Below are positions 1 through 64,000 of a stretch of 64,000 bases of DNA, in pieces; positions within the stretch are counted from its first letter, which is position 1, and each line of letters starts with the position of its first letter. This DNA comes from Hemiscyllium ocellatum (lineage: Eukaryota): positions 1 through 64,000 of the forward strand of contig NW_026867842.1 of the NCBI RefSeq assembly GCF_020745735.1, given 5' to 3'. The position numbers were made by a program, and so were the translations under genes. The notes below the pieces were generated by a model that was given only the letters and a program-made list of their open reading frames with translations, did not search any database and had not been told where the DNA came from.

Positions 1-1560
1 AAAGCTGGGTGGGGAGCAGTGAAGAAGATGCAGAGATGCCTGTGTCCGTGTATACCAGTCACTGAAAGTCAGCGTGTAGGTGCAGCAGGCAGTGCAGAAG
101 GTAAATGATATGATAGTGAGAGAATTTGCGTACAGGAACAGGGATGTCTTGCTGTAATTGTATGGGGCCTTAGTGAGTCCACTCCTGAATATTCAAACCA
201 AAACTGGTTCAGTGACAGGAGACAGAGGGTGGAGGCAGAAATTTGTTTATGTGACTGGGCCCAGTGTGCAGTGGGATACCACAGGGATCAGTGCTGGGTC
301 CCTTATTGTTCAGGATGTATTGAAACCACAGGCCTGGATCCAACTTCTGGACAGATGGAACTTACCCCTGATAAATGTGAGGTGATGAACTTTGGACAAT
401 GTAACAGGTGAATAAAGTATTGATGAAATCATATGGGACACTTGCCTTTATCATTTCAGGTATAGATGAGAAGACCAGGGAAGATATGTTGGAGCTATTC
501 AGAATTTTTGTTAGGCCACAGCTGGAGTACTGTGTGCAGTTCTGGTCACCACGCAATCGGAAGGATGGGATTGTATTGGAGGGGGTGCAGAGAATAGTCA
601 CCAGGATGTTGCTTGGGATGAAGCATTTCAGCGATGAAGAGAGGCTGGATAAACTCGGGTTGTTTTCTTTGAAGCAGAGAAGGTTGAGAGGACCTGATAG
701 AGGTGTAAACGGCTATGAGGGGAATGGACACAATGAATAGAAAGCAGTTGTTCCTCTTCTTCGGAGTTGGCACACATTCACTGTGAAAGACAGGAGCTTC
801 ATAGGGGATTTGAAGAGGAGATTTTCACCCAGAGGGTGGTGGGGGTCTGGTTTGCATTGTCTGGGCTGGTAGTTGAGGAGGACTTTTAAAAGTACTTGGA
901 TTAACCCTTGAAATATCATAACATTTAAAGCTATGGGCCTTGTGTTGGAAAGTTGGATGAATGCAGGTTTACTGTAGTTTGGATGGTACAGGTACAATGG
1001 GTCGAAGGGCCTCTTCTGTACTGTGCGATTTTACGATTGTATTGTGTGCAGTTTTGGTCTACTTATCTGAGGAAAGATGTTCTGGCTGTGGAGGGAGGGC
1101 AGCGAAGGTTTACCAGGCTGACTCCTGGGATGACAGCAATTAGACTTAGATCTGATGAGAAACTGGATCAGTTAGGATTATATTCACTGGAGGTTAGAAG
1201 ATGATGGGGAGTCACACTGAAAACTCTAGAATCCTAACAGGACAAGACAGGATGTTCCTGATGACGAAGGAGTCCAGAATCAAGGATTAAAGTTTAAGGA
1301 TACGGGAAAGGACATTTAGAGCTGAGATGGAGAGAAATATTTTCATTCTACAGGAAGCCTGTTGAAGTTTCTGTCACTGAAAGCAGTTCAGCTCAAACCA
1401 CTGAATGTTTTCCAGAAAGGGCACAATACAGTTCTTAGAATGAAAGGGATCAAAGGTTATGGGGATGAAGCAGGAACAGGCAACTGAGTTGGATGATCAG
1501 CCATGATCATATTGAATGGCAGAACAGGCTCGAAGGGCTGAATGGCCTATTCCTGCTCCG
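1..1560 (+). mobile_element. Cluster of decayed CR1-clade LINE 3' fragments (ORF2 C-terminus and tail)
   Basis: Frames encode LEYCVQFWSP..RKD..LEGVQR..TRMLLGM (408-740) and YCVQFWSTYLRKDVLAVEGGQRRFTRLTPGM (953-1204), typical of the CR1 ORF2 C-terminus; many stops and frameshifts. Confidence 0.85.
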
Positions 1561-1829
1561 AGTTTCACTGTTTGAGAGATTGTTCATCAACGTGGAACCA
1601 TATTGAATAAGAGAAAAAACATTTGCCTTGGGTTAGGAATTAGTTTGGAGATAGGAGACAGTGTGTGGAAATAATGTGTGTGTCCTCCAATGAGCAAGAG
1701 GTGAATAGTGGTGTGCCCAGGGATCCGTCCTGGGACTTTAGCATTTCATAATATTTCTGAATGACTTGGATGAAGGAATAGAGAGCCATATATCCAAGAT
1801 TGCTGACCACACTGAGTGAGGCAGCTAGG

Positions 1830-2180
1830 AGGAGGTTACAGAGATGGGGAGGGTGGATGGACAAGGAGGGACTTCAGAACAAGGACGAGAATTTGAAAAT
1901 CGAGGTGTTATTGGACCGGGAGCCAATGTCGCTCAGTGAGGACGGTGGGGGATGGGGATGGGATTTGTTGCGAGTTCGGATACGGGCAGCAGAGTTTTGG
2001 GGTGAGCTGAAGTTTACAGAGGGCAGTGGCTGTGATGTGGCCCAAGACAACATTAGAATGGTCATGTTTGGAGTCCCAAAGCAACGAGTGGGACTTTCAG
2101 TGAGTGATCTCTGTGCTGTGGAGGATTTGGGGCTCAGATCAGCCTCAAAGATGAGGCCAAGATTGTAAGGAATCTGGTAC
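1830..2180 (-). mobile_element. L2-clade LINE RT fragment
   Basis: Minus frame ...PQNSAARIRT resembles the L2 ORF2 motif LQxxQNSAARIL. Confidence 0.6.
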
Positions 2181-2405
2181 TAAATAAAAGCCGAAAAAGC
2201 TGCAGATGCTGCAAATGAGGAACAAAACAGAAATTGCTGGAAAAGCTCGGCAGGTCTGGCACCATCTGTGGAGAGAAAGCAGAGTTAAAATTTTGGGACG
2301 TGAACCTTCTCAGAACTGTTCTGAGGAAGGGTCACTCGACCTGAAAGGTTAACTCTGATTTCTTTCCCCAGATGCTGCCAGACCTGCTGAGGTATTCTGT
2401 TTTTG
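2180..2405. mobile_element. Penelope-derived inverted pseudo-LTR pair (hairpin/MITE-like) with degenerate hammerhead motifs
   Basis: Arms 'gcaggtctggcaccatctgtggagagaaagcagagttaa' and 'ttaactctgatttctttccccagatgctgccagacctgc' are reverse complements; CTGAGGA-A-GGGTC-actc-GACCT-GAAA lies at 2321-2346. Confidence 0.65.
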
Positions 2406-2749
2406 TAAAGAGTCTGGTTGAGCAGCAGACAGTGCTCAGGGAGAGGGATGGAGATTGTACCGGAGCTGAAGAGGATGACTTTGATCTTCCCAATGTGTTT
2501 CCCAGTGAGCCTGGCTCCTCAGTCCTGACTGCTCTTAGCTGCTGTGATTGTCACTGATTGGACACTTATTATTAGAGATTCTGACCACAGCAGAAAGCCC
2601 CAGTGTAAAAAATAACTGCAAAGACTGTCAGATCGCAAGGTTGAAACTTCACCAAGTGAGGAAGTGAAAGAAGGAGCTCGGAGCAGCTGGACATTTGTTA
2701 CTGAGACGGGAGAAAACTGTGAACTGTCTGCACTCCCTGGAATCTGACA

Positions 2750-3010
2750 GCACATAAGAACATTAAAACCAGGAGCAGGAGCAGGCTCTCTGGCCTCTTG
2801 GGCTGCTCTGCCATTCAGTAAGATCATGGCTGATCTTTTCATGGCCTCAGCTCCCCTACCCACCTTTTCACCAAAACCCTTGATTCATTTACTGTTCAAA
2901 AAATTACCTAAATCAGCTTTAAAAACATTTACTGAGGAAACCTCAACGACTTCGCTGGGCAGGGAATTCCATAGATTCACCACCCTCTGGGTGAAGAAGT
3001 TCCTTCTCAA
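2750..3010 (-). mobile_element. CR1 LINE 3' end
   Basis: Minus frame LRRNFFTQRVVNLWNSLPSEVVEVSSVNVFK followed by the typical CR1 tail. Confidence 0.8.
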
Positions 3011-3479
3011 TTTAGTCTTAAATCTGCCCCCCCACCCCCCCCCCACCTGTGGTGTCTGTGAGTGATCCAATTATTCCCACTGCCCCCTCTCTCCCCATAA
3101 CCCAGCAAATCTTTCCTTTCAGCTCGATCTCCAGCTGCCTCTTGTTGACTTGGGTCCACAGCAGAGACTGTCCCTAACCTGGGCTCCAAGCTGGCATCTC
3201 ATTCATTCATTGGGAGGCAAACTGCCTGGGCTGGGAAATGGATCTCAGGACCCTGAACATTCCCTCTCCCCTCCTGAGGGACATTTGATGCTGAGGTTTA
3301 GTTCTGTGGAGCTGTTTAATATATGCCTACCATACACACTTCTCCATTCTGTGTGTAAAAGGCTGGAGCCTGCCAGCAGGATATTCAACTGCAGGAGCCG
3401 TCATCAATTTGACCAATTCTGACCACACCCACTCTCCGTAAACTTTCAACTAATTACTAAAATCAAATCTGTCAATCTC

Positions 3480-3760
3480 CTCCTTGGTATGAGACAGGGA
3501 AGGGGCCATTTCATTCCAGACAATTTGGAATTTATGGAGCACAGATGGAGTAAGCTGAGAGAGGACATCAGAATGTTGGAGTTTGGAGGTGGGATGAGCA
3601 GGAATAAGAGTTTCTGTGGTCAAGGGGCTGATGTAATGCAGAGACAAACAATGTAGTGGAGATTGAAATAAGAGACCTAGGTGATGGAGAGGAAGTGGGG
3701 TTTGAAGCTCCAATACTGGAGGGTCCAGGGGGAAAGAAGCTCAGGCTTATTGCTGTCCAT
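3480..3760 (-). mobile_element. L2-clade LINE RT fragment
   Basis: Minus frame LTTETLIPAHPTSKLQHS..LHKFQIVWN matches the L2 pattern ETLIHAFxTSRLDY..LQxxQN. Confidence 0.6.
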
Positions 3761-3849
3761 TGGACATTCCAGTGGGATGGAGGCCCATGTTTCCTGATCT
3801 CTGTTGGAGGTTCCAATTGAGTCCCATGGAATTGGAATGTTGGCATTTC

Positions 3850-4890
3850 TTGCAGCAATTGGAATCTTGGTATTTATTATAAAAGGACTGAATTACAGAA
3901 ATAAAGAAATATTGTGACAATTCTATTAGGCATTGGTGAGACCACATCTGAAGCATTGTGTCCAGTTGTGGTCTCCTTACTTGGTGAAGGATATGGTGGC
4001 ACTGGATTCAGTTCAGAGGATGTTCACCAGACTGATTCCCCGGATGATAGGGCTGCCATATGAGGAATGGTTGAATAGCTAGGGCTTGTACTCACTGGAA
4101 TTCAGTTGTATGAAGGGGAGATCTGAGTGAAGTATATAAGATGCTAAAGGAGATTGATAGGGCAAGCATTGAACAGATGTACTCTCTTGTGGGCCAGTCT
4201 CGAACAAGAGGTCATAGACATAGAGTGAGAGGAGGTATGTTTAAAACTGAGATGAGGAGAAACTACAGGTGACAGAGTGGTGCAGTGGTGAGCACTGCTG
4301 CCTCACAGTGCCAGGGCCCCAGGTTCGACTCCACCCTCAGGCAACTGCATGGAGTTTGCACATTCTCCCCCTGTCTGTGTGAGCTTCATCTGTGTGCTCT
4401 GATTTCCTCCCACAGTCTAATGATGTACACGTTCAGAGGATTGGCCATGCTAATTTACCCATAGTGTCCAGGAAAGTGTAGGTTAGATTCATTAGTCATG
4501 GGAAATATAGGGTTACAGGGAAAAGGTTCCAGAATGGCTCTGGGTGGAATGCTCTTTGAAGGGTTGGTGTGGACTTATTGGGCTGAATGGCCTGGTTTCA
4601 TACTGTATGGAATCTGTTCCATTCCAACTACTTCTCGCAGAAGGTTGCGAATCTGTGGATGTCAGTGCGCACCATCATCTCCACCCCCCTCCCCACTCCC
4701 CCCCCCCCTCCCCACCCCCTTCCTCAAGCACAGTGGAGGCAGAATCAATCAACAGATTCAAGAAAGAAACAGATATCTTTCTGATGAAAAGCAGGATAGA
4801 GGGCAATAGGTAGCCGTCTGGAAAGTGGAGAGGAGGTTAAGTTCAGCCATGATCATGTTAAATAGGAAACGGGTTTGATTACCTATTCCT
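3850..4890 (+). mobile_element. CR1 LINE 3' fragment interrupted by a SINE
   Basis: CR1 C-terminal sequence resumes after the SINE ('aactac|ttctcgcagaaggttgcgaatctgtgg'). Confidence 0.8.
4267..4625 (+). mobile_element. HE1-like V-SINE inserted in CR1 with 6-bp target-site duplication
   Basis: tRNA-like head 'gtggtgcagtggtgagcactgctgcctcacag', V-domain 'gtgtggagtttgcacattctcccc'; TSD aactac at 4261-4266 and 4626-4631. Confidence 0.85.
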
Positions 4891-4930
4891 GCTCCTCATT
4901 CCGAAGTTCAATCTTGCAATGAGATCCTTG

Positions 4931-5282
4931 TTTACTGGTCTGTATTGGAGGATCCATTCACAAAGAGTCACATCTTTACTGGTCTGTATTGGAGGAGCCA
5001 GTTTGAAGCTCGTCTATATTTACTGGTCTGCACTGGAGAGTTCAAAGAAATGGAGGCCTTTCTCTCCTGGTTTCTATTGGAGGGCCCAGTAGGAATAAGG
5101 TCCATGTTAACTAGGCTCTGCTCGAGTATTCAGTGGGAAATAGACCCATATTTACTGGTCTCCATTGGAGGCTCCAGCGGCAAAGATGCCTATGTTTAAT
5201 GGTCTCTACTGGAGAGTTCTGTGGGAATGAATTCCATGCTTACTGGTCTCCACTGGACAGTCCAGTGGGACATGGATACTGT
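4931..5282. repeat. Degenerate 44-bp tandem array, 8 units
   Basis: Core TTTACTGGTCTnyAyTGGAG starts at 4931, 4975, 5019, 5063, 5107, 5151, 5195 and 5239, an exact 44-bp period. Confidence 0.9.
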
Positions 5283-5739
5283 AGTGAGTGTGGGGCTCAT
5301 TTCCTTTCTGTAGTAACTGTGTGATGGTCCAATCCTCATACCAATAAAACTGGAGCTTGACCATGGAAGGGGAAGGTGAGGGGAAAGGATTGGAACATGT
5401 TGTGAATGGATAGGATGGGTCAATGGGTCAGATCCTGTCCTATCCCTCCAGGTCATACTGATGGCCTGAGGATCTCCTCCCTCTGCTGGGCTTTCATGGA
5501 ATGAGATTTGTGTCCAAACCAGTCCCCAGGAAGAATGGGCCAACAGCACAGAATTGCCCTTCATTTGACAAGAATCTGACCGTCTTCCTGAGAGAGGCCA
5601 AACCCTGGTCAATGTGGGAAATGGGCCTTTATTCCAGGAGTAGACATACTCCTGGTGTCAAGGGTTAACATCCATTAGATTTGGAGGAGATATAACCTGT
5701 ATTTAACTTTTACCACTTGGGACCTTGTTGGAAAGGCAG

Positions 5740-5748
5740 AGAGTGTGC

Positions 5749-5784
<36 letters not shown>

Positions 5785-7050
5785 ATGTTGACGAGAGAGA
5801 CATAGAAGGGCAGGGTGTGAAAGTGAGAGAGAGCAGGCTAAAGAATCTCAGGCAGTGTAAGATGAGTAAAAGCGGGGGGAGAGAGAGAGGTAGAGAGAGG
5901 TAGAGATGGTGGAGTTGAAGAATAGAGATAGAGCGAGATAGAGTATGAGACAGTGTGACTGAGAGAGAGGGGACAGAGAGAGAGACAGACAGACAGAGTA
6001 GGTGTGAGACAAAGAGTAGAGGCAATCCAGTGAAAGAGAGAGACAGACGTGCAGAGATGTTCTGGTCACCATATTATGAGAAAGATATGACTGTACTCGA
6101 GATGGTGCAAAGATTTCCCAGGATGCTGCCTGGCCTGGAGGGTGTGAGCTATGAGGAAGGATTGGAAAGTTTGGGATTGTTTCTCTTGGAGCAGTGAAGG
6201 TTGAGAGGGAACCTGCTGAAGGGCAAAAAGATTATGAGAGGCAGGGATAGAGTGGACAGGAAGGCAACTTTTTCCATGAATAGAGGGATCAATATCCAGG
6301 GACAGAGATTGGAGATTACACAGACATACAAAGATAGAAATAGAGAGCAGGAGTAGGGTTAGGTTTAGGGTTAGGGTTAGGGTTAGGGTTAGGGATTGGC
6401 CCTGTGAGTCTGTTCTGCCATTCAATATGACCATGGCTGATCCTCTCCCTCAATGCCAAGCTGGGATTGATGTTGCTAGATCATTGATGATCAGTAGAGA
6501 CTTGTTAAATGCTGTTCATGTCATTGAACTTTTGATTGAGAGAGACACAGAAGACACACACAGACAGAGACAGAGAGCAAGTGTACATTGTGAGATTGAG
6601 TGAGAGAGGGCGAGGCATTTAATTGCTGCCCCAGGACTCACTGTTCCAATGTCCTGGAATAATGCCTGCTAGAGAGTGACTGGAGGGAGGGAAACAAAGA
6701 GAGAGTGAGGCAATTAGAGATTGAGGGTATAAGGAGAGAATGAGTGAGGAATTAGGTAGTAATATAAGTGAAGGAGAAGAATGAATGATCAGAAAGAGAG
6801 AGAGAGAGAGACCAACCAAAACAGAAGGGAGGGAGATAAACAGAATGTCAAACATACATGGAAAAAAGGAAAGATAGAAGTGGTTATATAATTGGGAGAG
6901 GACAGAGTCGGAGACGGAAATAGAAAAAGAGAGAGAAAGTCAACGAATAACAAGAACGTATACAAGAGAAGGGTGAGAAAGAGAAAAAAGGGAAAAGGGA
7001 GAAAGAAAAGAAAGGATGAGAGAGAGAGAGAGAGGAGAGAGAAGAGGAAG
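5740..7050. repeat. GA-rich polypurine low-complexity tracts (about 5740-6050 and 6540-7050) with a CR1 fragment at about 6055-6300
   Basis: (GA)n, (GT)n and GAGA/GAAA-rich runs on the + strand; the CR1 piece encodes FWSPYYEKDMTVLEMVQRFPRMLPGL. Confidence 0.85.
6354..6394 (+). repeat. Interstitial telomeric repeat
   Basis: Five perfect TTAGGG at 6365-6394, preceded by two imperfect units. Confidence 0.9.
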
Positions 7051-7140
7051 TGTGAGGGGCTGACGTGGCTCTCTCTGCCTGATACCATTTACATACTGAG
7101 GAACACCCAGTCAGACTCTCACAGGCTGCAGCTTTATAAA
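7042..7140 (+). promoter_or_regulatory. Ig light-chain V promoter
   Basis: AAGAGGAAGTG 7042-7052 (PU.1/Spi-type), TGACGTGG 7061-7068, octamer variant ATTTACAT 7087-7094, TATAAA 7135-7140; ATG at 7201. Confidence 0.75.
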
Positions 7141-7200
7141 GCAGAGCCCAGTGAAGGGAGAGTTTATCAGGAACCAGGCACAGGGACAGGAGCACACACC

Positions 7201-7249
7201 ATGATTTCACACATCCAGCTGATCTGGCCCCTGGCATTCTGTGTCGCAG
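7201..7249 (+). CDS. IGKV: Ig light-chain leader exon (MISHIQLIWPLAFCVA-G, phase 1)
   Basis: Hydrophobic 16 codons plus one base, GT donor at 7250; splices in frame to the AG acceptor at 7434-7435. Confidence 0.95.
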
Positions 7250-7435
7250 GTACAAATCTCTCTCCTTCCACCTTGAATCTTTAGCTGCTCTCCATTTCAC
7301 TCCAATTCCACTGACTTGTGATTGAAGGGAAAATGCTGAAACCAGAGGAATGCTCAGTGTCTCCAACAATCTCTCATTTGACCGGCTCTTTCTGTGACAG
7401 TTCTGACTTCACTGTGTTTCTCTCTGACCCCTCAG

Positions 7436-7740
7436 GTATCAATGGAGAGATTATCATGACCCAGTCTCCCCCGGTGTTGTCAGTGGAACTGGGCCAGACC
7501 GCAACCATCACCTGTACGGCCAGTCAAGACATTAGCAGCTACCTCAGTTGGTACCAGCAGCGAGAAGGTCAGAAACCCTCTCTCCTGATCTATGATGCAA
7601 CATCTCGATACACAGGAGTCTCCGAGCGATTCACCGGCAGTGGATCAGGGACCAGTTACACCCTGACAATCAGCAACGTTCAGAATGAGGATGTCGCTGA
7701 CTATTACTGTCAGAACAGCTGGTATAGCAGCTCCGCTCAA
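7436..7740 (+). CDS. IGKV: Ig light-chain V exon, shark kappa (type III/NS4)-like, unrearranged
   Basis: (G)[101 protein letters not shown]: both Cys, WYQQ, GSGSGT and DxxDYYC are intact. Isotype assigned from recalled similarity to nurse shark NS4 and the 12-RSS on V. Confidence 0.95.
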
Positions 7741-7768
7741 CACAGTGATACAGAGCCATACAAAAACC
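7741..7768 (+). other. 12-spacer recombination signal sequence of V
   Basis: CACAGTG (7741-7747), 12-nt spacer ATACAGAGCCAT, ACAAAAACC (7760-7768): perfect consensus. Confidence 0.98.
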
Positions 7769-8199
7769 TCAAGACACACAGCACCGCCTCATGCACTGAC
7801 ACATCAATCAGTTATATAAAATGTATAATAATGGACACACAGTCCCACAGCCTGAACTGTCACATCCACAATTAGATACAAATGAAACTGAACAAATTAC
7901 CCCATGCTGGGATTGTCACTGTCCATGACACACTCCAGTCCCTGTGGTGTCCACCGCTCACTGAAGGCCTCAAGTTTCCCTCTGACACTCCATGACCACG
8001 CGTGAAGAACAGCTGCAAGATTTAATATCGAAAAATAAATTTCACAAAGCTCCCAAGCCCAGCTGGACACAGAGAGAGATGGAGACAGAAAGACACATGA
8101 ATGAGGGAGAGACAGAGAGGGGCAGAAAGAAGTTGAGAGTGAACGAGAGACTGGGAGACAGGGAGAGGTTGAGAGTGATGGGGGGAAGCAGAGAGCAGA

Positions 8200-8238
8200 G
8201 GTTTTTGTACAGCCTCTGCACTGGGAGCTCTCACTGTG
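8200..8238 (-). other. 23-spacer recombination signal sequence of J
   Basis: GGTTTTTGT (8200-8208), 23-nt spacer, CACTGTG (8232-8238): perfect consensus. Confidence 0.98.
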
Positions 8239-8273
8239 GGACACGTTCGGTAAAGGAACCAAGCTCAGACTGA
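8239..8273 (+). CDS. IGKJ: Ig light-chain J segment (DTFGKGTKLRL)
   Basis: FGxGTKL motif; consensus donor GTAAGT at 8274-8279; phase 1 matches the C exon (A+GC = Ser). Confidence 0.96.
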
Positions 8274-8646
8274 GTAAGTAAACCTCAATCCTCTGTTATT
8301 AACCCTTTCAATACTGAAACACACTTTCTAAAATACAGTTACTGATTTGTTGAAGGTGTTAGTGGGGAGCTGCAGTGAACGAAATGGTTGATTAAGGAGC
8401 ACTGTGTCTAACAGTTGTCCAACCGTACCACTTCAGTTCCATTGCCCCCTTTAAGAAGCAAGATATAAGTCAGTCAGTTTTACTCACCGTGTGGAGGAGC
8501 TCTGTCCATTTGCAGCCTGTGGTCCCATTCCTGCAGCATGGAGTGAAATCAGTGAGTAGCCTCCTGCCAGTCTCAGTGTGACGGACACGGGGCAGAGTTT
8601 GATGTGAGCTCTGGCTCCCTGTCCCAGTCTCTGATCTCACTGACCT

Positions 8647-8682
<36 letters not shown>
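8647..8682. repeat. (CAG)12 microsatellite in the J-C intron
   Basis: Twelve uninterrupted CAG units. Confidence 0.95.
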
Positions 8683-8684
<2 letters not shown>

Positions 8685-8839
8685 CAGTGAGACACCGAGC
8701 TCCCACCTCCCCCAGCTTTAACTCTGCTCAATCACACAATCACAGAATAGTTACAGTGCACAAGGAGGCCATTCCGTCCATCCTGTCTGTACTGGTTCTC
8801 CGACTGAGCAATTCACTGAGTGTCATTCTCCTGCCTTCT

Positions 8840-11150
8840 CCCTGTCACCCTGCACATTGTTCCTTTTCAAATAACAGTCTCATTCCCTTCGGAATGTTTT
8901 AATTGAAGCTGCCTCCACCACACTCTTAGGCAGTGCATTCCACACCTTAACCACCCACTGGCTGAAAATGTTGTTCCCCATCTCACTTTTGTTACTTTTA
9001 CTTATTACTTTAAATCTGTGTTCTCTCGGTCTCAATCCTTTCTCAATTGGGGACATTCTCTCCCTATTTACCCTGTCCAGGCCCCTCCTGGTTTTAATTC
9101 CTCAATCAAATCTCTCAGCCTTCGCCAAAGAAGACAGTCCCCAATTCTCCAATCAATCTGTATAACTGATGTTCCTCATCCCTGGAAGGATCTTCAGGAA
9201 TATTTTTTGCCATTTCTACAAAACTTCAGCTCCTTCCTGAATTATTCACATTTTCTATGACCCTCATGATTTTATAAACCTTTACAAGGTCACTCCTCAG
9301 ACTCTTACGTGTCAGAATAAAAAGTTTCAGCTTTTCCAGCTTCTCATCGTCATGGAGTCATACAGCGTGGAAACAGACCTTTCAGTTCAACTTGTCCATA
9401 CTAACCAGATATCCTAAATCACCTCATCCCATTTGCCAGCATTTTGCTTACATTCCTCAAAACCCTTCCGATTCATGTACCCATCCCAATGCGTTTTAAA
9501 TGCTGTAATAGTATCTGCCTCCAATACTTACTCTGGCAGCTCGATCCAGACACATACCACCCTCTGTGTGACAAGTTACCCCTCAGGTCCCTTTTGAATA
9601 TTTTGCCTCTCACCTTAAACCTATGCCATCTTGTTTTGGACTCCCTTTCCCAAAGAAAAGGCCTTGGATATACACCCTGTCCATTCCCCTCATGATTGTA
9701 TAAACATCTATAAGGTCACCCCGAAGCCTTAGATGCTGTAGGAAAAATAGACCCAGTTTCTTCAGCCTTTCCCTATAGCTCAAACCCTCCAATTCCTGGC
9801 CATGTCCTTGTAAATCTTTTCTGCAGCTTTATAAGTTTAACAGCATCCTTCCTATTTTCGAGGTGATCAGGATTGTTCACATTATTGCCAAAGTGGCCTC
9901 ACTAATCTCCTGTACAGCTGCAACATGATGTCCCAACTCCTATACTCAAAATAGTGACCAATAAAAGCAAGTGTACCCAACACCTTCTTCATCACCCTGT
10001 CTACTTGTGACCCCACTTTCAAGTAATAATGCACTTGCATCTTCAATCCGAGGTCTCTTTGTTCAGCAACACTCCACAGGGCCCTCCCATTAACTGTCTA
10101 ACTCCTGCCCTGGGTTGCCTTTCCAAAATGCAACATCTCACAGTTATCTAAACTGAACTCCATATGCTACACCTCTGCCCATTGCCCCATCTGATGAAGG
10201 TCCCGCTGTACTCTGAGATGAATTTCTTCGCTATCCACTATCGTACCAATTTAGATATCATCTACAAACTTACTGTAACTCCTATATTCACATCCAAATC
10301 ATTTCTATAAAATAGTGAATCCAGCACCAATGTTAGTGGCACACAGCTATTCACAGATCTCCAGTCTGAAAAGCAACCTTTTACCACCACTCCTGTCTCC
10401 TATCTTCAATCCAATTTTTTTATCCCAATGGCTCACTCCCCCTGGATCCCATGTGGTCTAACCTTACTAACCAGTCTATCATGTGGAACCTTGTCAAAAA
10501 CTTTACTGAAGTCCATATTGACAATGTCTATTGTTCTATCTCCATAAATCTTCTTTGTCACCTCCTCAATCAAATTCAGGAGACATGATTTCCTATGCAT
10601 AAAACCACATTGATTATCCAAAGAATGTAAATCCTATCCCACAGAATCCACTCCAACATCTTACCCAACACTGACATCAGGCTCACTGGTCTATAATTCC
10701 CTGGCTTTTCCTTACAGTCTTTCTTTCTTAAATAATGGCATAACATTAGTCAACCTCTCTGGTTCTCCAGCACCTTACCCATAGTTGTCAGTGATACACA
10801 TATCTCAGTAAGGGGCCCAGCAATCTCTTCCCTAGTTTGCCACAATGTTCTGGGATACACCTGATCAGGTCCTAGGGTTTATCTACTACTTTTATGTGTT
10901 TTCAGATCTTGAGCGTCTCCTCATTTGTGTGTGGTCTCTTTTCAAGACATCACTATTTTTCCAAATTCCCTAGCTTTCTCCACAATATATACTGACCTGA
11001 AATATTTGTTTGGGATCTCACCCATGTCTTGTGTCTTACCAAAATATAGCACTCACATGTATCTGAATTAAACTCCATCTGCCATTCCTCAGCCCACTGG
11101 CCCAGTTGATCAAGATTCCATTGTATTCTTAGACAGCCTTCTTCACTGCC
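8840..11150 (-). mobile_element. CR1 LINE ORF2 fragments; part from 10192 mirrored at about 63040-64000 (+)
   Basis: Minus frames such as GLSYRERLKKLGLFFLQHLRLRGDLI and QCGFMHRKSCLLNLIE..VNMDFSKVFDKVPHDRLVSK (RT domain). Confidence 0.85.
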
Positions 11151-11153
11151 AAT

Positions 11154-11472
11154 GATTAGATTAGAGCCTCTACGGGGTCGAAACAGGCCCTTCTGCCCAA
11201 AAAGTCCTCACCGATCCTCCGAAGAGTAACCCACCCAGACCCATTTCCCTCTCAGTAATGCATCTAACACTGTGGGCAATTTAGCATGGCCAATTCACCT
11301 GACCTGAACATCTTTGGACCATGGGAGTAAACCAGAACACCCGGAGGAAACCCACGCAGACACAGGGAGAATGTGCAAACTCCACACAGACAGTTACCCA
11401 AGGCTGGAATCGAACCTGTGACCCTAGCTCTGAGAGGCTGCAGTGCTACCCACTGAGCCACCGTGCTGCCCC
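11154..11472 (-). mobile_element. HE1-like V-SINE; mirror copy at about 62720-63037 (+)
   Basis: Reverse complement of the HE1 head, V-domain and (ctaat)n tail. Confidence 0.85.
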
Positions 11473-11499
11473 ACCTGAGCCACCACTGAGCCACCGATG

Positions 11500-12600
11500 C
11501 CACCTGAAAATTCACCTGAACACACTCTCACAACTCTGGGCCCTTCCTGCCCATTACACTGCTACTATCCCAGTCTATATTCAGAAGCTAAAGACCGCCC
11601 CGCCCATTTATAACAACTCTATCATATTTGCAGGTCTCTGTAAATTCATGCATTTGTATTCTTCCACATCCTTCCCACTGGGAGGTGACTTATTGACTGA
11701 ACTGAGGATTCTGTGTTCCTTTGTGTTCCTCTTTGACATTCTCTCCTGGTTCGCACAGCCCTGCCAAGTTAGTTTTAAACCCTCTCTAACTGCATGAGTA
11801 AACCACCTCACAAAAATCCAAAGACCTCCCTCATGGATCCTCTTTCCAGCCCCACAGTCACCTGTGCTCACCTCCTGATTCTATTCTCACCTGCATGTAG
11901 CACTGGGAGTCATCCGGAGATTCCTCCTTTTCAGTTCCTGCTGCTAATTCCCTCCAGAGCTCCCAACCTTCTGACTGCAGGACCACGTTCCTTTTTCTCC
12001 ATCCATCACTGGGACCAATGTGGACTATGACTGCTGGCTGTTCCCCCTCTCCCCTCAGGGTGCTCTGCAGCCGCTCAGTGACATCCTTGACCTTGGCATC
12101 AGAGAGACAACACACCATCCTGGATTCCCATCTGCAGCTGCAGAAACACCTATCGATGCCCTCACTCTCAAATATCCTCTCACTATCGCTCTTCCAGTTT
12201 TCCTTCTGCCCTCCTGTATAGCTGAGCACCCCCCCCCCCCCCCCCCCGTGGTGCCAGGGACTTGGCTCTGGCTGCACTCCCCAGATGAACCATCATTCTC
12301 ATCAGGATTCTGAACTGAATCTTAGTTGGAGAGTGGGAGGCACTCAGGGATTCCTGTACTAGCTGCCTGGTCCTTTTGGACTGTCTGCTGCTCCCCCATT
12401 CCCTCTCTCCCTGCATACTCTGAAGCTTCGGAGTGACCACATCTAGAAACGTGCTCTCCACGGAGCTCTCAGCCTCACAGATGCTCTCCACTGACACCAG
12501 CTGCTGCTCAAGCTCCAGAACCTGGAGCTCCAACTGCTGTCACTGACCACACTTCCTGCTCTCATGGTATTCCAGGAGCTGGGAAGCATTCTGAAGTTCC
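11500..12600 (-). mobile_element. CR1 5' region with decayed ORF1 (coiled coil and SGNH esterase); mirror at about 61620-62690 (+)
   Basis: LQVLELEQQLVSVESICEAESSVESTFLDVVTP and GEQPAVIVHIGPSDGWRKRNVVLQSE resemble fish/shark CR1 ORF1. Confidence 0.75.
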
Positions 12601-13553
12601 CACCTAAATGCACACTCTCTCCACTCTTTGGTTATCTGTTGATAATGTTCTGATGATAAACAGCTACAGCAGGGCTCACAGTCCAGTAGGTTCAGTGTTC
12701 CAGGGTTTTGGGAAACTCTCCAGAAGACTTTAAGAAATAGGAGCAGAAATCAGCCATTCAGCCCATTGAATCTGCTCTGCAATTTGATCTTGGCAGATAT
12801 GCTTCTCAACCCCATTCTCCTGCCTACTCCACAGGAATTTTCCATCCCCTTAACAATCACAAACCTATCTATCCCTGTCTTAAATACACTCAGTGACTTG
12901 GCCTCCACTGCCCTCTGTAGCAATAAGTTCAACAAATTCACCACCCTCTGGCTGAAGAGATTCACCCTTATCTCAACTCTAAAGAGTCGGCCCTTCATTC
13001 TGAGGCTGTGCCTTGGTTACCGAGTCTCTCCTGCTTTTGGAAACATCTTCTCTGCATCCACTCTATCCAGGCCTGTCAGTATTCTGTAAATTTCAATAAG
13101 ATCCCTCTTCATCCTTCTAAAGTCCATTGAGTACAGACCCAGAGTCCTCAAGCACGCCTGATATGACAAGCCCTTCATTGCCAGGATCATTCTTGTAAAC
13201 CCCTCCAATGCCAGTACATTGTTCTATTAAAATATGGGTCCCAAAAATGCCCACAATATTCCAAATACAGTTTGACCAGAGCCTTACACAGCCTCAGCAG
13301 TACATCTCTGCTCTTGTATTCTGGCCCTATTGAAATGAATGCTATCATTTTATTTGCCTTCTCAAGCACAAACTGGACCTGCCTGTTAACCTGAAGGGAA
13401 ACCTGATGAGGTTTGTGCTTTAGATTTCCAAAGGCTTTCCTCATTTAGCAAACAGTCTTTGTATTTCTTCTTGTGTTCTATCTGCCACTTCTTTGCCAAC
13501 TCTCAGAGCCTATTAGGACCTTTTACAGCCTTCCCACTTCCTCAACACTACCT

Positions 13554-13876
13554 TTAGATTAGAGATTACTTTAGATTACTTACAGTGTGGAAACAGGCCC
13601 TTCGGCCCAACAAGTCCACACCGACCCGCCGAAGCGAAACCCACCCATACCCCTACATTTACCCCTTACCTAACACTACGGGCAATTTACGTGGCCAATT
13701 CACCTGACCCGCACATCTTTGGACTGTGGGAGGAAACCGGAGCACCCGGAGGAAACCCACGCAGACACGGGGAGAACGTGCAAACTCCACACAGTCAGTC
13801 GCCTGAGTTGGGAATTGAACCCAGGTCTCTGGCGCTGTGAGGCAGCACTGCTAACCACTGTGCCACCGTGCCGCCC
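13554..13876 (-). mobile_element. Young full-length HE1-like SINE; mirror at about 60344-60665 (+)
   Basis: Near-consensus, CpG-retaining copy with a gtaatcta tail. Confidence 0.9.
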
Positions 13877-14275
13877 CTCCTGTCCCTCCACCTATCTCAT
13901 GTTGTCTGCAAACTTAGCAACAATGTCTTCACTTCCTTCATCCAGATTGTTAATGTATAACGTGAATAGTTATTGTCCCAACATTGACACCTGCAGAACT
14001 CTACCAGTCACCAGCTGCCATTTTTCCTCACTCTCTGCTTTATGCCAACCTGTCCGTTCTCAGTCCATGCCAGTACATTGCCCCTAACACCGTGGGCACT
14101 TATCTTATGTCAAATACCTTCTGGAAATCAAAATACATTACTTCCTCGGACTCTCCTTTGCCTGACTGGCTCATTGCCTCCTCAAAGAATTCTAACACAT
14201 TTGCCAGGCATGACCTCCCCTTGATGAAACCGTGTTGACTCAGCCCTATTTTACCATTGCACTTCCAAGTCCACC

Positions 14276-14459
14276 GGGTGACACTGTGGCACATTGGTTA
14301 GCACTGCTGCCTCACAGCGCCAGGGACCTGGGTTCAATTCCTGCCTCAGGCGACTGACTGTGTGGAGTTTGCATGTTCTCCCCGTGTCTGTGTGGGTTTC
14401 CTCCAGGTGCTCCGGTTTCCTCCCACAGTCCAAAGATGTGCGGGTCAGGTGAATTGGCC
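14276..14459 (+). mobile_element. 3'-truncated HE1-like SINE; mirror at about 59761-59944 (-)
   Basis: tRNA-like head and V-domain are present, the tail is absent. Confidence 0.8.
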
Positions 14460-15514
14460 TTAGCCTTAGGCAAGGGGTATATATCCCCCATCAAATCTCC
14501 ACCTCCACACCCTGACTCCATTGATTCCTGAAAGATCATCACCAATGCCTCCACAATCTCTTCAGTGATCTCCTTCAGAACACACTGGTGTAGTTCATCC
14601 AGTCTGGGGGAGTTATCCAAATTCAGACCTTCCAGCTTCCCCAGTACCTCCTCCTTACTGATGGCCACTACACGCCTGAACTGCCCCCTGACAGTCTGGA
14701 AGTACTTGTACACTGCTGGTGTTTTCCATGGTGCAGACTGATGCAAAGTATCGATTCAATTCCTCGGCTATTCCTTCATTTCCTACTATTCTTTCTCCAA
14801 ACTCATTTTCCAGTGATCCAATGTCTAGTTTTGCCTCCCTCTTCCTTTTTATATATTTGCTAAAACTCTTGCAATCTTCTTTTATATTACTGGCTAGATA
14901 ACTCCCAGATTTCATCTTCTCCACCCTTAATGCTTTTTTAGTTATCCTCTATAGCTCTTTAAAGACTTCCTAATCCTCTGGCTTCCCACTATTCTCCACC
15001 ACATTGGATGCTTTTTCTTTTGCTTTTATGCTGTCCTTGACCTCCCTCATCAGCCATGGTTGCCTTGTCCTCCCCTGAGAATGTTTTTTTCTTTTTTGGG
15101 ATGAATTCCTACTCTACTTCCTGAATTACCCCCAGAAACTCTGCTGTTTGCTGCCCCACCATCTTACCTGCTCGGCTCCCCTTACAACCAACTCTGGCCA
15201 GCTCCTTCCTCATGTCTTTGCAGTTACCTTTACTCAACTGAAATACAGTTCCATCTGATTGTAGCTTCTCTCTCTCAAACTACAGGGGGAATTATGGTCA
15301 CTTATCCAGAGTGATACTTTCACCTTAAACTCACTAATCATGTTTGCCTCATTCCACATCACTGAATCCACACCTGCCTGTTCCATCATTGCTCAACCAC
15401 AAGCTGCTCCAAAAACCATCTCGTAGACATTCCATGAAATCCTTTTCTTTCGATGCACTACCCAGTCCACCTATCCATTGAGGTCTACCCTGACATTTAG
15501 TTTATCCCTTTTCT

Positions 15515-15807
15515 GGGCGGCATGGTGGCACAGTGGTTAGCACTGCTGCCTCACAGCGCCTGAGACCCAGGTTCAATTCCTATCTCAGGCGACTGACTGC
15601 GTGGAGTTTGCTCGTTCTCCCCATGTCTGCGTGGGTTTCCTCCCTCAGTCCAAAGATGTGCAGGTCAGGTGAATTGGACATGCTAAATTGCCCGTAGTGT
15701 TAGGTAAGGGGTAAATGTAGGGGTATGGGTGGGTTGCGCTTCAGTGGGTCGGTGTGGACTTGTTGGGCTGAACAGCCTGCTTCCACACTGTAAGTAATCT
15801 AATCTAA
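15515..15807 (+). mobile_element. HE1-like SINE with TSD ttttct; mirror at about 58411-58703 (-)
   Basis: Full head to 'gtaagtaatctaatct' tail; ttttct at 15509-15514 and 15808-15813. Confidence 0.9.
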
Positions 15808-16590
15808 TTTTCTGTCTCCTGATTGATTTCCTTCCCCACACCCTGATTACTGCTTGGAGACCTGGACATAACTTGCATCAGATTCTTTATTGTGGTTCCT
15901 CAGCTCTACCCACACAGATTCTACACCTTCTGACTTCTTGCTATTGATTGAATTTTATTTCACACTAACAAGGCAACTCTTGCCCCTCTGCCCATCTGCC
16001 TGTCCTTTTGATAGGACATGGATCCTTGGATATTTAGTTCCCAGCCCAGACCCCCTTACAGCCATGTCTCTGTGATACCCACAACATCGTACCTACCAGT
16101 TTCAATCTGCACTACAAGCTCATTGTGTATACTGTGTGCATTTAAGTACAACACCCTCAGTCCTGCATTGACTGCCCTCCTTCTCATCATTGTCCTCTTA
16201 TCTACTGTGCTTGAAGTTCGACTCTTGTTCCTTTCTGTACTCTCTGTCCTAGGTTGTCTTCTAGAAACTTGAATAACCTCTCCTGAGCCCTCCTCCACTT
16301 TAACTAGTTTAATTCCTTGGACACTCAATTTACCTTGATTTATTGCGTCACTTTGTCTACCTTATTCGGAATGCTTTGTGCATTTAGTTACAAACTCTTT
16401 AAATTTATTTTATTATTGATTTTCCCTGCACTTCTTTAGTTCCTTTGATATTCAAAAAATCCGTCCCCATCTTTTATTTTCTGGTAACAATCAATCCCAC
16501 CACTAACCAACAATCGACCTTCTCCTTCACCTTCTGTTTTCTCATTTTCCATCCAACTGAACCAAATTACTTTATCTGTGGATTGACCTC

Positions 16591-16910
16591 AGGCATGGTG
16601 GCTCAGTGGTTAGCACCGCTACCTCACAACGCCAAGGATACGGGTTCAATTCCTGCCTTGGGAAACTGTCTGTGTGGTGTTTGCACATTGTCCCTGTGTC
16701 TGTGTGGGTTTCCCCCAGGTGCTCTGGTTTACTCCCACTGTCCAAAGATGTGCAGGCCAGGTGAATTGGCCATTCTAAATTGCCTACAGTGTTAGATGAA
16801 ATAGTCAGGAGTAAATGTATGGAATGTTTCTGGGTGGGCTGCTGTTTGGAGGGTTGGTGTGGACTTGTCAGGCTGAACTGCCTGTTTCCACACTGGAGGG
16901 AATCTAATCA
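16591..16910 (+). mobile_element. HE1-like SINE; mirror at about 57310-57630 (-)
   Basis: 'ggcatggtggctcagtggttagcacc' head and V-domain. Confidence 0.85.
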
Positions 16911-17149
16911 GGCCAATATTTCTCATTATTGCTCTTTGATCTCTTGCTTCTACTTGATCCTGCTGTGTAGAAACTGGCTGCCACCTTCCTGACATTGCAA
17001 CAGTGACTCCTTGTCAAACAAAACTGTCTGTAAATGTCTTTGGAAGAGCCTGAAATGTTAAGGGCTGGATTGATGCCCATATGCTCTAAACTTTTCTGAT
17101 TTACATATCCATGCCTTTTAAATGTTTTAATCATACCAGCCTTCACCAC

Positions 17150-18700
17150 TTCTTCTGGCAGCCCATTTCATACATTTAACACCATCTGAATGAAAACGTT
17201 GTTCTTTAGGTCCCTTTTAAATCTTTCCCCTGTCACCTTCAACCTATGCCCTCCAGTTCTGGACTCCCCCACTCTGGAGAAAAGATCTTCTCTATTCACC
17301 CTATCTATGCTGCTCATGATTTTATAAACCTCCATCCGGTCACCCATCAACCTGCAATGATCCAGGGAAAACAGCCTCAGCCTATTCAGCCTCTCCCGAT
17401 AGCTCAAACCCTCCAACCTTGGCAACATCCTTGTAAATCTTTTCTGAACCATTTTAAGGTTCACAACATTTTTCCTCCAGCAGGGAGACCAGAATTACAC
17501 ACAGTATTCCAAAAGTGCCCTAACCAATGTCTGTCAGCCACAAGAGCTCCCAACTCCAATACTCAATGCACTGACCAATAAAAGAAAGCAAACCAAATGA
17601 CATTGTCACCCCCCCCCACCACCCCACCTACCTGCAACCTCACTTCCAGTGAACTATTCTTTTTTTTTGGATGAACTGAGAGTCTTCCAGTTGTGAAAGA
17701 TGCCATTCCATGGACTTTTGGATGAAGAGCAGGCAGTTCCCCCTGGTGTCCCTAATCAATATTTATCCCCCAGTCAAAATCAATGAAAATCTGTTTCTCT
17801 TCTTTTTATCATATTGTGTTTGGGATCTCGCTGTGCACAGTCTGCAGGAAAGATCCATTGGGACATCTTGATTTGGGGACAGGTGCTTCACAAATGCAAG
17901 TCTTTCTTTAAGTTTGAAGTCTCCTGATCCGAACACTCACCCATTGTCTGTGCACTCTCACCTTCCGGGGGCATGGGGTCATTAGGAGCAGTGACCCAAA
18001 GGACACTGAGACTCTTTGCAGCCTCACCCTTGACCTCAGCCCAGCAGTGTGCAGCAAGGTTTGAATTGTAATCTAGAACCTTCTACACAGACACCCCAAT
18101 GTGACTCATTCCCGAAGTGTGTGGATCCGAGTCTGCTCCAAAGTTCTCGGATAAATTTCTCCTGATCTGTGGGTGATCGGAGGTTTGTTAAAGAAGTATC
18201 AAGATCCATCCCACTTTCCAGCTCTTGCTCCATAGCTCTGGAGGTTTCACTGTTTGAAGTGAATACCCAAGTGTTTTTTTTCAAAGTGATGAGGGTTTCT
18301 GCCTCTCCCACCCTTTCAGGCTGTGAGTCCCACATCCCACCAAGCTCTGGGTGAAAACAAATACCCTCAACTCCCCTATAATCCTGCCCCCAACTGATTT
18401 CAATCTCTCCCCCGGGTTATTGCCCTCTGTGCTGGTGGAAATCAGTCCTTCCTACCCACTCTGTCCAGGCCCCTCATCATTTTACACACCACCATCAAAT
18501 CTCCCCTCAGCCTCCTGTGTTCCAACAAAAACACTCCCAGCCAATCCAAACATTCCTCAAAACTCAAAGTCCCATTCCAGACAAACTCTTCCTCTGTCCT
18601 GGTCTCCTGTGGGATCACATCCTTCCTATAATGTGGTGACCAGAACCGTACACAGTTCTCTCACTGTGCTCTAACTGGGGTTTTATACAGTTCCAGAATA
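17150..18700 (-). mobile_element. CR1 3' fragments; mirror at about 55520-57070 (+)
   Basis: VQKRFTRMLPRLEGLSYRERLNRLRLFSL (17168-17464) and a second tail at about 18050-18700. Confidence 0.8.
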
Positions 18701-18724
18701 ATCACAGTCAACCAAAAATGAGAT

Positions 18725-19030
18725 AAGGGAGGTGATGGTCTAATGGTGTTATTGCTGAGCTGTTAATCCAGAGATCCAGGTAATGTTCTGGGGACCAGGG
18801 TTAGAATCCAGCAGATGGTGGCATTCAAATTCAATCAAAAAAAATCTGGAATTAAGTCTAATGACGACCATGAAACCATCTTTGATTGTCAGGAAAACGC
18901 CATCTGATTCCCTAATGTCCTTTCGGGAAAGAAACTGCCATCCTTACCATGTGACCCCAGACCCACAGCAATGTGGTTGACTCTAAACTGCCCTTTGGGT
19001 GATTAGCGATGGACAATAAATGCTGCCGAT
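18725..19030 (+). mobile_element. Second tRNA-derived SINE family, probably DeuSINE-like; mirror at about 55195-55500 (-)
   Basis: tRNA-like head and 'ccacagcaatgtggttgactctaaactgccct', recalled as a Deu-domain-like shark SINE; the family name is unverified. Confidence 0.55.
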
Positions 19031-20135
19031 CCAGCAATTGCCCTCATTCCATCAAGGGAAAATGAAGAACAGTTTATCCCATGTGTCTTCTTACCACCTC
19101 ACTGACCTGCATTAAACACCATGGCCAAATCTTCCATCTCCACATGACTTGCAGTTTCAAATTCCTTCATTATCTGAGCTACAGATAGAAACATCCAAAC
19201 TACGAGCAACCGTAGGCCATTTGGCCCCCGAGCCTGCTCCACCATTCATTATGATCATGGCTGATTATCCAACACAGTCCCCTGTTCCTGCTTTCTCCCC
19301 ACATTCTTTGATCCCTTTCATCCGAAGAACTACATCTAATTCCTTATTGAACACATACCGCATCTAATTCCCTCATGCTGGTAAAATGGATGAGAATTAT
19401 TGGGTTGTTGTTTTTTGACCAGTATGGACACAATGGGCTGATGGGCCTTTTGGGTCTCTCTGACTCGATGATTCTATTATTATACTTTAAGAATAACTGA
19501 GTACCAAGGACTGACCACTGTGTAACTACCTGTCATTCAGAAAAAGACTCATTCTTTCTGTCCTGTCTGCCAACCAGTTCCCAATCCATGTCAGTATGTG
19601 AACCCCAATCCTCTTGTTCATTTGGTCTAGATCTGGAAGCCACACCCTTACTAATTGTGGGACCAGATTCTGAACAGTCTGTCTCATCCTTCGAGGGCTC
19701 CTACTGCCCTGACACTGATTTCCCATCATGCCATTGGTTCCGATCCACTTTTACCAAAGCACCACACAGTTTAGTAAAATGAAAACTTTTACACTTGCTC
19801 CATGGTTCTCCATTTCCATCCCTACTCTCAATCTCACTGAGTTCTGATCACTGTCACGAAAATGCTCCCCCATTGACAGCCCTTCCAGCTGCCCAGAAAC
19901 TGTCCCTTCTCTCTATGCTACTTCACCATCACCTTCTCAGGGGCAATTAGGGATGGGTAATAAATGTTGGCCCTGCCAGTGACACCCACATCCCAAGAAG
20001 CAATGTGAACAATGCTTGGTCATTTGTTGGGTTTATTCTGTATTGACGACAAATGTTCAAAAAGATTGTATGGCCAGATTATGGTTGAATTCCCTTCCAG
20101 TGGCAGGAATTAAAATTGTTTCTCTTGTCTTTCAG

Positions 20136-20464
20136 GCCGTGAGAACTCTCAGCCCAAGCTGACCTTGCTGCCCCCCTCCCCGGAGCAGGTCAATGCCAAG
20201 GGCACTGCCACCCTGGTGTGCCTTGCCAATCACTTCTATCCCGATGAGCTGGAGGTGCAGTGGAAGAAGGACGGTGCAGTCATTTCGGACGGGGTTCAGA
20301 CCAGCAACTACCTGCGAGCTTCAGACAGCACCTACAGTGTCAGCAGCCTGCTGACCCTCTCTGGGTCTGACTGGGAGTCCGACGCTCGCTTCTCCTGTGC
20401 CCTCACCCACGTGACCCTCCCCTCTCCCCTCAGCAAGAGCATCAGGAGATCAGAATGTGTGTAG
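20136..20464 (+). CDS. IGKC: Ig light-chain constant exon (kappa/type III-like), copy 1
   Basis: Acceptor tttcAG at 20134-20135; (S)RENSQPKLTLLPPSPEQVNAKGTATLVCLANHFYPDELEVQWKKDG..TYSVSSLLTLSGSDWESDARFSCALTH..KSIRRSECV*: C1-set Cys/Trp and the penultimate Cys for the heavy-light bond. Confidence 0.97.
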
Positions 20465-20603
20465 AGTGTTGGAGACAGTCCACAGAGGAGACACAACTTT
20501 AAACAGAACAGGGCTGAGCTGGCAGGACAAAGGTCATTGTCAGCACTGAATTTCAACTCTCTTCCTTCTCAGGATTGCTCAGAGAAACTTCTGAGGTTTG
20601 GAT

Positions 20604-20966
20604 ATTAAAGCAGGTCATCGCGACAGTGTCAAGAGAGCTTTACACTGTGTCAAACCCCATACTGTCCTTGTCCTGGGAATGTTTGATGGGGACAGGATTG
20701 CCTTGTTATGTTAGCTGCACAAAACAATGTGAACCTCAGAAGTCTCTGCTTCAGTAAACCAGATCTCCTTCCTGCTCAGCTGCCAGTTCCAGTTTAAGGT
20801 TTTGTCACTGTTTAAAGGGACAGGATTCTCGTGTTATTGAGAAAATCTCTCCAAGTGTTTTCCTCAATCTCCATTGGGGCTATGAATTTGAGCAGCTTCC
20901 TCTGTCTTGGCTGTTAATTGCAGTTGTTTCTTTTTCTGTGAATGTGAATGTGGAAAAGGGAATAAA
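20604..20966 (+). terminator. Candidate polyadenylation signals of C copy 1
   Basis: ATTAAA at 20604-20609 and AATAAA at 20961-20966 downstream of the stop; which one is used cannot be determined. Confidence 0.4.
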
Positions 20967-21462
20967 GGTGAAAATTCAGTCTCTGTCTCCGTGTGCTTTG
21001 GAAATAACTGACTTTCTCCTCCCCCCCATCTCTCAGTTGATTGGCTGTATTTCAGCAGGTCATTGTCACAATTGGTTACTTGGCCTGTCAATCAATTACG
21101 ATCATCAATCATTTTCAAATGATCCCTTTAATCAGGAATTTATGTAGATTCCAAAAAGAACAGAAACTGAAAGTTGTTGGGACTCAGTAAGTGCAATCTG
21201 ATGCATTCCCTCTTCACTCTGTTGATACATGCCCAGCTGATGGGATCGAACTGTGCAATCTCTGCTGCATGTCGGTTCGCCCCTGAAATAATCTTCGGCC
21301 AATCACAGACATTGTTGGCTGTGTGCCTCTCTGAGTGTGAGTGTTTAACTCAATACTGCCTATAGATGTCTCTCTGAGTGTGGCTGTGTTACTCAGAGAC
21401 ACACCACAGACAGCGCTCAGTAACACACCCACATTCGGTGAGACACCGATCCGCAGCATGGA

Positions 21463-21720
21463 GTGTGAGTGTGTTACTTAGTGCTGCCTGTAGGTGTCTC
21501 TCTCAGTGTGAGTGTGTTACTCTGTGCTGCCTGTAGGTGTCTCTCTCAATGTGAGTGTGTTACTCTGTGCTGCCTGTAGGTGTCTCTCTCAGTGTGAGTG
21601 TGTTACTCTGTGCTGCCTGAAGGTGTCTCTCTCAGTGTGAGTGTGTTACTCTGTGCTGCCTGTAGGTGTCTCTCTCAGTGTGAGTGTGTTACTCTGTGCT
21701 GCCTGTAGGTGTCTCTCTGA
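21463..21720. repeat. 43-bp minisatellite, 6 units (3 units in the mirror at 52625-52753)
   Basis: Unit GTGTGAGTGTGTTACTCTGTGCTGCCTGTAGGTGTCTCTCTCA starts at 21463, 21506, 21549, 21592, 21635 and 21678. Confidence 0.95.
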
Positions 21721-22699
21721 GGTCTGTGTCTCCGAGCGATGGATTGAGAATGGGCTTTGTGCTGGGGATTGAAGATTAGGCTTTAATCTTCTCAAATCAT
21801 GAATGAAAAACAGCTCAGCTGATTCAGTCTGAGAGGCAGCTCATTCAGATGGCCAAAGTTAAAAAACACACAACACCAGATAATAGTCAACAGGTTTATT
21901 TGGAAGTAAAAGCATTCGGAGTGCTGCCCCTTCATTAGGTAGCTGGAAGGGCAGGATCATTGGGCACAGAATTTATAGCAAATTCAGATAGCAGCTGTAA
22001 AAGGTGAATACTGAGAGTGTATTCTCAGGAAGGGAGGGATTTCAGAGGCAGTGGGCACTGTGCTCCCAAATGTGTTGATCAATTCCGAGGAGATTTTTTG
22101 AATCCAGGGCCAGAGGAGTTGTGGCTGCCTGCCCAGCCAATGCTGGCTCCCCATAGTCATATTTCAGTGGTTAATTAACCCAAAACTAGGTGCAGCAATA
22201 TTACCTTCCAGGGAGGGGAGCTGTCTGAGGGAGGGAGGTTGAATTCTTACAGCCCCAAGAGAGGTTGTGGTGGATTAATGACAGGTATGACCACCATGAA
22301 GGTGCCACCTTCTCTCCCCCTGCTACAGCTGTGATGACCCTCAGGTTAAAAGTGTGACTGCTCTGGGATAATGACCACATTCCTGGGTGATGGAGGGAAG
22401 GCCAACCTCTCCCAAAGGCAGCACAGGCTGGATCGAAGGTGAAACAAGAGTAAGCATGGGGAGATTGAGGATGACAGAAGGAGGGGGTTGGTTGGCAGGT
22501 TGTTATTCAGAGTCAGGTACCAGAGTTTCAGTCCTTCTGACACTCCTCTTTTTTCTTTATTTCTTCTTTTTTTCTTACTTACATGTGGAGAGTCCTTGAC
22601 ACTGATCCAGCTCCCTCAGAGCCAGCTCTCAGAATGTTCAGAACCCCTAACATGCCTGTTTTATTTCACCCCCACACTGCCGCCGAATGCAGGGGAGCT

Positions 22700-22900
22700 T
22701 ATTTTTTTCCCCAGCACCCATGGTGTGTGTGTGTGTAGGTGTGAGACACAGTGAGAGACACAAAGCGCACGAATCTTTATTCAATTTCCACCACCAGGAA
22801 GATAGGAAAACACCCGCGTGGCCAGTGACAAGCAGTGCCCTTCAAATCAAAGGGCAATGTTGTGTGATCAAACAGTGAAGGGGAGGGCAGGGATTAAGAC
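22700..22900 (+). repeat. Unclassified interspersed repeat; also at about 39790-39970 (+) and 51440-51640 (-)
   Basis: Shared 'gtgtgagacacagtga..ctttattca.tttccacc.ccaggaaga..gtggccagtgacaagcagtg..gtgatcaaacagtgaaggg'. Confidence 0.75.
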
Positions 22901-23117
22901 ACTCCTCTTTTTATCTGCCAGCCAGGACTCCTTGATTGGACAAAGTTAACTGTCCCTGTCAGGGAACTCATATTTTATCAAAAAGAATAAACCATTTATT
23001 GAACAAGGAGCTCAAGAGCTAAACGACACGAGACAAAATGAATGGTTTGAAATATTTCATCATGGGCACCACAAATAAGATTTGGGGAAGAATGTTTTCA
23101 CTCAGCGGGTGGTGGGA

Positions 23118-23395
23118 AGGCCGTTTGGCCCAACAAGTCCACACTTATCCTTGGAAGAGTAACCCACCCAAGACCCAATCTCCTATCCCATTACTCTACT
23201 TTTGCCCTGACTAATGAACCTAACCTACACATTCCTGATCACTATGGGCAACATAGCACAGCCAATTCACTTAACCTGCATGTCTTTAGAATGTGGGAGG
23301 AAACCAGAGCACCCAGAGGAAATCTATGCAGACATTTGGAGAATGTACACACTCCACACAGACATTTGCCTGAGGCTGGAATTGAACCTGGGTCA
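23118..23395 (-). mobile_element. Older HE1-like SINE; mirror at about 50950-51230 (+)
   Basis: Diverged V-domain and tail. Confidence 0.75.
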
Positions 23396-23779
23396 AAACA
23401 CTCAGACTGGCCTTGACTTCGCTCCAGCTTCTGCCTCCACTTCAGGCCCCTCCCACTCTGCAACCAAGACTCAGACTGCATTTCCCAGATTCACCCTGAG
23501 TCCAACTGCCTACCTGCAGCCAGCCAGCACACTCGCTCTCCCTCCTCACCCATCCACCCCCACAATGCACCCTATCCCTCCACTTCTCCCTCTTCACCTC
23601 ATCCCCACGTTCCTACTCCCCCATCTCACTCCACAGCCCACCTCCGCCCCAATCTCCTTTCTCTCCAACACCCATTCCCCCGTGCTACACCACAACCAAC
23701 CCTCACCCACTGCATGCCATCACCCTTCCCCCCTCCCCTCTTTCAGCCAACTTGGGCCCCCCCCCCCCCAAAAACCTCA

Positions 23780-26250
23780 ACCCTGAGCTTTGCCCCATAT
23801 TTACTATACCGCCCTGACCTCAAACTCTCTGAGGCCAAAAGGTCCATCCTCAGGAAAGGGCTCACAGTCATTCCCGCCCGACCCCACCTCAATGAAACCC
23901 ACACCCACCACCACGTGGAGCTCTTCTTCCGCCGCCTCAACCTTCGTATCTTCTTCTTTAACAAAAACTTCCAAACTCCCTCTGAGGAACCCTCCTCCCA
24001 TCTCCAACCTTACTCCTACATTTGGTCACCCTCCCCCCCACACCCCCCACCACCAGCCGTGTACACACTCGAGACCTCTTCATTGCTGACTGTTGATGTG
24101 CCATCACCCGCCTGGATTTCTCCCCCCACCCATTCCAACCATACCCCCTCTGATCAAGCACTCCACTCTCTATGTGCCAACCCCTGTTTCACCAACAAAC
24201 CCGCTGACAAATGTGGGGTGGTGTTAGTCTGGAGAACAGACCTAAAAGTCACAGAGGCTGAACCCCAACTCTTAGACACCACGTCCTACCTCCTCCTTGC
24301 CCATAACCCCACTGTGACCCATCAGGCCAAAATCACTCACACTGTCAGTGACCTCATTGCCTCCAGTGATCTCCCCTCCACTGTCTCTCATAGTCCCTCA
24401 GCCCTGCATTGCCCAGTTCTCCCTGGTCCCCAAAATCCACAAGCCCAACTACCCAGTTGACCCATCATCTCAGCATGCCCCTGCCCCACCGAACTCCTCT
24501 CATCCTACCTCAACTCTCCTCCTTGGTTCAGGCACTGCCCACCTACATCGGATACACCAACCATGCCTTCCATCTCTTCAGTAACCTCCAGTTCCTCAGC
24601 CCTAAGTGCTTTATCTCCACGATGGATGTGCAGTCCTTATACATGTCCATACCCCACAAGGATGGCCTCCAGGCCCAACACCTTTCCCACTGCCACAGAC
24701 CCATCCAATACCCTCCTCCGCCTTGTCAAACTGGTCCAGGGGGTGGCCATGGGCACCCGGTTGAGCAATGTCGACCAGTCCCTCTTCAGTGACTATACAG
24801 GCACTGTGCCATTACATCAGTGACTATATCGGTGCAGCATCCTGCATCCAGGCTGAACTGGAGCAGTTCATTGACTTTCCCCACAACTTCCACCCTGTCC
24901 TCTACTTCACTTCATCCATCTCAGACACCTCCCTGCCTTTTCTTCACCTCTCCATTTCCAATTCTGGCGATAATCTTCAAACAGGCAATTACTACACACC
25001 CACTGACTCCCATTACTACCTGGGCTACACCTTCTCCCAACCAGTCTCCTGCAGAACTCCATCCCATTCTCCCAATTCCTCTGCCTCCACTCCATCTGCT
25101 CGGATGAGGAGACATTTCGCTGATCACAGATGTCCACCTCTTATGAACAACATGCTTTTCCTCCTTCTGTCATCCTTCTGTCATCCACTGCACTACCTCC
25201 ATTTCCCGTTCCATTGCTCTGAACCCACCCCCCTCCAAACACAATAAACTCAGAGTCCCCATTGTCCTCAACTATTACCAATCCCTGTACCAATTAACGC
25301 ATCATCCTTAAACGCTTCCACCAACTCCAACTAGACCACACCACCAAGAACATCTTCCTCTCCCCACCCCTGGCTGCCTTCCACAAGGACTGTTCCCTTT
25401 GACAATTCTTGGTTTGTGCCACTTGCCCACCTACCCTCCCGAACCCCCAGGAACCTTCTTTTGCAACACAAAAAGATGCAAAGCCTGCTGGTACACCAAT
25501 CCCTCCCCTCCATCCAGGGCCCCAAACAGTCCTTCCAGGTGAGACATTGCCTCTCCTCCAACCTAGTTTACTGCATCAGGTGCCCGTGATGTGGTCTTCT
25601 CTATATTGGGAAGACAAAATATAATCTGAGGGAACGTTTCACCGAGCATCTCAGCCAGGCTAGCAGGGGCCGACCAGACCTCTCAGTCACCGCCCATTTC
25701 AATTCCCTTCCCATTCCCTTTCCGACATGACCATCATCAGCCTCCTCCATTGCCACAATGAACCAAACCACAAATTGGTGGAACAATACTTCATCTTCCA
25801 TCTGGGCAGCCTACAGCCCAGATGACTCAACATTAAGTTCTCCAATTTCAAATAACCACTCTTCCCTTCCCCCGATTCCCTTCCCAGCCCCTCTCCCTCC
25901 CTTCCACTCCTGCCTGCCACCTACCAGATTCATTCCTCCCATTGACCAGGAGAAAGTGAGGTCTGCAGATGCTGGAGATCAGAGCTGAAAATGTGTTGCT
26001 GAAAAAGCGCAGCAGGTCAGGCAGCATCCAGGGAACAGGAGATTTGACGTTTCGGACATAAGCCCTTCTTCAGGAAAGGCTCCATCTACCTGTCATCACC
26101 TATCCTCACTTAATCATCCTGTCCCCACTACCCCCTTTATCTGCTTCCTCTACACCTAACCCCATTCCTGAAGAAGGATTACACCCAAAACATCAACTTC
26201 TCCACCACCTGATGCTGCCTGCCTTGCTGTGTTCTTCCAGCCTCCTGCCT
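23780..26250 (+). mobile_element. Penelope-like retroelement (RT and GIY-YIG), decayed, with terminal pLTR
   Basis: DLKLSEAKRSILRKGLTVIP, TMDVQSLYMSIPHKDGL, GVAMGTR and NLVYCIRCP.CGLLYIGKTK..LRERFTEHL; frameshifted. Confidence 0.88.
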
Positions 26251-27527
26251 GTCACTGAATGGAACCAGAAAAGGTTTAGACAATCAAGTATCAGGGCCAT
26301 CAACAAATGGGAATGGGACACACTACAGACAGATGCATTGAGACAGTCAATCACAAAGAGAAGACCAAACTGGAAATGAAACACTAATACACAGTGGACG
26401 GAATTTAATGTCAGAAAGTGTGAGACCATACACTTGGGTCAGAATAACCTAAAGGCAGACTATTATTTAAATAGTGAGAGATTCCAACAAAGTGCAGTAC
26501 AGAGTGATCTGGGTAGTATTGTGCATGAAACACAGACAGTTAGTGCAGGAGCAGCAAGTAATCGAGAAGGCAAATGGAATTTTCACCTTTATTGCTGGGG
26601 GTTGGAATTTAAAAGTAGAGAAATCTTGTTAAAACTATCGAGGGTGTTAGTGAGCCTGCATTTGGAGTATTGTTTGCAATTTTGGTCCCTGTATTTAAGA
26701 AAGGATGGACAGCTATTGGAGGCTTCCTCCTGCTCCTATTTCCCATGTCCTTGTGTGCTCCAGTGTCCTTCCCTCACAGCAGAGCTGGTTGGAGCCTGCC
26801 TGCAGTAGCAGCCTCCAGTCTCTGGGTGGTGCTGTGAAAAGATCTGCCTTGCCCAGGCTGTCACAGTTCCCACATCACAACAATGTCTGGTTTTTGGAAG
26901 TATTCCATTGACTGTGAAACATTTCCAAACATCCTAAGTTCAAGAAACGTATAGCATAAATATAATTCTGTCTCCTTTATATTTTATCTCCATGTCTTCC
27001 CAGCTGTCGCCTGACAACATCACACACTTGCGCTAAATCTAGAATGAATCATGAACTCTGGAGAGATTATCTATGACAACACTGGGATTAATAACCACCT
27101 CCTCAGTGGGCTTTGAGGGTGAAGGTCAACAGCAGTCTCACTGGGACTTGATCTGGGTTATCTTGATCGTGATCCAGTCAGTCAGTGTTTTTGTCTGGGT
27201 CCAGACAGTACAGACCAACCTCGGACCCTGTGATCTGATTGAAGTGAAGGGTTAGCTGTGCTGGGCTTTCTCCACATGGCTCACACACATAGTGAAGCAG
27301 GGATTACACATTTCATGAGAGTAAATGGAACTAACAAACTGGTTGGTTGTGACATCCCCAACCTGTCCCCAAGAGAGTGGGGACAGGAACAGTAGTATTC
27401 TCAGACAGAAAGGGTGGCAAACATTATATCCTGCAAGGAGAGCGGAGACAGGAAAAGCGACGCTCCGCAGAGACAGGCGAACAGTAACTGTCTGCTCCCC
27501 ACTTTCTTGTTGTGACATATGCCCTGG

Positions 27528-27627
27528 NNNNNNNNNNNNNNNNNNNNNNNNNNNNNNNNNNNNNNNNNNNNNNNNNNNNNNNNNNNNNNNNNNNNNNNNN
27601 NNNNNNNNNNNNNNNNNNNNNNNNNNN
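27528..27627. other. Assembly gap (100 N, size probably unknown)
   Basis: Run of exactly 100 N. Confidence 0.99.
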
Positions 27628-28739
27628 TTTTTCCCACCTGATGGATGACTACGGGCTGTAGGAGTGATCAGTTATGCGCACACGGACCGGTCAATTAACT
27701 TCTCTTCCTTATGAATTATTGCCTTTCCAATATTGTCTGTCTAATGAAAAGTGTTTAAATCTAATCAAATGCAGTGTTTTTGGTAAAATTTTGTATGAAG
27801 GAACCCTGTTTGTGACAGGAGAGAACTGGTCGCTACTCTCCTAAGTTTTTAGAACCTTAGCTAGTCTGGCTAATAAGTACCAATGAGATGTTATTGGTAA
27901 ATAAAGGGGAAACTAATATTTAACTAAACTGTAAGACTTTTTATTCCAGGGTATGCCAGACTCAGTACGATCGCCAGGACAAACCAAGAGAGGCTTACAA
28001 GTCTGAGGCCACAAGGGATTCCCTGGGCCATCTCAAATCTGTACTTTAACATCAGTGCCTGCTAATTTTCATATAACCTATGTTTGTTGCCTCAAATCTG
28101 TGCTCATCTTTTCCAAATTCTACATGTAAATCCTTCCAATCAAGTTCGTAATTTGCCACATTTTTTAAATGACTCTTTATCCAAGTCACATCCAACACAA
28201 TGACCGAAGTAAATTGTTTTTTTCTCCATCTCAATCTACACACATCTCCATCTACTACACAATCCTCCGAAACACCTCTCCTCTGGTATCCAACTGGCAG
28301 CTCAGGGGCTGTTCTCATTTAGTCCCAATTCTGTGGATGTGTTTGTAGCCAATGAATTTAACCTTTATTCCCTCCTCAACTATGACAGTTATTGAACAGC
28401 TGCTTCAAAAAAAAAACCTTCCATCTAAAAGAACAAAGTCAGATATATGGGAAAACTACTACCTGCAAATTCCCCTTCAAGCCACTCACCATCCTAACTT
28501 AGAAATATACTGACACTCCTTCACTATCACTGGTTCAAAATCCAGGAACTCCACCCAAGGGCACTGCGGATCTACCTACAGCTCACACACTGCAGTGGTT
28601 CAAGACAGCCCACTGCCACCTACTCAAAGGTAACTCGGTGTGAACAATAATGCTGCACCAGCAGGACACACACATCCACTACATTTTTGTTTTCCGTAAT
28701 CACAGATGAGCAGGGATTTCCTCCAACTGTAGATTGAAG

Positions 28740-29420
28740 TAATTGCTTTGAATTCCCGCTCCATTGTAACAGTAGGTGAAGCCAGTCTGGACAGTCTTGG
28801 TGTTAGATTTGACTCTGAGAGGAGCTCCAAGCCTCACTGGGCTGTTCTCTCTGACACTGAGCCGTTCCATTTTGAATTCCCCGCGATCCAAAGACTCGTG
28901 CACCGTGGCCGGTCATGCTGCGCCTGCGCAACGACACATTGGCCGACAGAGGCGCACCTGCGCAATGACATCGCGTCCTATCGTACCGCGCCTGCGCATT
29001 GAGCGGGTAACGTCACGGCTTTCTCTAAAACGTCATTCCCCCCGCTGTCCCGGTCAACCCCGGAGCCGCCATCGGCGGGTCCACCTCCCAAACAATACAC
29101 GGACACAGAGAATACCCTCCCCCACTGAGGGAAAAGGAGGAATTTGTGCAAGGCAATGGAATCGGTCGCACTCCAATTATTATGAACTACTGTTTTAAAC
29201 ATAAGTACAGCTTGAATTATCGGTTTTACTTCAGTCTGTTCAACTTTTTTTTACCGAATAAGGACCAATCGATTCATTGCCGCCATGTTGAGGCGTAAGA
29301 CCAGCAGGAGGTGGTCCCTGTGATCACGTGAGCAATTACCACGTGGTGGGTGGCGTGACGTCACTGGCCCCGCCTCCAGCAGCGCTGATGAATGAATGAG
29401 CTCTTCCCAAGGAAGTAGTG
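28740..29420. promoter_or_regulatory. CpG-rich housekeeping-type promoter, probably firing on the - strand
   Basis: NRF1-like GCGCCTGCGCA at 28920-28930 and 28988-28998; CCAAT 29265-29269; YY1 GCCGCCATGTTG 29279-29290; CACGTG 29325 and 29340; GTGACGTCAC 29355-29364; GC box 29368-29377; AGGAAGT 29410-29416. Confidence 0.7.
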
Positions 29421-30294
29421 ACCCATCCAATCCAGGGTCCAATCCAGGAAGCAGCAAATGCTCACCTCCCAGCGCACACACAGGTGTTCAGTCTTTCCAA
29501 AGGTCAAGTCCACCCACAAAGGACCAGGCTGACCCACAGAGGAATCTTTCCTCTGGAAAGGTGCATTATCTCACAGGGGACTCAGTCCAACATCAAAAAA
29601 CGTGAAGGCACATGCAAAAACAAAACAAAGAAAACCAGAACGCAAGGACCTAGACCTGCCACAAAATCAACATAATCCTTTGAGATTTGGTATTCTTCCA
29701 ATTCTGTCCTGATCAGAACAAAATTAAAAGCTTCAAACAGCATTTCCCTTTTCAGAAAAAGTAAATTGAGTTTGAAAAAACGTCAGCCCCTGAAATGTTA
29801 TCTGTATCTTTCCCCACAAATACTGACTAAACTTGATGGGTACTTCCAGACAATCCTGTTTAGATTAGACACTTTGTGGGAGTGTTATCGGACAAAATAA
29901 AATCACCACGGACCAGATAAGGCATTATGAAACAAGATGACCCAAAGCTTTATTGAAGGATAAGTTTTAAGGAGCAACATGAAAAATGAAAAAGAGACAG
30001 GAAGGCAGTTTCAGAGCTTAGGGCCTCGACAGCTGAGGGAACTGTCTTCAGTGGTGAAATAAATAGGTAGCACAGCCACAATAAGAGACAGGCTGCATGA
30101 GTTGTCCATTTCCCAGCAGCTGAGTCAGTTCACCCAGCAGTTAATTTCTCCTCTCCTGCCTTACCCTACCTCAGGTCATGTGGCATGTAAAAACCTGTAA
30201 TCTGTTTTCCCCTCGCATGTTTGTGGTGTCTGGGTACCATTTACTGCCTGTCCCTAATAGCCCTGGAGAATGGGGTACATGGAGTGTACATTGT

Positions 30295-30609
30295 GGGCGG
30301 CACGGTGGCACAGTGGTTAGCACTGCTGCCTCACAGCTCCAGAAACCTGGATTCAATTCCTGCCTCAGGCGACTGACTGTGTGGAGTTTGCACATTCTCC
30401 CCGTGTCTGCGTGGGTTTCCTCCGGTGCTCCGGTTTCTCCCACAGTCCAAAGATGTGCAGGGTCAGGTGAATTGGCCATGCTAAATTGTCCGTAATGTTA
30501 TGTAAAAGACGTAAATGTAGGGGAATGGGTGGGTTGTGCTTCAGCGGGTCGGTGTGGACTTGTTGGGCCGAAGGGCCTGTTTCCACACTGTAAGTAATCT
30601 AACCTAATT
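30295..30609 (+). mobile_element. Young HE1-like SINE
   Basis: Full head to gtaagtaatct tail. Confidence 0.9.
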
Positions 30610-32500
30610 ACTTCCTCTGGCAGCTTATTTCATACATGCACCACCTTCTGCGTGAAAAAGTTGCCTCTTAAGTCCAATTTATATCTTTCCTCTCTCACCC
30701 TAAACTTGTGTCCTCTAATTCTGGACTTCATGACTCCAGGGAAAAGACTTTGTCGATTCACCCTATTCATGCCCCTCATAATTTTGTAAACCTCTATAAG
30801 GTCACCCCTCAGCCTCCAACGCTCCAGGGAAAACAGCCTCAGCCTAATCAGTCTCTCCCTGTAGCTCAAATCTTTCAACCCAGGCAACAGCCTTGTAAAT
30901 CTTTTCTGAACCCTTTCAAAGTTTCACAACATCCTTCTGATAGGAAGGAGTCCAGAATTGTACGCAATATTCCAAAAGTGGTCTAACAAATGTCCTGTAC
31001 AGCCACAACATGACCTCCCAATTCTCCGTACTCAATACTCTGACCAGTAAAGGAAACACCTCCTTCACTATCCTAACCACCTGCAACTCTATTTTCAAGG
31101 AACTATGAACCTGCACTCCAAGGCCTCTTTGTTCAGCAGCTCTCTGTAGGACCTTACCGTTAAGTGTACAAGTCTTGCTCTGATTTGCTTTTCTAAAATG
31201 CAGCACCTCACATTTATCTAAATTAAACTCCATCTGCAACTCCTCAGCCCATTGGCTATCTGATCAAGATCCCATTGTACTCTGTTGTAACCTTCTTCAC
31301 TGTCCACTACGTTTCCAATTTGGGTGTCATCTGCAAACTTATTAACTATATCTCTTATGTTCACATCCAAATCATTTATATAAATTATGAAAAGTAGTGG
31401 ACCCAGCACCGATCCTTGTGGCACTCCATTGGTCACAGGCCTCCAGTCTGAAAAACAACCCTCCACCACCAGTCTCTGTCTTCTACCTTTGAACCAGTTC
31501 TGTATCCAAATGTCCAGTTCTCCCTATATTCCATGAGATCTGACCTTGCTAACCAGTCTTGCATGAGGAACCTTGTCGAACGCCTTACTGGAGTCCATTT
31601 GGATCACTTGCACTGTTTTGTCCTCATCAATTTTCTTTGTGACTTCTTCAAAAACCCCAATCAAGTTTGTGAGGCATGATTTCCACGCACAAAGCCATAC
31701 AGACTACCCCTAATCAGTCCTTGCCTTTCCAAATGCATGTAAATCCTGTCCCCCTGGATTCCCTCCAATAACTTGCCCACCAACGCCGTCAGGCTGTCTG
31801 GTCTATAGTTCCATGGCTTTTCCTTACCCCTTTTCTTAAACAGGGGCATCACATTAGCCTACCTCCAGGCTTCCGGTACCTCACCTGTGACTATCGATCA
31901 TACAAATATCTTAGCAAAGGGCCCAGCAATCACTTCCCTAGCCTCCCACAGAATTCTAGGGTACACCTGATCAGGTCCTTAGGATTTATCCACTTTTATG
32001 TATTTCAAGACTTTCAGCACCTCCACCTCTGAAATATGAACATTTTCCAAGATGTCACCATCTGTTTCTCCCCATTCTTCCATTTCCTTCTCCACAGTAC
32101 ACTGATGCAAAGTACTCATTTACTATCTCCCCCATCTCCTGTGGTTCTACACATAGGCTGCCTGCTGATCTTTGAGGGGACCTATTCTCTCCCCAGTTCT
32201 CATCCTTTTGTCCTTAATGTATTTAAAAAAACTATTTGGATTCTCCTTAACCCTATTTGACAAGGCTATCGCATGTTCCCTTTTTGCCCTCCTGATTTCC
32301 CTCTTAATTATACTCATGTTGCCTTTATATTCTTCAAAGGATTCACTCGATCTCTGCTGTCTATACCTGACATGTGCTTCCTACTTTTCCTGAACTAAAA
32401 TCTCAATTTCTCAAGTCATCCAACATTCTGTACACCTCTCAGCCTTCCTTTCACCCTAACAGTAATGCACTGTCTCTGGCTTCAATTTTCCTAGCCGTCC
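30610..32500 (-). mobile_element. CR1 ORF2 RT fragment, about 1.9 kb
   Basis: SDWRPVTNGVPQGSVLGPLLFIIYINDLD..KFADDT, NYRPDSLT and LEYCVQFWTP. Confidence 0.92.
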
Positions 32501-32569
32501 CTTGACCTTTCTAGCCGAATACTGTCAAAGTTAGCCTTCCTTCAATTTAGAACTTCAACTTTTAGTTGT

Positions 32570-32872
32570 GGGCGGCACGGTGGCACAGTGGTTAGCACTG
32601 CTGCCTCACAGCGCCTGAGACCCGGGTTCAATTCCCAACTCAGGCGACTGACTGTGTGGAGTTTGCACGTTCTCCCCGTGTCTGCGTGGGTTTCCTCCGG
32701 GTGCTCCGGTTTCCTCCCACCGTCCAAGATGTGCGGTTCAGGTGAATTGGCCATGCTAAATTGCCCGTAGTGTTAGGTAAGGGGTAAACGTAGGGGTATG
32801 GGTGGTTGCGCTTCGGCGGGTCGGTGTGGACTTGTTGGGCCGAAGGCCTGTTTCCACACTGTAAGTAATCTT
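32570..32872 (+). mobile_element. Young HE1-like SINE
   Basis: Near-consensus copy ending in gtaagtaatct followed by an A-run. Confidence 0.9.
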
Positions 32873-33849
32873 AAAAAAAAAAATCCTTTTCCATCATTAT
32901 TTTAAAACTAATAGAATTATGATAGCTGGCCCCAAAGTGCTCCCCCACTGACACCTCAGTCACTTGTCCTGCCTTATTTCCCAAGTGTAGGTCACCCTCT
33001 CTATTTGGTACATCCACATACCGAATCAGAAAAGTGTCTTGATGTTTGATCCTGACTCACTACCCTGAGGAACTCCTGCAATGATGTCCTTGGACTGAGA
33101 TGTTTAAGCTCTATTCCCTCCTCCACTACTTTAGTAATCTCTTCAAAAATTAAATCAGGCAAGTTCCATCAGGCATGACCTATAATTGACAAATCTGTAC
33201 TGCCTGTCTCTGATTAGCCGAACATTTTCAAGGTTTACAGTCACCTTAACCTTACTTATCCACTGTAGTAATTCCATAGCAACAAATGTCATGCTAACAG
33301 GTCTGTAATTCCTTCATTGTCATCTCTCACTTTTCTTAACAGTGGAATGACATGAACAATTTTCCCATTTAAATAAATGCTACCAAATGGAGAGAACTTT
33401 TGAAGATTATAAAGTCAGAGCATCAGAAATGTTCTGACCAGCTTCCTTCAAAATTTGATGATAGAAATCACCTAATCCTGAGGGTTTGTCATCATTTAGT
33501 AACATTATATTCTACGTTGCTGTTGTTAATTTTGAAGAGTGCCCATCACTGAGCCAACATTAATATCCATGGAACAGCCAGCTGGCATCTTCCTCCTCAG
33601 TAGATAATGATACAGTGTAATTCCTTAGTCACTGTGCTCACCTTTCTTACTTTTCATTGGCAATGTCACTATTGTCAATTTCATACTTTGGTCCTGACCA
33701 TCCTGTATTCCATGACATAATTGTAAATAACATTGGATAGCACTAAAGGGTTAAAAGTGAAATTAACAACAGAATCATGAAGTTGTCACGGTGTAGGAGA
33801 TGTCCTTTGGTCCATCGAGTATGTACTAGCTCTCTGAATGAGTGTTATG

Positions 33850-34300
33850 ACTCAGTGCCAATTTCCTGCCTCTTCCCAATGACCCCAGACATTGTTTCTG
33901 TTTAACCAACCGTCCAGTACTCCACATGAACCTGCTTCCACCACAACTCCAGGCTGTGCATTACAGATGCTAATTGCTTGCTGTGTGAGAAGATTTTCTT
34001 CTTGTGTTAATTTTGTTTCTTTGTGAATGACCTTGAATCTGTGCCCCCTCATGCTTGATCCTTTTAGGAGCGGTAACACTTTCTCCCTAGTCACTCTGTC
34101 CAGACCCTCCATGATTTTGAAAGCTTCAACCAAATCTCCTCTCAGCCTTCAACTCTCCAAGGAAAACAGTCTCAATATCTTCCATCTTTCTTCCCAATTG
34201 AAGTACCTCATCCCTGGAATATTCGTGTAAATCACTTCTGGACTCTCTCCAATGTGTTCACATACTTTCCCGAGCATGACTCCCAGAACACAACAGTACA
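33850..34300 (-). mobile_element. CR1 3' fragment
   Basis: GMRYFNWEERWKILRLFSLES and VEAFKIMEGLDRV. Confidence 0.75.
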
Positions 34301-34669
34301 AAACAGAATGCATTAACAATCTAGGAAGTGTGACCCTGCAATAATGAACAGTGGTCAAAGTATGCAAAACTGTACTTAACCAAAATTAGCCACACTTGCT
34401 GAACATAGAACGCAGAACAGGCCCTTCGTCCCTCGATGTTGTGCCGACCATTGAACTAATCTAAGCTTATCCCCCCTACACTATCCCAACATCATCCATA
34501 TGCTTACTAAAGGACTGTTTAAATGCCCCTAATGTGGCTGAGTTAACTACATGGCAGGTAGGGTATTCCATGCCCTTACCACTCTTTGAGTAAAGAACCT
34601 GCGTCTCACATCTGTGTTAAATCTATCACCCCTCAATTTGCAGCTATGCCCACTATGCTTAGAAAAAGA

Positions 34670-35265
34670 AACGAAAATGTGTTGCTGGTTAAAGTGCAGC
34701 AGGTCAGGTAGCATCCAAGGAACAGGAAATTCGACGTTTCGGGCACAAGCCCTTCATCAGGAATGAGGAAAGTGTGTCCAGCAGGCTAAGATAAAAGGTA
34801 GGGAGGAGGGACTTGGGGAGGGGCGATGGAGATGTGATAGGTGGAAGGAGGTCACCGTGAGGGTGATAGGCTGGAGTGGGGTGGGGGCGGAGAGGTCAGG
34901 AAGAAAATTGCAGGTTAGGAGGGCGGTGCTGAATTCGAGGGAATCGACTGAGACAAGGTGGGGGGAGGGGAAATGAGGAACTGGAGAAATCTGAGTTCAT
35001 CCCTTGTGGTTGGAGGGTTCCCAGGCAGAAGATGAGGCGCTCTTCCTCCAACCGTCGTGTTGTTATGTTCTGGCGATGGAGGAGTCCAAGGACCTGCATG
35101 TCCTCGGTGGAGTGGGAGGGAGAGTTAAAGTGTTGAGCCACAGGGTGGTTGGGTTGGTTGGTCCGGGCGTCCCAGAGGTGTTCCCTGAAGCGTTCCACAA
35201 GTAGGCGGCCAGTCTCCCCAATATAGAAGAGGCCACATCGGGTGCAGCGGATGCAATAGATGATG
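34670..35265 (-). mobile_element. Penelope-like element 3' part (GIY-YIG and pLTR)
   Basis: ERFREHLWDARTNQPNHPVAQHFNSPSHS..RRLEEERLIFCLGTLQPQGMN. Confidence 0.88.
34729..34764 (-). ncRNA. Minimal type I hammerhead ribozyme motif in a Penelope pLTR
   Basis: Minus-strand RNA AUUC-CUGAUGA-A-GGGC-UUGU-GCCC-GAAA-C-GUC-GAAU: full core, 4-bp stem I, 4-bp stem II and palindromic ACGU stem III. Confidence 0.75.
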
Positions 35266-35559
35266 TTTGTGGAGGTGCAGGTGAATTGTCCCCATCCCCT
35301 GTATCTTGCTACCCCATTCTATATATCCTCCATCTTGCCAAATCACATTATAATTACCCTTCCTCCATCTATAACTGTTGCCCTGTGGCATGTGCCTATC
35401 CTTTCCATCACTAAACTAAATGGAACCGAATTCTGGTCACTCTCACCAAAGTGTCTTCCTACCACTAAATCAAACACCAGGCCTGGTTCATTAACAAGCA
35501 CCAGATCCAGTGTGGCCTCTCTTCTTCTCGGCCCTTCGACATACTGTGTCAGGAAACCC

Positions 35560-36560
35560 TCCTGTATGCATGGGACAGAAACTGATCCATCTGATGTATT
35601 AGAATTCTAGCATTTCCAGTCAATGTTGGGGAAGTTAAAGTCCCCCATAATGAGGACCCTGTTCCTTTCCCTCTTACCCAGAATCGTTTTGCCGATTCTC
35701 TCCTCCACATCCCTGGAACTCTGTGAAGGCCTGTAAAGAACTCCCAACAGTGTGCCTTCTCATCCTGTTTCTTACCTCAGCCCATACCACCTCAGTAGAT
35801 GAGTCCTTGTCAAAAATTCTTTCAGCCACCGTTATACCATCCTTCACTAATAAGGTCACACCTTCCCCTCTTTTACTTTTTTTCCCTGTTCTTAATGAAA
35901 GATCTAAATCCTGGAACCTGCAACATCCATTCCTGACTCTGCTCTAACCATGTCTCCGAAATGGCCACAACCTTGAGTCCCAAGTACCTATCCATGCTGC
36001 AACCTCACCTACCTTATTTCGGATACTTCTAGCGTTGAAGTAGACACACTTAAAATCATTTCGCTGTCTGCCAGCACATTCCTGTGACCGTGAAATCCTG
36101 TCCATACCCTCCCTACTCTCATCTTCCTGTGCACTGGAGTGACACCTCAGGTTCCCATCCTCCTGCTGTGGCAGTTTAAACCCACCAGAATAGTACCAGC
36201 AAATTTCCCACCCAAGATATTAGTACCCTTCTGGTTCAAGTGAAGACCATCCTGTTTGTAGAGGTCCTACCTTCCCCAGAATGAGCCCCAATTATTCATA
36301 CACCTGAAACCCTCTCTTGCACCATCCCTGCATCCACACGTTCAGCTGATCGCTCTCCCTATTCCTTGCCTTGCTATAGCGTGGCACAGATAACAAACCA
36401 GAGATAACAACTCTTTTTTATAGCTCTCAGCGTCTACCCTAGCTCCCTGAAATCATGCCTTACATCCCTATCCCGACCTATGTCGTTGGATCACAACTTG
36501 ATTCTGGTCACCCTCTCCCTTCAGGACCCCAAAGACAAGATCCAAGACATCATAGACCCT
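35560..36560 (-). mobile_element. CR1 endonuclease/ORF1 region fragment
   Basis: LLVKDGITVAERIFDKDSSTEVVWAEVRNR on the minus strand. Confidence 0.7.
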
Positions 36561-36569
36561 GGCACCTGG

Positions 36570-36960
36570 AGGAGAAAGTGAGGACTGCATATGCTGGAGA
36601 TCAGAGCTGAAAATGTGTTGCTGGAAAAGTGCAGCAGGTCAGGCAGCATCCAAGGAGCAGGAGAATCGATGTTTCGGGCATGAGCCCTTCTTCAGGAATG
36701 AGGAAAGTGTGCCCAGCAAGCTAAGATAAAGGTAGGGAGGAGGGACTTGGGGAGGGGCGTTGGAAATGCGATAGGTGGAAGGAGGTTAAGGTGAGGGTGA
36801 TAGGCGAGGGTGGGGGTGGGGGCGGAGAGGTCAGGAAGAAGTTTGCAGGTTAGGAAGGTGGTGCTGTGTTCGAGGGTTGGGACTGAGACAAAGTGGGGGG
36901 AGATGAAATGAGGAAACTGGAGAATCTGAGTTCATCCCTTGTTGGTTGGAGGTTTCCTAA
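36570..36960 (-). mobile_element. Penelope pLTR/3' fragment with a decayed hammerhead (36664-36699)
   Basis: Same pLTR sequence as at 34670-34900 and 25949-26081. Confidence 0.8.
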
Positions 36961-39900
36961 GCAGTAATTAGACCAGCTACACTTTCCTACAAATCATTTA
37001 TGCAGACCATTAACAGCAGAGTTCCCACCACTGAACCCTGTAAAACACCACTAGACCTCCATTCTGAAAACACTTCTTCCACCACTGCCCTCTGTCTCCT
37101 CTGACTCAGCCAGTTCTGTATCCAATGCTGGGAACATTGTAGACAAGACACCTTGTTGCCAGATCCTTACTGCAACTTGATACAGTTCATTCAGAAAGAG
37201 AAAAAGGACAATGTGCAGATTGTCGAACAGGCCCCTACACCTGGGCCTGAGGCAGGAGCCCAAGCTCCAACACACTGGCCTCACTTCACACCAACCTTCA
37301 CACAGTGCGGGGTCATGAACTCCGGCCATCAATTCCTCTGGGACCGGGACGGAGTGAGGGAACAGGGACAATTGTAGAAGAGTCAATAAGGAGTAAAGCA
37401 AGATGGAGAGGGTGTGTTGGAAAGGGGTTAGAGGAGGAAATATACTTTGTCCCTCTCAATACTGACATTGTCTACGTGTATCACAGAATGAACAAAACAG
37501 CACACTGTGAAGATAATCATATCACAGGAGACATTTTCATTGGGCTGTGATAAGTATCCTAGTTCAAAAGCTGTTTTTCCTCCCTCCCCCTGAAGAGGAG
37601 AGAGGCATGGGAAAAGAGAACTGACAATTCAAAATAAAAGCTCTTCACATATTGCCATCATTTAATATATTAATGTGAGAGGATTAGAGACCCTTAACAG
37701 CGAGAGTGTGGTGGCTCAGAGGATAAAAGGCAGACAGCAAAGAGCAGCATTATTCCTTCTCAGGGTGTTAATGTCATTGACAAGCCTCATATTTATTGCC
37801 CATCTCCAGCAGTTCGGACTGAGTTCTTTGCTGAGCCAGATCATGGGGCCATTTAGAATGAATCATGACACTGTGGGACTGGAGTCACAGTCTGGGTGAT
37901 GACTGGATTCCCTTGCCTAAAGAACATACATAAAATGACATTGAGTTTCACGGATTTTGTTTGGACACTTCCCAGATATTAAATTGCTCACCACCGCCCT
38001 CTCCAGGACAATTAGGGAAGGGCAACCGATAGCAGACACATCAACGCTTTCCCCATCCCAGGAGAAATCAAAATAAATGAGGGACAATTCAAATGATTAA
38101 CCTGGGGGAGGCTTGAATTATTCTCTTTGAAAGACTGGAGCCTGCTTTTTCAGATTACAAGGTAGAGTGCACTGGGATCAGGCACAATATGAATTGCAAA
38201 TGTCTAACAAACGGGGACAAAGACAATGTCACTAAACTGCAAAAAACCCCCCAGTTTATTAGGAAGAACGCAAGAGACGAAAGCCATTAGTGGGTGTCAG
38301 ACTGTAATGCAGATGTTGTTGAATATACCAGAAATACAATTAAAGCGAGTGGGATAGAGCAGGGCAATGGGATTAATTGCGTTTCTCTACTGGGAGTTGG
38401 TAAGAAGCTTTCCTGCTTGTAATGACTCAGAACAATATATTGTAAACAATGTACTGCAGCGGGTAAGAAAGGATGGCCAGTGACATAAATGCTTAAAATT
38501 GGGAAAATTTTCAGAATAAGACATGGGAAATTCCACTGGGATTTTGGAATGAATATTGAGAGTGAGGAGATGGAGGGGAGAGTGGCCAGGACAGCTGTAC
38601 TGAAGAATGGTTAGGTCACATCTGGAATATGGTGGACAGTTAGGGGCTTCTATGAGGTGCAATGCAGAATGGTCCAGGGATAGGGGATCTAGGTTACAAG
38701 GAAACACCAGAACAGGATCTCGAGGAGGGAGGGAGGGAATTCTGATATTCAAAATTCCTTAATGAAATCAACACAGTAAATGTAGATTTTCTGTCAATGA
38801 TGGCAAACTGAAAGGCAAAATGACACACTCTGTGGTCAAACACCAGGTACAGGAAGGAGATCAGGACAAATATTTTGATGCAGAGATTGGAATTTAGTGA
38901 GTGCTGATAAACTGAGTCCTCCATTCAAAATGGGACAGAATTACTCCTTGGAATTTGAACAGGTCTGAAGCAAAAGAGTAAATTACGGTCAAATAGTTAT
39001 TTGAGAATATTGTGGAAGCTTTTCCTTTTTCCCTCATCAGGGCAATTGCAAAAATCCAATCGAAAGAAAATAACATTTATATTGAATGAGAGGAAAGTGC
39101 TGACAGACTGAGGTGTTGTCACTATGAACACACCAGTTTAAATATTGTTTCCCTTTGCTGTGACATTTCTTGTAAATTGTCCTGATGCATGGAAGACAAA
39201 AAGCTTCAACAAAATGTTTTGTTTTTCAGCAACACTCAAATTAGAATCAGTTTGGAGAGAAAGTTAACCATGAAAATTGATCTGAATTCAGCAGAGACCA
39301 TCTTAAGTTCACCTTGAACTTAATACAGCAATTATCAGGTGAAATTTAATCACGGAGTTGATCCACTCCATCTTCCACCAGTTTGATCATTTGAATTCTG
39401 CATCCTTTATTTTGATTTCTCTTGGGATGGGGAATGTATTGACCTGTCAGCTATTTATTACCCTTCTCCAATTGCCCAGGAGATGGCAGTGGTGAGCCAT
39501 GAGTTTCTCGAAGAGGATCTGACAGTGGGACAAGATCATGTGCTGGGCCTGAGTATAGCCAACTCTCAGGAGAATGAGCTGTGGCACAAGGGAAACCTGG
39601 GAGTGATGGAAAGGCAGAGGCAGCCTGACTAGGCTGCGATGGGGCAGCACCAATTTCGATGAATTAGCTGATATCCTTCCGAGCTGAGATGCAGACTCAG
39701 GCTTTCAGGGCAGCACAGTTTTTATTTTTTGTTTCTTTTCTATAACCCCACACAGCTGCCTAACAATGGTGGTGCATAATTTTTCCCCAGCACCCACATT
39801 GTATGTGTGCAAGTGTGAGACACAGTGAAAAATGACAAGTGCAGAAGTCTTTATTCATTTTCCACCTCCAGGAAGAAAGGAAATACCTGAGTGGCCAGTG

Positions 39901-40676
39901 ACAAGCAGTGTCCTTCACAGCAAAGGCCAATGCTACGTGATCAAACAGTGAAGGGGAGGGCAGGGAGTGAATCAAATAGAGTCGGGGGGGAAATAAAACA
40001 CTCCACACTCCACAGTGCCCACCTCTTGGCTGCACAGCTTACACTGTTCCTGACCATAGCTCCATGATTGATGAGATCTCCCCCAGGAGAACATCCACAG
40101 AAAGCTGACTCCTGTGTGTCTGATATCTCTGTGTGTCTCTCAGACGTGACAGAGCAGACAGCAAGAGTTTCAGCAGCAACAAAGGTGTTACTCTAGTGCC
40201 CCTCCCACTTTCACCCATCAACTTACAAACTCCTTCCGGGGAAAGGGCTCAGCACCGGCTATCGCCTGCTTCACATCCCACCTCAACAAAATGGATCCCA
40301 TTGCCCCCGCCCCAATCACCTGCTCTCCATCTCTCTCCTGAAGGCACGATCCCTGGCTGGGAAACATCTCAAATAGCTCATTCCTCCAAGTGTGGGCTGG
40401 GATTGGGAAGCAAGGCAGGCTATTGGACCGAGAGGTGTGAGCCTGGTCTCAGTGGGGAGCACTGTCCCCTCACACTTACAATGTTGCAGAATGGGTGGAT
40501 GAGCCATTGGGAAATGCAGGGTTACAGGGATAGTGCATTGGTTTGGATCTGGGTGGGATGCTCTTCGGAGGATTGGTGTGAGCGTATTGGGGTGAATGGC
40601 CTGCTTCGACATTGTACAGATTCCATCATTACATGATTCTATCACTGAAGCAAATTATTCAGGCTGAGAGTGCCCC

Positions 40677-40907
40677 ACTGAGGGAGTGCAGCACTGTCAG
40701 AAGGACAATACTGAGGGAATGCCACACTATTGGAGGGTCAGTACTGATGGAGTGTTGCACTAATGATGGGTCAGTACTGAGGGAGTGCTGCACTGTCAGA
40801 GGGTGAGTACTGAAGGAGTGCTGCACTGTCAGAAAGTCAGTACTGAGACAGTGCCACACTGTCAGAGGGTTCTTACTGAGGGAATGCCGCTCTGTCAGAA
40901 AGTCAGT
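40677..40907. repeat. 33-bp tandem repeat, 7 units
   Basis: Unit about CAGTACTGAGGGAGTGCTGCACTGTCAGAGGGT; ACTGA at 40677, 40710, 40743, 40776, 40809, 40842 and 40875. Confidence 0.92.
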
Positions 40908-41070
40908 CTCTCCTCCATGTTGAAGAGCACTTAGCGGAAGCTCTGAGGGTGGTGAGGGCACAGAATGTACTCTGGGTGGGGGACTTGAATGTTCACAATC
41001 AAAAAGGAATTTAAAAATACATCGGGTTTGTTAGGTATCCGATACAAATATTCAAACTGATACTTCTGCC

Positions 41071-41355
41071 AGTCCAACTCTCACTTCTCCTGTGCCCTCA
41101 CCCACGTGATCCTCCTCTCTCCCCTCAGCAAGAGCATCAGGAGATCAGAATGTGTGTAGAGTGTTTGAGACAGTCCACAGAGGAGACGCAACTTTAAATA
41201 GAACAGGGCTGAGCTGGCAGGACAAAGGTCATTGTCAGCACTGAATTTCAATTCTCTTCCTTCTCAGGACTGGCTCAGAGACACTTCTGAGGTTTGGTTG
41301 TTAAAGCAGGTCATTGGGATAGCAGCAAGAGAGCTTTACACTGTGTCAAACCTCA
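41071..41355 (+). pseudogene. IGKC: 5'-truncated Ig light-chain C relic (last 28 codons, stop at 41157-41159, and about 200 nt of 3' UTR)
   Basis: SNSHFSCALTHVILLSPLSKSIRRSECV* versus SDARFSCALTHVTLPSPLSKSIRRSECV* of the intact exon; the UTR aligns to 20465-20655; no splice acceptor or 5' two-thirds of the exon. Confidence 0.92.
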
Positions 41356-44300
41356 TCCTTCCTCCTTTGTGTTTTAACCCTGAGCTCTCGATGTTGCTGG
41401 GAAATTTGAGAAGCAGATTTACTCACTTGCTCATTCACTCCCTTCTCAGCCTCTCTTTATCTCCTGAAACTCCACACAACACCAATCTGCTGGGTCAGGA
41501 GCAAGGCTCTCAGCTCAATGAATAAAGGAACCTTTTCTAGCACCAAGCTGGTGACAGTCAGCTGGAGAATAATGTTCCATTGCACATGCCTTCTTCAAAA
41601 ACCAAGGTGCCCAGCTACTTTGTACATCCACGTTCACTCCTGAAGGGATCAGGCAGACAGGAAGAGTCGGCGCAGCCATTGTGCAGCATCCAGTGTCGAG
41701 TTGTCCCATTTCCAAATCCATTGTAATATCATTGTCTACCCAACACCAAGCAGATGCTCCCATCACAAGAGGCTCCATGGCTCTGAGACTGTGGGAGTGA
41801 GCCCTGTCCATTCAGCTCGATCATCAAGCTCTAGCCTTCCTGATGTGGTGGCAGCCAGGAGAACTCTGCCCATGGGAGATTCCACACACACTCCCTCCCT
41901 CCCTGCAGGGAAAGATGATTCCATGGCCCTGCTTTCTCTCCAAACTGATCTGAATTTGAGTGTTGCTGAAAAAAGGCACATTTTGTCAAAGATTCTGTCT
42001 TGCACACATCAGGACAATTTGCAAGAAATAGCACAGCAAAGGCAAATACCATGTAGACTGAAGATCCCAGCGGGTCATGCGGCATCCATGGAGAGAAAGC
42101 AAGGCAAAATGAAATGTTTTCACGATAAGGGTTTTGTCTCACTCAAATTCTGTATTCTGAACTGACTATTTGATCCTGATTTCCTCTTTTGCTTCAGACC
42201 TGTTGAAATTCTAAAAAGTATTTCTGTACTTTTTTGAACAGAGCACTCAGTTTATAATCATAAATTCAAATAACTGCATCAAAATATTTTTCCTGATCTC
42301 CTTTCTGTACCTGGTATATGACTGGAGAATGTGTCATTTTGCCTTTCAGTTTGTCAGCGCTGATGGTAAATCTACATTTACTGTGTTTCTTTGTTTATGA
42401 ATTTTTGAACATCAGAATACCCTCCCTCCACTGTCGAGATCCTGTTCTAGCCTTCATACAATTATAGAATCGAGGAATTCTTTCCGTGTGGAAGGAGGCC
42501 AATCAAGTACACATCGACACTTTGAAGACCATTCCACCCAGACCCACACATCCCCTACCCTATCCCTGTAACCCTGCATTTTCCATTTGCTAACCTGCAC
42601 ATCCCATGGACATAATGAGTAATTTAGCACAGCCAACCACCTAACCTGCACATCTTCTCTCAGTTTTGCAAACGAAATATCAGGTTTGATGTTTACGCTT
42701 TGACCCAGATTTAATACAGTTGGAAACATGACTCCAGGCACATTTAATCACTCCAGTAGCCGATTTCAATATCCCCAATGGCAGCTAAAATTTCTCCCAA
42801 TGAATATCAGGACAGAAGTAGTGAACTGGAATTCTCAGCCACCATCAGACGATATCAACTAGACTGAGGAACCAATTGACCCCTAAATTCCTGAATCTAT
42901 CCTGATTTAATGGCAGCTCAGGGATTAAATCAGCTTGGCTTTCCCACAATGTGTCCAATCAAGGGACCGAGCTTCAGATGATGTCCTCATGTTAAACTGC
43001 CACCTCTCCGATGACCCACACCTGCCTTTAGTTGCATTTAGTCTGGGCTTCCATAATAAGCCAAGGTCTCCAGTGAGAGCCTTGTCTCCAACAAGCATTG
43101 CTCTGCTCGCTTCCAACTGCGGACCTCCCCAGGAGCCAAAAGGAACTTCCCAGCAGTTCTGTCACTGATGGATGAGATAGTTGTTGACCCACCTTAGAGT
43201 GAACTGAAGCCAAACCTTTCTGACTCAATGGAAGGAGTTCTATAAACTTAGCCAAGGCTGAAACTTCTTTTAAAGAAATCATAAAATCTGTCAATAATTA
43301 GCACTGCCTTTGAGTGAGGTCAGAGTTTTGAGGTTTTAACGTGTTCTTTTGGAATGCAATGAAGCGTTACCATGGAGAATGTTGCTGCTGGACAAGAACA
43401 GCCAACTCTACCCAAAAAGTCACCGCAATAATTAATCCATCACCATCCAGTCGAATGCTTTCTAGCATTACTTTCCCTTTATTATTCCTCTTTTTCAGGT
43501 TATTAACATCTTTTAAAATAGTACACACATGGGAACACTGCCAGCTGTAAGATTTTCCCCAAACCTGACTTAGAAATATATCCCTGTTCCTTCACTGTCA
43601 CTGGGTTAAAATCAGGGGATTCTCTCCCTCAGGGCATTCTGGGTCTACCTACAGCACATGGCTGCAGCGGGTTCAGGAAGGCAGCAGTTCACCATGCTGC
43701 AATGTTGTTTATGATATAAACGACCCTTCAAGTTTTATCGTTCTCAGAGGCGTTACAACCGAGAAAACCCCTTCCATCTCTCAGCAGAGATTTCAATTAT
43801 TCCCATTTCCCTGCTTCTCTTAATGAGTGACTGTGTTTTTGGTGTATTCAACAAGATCTGACACTTGCCTGCCTAATGCTCTTACACCCACTGATACCTG
43901 TTGAGTTCCCTTGGATAAATTACTGTTCTCTGCAGTTTGATAGCCGTTTGTTCGGTCTTTGAGTGTAATTCATTTTGTGCCTGATCCCAGTGTCAATCCG
44001 AAGGACACTCCACCTTTCAGTCTGACAAACCAGGGTCACCCGTGTCATGGCCCTACTTTTAGCCTAGCCTACAGTCTCTCAAAGAGATGAATTCAAGCCT
44101 CACCAGTTTGATGATTTGAAGTATATCTCATTTATTTTGATTTCTCCTGGGATGGGCGGGCACAAAAGTGGCTGCTATTCGTTGCCCTTTCCGAATGGTC
44201 CTGGAGAGGACGGTGGTGAGCCATATAATATCTGGGAAGGAAGGTGCTGGGATCTGAACAAAAAAAAAACCATGAAACTCAATGTCATGTTCATGAATGT

Positions 44301-45277
44301 AGTTTGGACAACGGAACCCAGTCATCACCCGGTCTGTGACTCCAGTCCCACACAGTGACGTGATTCATTCTTAACGGCCCCATGATCTGGCTCAGAACTC
44401 AGTCCGAGCAACTAGAGATGGGCAATACATTTTAGGTTTGATTTAAAATAGTTTATAAAATTGCTTATTTTTAAAAAAATACTTAAAATAGTTAAATAAA
44501 TGTTAACCTGAGTGCACAAGGCATAATTTCAAAATTTGCTGATGGTATGAAACTTGGATGTATTACAGCTGCTGAAGAAGATAGCTTCGAACTTCGAAGA
44601 GCATGTTGGTAAGTTAATGGAATGAGCAGATGGCTGTAGAAACAATTTAATGGAAAGAGATGTCACTGAATCATTTTGGAAGGAAAACTTGGAGAGACCA
44701 ACAAACTAAAGGGTACAAGTATGGGTGGGTGGAGGGGCAGTATGACCTGGATGCAATTGTGCATCAGTCACTGAAGGTGGCAGGATAGGCAGCTGTTCTC
44801 ATGAGAGAGCAGCTGATTATAGCAGATGCCATATCAATGGCGTGAATATGAAAAGAATGCTTCCTTTACAGGGAGAATATAAAACTAAAATAAGTTCCCT
44901 CATTTAAGACCGAGAAAAGCAGGGGTTTCTTCTTCTAGCATAAGGTCATAGGTCTTTGGAACTCTTTTTCAAACATAGAAATGAAACCTCTGAATGCTTG
45001 TAGTGAAGAAGTAGATAGCCATTGCTTATCAAGAATCTATCAGAGTAAGGCAAGAATGTTGAATAATCAGGTCAGCCATGGGGAACAGGTTCAAGAGGAT
45101 AAATCTCCTTCATCTGCCCCTAATTCGTTTGATCGTGTGGCCAGTTCCACCGTTGAAAGAACAGCGCCTTGAAAGCTTGTGGTTTTCAATAAAGCAGCTG
45201 AAGTGGCTGCTGGTTTGTGTGGGCGCGAATGGAAGGGGACTTTACCCATAATCCTCAGCAGCCGTGCAAGCGCTCTC

Positions 45278-45296
45278 TCGCCACTAGAGGGCAGCT
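45278..45296 (+). promoter_or_regulatory. CTCF-binding motif
   Basis: TCGCCACTAGAGGGCAGCT closely matches the vertebrate CTCF core CCAC(C/T)AG(A/G)(G/T)GGC(A/G). Confidence 0.7.
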
Positions 45297-48234
45297 GCTT
45301 CACTGTCCCTGATCAGTGAAACGTAAAATGGGACTCTGCTTGGAGCTGACAGGCTCAATCTGCAGAGACCCATAGAGAGAGTGTACAGCTTCAGAAGCAC
45401 CACAATGAAACTGTCCCGTGCTATAAAGAAAAGTAATTTGATGTGACTTTTGTTTGTCTTCACAGTGTGCTGTTTTGTTCATTCTGTGATGATGTCTGTA
45501 CTGAGTGACACAAAGTATATTTCCTCCTCTAACCCCTTTCCAAAACACCCTCTCCATCTTGCTTTACTCCTTATTGACTCTTCTACAATTGCCCCTGTTC
45601 CCTCACTCCGTCCGGGTCCCAGAGAGATTGATGGCCGGAGTTCATGACCCCGCACTGTGTGAAGGTTGGTGTGAAGTGAGGCCAGTGTGTTGGAGCTTGG
45701 GCTCCTGCCTCAGGCCCAGGTGTAGGGCCTGTTCAACAATCTGCACATTATCCTTTTCTCTCTCTAACCATACTGGAATTTTCAATTTGCAGTAACTTGC
45801 TGGCAACAAGGTGTCTGGTCTAAAATATTCCTAGCTCTGGATAGATCTCTGCTGTTGATTTTTTTTCTCTCTCAGGAACCTGCTCTGTACTCAGTGCCTG
45901 TTATCATTACTTTGTTGGAGTTCATATGTCAGCTGCTGCTTCCTTGCTATGGTACTGAAAAAAAATCATCAATGCCTCTTGAGATTTAAAATACTCTGTC
46001 TTCATGAAAGTGGTTGGCAGACTTTTTAACATCATTTAACGTTCCAATGATGTGAATGCGTCAGTGTTGCATCTGGCTGGGAGCATTTAATATCATGGCC
46101 TTAGTTTTTAATGGATCCTGACTCGTGGTAATACAGTTTGCAATGGTTCTCTCCCCTTTCGTGTATTAAGAAGCTTGCAAACGTGTAATGATGACGACAG
46201 TGCAACTTCAACACTGTGTGACGGAATGGGTGGCTGTTTGAATTCTCATCTCATTATCATACAACTTTCAAAGAAAATGCTGTAGTCTCTGAAATTAGAC
46301 TGTACTCAGGTTTTATGCATATTGTGTTTGTATTTTACTTTTGGAATGCCAATTTGTCATAAAAATATTCTGTTCTGTTTTGTAGCTCAGTAGTTGTGTT
46401 TGCTCCCTGAGATACTGATAGTTTATACAACACTCCATTTGCCTTTGATCCAATTGTTGGCTGAAGCCTCTGGTTGTTCGGTGAGTCCAAGCCATTGTCT
46501 TGCTCTCTGCAGTTATAGAATCAATTTGGTTTCTCAGTGTGAGACAGGAGACCATTGCGTGGTAACTTCCTGTTCCACTGTCGGTGTTTAAAGCAAATGG
46601 GAACTGTCGAGGTTAATCCCATCATGAACATCAGAACATTGTGGAACTACCTCCACTGACTCATTTCTTTGTCCACCATTGCAGTAAAAGCAAATCTCTC
46701 ATTTGCCAGCACAAAGAGAAAGTGCCCGTCAGACTCCCTGGTGTGTGATGGTTTAGCTCAATAGGAGCAGCACTGGTAGATCATGCTGTATCAGCCTGGA
46801 CAGAATCCTGGGCAAACTCCAAATGAAACCATGACCTTCAGTAGATCTGCTGCTACACAAAATATGGAATTGGAATCCTTGTTCCCGAACCACCTCGATG
46901 TTAGGATGTTTGGAAATACAATTGAGAAAATAAAAACCAAACCCATTTCCCCAGGGCATATGTCACAACAAGAAAGTGGGGAGCAGACAGTTAATGTTCG
47001 CCTGTCTCTGGGGAACGTCGCTTTTCCTGTCTCCGCTCTCCTTGCAGGATATAATTTTTGCCACCCTTTCTGTCTGAGAATACTACTGTTCCTGTCCCCA
47101 CTCTCTTGGGGACAGGTTGGGGATGTCACAACCAACCAGTTTGTTAGTTCCATTTACTCTCATGAAATGTGTAATCCCTGCTTCACTATGTGTGTGAGCC
47201 ATGGGAGAAAGCCCAGCACAGCTAACCCTTCACTTCAATCAGATCACAGGGTCCGAGGTTGGTCTGTACTGTCTGGACCCAGACAAAAACACTGACTGAC
47301 TGGATCACGATCAAGATAACCCAGATCAAGTCCCAGTGAGACTGCTGTTGACCTTCACCCTCAAAGCCCACTGAGGAGGTGGTTATTAATCCCAGTGTTG
47401 TCATAGATTAAACTCTCCCAGAGATTCATGATTCATTCTAGATTTAGCGCAAGTGTGTGATGTTGTCAGGTGACAGCTGGGAAGACATGGAGATAAAATA
47501 TAAAAGGAGACAGAATTATATTTATGCTATACGTTTCTTGAACTTAGGATGTTTGGAAATGTTTCACAGCCAATGGAATACTTCCAAAAACCAGACATTG
47601 TTGTGATGTGGGAACTGTGACTGCCTGGGCAAGGCAGATCTTTTCACAGCACCACCCAGAGACTGGAGGCTGCTACTGCAGGCAGGCTCCAACCAGCTCT
47701 GCTGTGAGGGAAGGACACTGGAGCACACAAGGACATGGGAAATAGGAGCAGGAGGAAGCCTCCAATAGCTGTCCATCCTTTCTTAAATACAGGGACCAAA
47801 ATTGCAAACAATACTCCAAATCCAGGCTCACTAACACCCTCGATAGTTTTAACAAGATTTCTCTACTTTTAAATTCCAACCCCCAGCAATAAAGGTGAAA
47901 ATTCCATTCACCTTCTCGATTACTTGCTGCTCCTGCACTAACTGTCTGTGTTTCATGCACAATACTACCCAGATCACTCTGTACTGCACTTTGTTGGAAT
48001 CTCTCACTACTTAAATAATAGTCGGCCTTTAGATTATTCTGACCCAACTGTATGGTCTCACACTTTTTGACATTAAATTCCATCCACTGTGTATTAGTGT
48101 TTCATTTCCAGTTTGGTCTTCTCTTTGTTATTGACTGTCTCAATGCATCTGTCTGTAGCACGTCCCATTCCCATTTGTTGATGGCCCTGACCCTTGATTG
48201 TCTAACCCTTTTCTGGTTCCATTCAGTGACAGGC

Positions 48235-50570
48235 AGGAGGCTGGAAGAACACAGCAAGGCAGGCAGCATCAGGTGGTGGAGAAGTTGATGTTTTGGGTGT
48301 AATCCTTCTTCAGGAATGGGGTTAGGTGTAGAGGAAGCAGATAAAGGGGGTAGTGGGGACAGGATGATTAAGTGAGGATAGGTGAAGACAGGTAGATGGT
48401 ACAACTTGGTTGGTCAATGGGAGGAATGAATCCGGTAGGTGGCAGGCAGGAGTGGAAGGGAGGGAGAGGGGCTGGGAAGGGAATCGGGGGAAGGGAAGAG
48501 TGGTTATTTGAAATTGGAGAACTTAATGTTGAGTCATCTGGGCTGTAGGCTGCCCAGATGGAAGGTGAAGTATTGTTCCACCAATTTGTGGTTTGGTTCA
48601 TTGTGGCAATGGAGGAGGCTGATGATGGTCATGTCGGAAAGGGATTGGGAAGGGGAATTGAAATGGACTGTGACTGAAAGGCTGATCGGACCTTGCAGGC
48701 CTGGCTGAGATGCTCGGTGAAACGTTCCCTAAGATTATATTTGGTCTTCACAATGTAGAGAAGACCACATCACGGGCACCTGATGCAGTAAACTAGGTTG
48801 GAGGAGAGGCAATGTCTCACCTGGAAGGACTGTTTGGGGCCCTGGATGGAGGGGACGGATTGGTGTACCAGCAGGCTTTGCATCTTTTGGTGTTGCAAAA
48901 GAAGGTTCCTGGGGGTTCGGGAGGGTAGGTGGACAGATGCCACAAACCAAGAATTGTCAAAGGGAACAGTCCTTGTGGAAGGCAGCCAGGGGTGGGGAGA
49001 GGAAAATGTTCTTGGTGGTTAGTCTAGTTGGAGTTGGTGGAAGTGTTTAAGGATGATGCGTTAATTGGTACAGGGATTGGTAATAGTTGAGGACAATGGT
49101 GAGTCTGACTTCATTGTGTTTGGAGGGGGGTCGGTTTAGAGCAATGGAACGGGAAATGGAGGTAGTGCAGTGGATGACAGAAGGATGACAGAAGGAGGAA
49201 AAGCATGTTGTTCATAAGAGGTGGACATCTGTGATCAGCGAAATGTCTCCTCATCCGAGCAGATGGAGTGGAGGCAGAGGAATTGGGAGAATGGGATGGA
49301 GTTCTGCAGGAGACTGGTTGGGAGGAGGTGTAGCCCAGGTAGTAATGGGAGTCTGTGGGTGTGTAGTAATTGCCTGTTTGAAGATTATCGCCAGAATTGG
49401 AAATGGAGAGGTGTAGAAAGGCAGGGAGGTGTCTGAGATGGATGAGGTGATTTTGAGGACAGGGTGGAAGTTATGAAGAAAGTCAGTGAACCACTCCAGT
49501 TCAGCCTGGATGCAGGATGCTGCACCGATATAGTCACTGATGTAATGGCACAGTGCCTGTATAGTCACTGAAGAGGGACTGGTCGACATTGCTCAAACGG
49601 GGGCCCATGGCCACCCCATGGACTAGTTTGGCAAGGCGGAGGAATATATTGGTGGAGGGGGACTGCCTGGGTCCGTTGCAAAGGAAAAGGTGTTGGGCCT
49701 GGAGGCCATCCTTGTGGGGTATGGACATGTATAAGGACTGCACATCCATCGTGGAGATAAAGCACTTAGGCCTGGGGAACTGGAGGCTACTGAAGAGGTG
49801 CAGGGCATGGTTGATGTATCAGATGTAGGTGGGCATTGCCTGAACCAAGGAGGAGAGTTGAGGTAGGATGAGAGGAGTTCGGTGGGGCAGGGGCATGCTG
49901 AGATGATGGGTCAACTGGGTAGTTGGGCTTGTGGATTTTGGGGACCAGGGAGAACTGGGCAATGCAGGGCTGAGGGACTATGAGAGACAGTGGAGGGGAG
50001 ATCACTGGAGGCAATGAGGTCACTGACAGTGTGAGTGATTTTGGCCTGATGGGTCACAGTGGGGTTATGGGCAAGGAGGAGGTAGGACGTGGTGTCTAAG
50101 AGTTGGGGTTCAGCCTCTGTGACTTTTAGGTCTGTTCTCCAGACTAACACCACCCCACATTTGTCAGCAGGTTTGTTGGTGAAACAGGGGTTGGCACATA
50201 GAGAGTGGAGTGCTTGATCAGAGGGGGTATGGTTGGAATGGGTGAGGGGAGAAATGGAGGCGGGTGATGGCACATCAACAGTCAGCAATGAAGAGGTCTC
50301 GAGTGTGTACACAGCTAATAGGGGGAGACCAAATGGAGGAGTAAAGTTAGAGATGGGAGAAAGGTTCCTCAGAGGGAGTTTGGAAGTTTTGTTAAAGAAG
50401 AAGACACGGAGGTTGAGGCGGCAGAAGAAGAGCTCCGCTTCGTGGTGGGTGTGGGTGTCGTTGAGGTGGGGTCGGGCGGGAATGACTGTGAGCCCTTTCC
50501 TGAGGATGGACCTTTTGGCCTCAGAGAGTTTGAGGTCGGGGCGGTATAGTAAATATGGGGCAAAGCTCAG
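48235..50570 (-). mobile_element. Penelope-like retroelement, mirror copy
   Basis: MDVQSLYMSIPHKDGL..GVAMGPR on the minus strand; more diverged from the left copy than the rest of the arm. Confidence 0.88.
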
Positions 50571-53500
50571 GGTTGAGGTTTTGGAGGGGGCCCAAGTTGG
50601 CTGAAAGAGGGGAGGGGGAAGTGTGATGGCATGCAGTGGGTGAGGGTTGGTTGTGGTGTAGCACGGGGGAATGGGTGTTGGAGAGAAAGGAGATTGGGGC
50701 GGAGGTGGGCTGTGGAGTGAGGTGGGGGAGTGGGAAAGCGGGGATGAGGTGAAGAGGGAGAAGTGGAGGGAGAGGGTGCATTGTGGGGGTGGATAGGTGA
50801 GGAGGGAGAGCGAGTGTGCTGGCTGGCTGCAGGTAGGCAGTTGGACTCAGGGTGACTGTGGGAAATGCAGTCTGAGTCTTGGTTGCTGAGTGGGAGGGGC
50901 CAGAAGTGGAGGCAGAAGCTGGAGCGAAGTCAAGGCCAGTCTGAGTGTTTTGACCCAGGTTCAATTCCAGCCTCAGGCAAATGTCTGTGTGGAGTGTGTA
51001 CATTCTCCAAATGTCTGCATAGATTTCCTCTGGGTGCTCTGGTTTCCTCCCACATTCTAAAGACATGCAGGTTATGTGAATTGGCTGTTTAATGTTGCCC
51101 ATAGTGATCAGGAATGTGTAGGTTAGGTTCATTAGTCAGGGCAAAAGTAGAGTAATGGGATAGGAGATTGGGTCTTGGGTGGGTTACTCTTCCAAGGATA
51201 AGTGTGGACTTGTTGGGCCAAACGGCCTTCCCACCACCCGCTGAGTGAAAACATTCTTCCCCAAATCTTATTTGTGGTGCCCATGATGAAATATTTCAAA
51301 CCATTCATTTTGTCTCGTGTCGTTTAGCTCTTGAGCTCCTTGTTCAATAAATGGTTTATTCTTTTTGATAAAATATGAGTTCCCTGACAGGGACAGTTAA
51401 CTTTGTCCAATCAAGGAGTCCTGGCTGGCAGATAAAAAGAGCAGTGTCTTAATCCCTGCCCTCCCCTTCACTGTTTGATCACACAGCATTGCCCTTTGAT
51501 GTGAAGGGCACTGCTTGTCACTGGCCACGCGGGTGTTTTCCTATCTTCCTGGTGGTGGAAATTGAATAAAGATTCGTGCGCTTTGTGTCTCTCACTGTGT
51601 CTCACACCTACACACACACACACCATGGGTGCTGGGGAAAAAAATAAGCTCCCCTGCATTCGGCGGCAGTGTGGGGGTGAAATAAAACAGGCATGTTAGG
51701 GGTTCTGAACATTCTGAGAGCTGGCTCTGAGGGAGCTGGATCAGTGTCAAGGACTCTCCACATGTAAGTAAGAAAAAAAGAAGAAAAAAAAAAAAAGAGG
51801 AGTGTCAGAAGGACTGAAACTCTGGTACCTGACTCTGAATAACAACCTGCCAACCAACCCCCTCCTTCTGTCATCCTCAATCTCCCCATGCTTACTCTTG
51901 TTTCACCTTCAATCCAGCCTGTGCTGCCTTTGGGAGAGGTTGGCCTTCCCTCCATCACCCAGGAATGTGGTCATTATCCCAGAGCAGTCACACTTTTAAC
52001 CTGAGGGTCATCACAGCTGTAGCAGGGGGAGAGAAGGTGGCACCTTCATGGTGGTCATACCTGTCATTAATCCACCACAACCTCTCTTGGGGCTGTATGA
52101 ATTCAACCTCCCTCCCTCAGACAGCTCCCCTCCCTGGAAGGTAATATTGCTGCACCTAGTTTTGGGTTAATTAACCACTGAAATATGACTATGGGGAGCC
52201 AGCATTGGCTGGGCAGGCAGCCACAACTCCTCTGGCCCTGGATTCAAAAAATCTCCTCGGAATTGATCAACACATTTGGGAGCACAGTGCCCACTGCCTC
52301 TGAAATCCCTCCCTTCCTGAGAATACACTCTCAGTATTCACCTTTTACAGCTGCTATCTGAATTTGCTATAAATTCTGTGCCCAATGATCCTGCCCTTCC
52401 AGCTACCTAATGAAGGGGCAGCACTCCGAATGCTTTTACTTCCAAATAAACCTGTTGACTATTATCTGGTGTTGTGTGTTTTTTAACTTTGGCCATCTGA
52501 ATGAGCTGCCTCTCAGACTGAATCAGCTGAGCTGTTTTTCATTCATGATTTGAGAAGATTAAAGCCTAATCTTCAATCCCCAGCACAAAGCCCATTCTCA
52601 ATCCATCGCTCGGAGACACAGACCTCAGAGAGACACCTACAGGCAGCACAGAGTAACACACTCACACTGAGAGAGACACCTACAGGCAGCACAGAGTAAC
52701 ACACTCACATTGAGAGAGACACCTTCAGGCAGCCCAGAGTAACACACTCACACTCCATGCTGCGGATCGGTGTCTCACCGAATGTGGGTGTGTTACTGAG
52801 CGCTGTCTGTGGTGTGTCTCTGAGTAACACAGCCACACTCAGAGAGAAATCTATAGGCAGTATTGAGTTAAACACTCACACTCAGAGAGGCACACAGCCA
52901 ACAATGTCTGTGATTGGCCGAAGATTATTTCAGGGGCTATCCGACATGCAGCAGAGATTGCACAGTTCGATCCCATCAGCTGGGCATGTACCAACAGAGT
53001 GAAGAGGGAATGCATCAGATTGCACTTACTGAGTCCCAACAACTTTCAGTTTCTGTTCTTTTTGGAATCTACATAAATTCCTGATTAAAGGGATCATTTG
53101 AAAATGATTGATGATTGATGATTGTAATTGATTGACAGGCCAAGTAACCAATTGTGACAATGACCTGCTGAAATACAGCCAATCAACTGAGAGATGGGGG
53201 GGAGGAGAAAGTCAGTTATTTCCAAAGCACACGGAGACAGAGACTGAATTTTCACCTTTATTCCCTTTTCCACATTCACATTCACAGAAAAAGAAACAAC
53301 TGCAATTAACAGCCAAGACAGAGGAAGCTGCTCAAATTCATAGCCCCAATGGAGCTTGAGGAAAACACTTGGAGAGATTTTCTCAATAACACGAGAATCC
53401 TGCCCCTTTAAACAGTGACAAAACCTTAAACTGGAACTGGCAGCTGAGCAGGAAGGAGATCTGGTTTACTGAAGCAGAGACTTCTGAGGTTCACATTGTT

Positions 53501-53758
53501 TTGTGCAGCTAACATAACAAGGCAATCCTGTCCCCATCAAACATTCCCAGGACAAGGACAGCATGGGGTTTGACACAGTGTAAAGCTCTCTTGACACTGT
53601 CGCGATGACCTGCTTTAATATCCAAACCTCAGAAGTTTCTCTGAGCAATCCTGAGAAGGAAGAGAGTTGAAATTCAGTGCTGACAATGACCTTTGTCCTG
53701 CCAGCTCAGCCCTGTTCTGTTTAAAGTTGTGTCTCCTCTGTGGACTGTCTCCAACACT

Positions 53759-54087
53759 CTACACACATTCTGATCTCCTGATGCTCTTGCTGAGGGGAGA
53801 GGGGAGGGTCACGTGGGTGAGGGCACAGGAGAAGCGAGCGTCGGACTCCCAGTCAGACCCAGAGAGGGTCAGCAGGCTGCTGACACTGTAGGTGCTGTCT
53901 GAAGCTCGCAGGTAGTTGCTGGTCTGAACCCCGTCCGAAATGACTGCACCGTCCTTCTTCCACTGCACCTCCAGCTCATCGGGATAGAAGTGATTGGCAA
54001 GGCACACCAGGGTGGCAGTGCCCTTGGCATTGACCTGCTCCGGGGAGGGGGGCAGCAAGGTCAGCTTGGGCTGAGAGTTCTCACGGC
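53759..54087 (-). CDS. IGKC: Ig light-chain constant exon, copy 2 (identical to copy 1)
   Basis: Base-by-base reading shows identity with 20136-20464; acceptor AG at 54088-54089 on the minus strand. Confidence 0.97.
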
Positions 54088-57000
54088 CTGAAAGACAAGA
54101 GAAACAATTTTAATTCCTGCCACTGGAAGGGAATTCAACCATAATCTGGCCATACAATCTTTTTGAACATTTGTCGTCAATACAGAATAAACCCAACAAA
54201 TGACCAAGCATTGTTCACATTGCTTCTTGGGATGTGGGTGTCACTGGCAGGGCCAACATTTATTACCCATCCCTAATTGCCCCTGAGAAGGTGATGGTGA
54301 AGTAGCATAGAGAGAAGGGACAGTTTCTGGGCAGCTGGAAGGGCTGTCAATGGGGGAGCATTTTCGTGACAGTGATCAGAACTCAGTGAGATTGAGAGTA
54401 GGGATGGAAATGGAGAACCATGGAGCAAGTGTAAAAGTTTTCATTTTACTAAACTGTGTGGTGCTTTGGTAAAAGTGGATCGGAACCAATGGCATGATGG
54501 GAAATCAGTGTCAGGGCAGTGGGAGCCCTCGAAGGATGAGACAGACTGTTCAGAATCTGGTCCCACAATTAGTAAGGGTGTGGCTTCCAGATCTAGACCA
54601 AATGAACAAGAGGATTGGGGTTCACATACTGACATGGATTGGGAACTGGTTGGCAGACAGGACAGAAAGAATGAGTCTTTTTCTGAATGACAGGTAGTTA
54701 CACAGTGGTCAGTCCTTGGTACTCAGTTATTCTTAAAGTATAATAATAGAATCATCGAGTCAGAGAGACCCAAAAGGCCCATCAGCCCATTGTGTCCATA
54801 CTGGTCAAAAAACAACAACCCAATAATTCTCATCCATTTTACCAGCATGAGGGAATTAGATGCGGTATGTGTTCAATAAGGAATTAGATGTAGTTCTTCG
54901 GATGAAAGGGATCAAAGAATGTGGGGAGAAAGCAGGAACAGGGGACTGTGTTGGATAATCAGCCATGATCATAATGAATGGTGGAGCAGGCTCGGGGGCC
55001 AAATGGCCTACGGTTGCTCGTAGTTTGGATGTTTCTATCTGTATCTCAGATAATGAAGGAATTTGAAACTGCAAGTCATGTGGAGATGGAAGATTTGGCC
55101 ATGGTGTTTAATGCAGGTCAGTGAGGTGGTAAGAAGACACATGGGATAAACTGTTCTTCATTTTCCCTTGATGGAATGAGGGCAATTGCTGGATCGGCAG
55201 CATTTATTGTCCATCGCTAATCACCCAAAGGGCAGTTTAGAGTCAACCACATTGCTGTGGGTCTGGGGTCACATGGTAAGGATGGCAGTTTCTTTCCCGA
55301 AAGGACATTAGGGAATCAGATGGCGTTTTCCTGACAATCAAAGATGGTTTCATGGTCGTCATTAGACTTAATTCCAGATTTTTTTTGATTGAATTTGAAT
55401 GCCACCATCTGCTGGATTCTAACCCTGGTCCCCAGAACATTATCTGGATCTCTGGATTAACAGCTCAGCAATAACACCATTAGACCATCACCTCCCTTAT
55501 CTCATTTTTGGTTGACTGTGATTATTCTGGAACTGTATAAAACCCCAGTTAGAGCACAGTGAGAGAACTGTGTACGGTTCTGGTCACCACATTATAGGAA
55601 GGATGTGATCCCACAGGAGACCAGGACAGAGGAAGAGTTTGTCTGGAATGGGACTTTGAGTTTTGAGGAATGTTTGGATTGGCTGGGAGTGTTTTCGTTG
55701 GAACAGAGGAGGCTGAGGGAGATTTGATGGTGGTGTATAAAATGATGAGGGGCCTGGACAGAGTGGGTAGGAAGGACTGATTTCCACCAGCACAGAGGGC
55801 AATAACCATGGGGAGAGATTGAAATCAGTTGGGGGCAGGATTATAGGGGAGTTGAGGGTATTTGTTTTCACCCAGAGCTTGGTGGGATATGGGACTCACT
55901 GTCTGAAAGGGTGGGAGAGGCAGAAACCCTCATCACTTTGAAAAAAACACTTGGGTATTCACTTCAAACAGTGAAACCTCCAGAGCTATGGAGCAAGAGC
56001 TGGAAAGTGGGACGGATCTTGATACTTCTTTAACAAACCTCCGATCACCCACAGATCAGGAGAAATTTATCCGAGAACTTTGGAGCAGACTCGGATCCAC
56101 ACACTTCGGGAATGAGTCACATTGGGGTGTCTGTGTAGAAGGTTCTAGATTACATTTCAAACCTTGCTGCACACTGCTGGGCTGAGGTCAAGGGTGAGGC
56201 TGCAAAGAGTCTCAGTGTCCTTTGGGTCACTGCTCCTAATGACCCCATGCCCCCGGAAGGTGAGAGTGCACAGACAATGGGTGAGTGTTCGGATCAGGAG
56301 ACTTCAAACTTAAAGAAAGACTTGCATTTGTGAAGCACCTGTCCCCAAATCAAGATGTCCCAATGGATCTTTCCTGCAGACTGTGCACAGCGAGATCCCA
56401 AACACAATATGATAAAAAGAAGAGAAACAGATTTTCATTGATTTTGACTGGGGGATAAATATTGATTAGGGACACCAGGGGGAACTGCCTGCTCTTCATC
56501 CAAAAGTCCATGGAATGGCATCTTTCACAACTGGAAGACTCTCAGTTCATCCAAAAAAAAAGAATACTTCACTGGAAGTGAGGTTGCAGGTAGGTGGTGG
56601 GGGGGGGGGACAATGTCATTTGGTTTGCTTTCTTTTATTGGTCAGTGCATTGAGTATTGGAGTTGGGAGCTCTTGTGGCTGACAGACATTGGTTAGGGCA
56701 CTTTTGGAATACTGTGTGTAATTCTGGTCTCCCTGCTGGAGGAAAAATGTTGTGAACCTTAAAATGGTTCAGAAAAGATTTACAAGGATGTTGCCAAGGT
56801 TGGAGGGTTTGAGCTATCGGGAGAGGCTGAATAGGCTGAGGCTGTTTTCCCTGGATCATTGCAGGTTGATGGGTGACCGGATGGAGGTTTATAAAATCAT
56901 GAGCAGCATAGATAGGGTGAATAGAGAAGATCTTTTCTCCAGAGTGGGGGAGTCCAGAACTGGAGGGCATAGGTTGAAGGTGACAGGGGAAAGATTTAAA

Positions 57001-60000
57001 AGGGACCTAAAGAACAACGTTTTCATTCAGATGGTGTTAAATGTATGAAATGGGCTGCCAGAAGAAGTGGTGAAGGCTGGTATGATTAAAACATTTAAAA
57101 GGCATGGATATGTAAATCAGAAAAGTTTAGAGCATATGGGCATCAATCCAGCCCTTAACATTTCAGGCTCTTCCAAAGACATTTACAGACAGTTTTGTTT
57201 GACAAGGAGTCACTGTTGCAATGTCAGGAAGGTGGCAGCCAGTTTCTACACAGCAGGATTCAAGTAGAAGCAAGAGATCAAAGAGCAATAATGAGAAATA
57301 TTGGCCTGATTAGATTCCCTCCAGTGTGGAAACAGGCAGTTCAGCCTGACAAGTCCACACCAACTCTCCAAACAGCAGCCCACCCAGAAACATTCCATAC
57401 ATTTACTCCTGACTATTTCATCTAACACTGTAGGCAATTTAGAATGGCCAATTCACCTGGCCTGCACATCTTTGGACAGTGGGAGTAAACCAGAGCACCT
57501 GGGGGAAACCCACACAGACACAGGGACAATGTGCAAACACCACACAGACAGTTTCCCAAGGCAGGAATTGAACCCGTATCCTTGGCGCTGTGAGGTAGCG
57601 GTGCTAACCACTGAGCCACCATGCCTGAGGTCAATCGACACATAAAGTAATTTGGTTCAGTTGGATGGAAAATGAGAAAACAGAAGGTGAAGGAGAAGGT
57701 CGATTGTTGGTTAGTGGTGGGATTGATTGTTACCAGAAAATAAAAGATGGGGACGGATTTTTTGAATATCAAAGGAACTAAAGAAGTGCAGGGAAAATCA
57801 ATAATAAAATAAATTTAAAGAGTTTGTAACTAAATGCACAAAGCATTCCGAATAAGGTAGACAAAGTGACGCAATAAATCAAGGTAAATTGAGTGTCCAA
57901 GGAATTAAACTAGTTAAAGTGGAGGAGGGCTCAGGAGAGGTTATTCAAGTTTCTAGAAGACAACCTAGGACAGAGAGTACAGAAAGGAACAAGAGTCGAA
58001 CTTCAAGCACAGTAGATAAGAGGACAATGATGAGAAGGAGGGCAGTCAATGCAGGACTGAGGGTGTTGTACTTAAATGCACACAGTATACACAATGAGCT
58101 TGTAGTGCAGATTGAAACTGGTAGGTACGATGTTGTGGGTATCACAGAGACATGGCTGTAAGGGGGTCTGGGCTGGGAACTAAATATCCAAGGATCCATG
58201 TCCTATCAAAAGGACAGGCAGATGGGCAGAGGGGCAAGAGTTGCCTTGTTAGTGTGAAATAAAATTCAATCAATAGCAAGAAGTCAGAAGGTGTAGAATC
58301 TGTGTGGGTAGAGCTGAGGAACCACAATAAAGAATCTGATGCAAGTTATGTCCAGGTCTCCAAGCAGTAATCAGGGTGTGGGGAAGGAAATCAATCAGGA
58401 GACAGAAAATTAGATTAGATTACTTACAGTGTGGAAGCAGGCTGTTCAGCCCAACAAGTCCACACCGACCCACTGAAGCGCAACCCACCCATACCCCTAC
58501 ATTTACCCCTTACCTAACACTACGGGCAATTTAGCATGTCCAATTCACCTGACCTGCACATCTTTGGACTGAGGGAGGAAACCCACGCAGACATGGGGAG
58601 AACGAGCAAACTCCACGCAGTCAGTCGCCTGAGATAGGAATTGAACCTGGGTCTCAGGCGCTGTGAGGCAGCAGTGCTAACCACTGTGCCACCATGCCGC
58701 CCAGAAAAGGGATAAACTAAATGTCAGGGTAGACCTCAATGGATAGGTGGACTGGGTAGTGCATCGAAAGAAAAGGATTTCATGGAATGTCTACGAGATG
58801 GTTTTTGGAGCAGCTTGTGGTTGAGCAATGATGGAACAGGCAGGTGTGGATTCAGTGATGTGGAATGAGGCAAACATGATTAGTGAGTTTAAGGTGAAAG
58901 TATCACTCTGGATAAGTGACCATAATTCCCCCTGTAGTTTGAGAGAGAGAAGCTACAATCAGATGGAACTGTATTTCAGTTGAGTAAAGGTAACTGCAAA
59001 GACATGAGGAAGGAGCTGGCCAGAGTTGGTTGTAAGGGGAGCCGAGCAGGTAAGATGGTGGGGCAGCAAACAGCAGAGTTTCTGGGGGTAATTCAGGAAG
59101 TAGAGTAGGAATTCATCCCAAAAAAGAAAAAAAACATTCTCAGGGGAGGACAAGGCAACCATGGCTGATGAGGGAGGTCAAGGACAGCATAAAAGCAAAA
59201 GAAAAAGCATCCAATGTGGTGGAGAATAGTGGGAAGCCAGAGGATTAGGAAGTCTTTCAAGAGCTATAGAGGATAACTAAAAAAGCATTAAGGGTGGAGA
59301 AGATGAAATCTGGGAGTTATCTAGCCAGTAATATAAAAGAAGATTGCAAGAGTTTTAGCAAATATATAAAAAGGAAGAGGGAGGCAAAACTAGACATTGG
59401 ATCACTGGAAAATGAGTTTGGAGAAAGAATAGTAGGAAATGAAGGAATAGCCGAGGAATTGAATCGATACTTTGCATCAGTCTGCACCATGGAAAACACC
59501 AGCAGTGTACCAGTACTTCCAGACTGTCAGGGGGCAGTTCAGGCGTGTAGTGGCCATCAGTAAGGAGGAGGTACTGGGGGAAGCTGGAAGGTCTGAATTT
59601 GGATAACTCCCCCAGACTGGATGAACTACACCAGTGTGTTCTGAAGGAGATCACTGAAGAGATTGTGGAGGCATTGGTGATGATCTTTCAGGAATCAATG
59701 GAGTCAGGGTGTGGAGGTGGAGATTTGATGGGGGATATATACCCCTTGCCTAAGGCTAAGGCCAATTCACCTGACCCGCACATCTTTGGACTGTGGGAGG
59801 AAACCGGAGCACCTGGAGGAAACCCACACAGACACGGGGAGAACATGCAAACTCCACACAGTCAGTCGCCTGAGGCAGGAATTGAACCCAGGTCCCTGGC
59901 GCTGTGAGGCAGCAGTGCTAACCAATGTGCCACAGTGTCACCCGGTGGACTTGGAAGTGCAATGGTAAAATAGGGCTGAGTCAACACGGTTTCATCAAGG

Positions 60001-63000
60001 GGAGGTCATGCCTGGCAAATGTGTTAGAATTCTTTGAGGAGGCAATGAGCCAGTCAGGCAAAGGAGAGTCCGAGGAAGTAATGTATTTTGATTTCCAGAA
60101 GGTATTTGACATAAGATAAGCGCCCACGGTGTTAGGGGCAATGTACTGGCATGGACTGAGAACGGACAGGTTGGCATAAAGCAGAGAGTGAGGAAAGATG
60201 GCAGCTGGTGACTGGTAGAGTTCTGCAGGTGTCAATGTTGGGACAATAACTATTCACGTTATACATTAACAATCTGGATGAAGGAAGTGAAGACATTGTT
60301 GCTAAGTTTGCAGACAACATGAGATAGGTGGAGGGACAGGAGGGGCGGCACGGTGGCACAGTGGTTAGCAGTGCTGCCTCACAGCGCCAGAGACCTGGGT
60401 TCAATTCCCAACTCAGGCGACTGACTGTGAGGAGTTTGCACGTTCTCCCCGTGTCTGCGTGGGTTTCCTCCGGGTGCTCCGGTTTCCTCCCACAGTCCAA
60501 AGATGTGCGGGTCAGGTGAATTGGCCACGTAAATTGCCCGTAGTGTTAGGTAAGGGGTAAATGTAGGGGTATGGGTGGGTTTCGCTTCGGCGGTCGGTGT
60601 GGACTTGTTGGGCCGAAGGGCCTGTTTCCACACTGTAAGTAATCTAAAGTAATCTCTAATCTAAAGGTAGTGTTGAGGAAGTGGGAAGGCTGTAAAAGGT
60701 CCTAATAGGCTCTGAGAGTTGGCAAAGAAGTGGCAGATAGAACACAAGAAGAAATACAAAGACTGTTTGCTAAATGAGGAAAGCCTTTGGAAATCTAAAG
60801 CACAAACCTCATTCAGGTTAACAGGCAGGTCCAGTTTGTGCTTGAGAAGGCAAATGAAATGATAGCATTCATTTCAATAGGGCCAGAATACAAGAGCAGA
60901 GATGTACTGCTGAGGCTGTGTAAGGCTCTGGTCAAACTGTATTTGGAATATTGTGGGCATTTTTGGGACCCATATTTTAATAGAACAATGTACTGGCATT
61001 GGAGGGGTTTACAAGAATGATCCTGGCAATGAAGGGCTTGTCATATCAGGCGTGCTTGAGGACTCTGGGTCTGTACTCAATGGACTTTAGAAGGATGAAG
61101 AGGGATCTTATTGAAATTTACAGAATACTGACAGGCCTGGATAGAGTGGATGCAGAGAAGATGTTTCCAAAAACAGGAGAGACTCGGTAACCAAGGCACA
61201 GCCTCAGAATGAAGGGCCGACTCTTTAGAGTTGAGATAAGGGTGAATCTCTTCAGCCAGAGGGTGGTGAATCTGTTGAACTTATTGCTACAGAGGGCAGT
61301 GGAGGCCAAGTCACTGAGTGTATTTAAGACAGGGATAGATAGGTTTGTGATTGTTAAGGGGATGGAAAATTCCTGTGGAGTAGGCAGGAGAATGGGGTGA
61401 GAAGCATATCTGCCAAGATCAAATTGCAGAGCAGATTCAATGGGCTGAATGGCTGATTTCTGCTCCTATTTCTTAAAGTCTTCTGGAGAGTTTCCCAAAA
61501 CCCTGGAACACTGAACCTACTGGACTGTGAGCCCTGCTGTAGCTGTTTATCAACAGATAACCAAAGAGTGGAGAGAGTGTGCATTTAGGTGGGAACTTCA
61601 GAATGCTTCCCAGCTCCTGGAATACCATGAGTGCAGGAAGTGTGGTCAGTGACAGCAGTTGGAGCTCCAGGTTCTGGAGCTTGAGCAGCAGCTGGTGTCA
61701 GTGGAGAGCATCTGTGAGGCTGAGAGCTCCGTGGAGAGCACGTTTCTAGATGTGGTCACTCTGCAGCTTCAGAGTATGCAGGGAGAGAGGGAATGGGGGA
61801 GCAGCAGACAGTCCAAAAGGACCAGGCAGCTAGTACAGGAATCCCTGAGTGCCTCCCACTCTCCAACTAGGATTCAGTTCAGAATCCTGATGAGAATGAT
61901 GGTTCATCTGGGGAGTGCAGCCAGAGCCAAGTCCCTGGCACCACAATTGGGGGGGGGGGGGGGAGCTCAGCTATACAGGAGGGCAGAAGGAAAACTGGAA
62001 GAGCGATAGTGAGAGGATATTTGAGAGTGAGGGCATCGATAGGTGTTTCTGCAGCTGCAGATGGGAATCCAGGATGGTGTGTTGTCTCTCTGATGCCAAG
62101 GTCAAGGATGTCACTGAGCGGCTGCAGAGCACCCTGAGGGGAGAGGGGGAACAGCCAGCAGTCATAGTCCACATTGGTCCCAGTGATGGATGGAGAAAAA
62201 GGAACGTGGTCCTGCAGTCAGAAGGTTGGGAGCTCTGGAGGGAATTAGCAGCAGGAACTGAAAAGGAGGAATCTCCGGATGACTCCCAGTGCTACATGCA
62301 GGTGAGAATAGAATCAGGAGGTGAGCACAGGTGACTGTGGGGCTGGAAAGAGGATCCATGAGGGAGGTCTTTGGATTTTTGTGAGGTGGTTTACTCATGC
62401 AGTTAGAGAGGGTTTAAACTAACTTGGCAGGGCTGTGCGAACCAGGAGAGAATGTCAAAGAGGAACACAAAGGAACACAGAATCCTCAGTTCAGTCAATA
62501 AGTCACCTCCCAGTGGGAAGGATGTGGAAGAATACAAATGCATGAATTTACAGAGACCTGCAAATATGATAGAGTTGTTATAAATGGGCGGGGCGGTCTT
62601 TAGCTTCTGAATATAGACTGGGATAGTAGCAGTGTAATGGGCAGGAAGGGCCCAGAGTTGTGAGAGTGTGTTCAGGTGAATTTTCAGGTGGCATCGGTGG
62701 CTCAGTGGTGGCTCAGGTGGGGCAGCACGGTGGCTCAGTGGGTAGCACTGCAGCCTCTCAGAGCTAGGGTCACAGGTTCGATTCCAGCCTTGGGTAACTG
62801 TCTGTGTGGAGTTTGCACATTCTCCCTGTGTCTGCGTGGGTTTCCTCCGGGTGTTCTGGTTTACTCCCATGGTCCAAAGATGTTCAGGTTCAGGTGAATT
62901 GGCCATGCTAAATTGCCCACAGTGTTAGATGCATTACTGAGAGGGAAATGGGTCTGGGTGGGTTACTCTTCGGAGGATCGGTGAGGACTTTTTGGGCAGA

Positions 63001-64000
63001 AGGGCCTGTTTCGACCCCGTAGAGGCTCTAATCTAATCATTGGCAGTGAAGAAGGCTGTCTAAGAATACAATGGAATCTTGATCAACTGGGCCAGTGGGC
63101 TGAGGAATGGCAGATGGAGTTTAATTCAGATACATGTGAGTGCTATATTTTGGTAAGACACAAGACATGGGTGAGATCCCAAACAAATATTTCAGGTCAG
63201 TATATATTGTGGAGAAAGCTAGGGAATTTGGAAAAATAGTGATGTCTTGAAAAGAGACCACACACAAATGAGGAGACGCTCAAGATCTGAAAACACATAA
63301 AAGTAGTAGATAAACCCTAGGACCTGATCAGGTGTATCCCAGAACATTGTGGCAAACTAGGGAAGAGATTGCTGGGCCCCTTACTGAGATATGTGTATCA
63401 CTGACAACTATGGGTAAGGTGCTGGAGAACCAGAGAGGTTGGCTAATGTTATGCCATTATTTAAGAAAGAAAGACTGTAAGGAAAAGCCAGGGAATTATA
63501 GACCAGTGAGCCTGATGTCAGTGTTGGGTAAGATGTTGGAGTGGATTCTGTGGGATAGGATTTACATTCTTTGGATAATCAATGTGGTTTTATGCATAGG
63601 AAATCATGTCTCCTGAATTTGATTGAGGAGGTGACAAAGAAGATTTATGGAGATAGAACAATAGACATTGTCAATATGGACTTCAGTAAAGTTTTTGACA
63701 AGGTTCCACATGATAGACTGGTTAGTAAGGTTAGACCACATGGGATCCAGGGGGAGTGAGCCATTGGGATAAAAAAATTGGATTGAAGATAGGAGACAGG
63801 AGTGGTGGTAAAAGGTTGCTTTTCAGACTGGAGATCTGTGAATAGCTGTGTGCCACTAACATTGGTGCTGGATTCACTATTTTATAGAAATGATTTGGAT
63901 GTGAATATAGGAGTTACAGTAAGTTTGTAGATGATATCTAAATTGGTACGATAGTGGATAGCGAAGAAATTCATCTCAGAGTACAGCGGGACCTTCATCA

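What the first reader, a model, noticed from the sequence alone, without database searches (positions are those of the whole stretch)
10192..64000. Two convergent light-chain clusters forming an inverted repeat with arms of at least 17 kb
Seen: 10192-27527 is mirrored at 46951-64000, with C exons tail to tail 33 kb apart. Inference: a second J lies near 65.9 kb and V/leader near 66.4-67.0 kb in window coordinates. In this geometry V1 could join J2 only by inversion, and the arms could pair for gene conversion. Caveat: the left arm ends at a 100-N gap, so the orientation may be a scaffolding choice, and haplotig duplication must be excluded.
Basis: partly seen in the sequence, partly recalled or inferred. 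Interest (0 to 1): 0.7.

Follow-up and report, generated by a model that had tools for sequence, protein, structure and literature searches.

The report
Mirror-image shark kappa light-chain gene pair
Two copies of a shark antibody light-chain mini-gene lie tail to tail as a large mirror-image repeat in the assembly. The repeat is real, but the layout recurs in this genome's kappa gene array, and an assembly gap at the inner end of the left arm leaves the neighbourhood and orientation of the two copies unproven.

Summary
The inverted repeat is confirmed: 10192-27527 mirrors 64000-46951, with 199 substitutions and 29 indel events. Each arm carries an identical C1-set constant exon (20136-20464 +, 53759-54087 -), 33.3 kb apart, tail to tail. 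The left copy is a complete V-J-C minilocus (leader, V-set exon, RSS12, RSS23-J, C). V2 and J2 of the right copy lie beyond the window. Notes on the neighbouring window place them where the mirror offset predicts.

Arm divergence jumps from 0.43% to 3.34% at 23252. This fits partial homogenisation or a two-step duplication, not one molecule assembled twice.

The left arm matches the right arm up to the last base before the 100-N gap, so the gap cuts it off; homology is not seen to end. DNA right of the gap is not the mirror continuation of the right arm. The one read test returned only short multicopy contigs and could not separate alleles from paralogues.

If this is the epaulette-shark reference, it is a trio-binned, purged assembly, and 100-N gaps mark linked-read joins.

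My odds: genuine convergent pair about 0.6, wrong join or orientation about 0.2, retained haplotype about 0.1.

This scan noted many tail-to-tail kappa pairs elsewhere in this genome. V1-J2 joining by inversion is geometrically correct but untested. Interest is modest.

The parts
10192..27527 (+). Left arm of the inverted repeat: most of the J-C intron, the C exon and 7 kb of 3' flank. Cut off on the right by the gap.
46951..64000 (-). Right arm, the mirror image of the left arm. Cut off on the right by the window end.
27528..27627 (.). 100-N assembly gap at the inner end of the left arm. Not filled or looked up.
   Evidence: PMC8081667 states that scaff10x joins are written as 100 N
27628..46950 (.). 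Central spacer, 19.3 kb and not mirrored. Made of SINE copies, other repeats and debris of older kappa-cluster DNA.
7201..7249 (+). Leader exon of the left cluster: ATG at 7201, splice donor GT at 7250.
   Evidence: read from sequence
7436..7740 (+). V exon of the left cluster: open frame, YYC at 7699-7707.
   Evidence: Pfam V-set E = 2.5e-16
7741..7768 (+). V recombination signal: CACAGTG, 12-nt spacer, ACAAAAACC.
8200..8238 (+). J recombination signal: GGTTTTTGT, 23-nt spacer, CACTGTG.
8239..8273 (+). J segment (FGKGTKLRL), splice donor GT at 8274.
20136..20464 (+). Constant exon C1: splice acceptor AG at 20134-20135, stop TAG at 20462-20464.
   Evidence: Pfam C1-set E = 1e-22
53759..54087 (-). 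Constant exon C2, identical to C1.
10192..23251 (+). High-identity tract of the arms: 56 substitutions, 0.43%.
23252..27527 (+). Diverged inner tract of the arms: 143 substitutions, 3.34%. Its mirror part at 48.2-49.0 kb is a very high-copy repeat.
41066..41363 (+). Orphan remnant: the last ~85 nt of a C exon with its stop, plus ~205 nt of 3'UTR. 92% identical to C1.
25949..26081 (+). ~130-nt insertion present only in the left arm. Related copies lie at 36570-36698 and 34673-34763.
21495..21623 (+). Three extra 43-nt tandem units in the left arm only.
2411..2761 (+). Upstream non-coding block about 4.5 kb before the leader, with ACCACA (2584), GGAAGTGAAA (2660) and CAGCTG (2684). Other notes of the scan call it enhancer-like.
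   Evidence: notes s1-228491 and s1-203484 (unchecked)

Best explanation
These are two paralogous kappa-type light-chain miniloci (each V-J-C) of a shark, lying tail to tail as the arms of an inverted segmental duplication at least 17 kb long. If the neighbour-window notes are right, the arms are at least 25 kb.

Such convergent pairs appear to recur in this genome's large kappa array. After an older duplication, the stretch from the J-C intron through the C exon to about 2.8 kb past its stop was re-homogenised, by arm-to-arm gene conversion or by a later re-duplication. That leaves 0.43% divergence there, against 3.3% in the inner flank.

Each minilocus most likely rearranges on its own, by deletion between its own V RSS12 and J RSS23 about 0.5 kb apart.

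Shown: the repeat, the exons, the signals and the divergence step. Inferred: paralogy rather than allelism, true adjacency, the conversion mechanism, and independent rearrangement.
For: Repeat and gene anatomy.

The arms are two distinct DNAs, not one molecule assembled twice:
- 199 substitutions against only 18 single-base indels.
- An insertion and a tandem-repeat difference private to one arm.

The divergence step at 23252 gives a likelihood-ratio statistic of 198. The inner tract at 3.3% is about 17 times the species-wide nucleotide diversity of 0.002 (PMC10587355), which is hard to reconcile with two alleles.

If this is the epaulette-shark reference, as the scan's notes say, the assembly was trio-binned and run through purge_dups. 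That makes a retained second haplotype unlikely.

First-reader notes list many other tail-to-tail kappa pairs in this genome.

Weak read hints of more than two chromosomal copies:
- In run X17, an A-type contig has depth 52 and a B-type contig depth 27.
- In run X18, a shared segment has depth 96 against 23 for a B-specific one.

Within-cluster joining is the published rule for sharks.
Against: - The left arm ends at a scaffold gap, and the assembled sequence offers no check of the join.
- Homology running to the last base of the left contig is also what a redundant contig would show.
- The read test was inconclusive: contigs of 100-200 nt, and a whole region that is multicopy at 95% or more.
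- One right-arm letter (47570 C) was seen in none of the four runs (three samples), so some arm differences may be consensus errors.
- Transitions equal transversions (28:28) in the high-identity tract, which is unusual for real substitutions.
- The species and assembly are inferred from scan notes, not verified.
- Other pairs in the genome are known to me only from unchecked notes.
Confidence: 0.6

Rival explanations
1. The two arms are real paralogues, but their placement side by side in convergent orientation is a scaffolding artefact. The linked-read join across the 100-N gap put the left contig next to, or the wrong way round beside, a similar cluster of the same array.
For: - The only link between the arms is a 100-N gap. 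In the VGP pipeline this marks a scaff10x join, and that pipeline was used for the epaulette-shark assembly.
- Both contig ends carry 13 kb of 99.6% identical sequence, and the region is multicopy, so it is prone to ambiguous read placement.
- DNA right of the gap is unrelated to the mirror continuation of the right arm, so the sequence itself confirms no continuity.
Against: - Linked-read joins need shared barcodes from uniquely mapped reads. Later optical-map, Hi-C and curation steps did not break the join.
- Tail-to-tail pairs are reported at other places in this genome (unchecked), so the drawn layout is the expected one.
Confidence: 0.2
2. False duplication: the left contig is a second assembly of the same locus as the right arm, from the other parental haplotype or from mis-binned reads. 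The scaffolder parked it next to its allele in an arbitrary orientation.
For: - Homology runs to the very end of the left contig.
- The duplicate sits within 20 kb of its look-alike, beside a gap, which is the usual signature of false duplications.
- Divergence in the high-identity tract (0.43%) is only twice the species' diversity.
Against: - The assembly was trio-binned and purged.
- The inner 4.3 kb differs by 3.3%, with a private insertion.
- Neighbour-window notes describe the outer arms as diverged, with islands of identity.
- False duplications described for this pipeline are tandem, not inverted.
- Depth hints suggest more than two copies.
Confidence: 0.1
3. The pair is a working recombination unit. 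V1 joins J2 by inversion, which swaps partners and leaves V2 facing J1 for a second attempt. This would give sharks a form of light-chain editing between clusters.
For: - The geometry and the 12/23 rule allow it.
- Inversional joining between clusters is documented in zebrafish.
Against: - There is no evidence of use.
- V1 and J1 are 0.5 kb apart, whereas V1 and J2 would be about 58 kb apart.
- Published shark data show joining within clusters only.
- An earlier follow-up in this scan, on a head-to-head pair, reached the same negative reading.
Confidence: 0.07

Closest known systems
Cartilaginous-fish Ig light-chain miniclusters (V-J-C cassettes; kappa or type III, NS4 of nurse shark)
   Same: - One V, one J about 0.5 kb downstream and one C exon, all on one strand.
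- RSS12 at V and RSS23 at J.
- Many copies per genome.
- Rearrangement expected within the cassette (PMC5192425, PMC12227049).
   Different: - Published descriptions treat the clusters as separate cassettes. In the papers I read, they say little about neighbours, spacing or relative orientation.
- Here two cassettes are drawn 33 kb apart (C to C) in convergent orientation as a long inverted repeat.
- The J-C intron is long, at 11.9 kb.
Zebrafish IgL clusters with inversional rearrangement between clusters (Zimmerman et al. 2008, PMC3014032)
   Same: Neighbouring V-J-C clusters in opposite orientation, so a V of one cluster can reach a J of another only by inversion, which keeps the DNA in between.
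   Different: - In zebrafish the cross-joins were shown by cDNA clones. Here nothing shows use.
- Zebrafish V segments often oppose their own J, whereas here each V is co-oriented with its own J.
Large palindromes kept alike by arm-to-arm gene conversion (for example sex-chromosome ampliconic palindromes; from general knowledge)
   Same: Long inverted arms around a unique spacer, with very high identity over many kilobases that include the genes.
   Different: - Identity here is a mosaic (99.6% stepping to 96.7%), not uniform.
- Conversion is inferred from that step alone.
- The arms are part of a dispersed multigene array.
False duplications at contig ends in long-read assemblies (Rhie et al. 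2021, PMC8081667)
   Same: A duplicate that runs to the last base of a contig, next to a gap, close to its look-alike.
   Different: - Inverted, not tandem.
- Much longer than expected for the read-length type.
- 199 substitutions and private insertions.
- A haplotype-binned assembly.

Membership tests
Shark Ig light-chain minicluster (V-J-C) | Split leader followed by a V-set exon with an open frame | tested here: met
   Leader 7201-7249, V exon 7436-7740. Pfam V-set E = 2.5e-16, no stop.
Shark Ig light-chain minicluster (V-J-C) | RSS with 12-nt spacer after V and RSS with 23-nt spacer before a single J, on the same strand and a few hundred bases apart | tested here: met
   CACAGTG-12-ACAAAAACC at 7741-7768; GGTTTTTGT-23-CACTGTG at 8200-8238. 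These are the only canonical signals in the window.
Shark Ig light-chain minicluster (V-J-C) | One C1-set constant exon downstream, with splice phase matching J | tested here: met
   J ends with one spare base at 8273. The C exon starts with two spare bases at 20136. C1-set E = 1e-22.
Shark Ig light-chain minicluster (V-J-C) | The second (right-arm) copy also has V, J and their signals | not testable with these tools
   The predicted places (J at 65919-65953, V at 66452-66756) lie beyond the window. Only unchecked neighbour-window notes support them.
Kappa (type III) isotype | Groups with kappa rather than lambda, sigma or sigma-2 in a tree of V and C | not tested
   Only kappa-like motifs ([17 protein letters not shown]) and hits to light-chain V domains in the PDB. 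The scan's other notes call the array kappa.
Inversional inter-cluster rearrangement system (zebrafish type) | Clusters in opposite orientation on one chromosome within reach | tested here: inconclusive
   Drawn so in the assembly, but the join is a 100-N gap.
Inversional inter-cluster rearrangement system (zebrafish type) | Transcripts or DNA joints that combine a V of one cluster with the J-C of another | not testable with these tools
C exons are identical, so cDNA would barely tell the clusters apart.
Gene-converting palindrome | Arm identity far above that expected from the age of the duplication, with sharp tract borders | tested here: met
   0.43% against 3.34%, with a change point at 23252 and a likelihood-ratio statistic of 198. 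A two-step duplication would give the same picture.
Assembly false duplication | Each copy at half depth, or copy-specific variants allelic | tested here: inconclusive
   Only short contigs of public runs could be laid, and the region is multicopy, so no clean depth was obtained.

The most novel reading that the evidence does not exclude
Convergent kappa minilocus pairs are functional units in this shark. Arm-to-arm conversion would keep J, the intron, C and the 3' flank identical while the V regions drift. RAG-mediated inversion between V1 and J2 would swap partners and leave a second joinable V2-J1 pair. That would be a built-in editing route in an animal thought to rearrange only within single clusters.
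Probability: 0.07. Interest if true: 0.75.

Novelty: new member of a known kind. Interest (0 to 1): 0.3.

Why it matters
How shark antibody miniloci are arranged relative to one another is little described in the papers I read. That arrangement bears on two questions: whether joining between clusters, or concerted evolution of constant regions, is physically favoured.

If the pair is genuine, it is one more example of a recurrent convergent-pair layout. It also gives a clean divergence step that could be used to study gene conversion in the array.

If it is an artefact, it warns that copy counts and orientations in this roughly 200-copy array, as estimated in a scan note, need read-level checks wherever a gap touches a repeat arm.

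Tried and rejected
- **Read test.** I laid public runs of three samples on 44001-50000, across the inner border of the right arm. I hoped for a depth step or for both arm types in unrelated animals.
  - Only Logan contigs of 100-200 nt were available, and word depth ranged from 35 to 97,000.
  - Other letters were as dense in the spacer as in the arm, and few coincided with the arm differences.
  - The test is inconclusive for allele versus paralogue. The samples may also be members of one pedigree.
- **Protein search with the C domain.** It returned only four fragments: two shark-like pieces filed under bacterial names, one eukprot protein and one catshark protein. It gave no locus to compare.
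- **Pfam on eight long ORFs of the arms and spacer, and an Atlas look-up.** I call it only a high-copy repeat.
- **Rfam over the window and over the arm-specific 130-nt insertion.** No hammerhead or other family was found.
- **Nested older palindrome in the spacer** (37119-39263 against 45843-41932, 79-88% identity). I considered it, then set it aside. The right-hand pieces have depths of hundreds to thousands, so two opposed copies of one long repeat explain it as well.
- **Same molecule assembled twice.** Rejected, because substitutions far outnumber single-base indels.
- **RNA-run search with the V exon.** V words occur in small runs (guessed to be RNA) and larger runs labelled with about nine organism codes. 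The V family is therefore widely shared and probably expressed, but the result is not specific to this cluster.

Full report
**1. Observation**

The window has one N run, 27528-27627. The repeat finder lists 25 collinear inverted blocks that together tile 10192-27527 against 64000-46951. blastn merges them into three segments:
- 10192-21592, at 99.15% identity.
- 21591-25948, at 96.5%.
- 26082-27527, at 97.9%.

A MAFFT alignment of the arms (17,336 and 17,050 nt) shows 199 substitutions and 29 indel events. Of the indels, 18 are single bases.

**2. Anatomy of the left copy**

The left copy is a complete light-chain minilocus on the + strand:
- Leader exon 7201-7249.
- V exon 7436-7740, open, Pfam V-set E = 2.5e-16.
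- CACAGTG-12-ACAAAAACC at 7741-7768.
- GGTTTTTGT-23-CACTGTG at 8200-8238.
- J at 8239-8273 (FGKGTKLRL), with splice donor at 8274.

After an 11.9-kb intron comes the C exon, 20136-20464 (splice acceptor at 20134-20135, stop at 20462). It scores Pfam C1-set E = 1e-22. The spare bases of J and C match in phase.

A scan for recombination signals finds no other canonical V or J signal in the window.

**3. The right copy**

The second C exon lies at 53759-54087 on the - strand. It is identical in protein and sits inside a 958-nt stretch without any difference. The C exons are tail to tail, 33,294 nt apart if the gap is taken as 100.

J2 and V2 would lie at 65919-65953 and 66452-66756 by the mirror offset of 74192. 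That is outside the window and cannot be checked here.

Two unchecked notes on the next window give partial support:
- One describes a promoter-leader-intron tract at 66756-67147.
- The other describes a motif block at 71431-71781.

These map through the same offset exactly onto my left-arm promoter-leader-intron (7045-7436) and onto 2411-2761. In that second stretch I do find ACCACA, GGAAGTGAAA and CAGCTG. If the notes are right, the arms are at least 25 kb long.

**4. The gap, tested first**

No coding feature crosses it. The ORF 27325-27648 is merely mechanical.

The left arm matches the right arm up to its very last base, with no decay towards the end. The visible inner end of the left arm is therefore set by the contig end, not by a loss of homology.

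The first 2.6 kb right of the gap (27628-30227) has no likeness to the mirror continuation of the right arm (46950 down to 44351). The local alignment score is 15, against 14.7 +/- 1.4 for shuffles.

So the two sides of the gap are not shown to be continuous. Either the arm ends inside the gap, or the gap hides more than 100 bases. I did not look up or fill the gap.

**5. Artefact or real**

*Same molecule assembled twice.* This is rejected. Substitutions far outnumber single-base indels. The left arm also has a private ~130-nt insertion (25949-26081, with relatives at 36570-36698 and 34673-34763) and three extra 43-nt tandem units (21495-21623).

*Retained haplotype.* The scan's notes name the epaulette shark. 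Its reference was made as follows (PMC10587355):
- TrioCanu on parent-binned PacBio reads.
- purge_dups.
- scaff10x, Bionano and Salsa scaffolding.

In that pipeline a scaff10x join is written as 100 N (PMC8081667). Binning makes a retained second haplotype unlikely, though not impossible in a multicopy region.

Mean nucleotide diversity in the species is 0.002. The inner 4.3 kb of the arms differs by 3.34%.

*Read test.* The one read-laying run, on 44001-50000 with runs of three samples, returned only contigs of 100-200 nt.
- Word depth ran from 35 to 97,000.
- Other letters were as frequent in the spacer as in the arm.
- Few of them coincided with the arm differences.

Both arm types appear in sample S9: left-arm letters at 48192 and 48206, and an exact right-arm contig at 48717-48802. 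The depth ratios hint at more than two chromosomal copies (52 against 27 in X17; 96 for a shared piece against 23 for a right-arm piece in X18). In a repeat family of this size that is weak evidence.

The right-arm letter C at 47570 was seen in no run. Some differences may therefore be consensus errors. The 28:28 ratio of transitions to transversions in the high-identity tract points the same way.

The test does not settle allele versus paralogue.

*Wrong join.* This remains possible, because both contig ends carry 13 kb of near-identical sequence.

*Context.* Against both artefact readings, first-reader notes list many tail-to-tail kappa pairs elsewhere in this genome. One earlier follow-up called opposed pairs routine in a roughly 200-copy array. 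I could not check these notes.

**6. Divergence pattern**

A two-rate model places a change point at 23252. Divergence is 0.43% on the outer side (56 substitutions in 13.06 kb) and 3.34% on the inner side (143 in 4.28 kb). The likelihood-ratio statistic is 198.

Substitutions are clustered within both parts. The variance-to-mean ratio is 2.5 and 3.6, and none of 5000 permutations run on the outer tract reached its observed ratio of 2.5.

The step lies at a SINE-like fragment (23240-23394), at the edge of a repeat whose mirror copy has very high depth.

The pattern fits an older inverted duplication whose gene-bearing part was later homogenised, by conversion between the arms or by re-duplication. 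It is the same observation as note s1-219841 on this window, and I confirm it.

**7. The spacer**

27628-46950 holds several things:
- SINE copies at 30.3 and 32.6 kb.
- A 70%-identical piece of J-C intron (30588-32143 against 9503-11033).
- An orphan 3' end of a C exon with its 3'UTR (41066-41363, 92% identity).

So the neighbourhood carries wreckage of older cluster copies. An apparent inner inverted repeat (37.1-39.3 kb against 45.8-41.9 kb, 79-88% identity) is probably two opposed copies of a long repeat, given its depth.

**8. Mechanism and comparison**

With both signals placed coding-left and signal-right on the + strand, V1 and J2 could join only by inversion. That inversion would put V1 in front of J2-C2 and leave V2 facing J1-C1.

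But V1 is 0.5 kb from J1 and about 58 kb from J2. The published view is that shark V-J joining stays within a cluster (PMC5192425, PMC3014032). Only zebrafish has documented inversional joining between clusters (PMC3014032).

The first differences are at 20661, 20820 and 20868, near or beyond the candidate poly(A) signals at 20604, 20753 and 20961. DNA joints must be sought instead.

**9. Verdict**

The repeat is real in the assembly.

My odds:
- About 0.6 for a genuine convergent pair of paralogous kappa miniloci, partly homogenised.
- About 0.2 for a wrong join or orientation.
- About 0.1 for a retained haplotype.

Cross-joining by inversion is unproven and unlikely to be the main route. The layout was found repeatedly by this scan on other DNA of the same genome. 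This is a further member of a known kind, and interest is modest.

Noticed in passing
window 41066-41363 (+): Orphan fragment of a kappa constant exon (last ~85 nt with the stop codon) plus ~205 nt of 3'UTR. It is 92% identical to C1 and lies alone in the central spacer. Homology stops near 20668 of the intact gene.
   Followed up: partly
window 25949-26081; also 36570-36698 and 34673-34763: A ~130-nt unit is inserted in the left arm only and has 88-91% copies in the spacer, so it is probably a small mobile element. A neighbouring-window note describes a 138-nt unit with a hammerhead core, but Rfam found no ribozyme in this copy.
   Followed up: partly
window 2411-2761: Non-coding block about 4.5 kb upstream of the leader, with a RUNX-like ACCACA (2584), an ETS-IRF composite GGAAGTGAAA (2660) and an E-box CAGCTG (2684). 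It matches the enhancer-like block that other notes of the scan describe upstream of kappa genes.
   Followed up: partly
window 48201-48600 (mirror about 25.9-26.2 kb): Summed word depth of 10,000 to 97,000 in all four public runs. This short stretch of the arms belongs to an extremely abundant repeat of the genome.
   Followed up: no
window 47570: The assembled right-arm letter C was seen in none of the four runs (three samples). All contigs there carry T, the left-arm letter. This may be a residual consensus error.
   Followed up: no
window 7436-7740: 31-letter words of this V exon occur in public runs labelled with about nine different organism codes. The V family is therefore conserved almost letter for letter across related species, in line with slow shark evolution.
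   Followed up: no
window 30588-32143 against 9503-11033: A 1.5-kb piece of the spacer is 70% identical, on the same strand, to part of the J-C intron of the left cluster. It is either debris of an older cluster copy or a shared old repeat.
   Followed up: no
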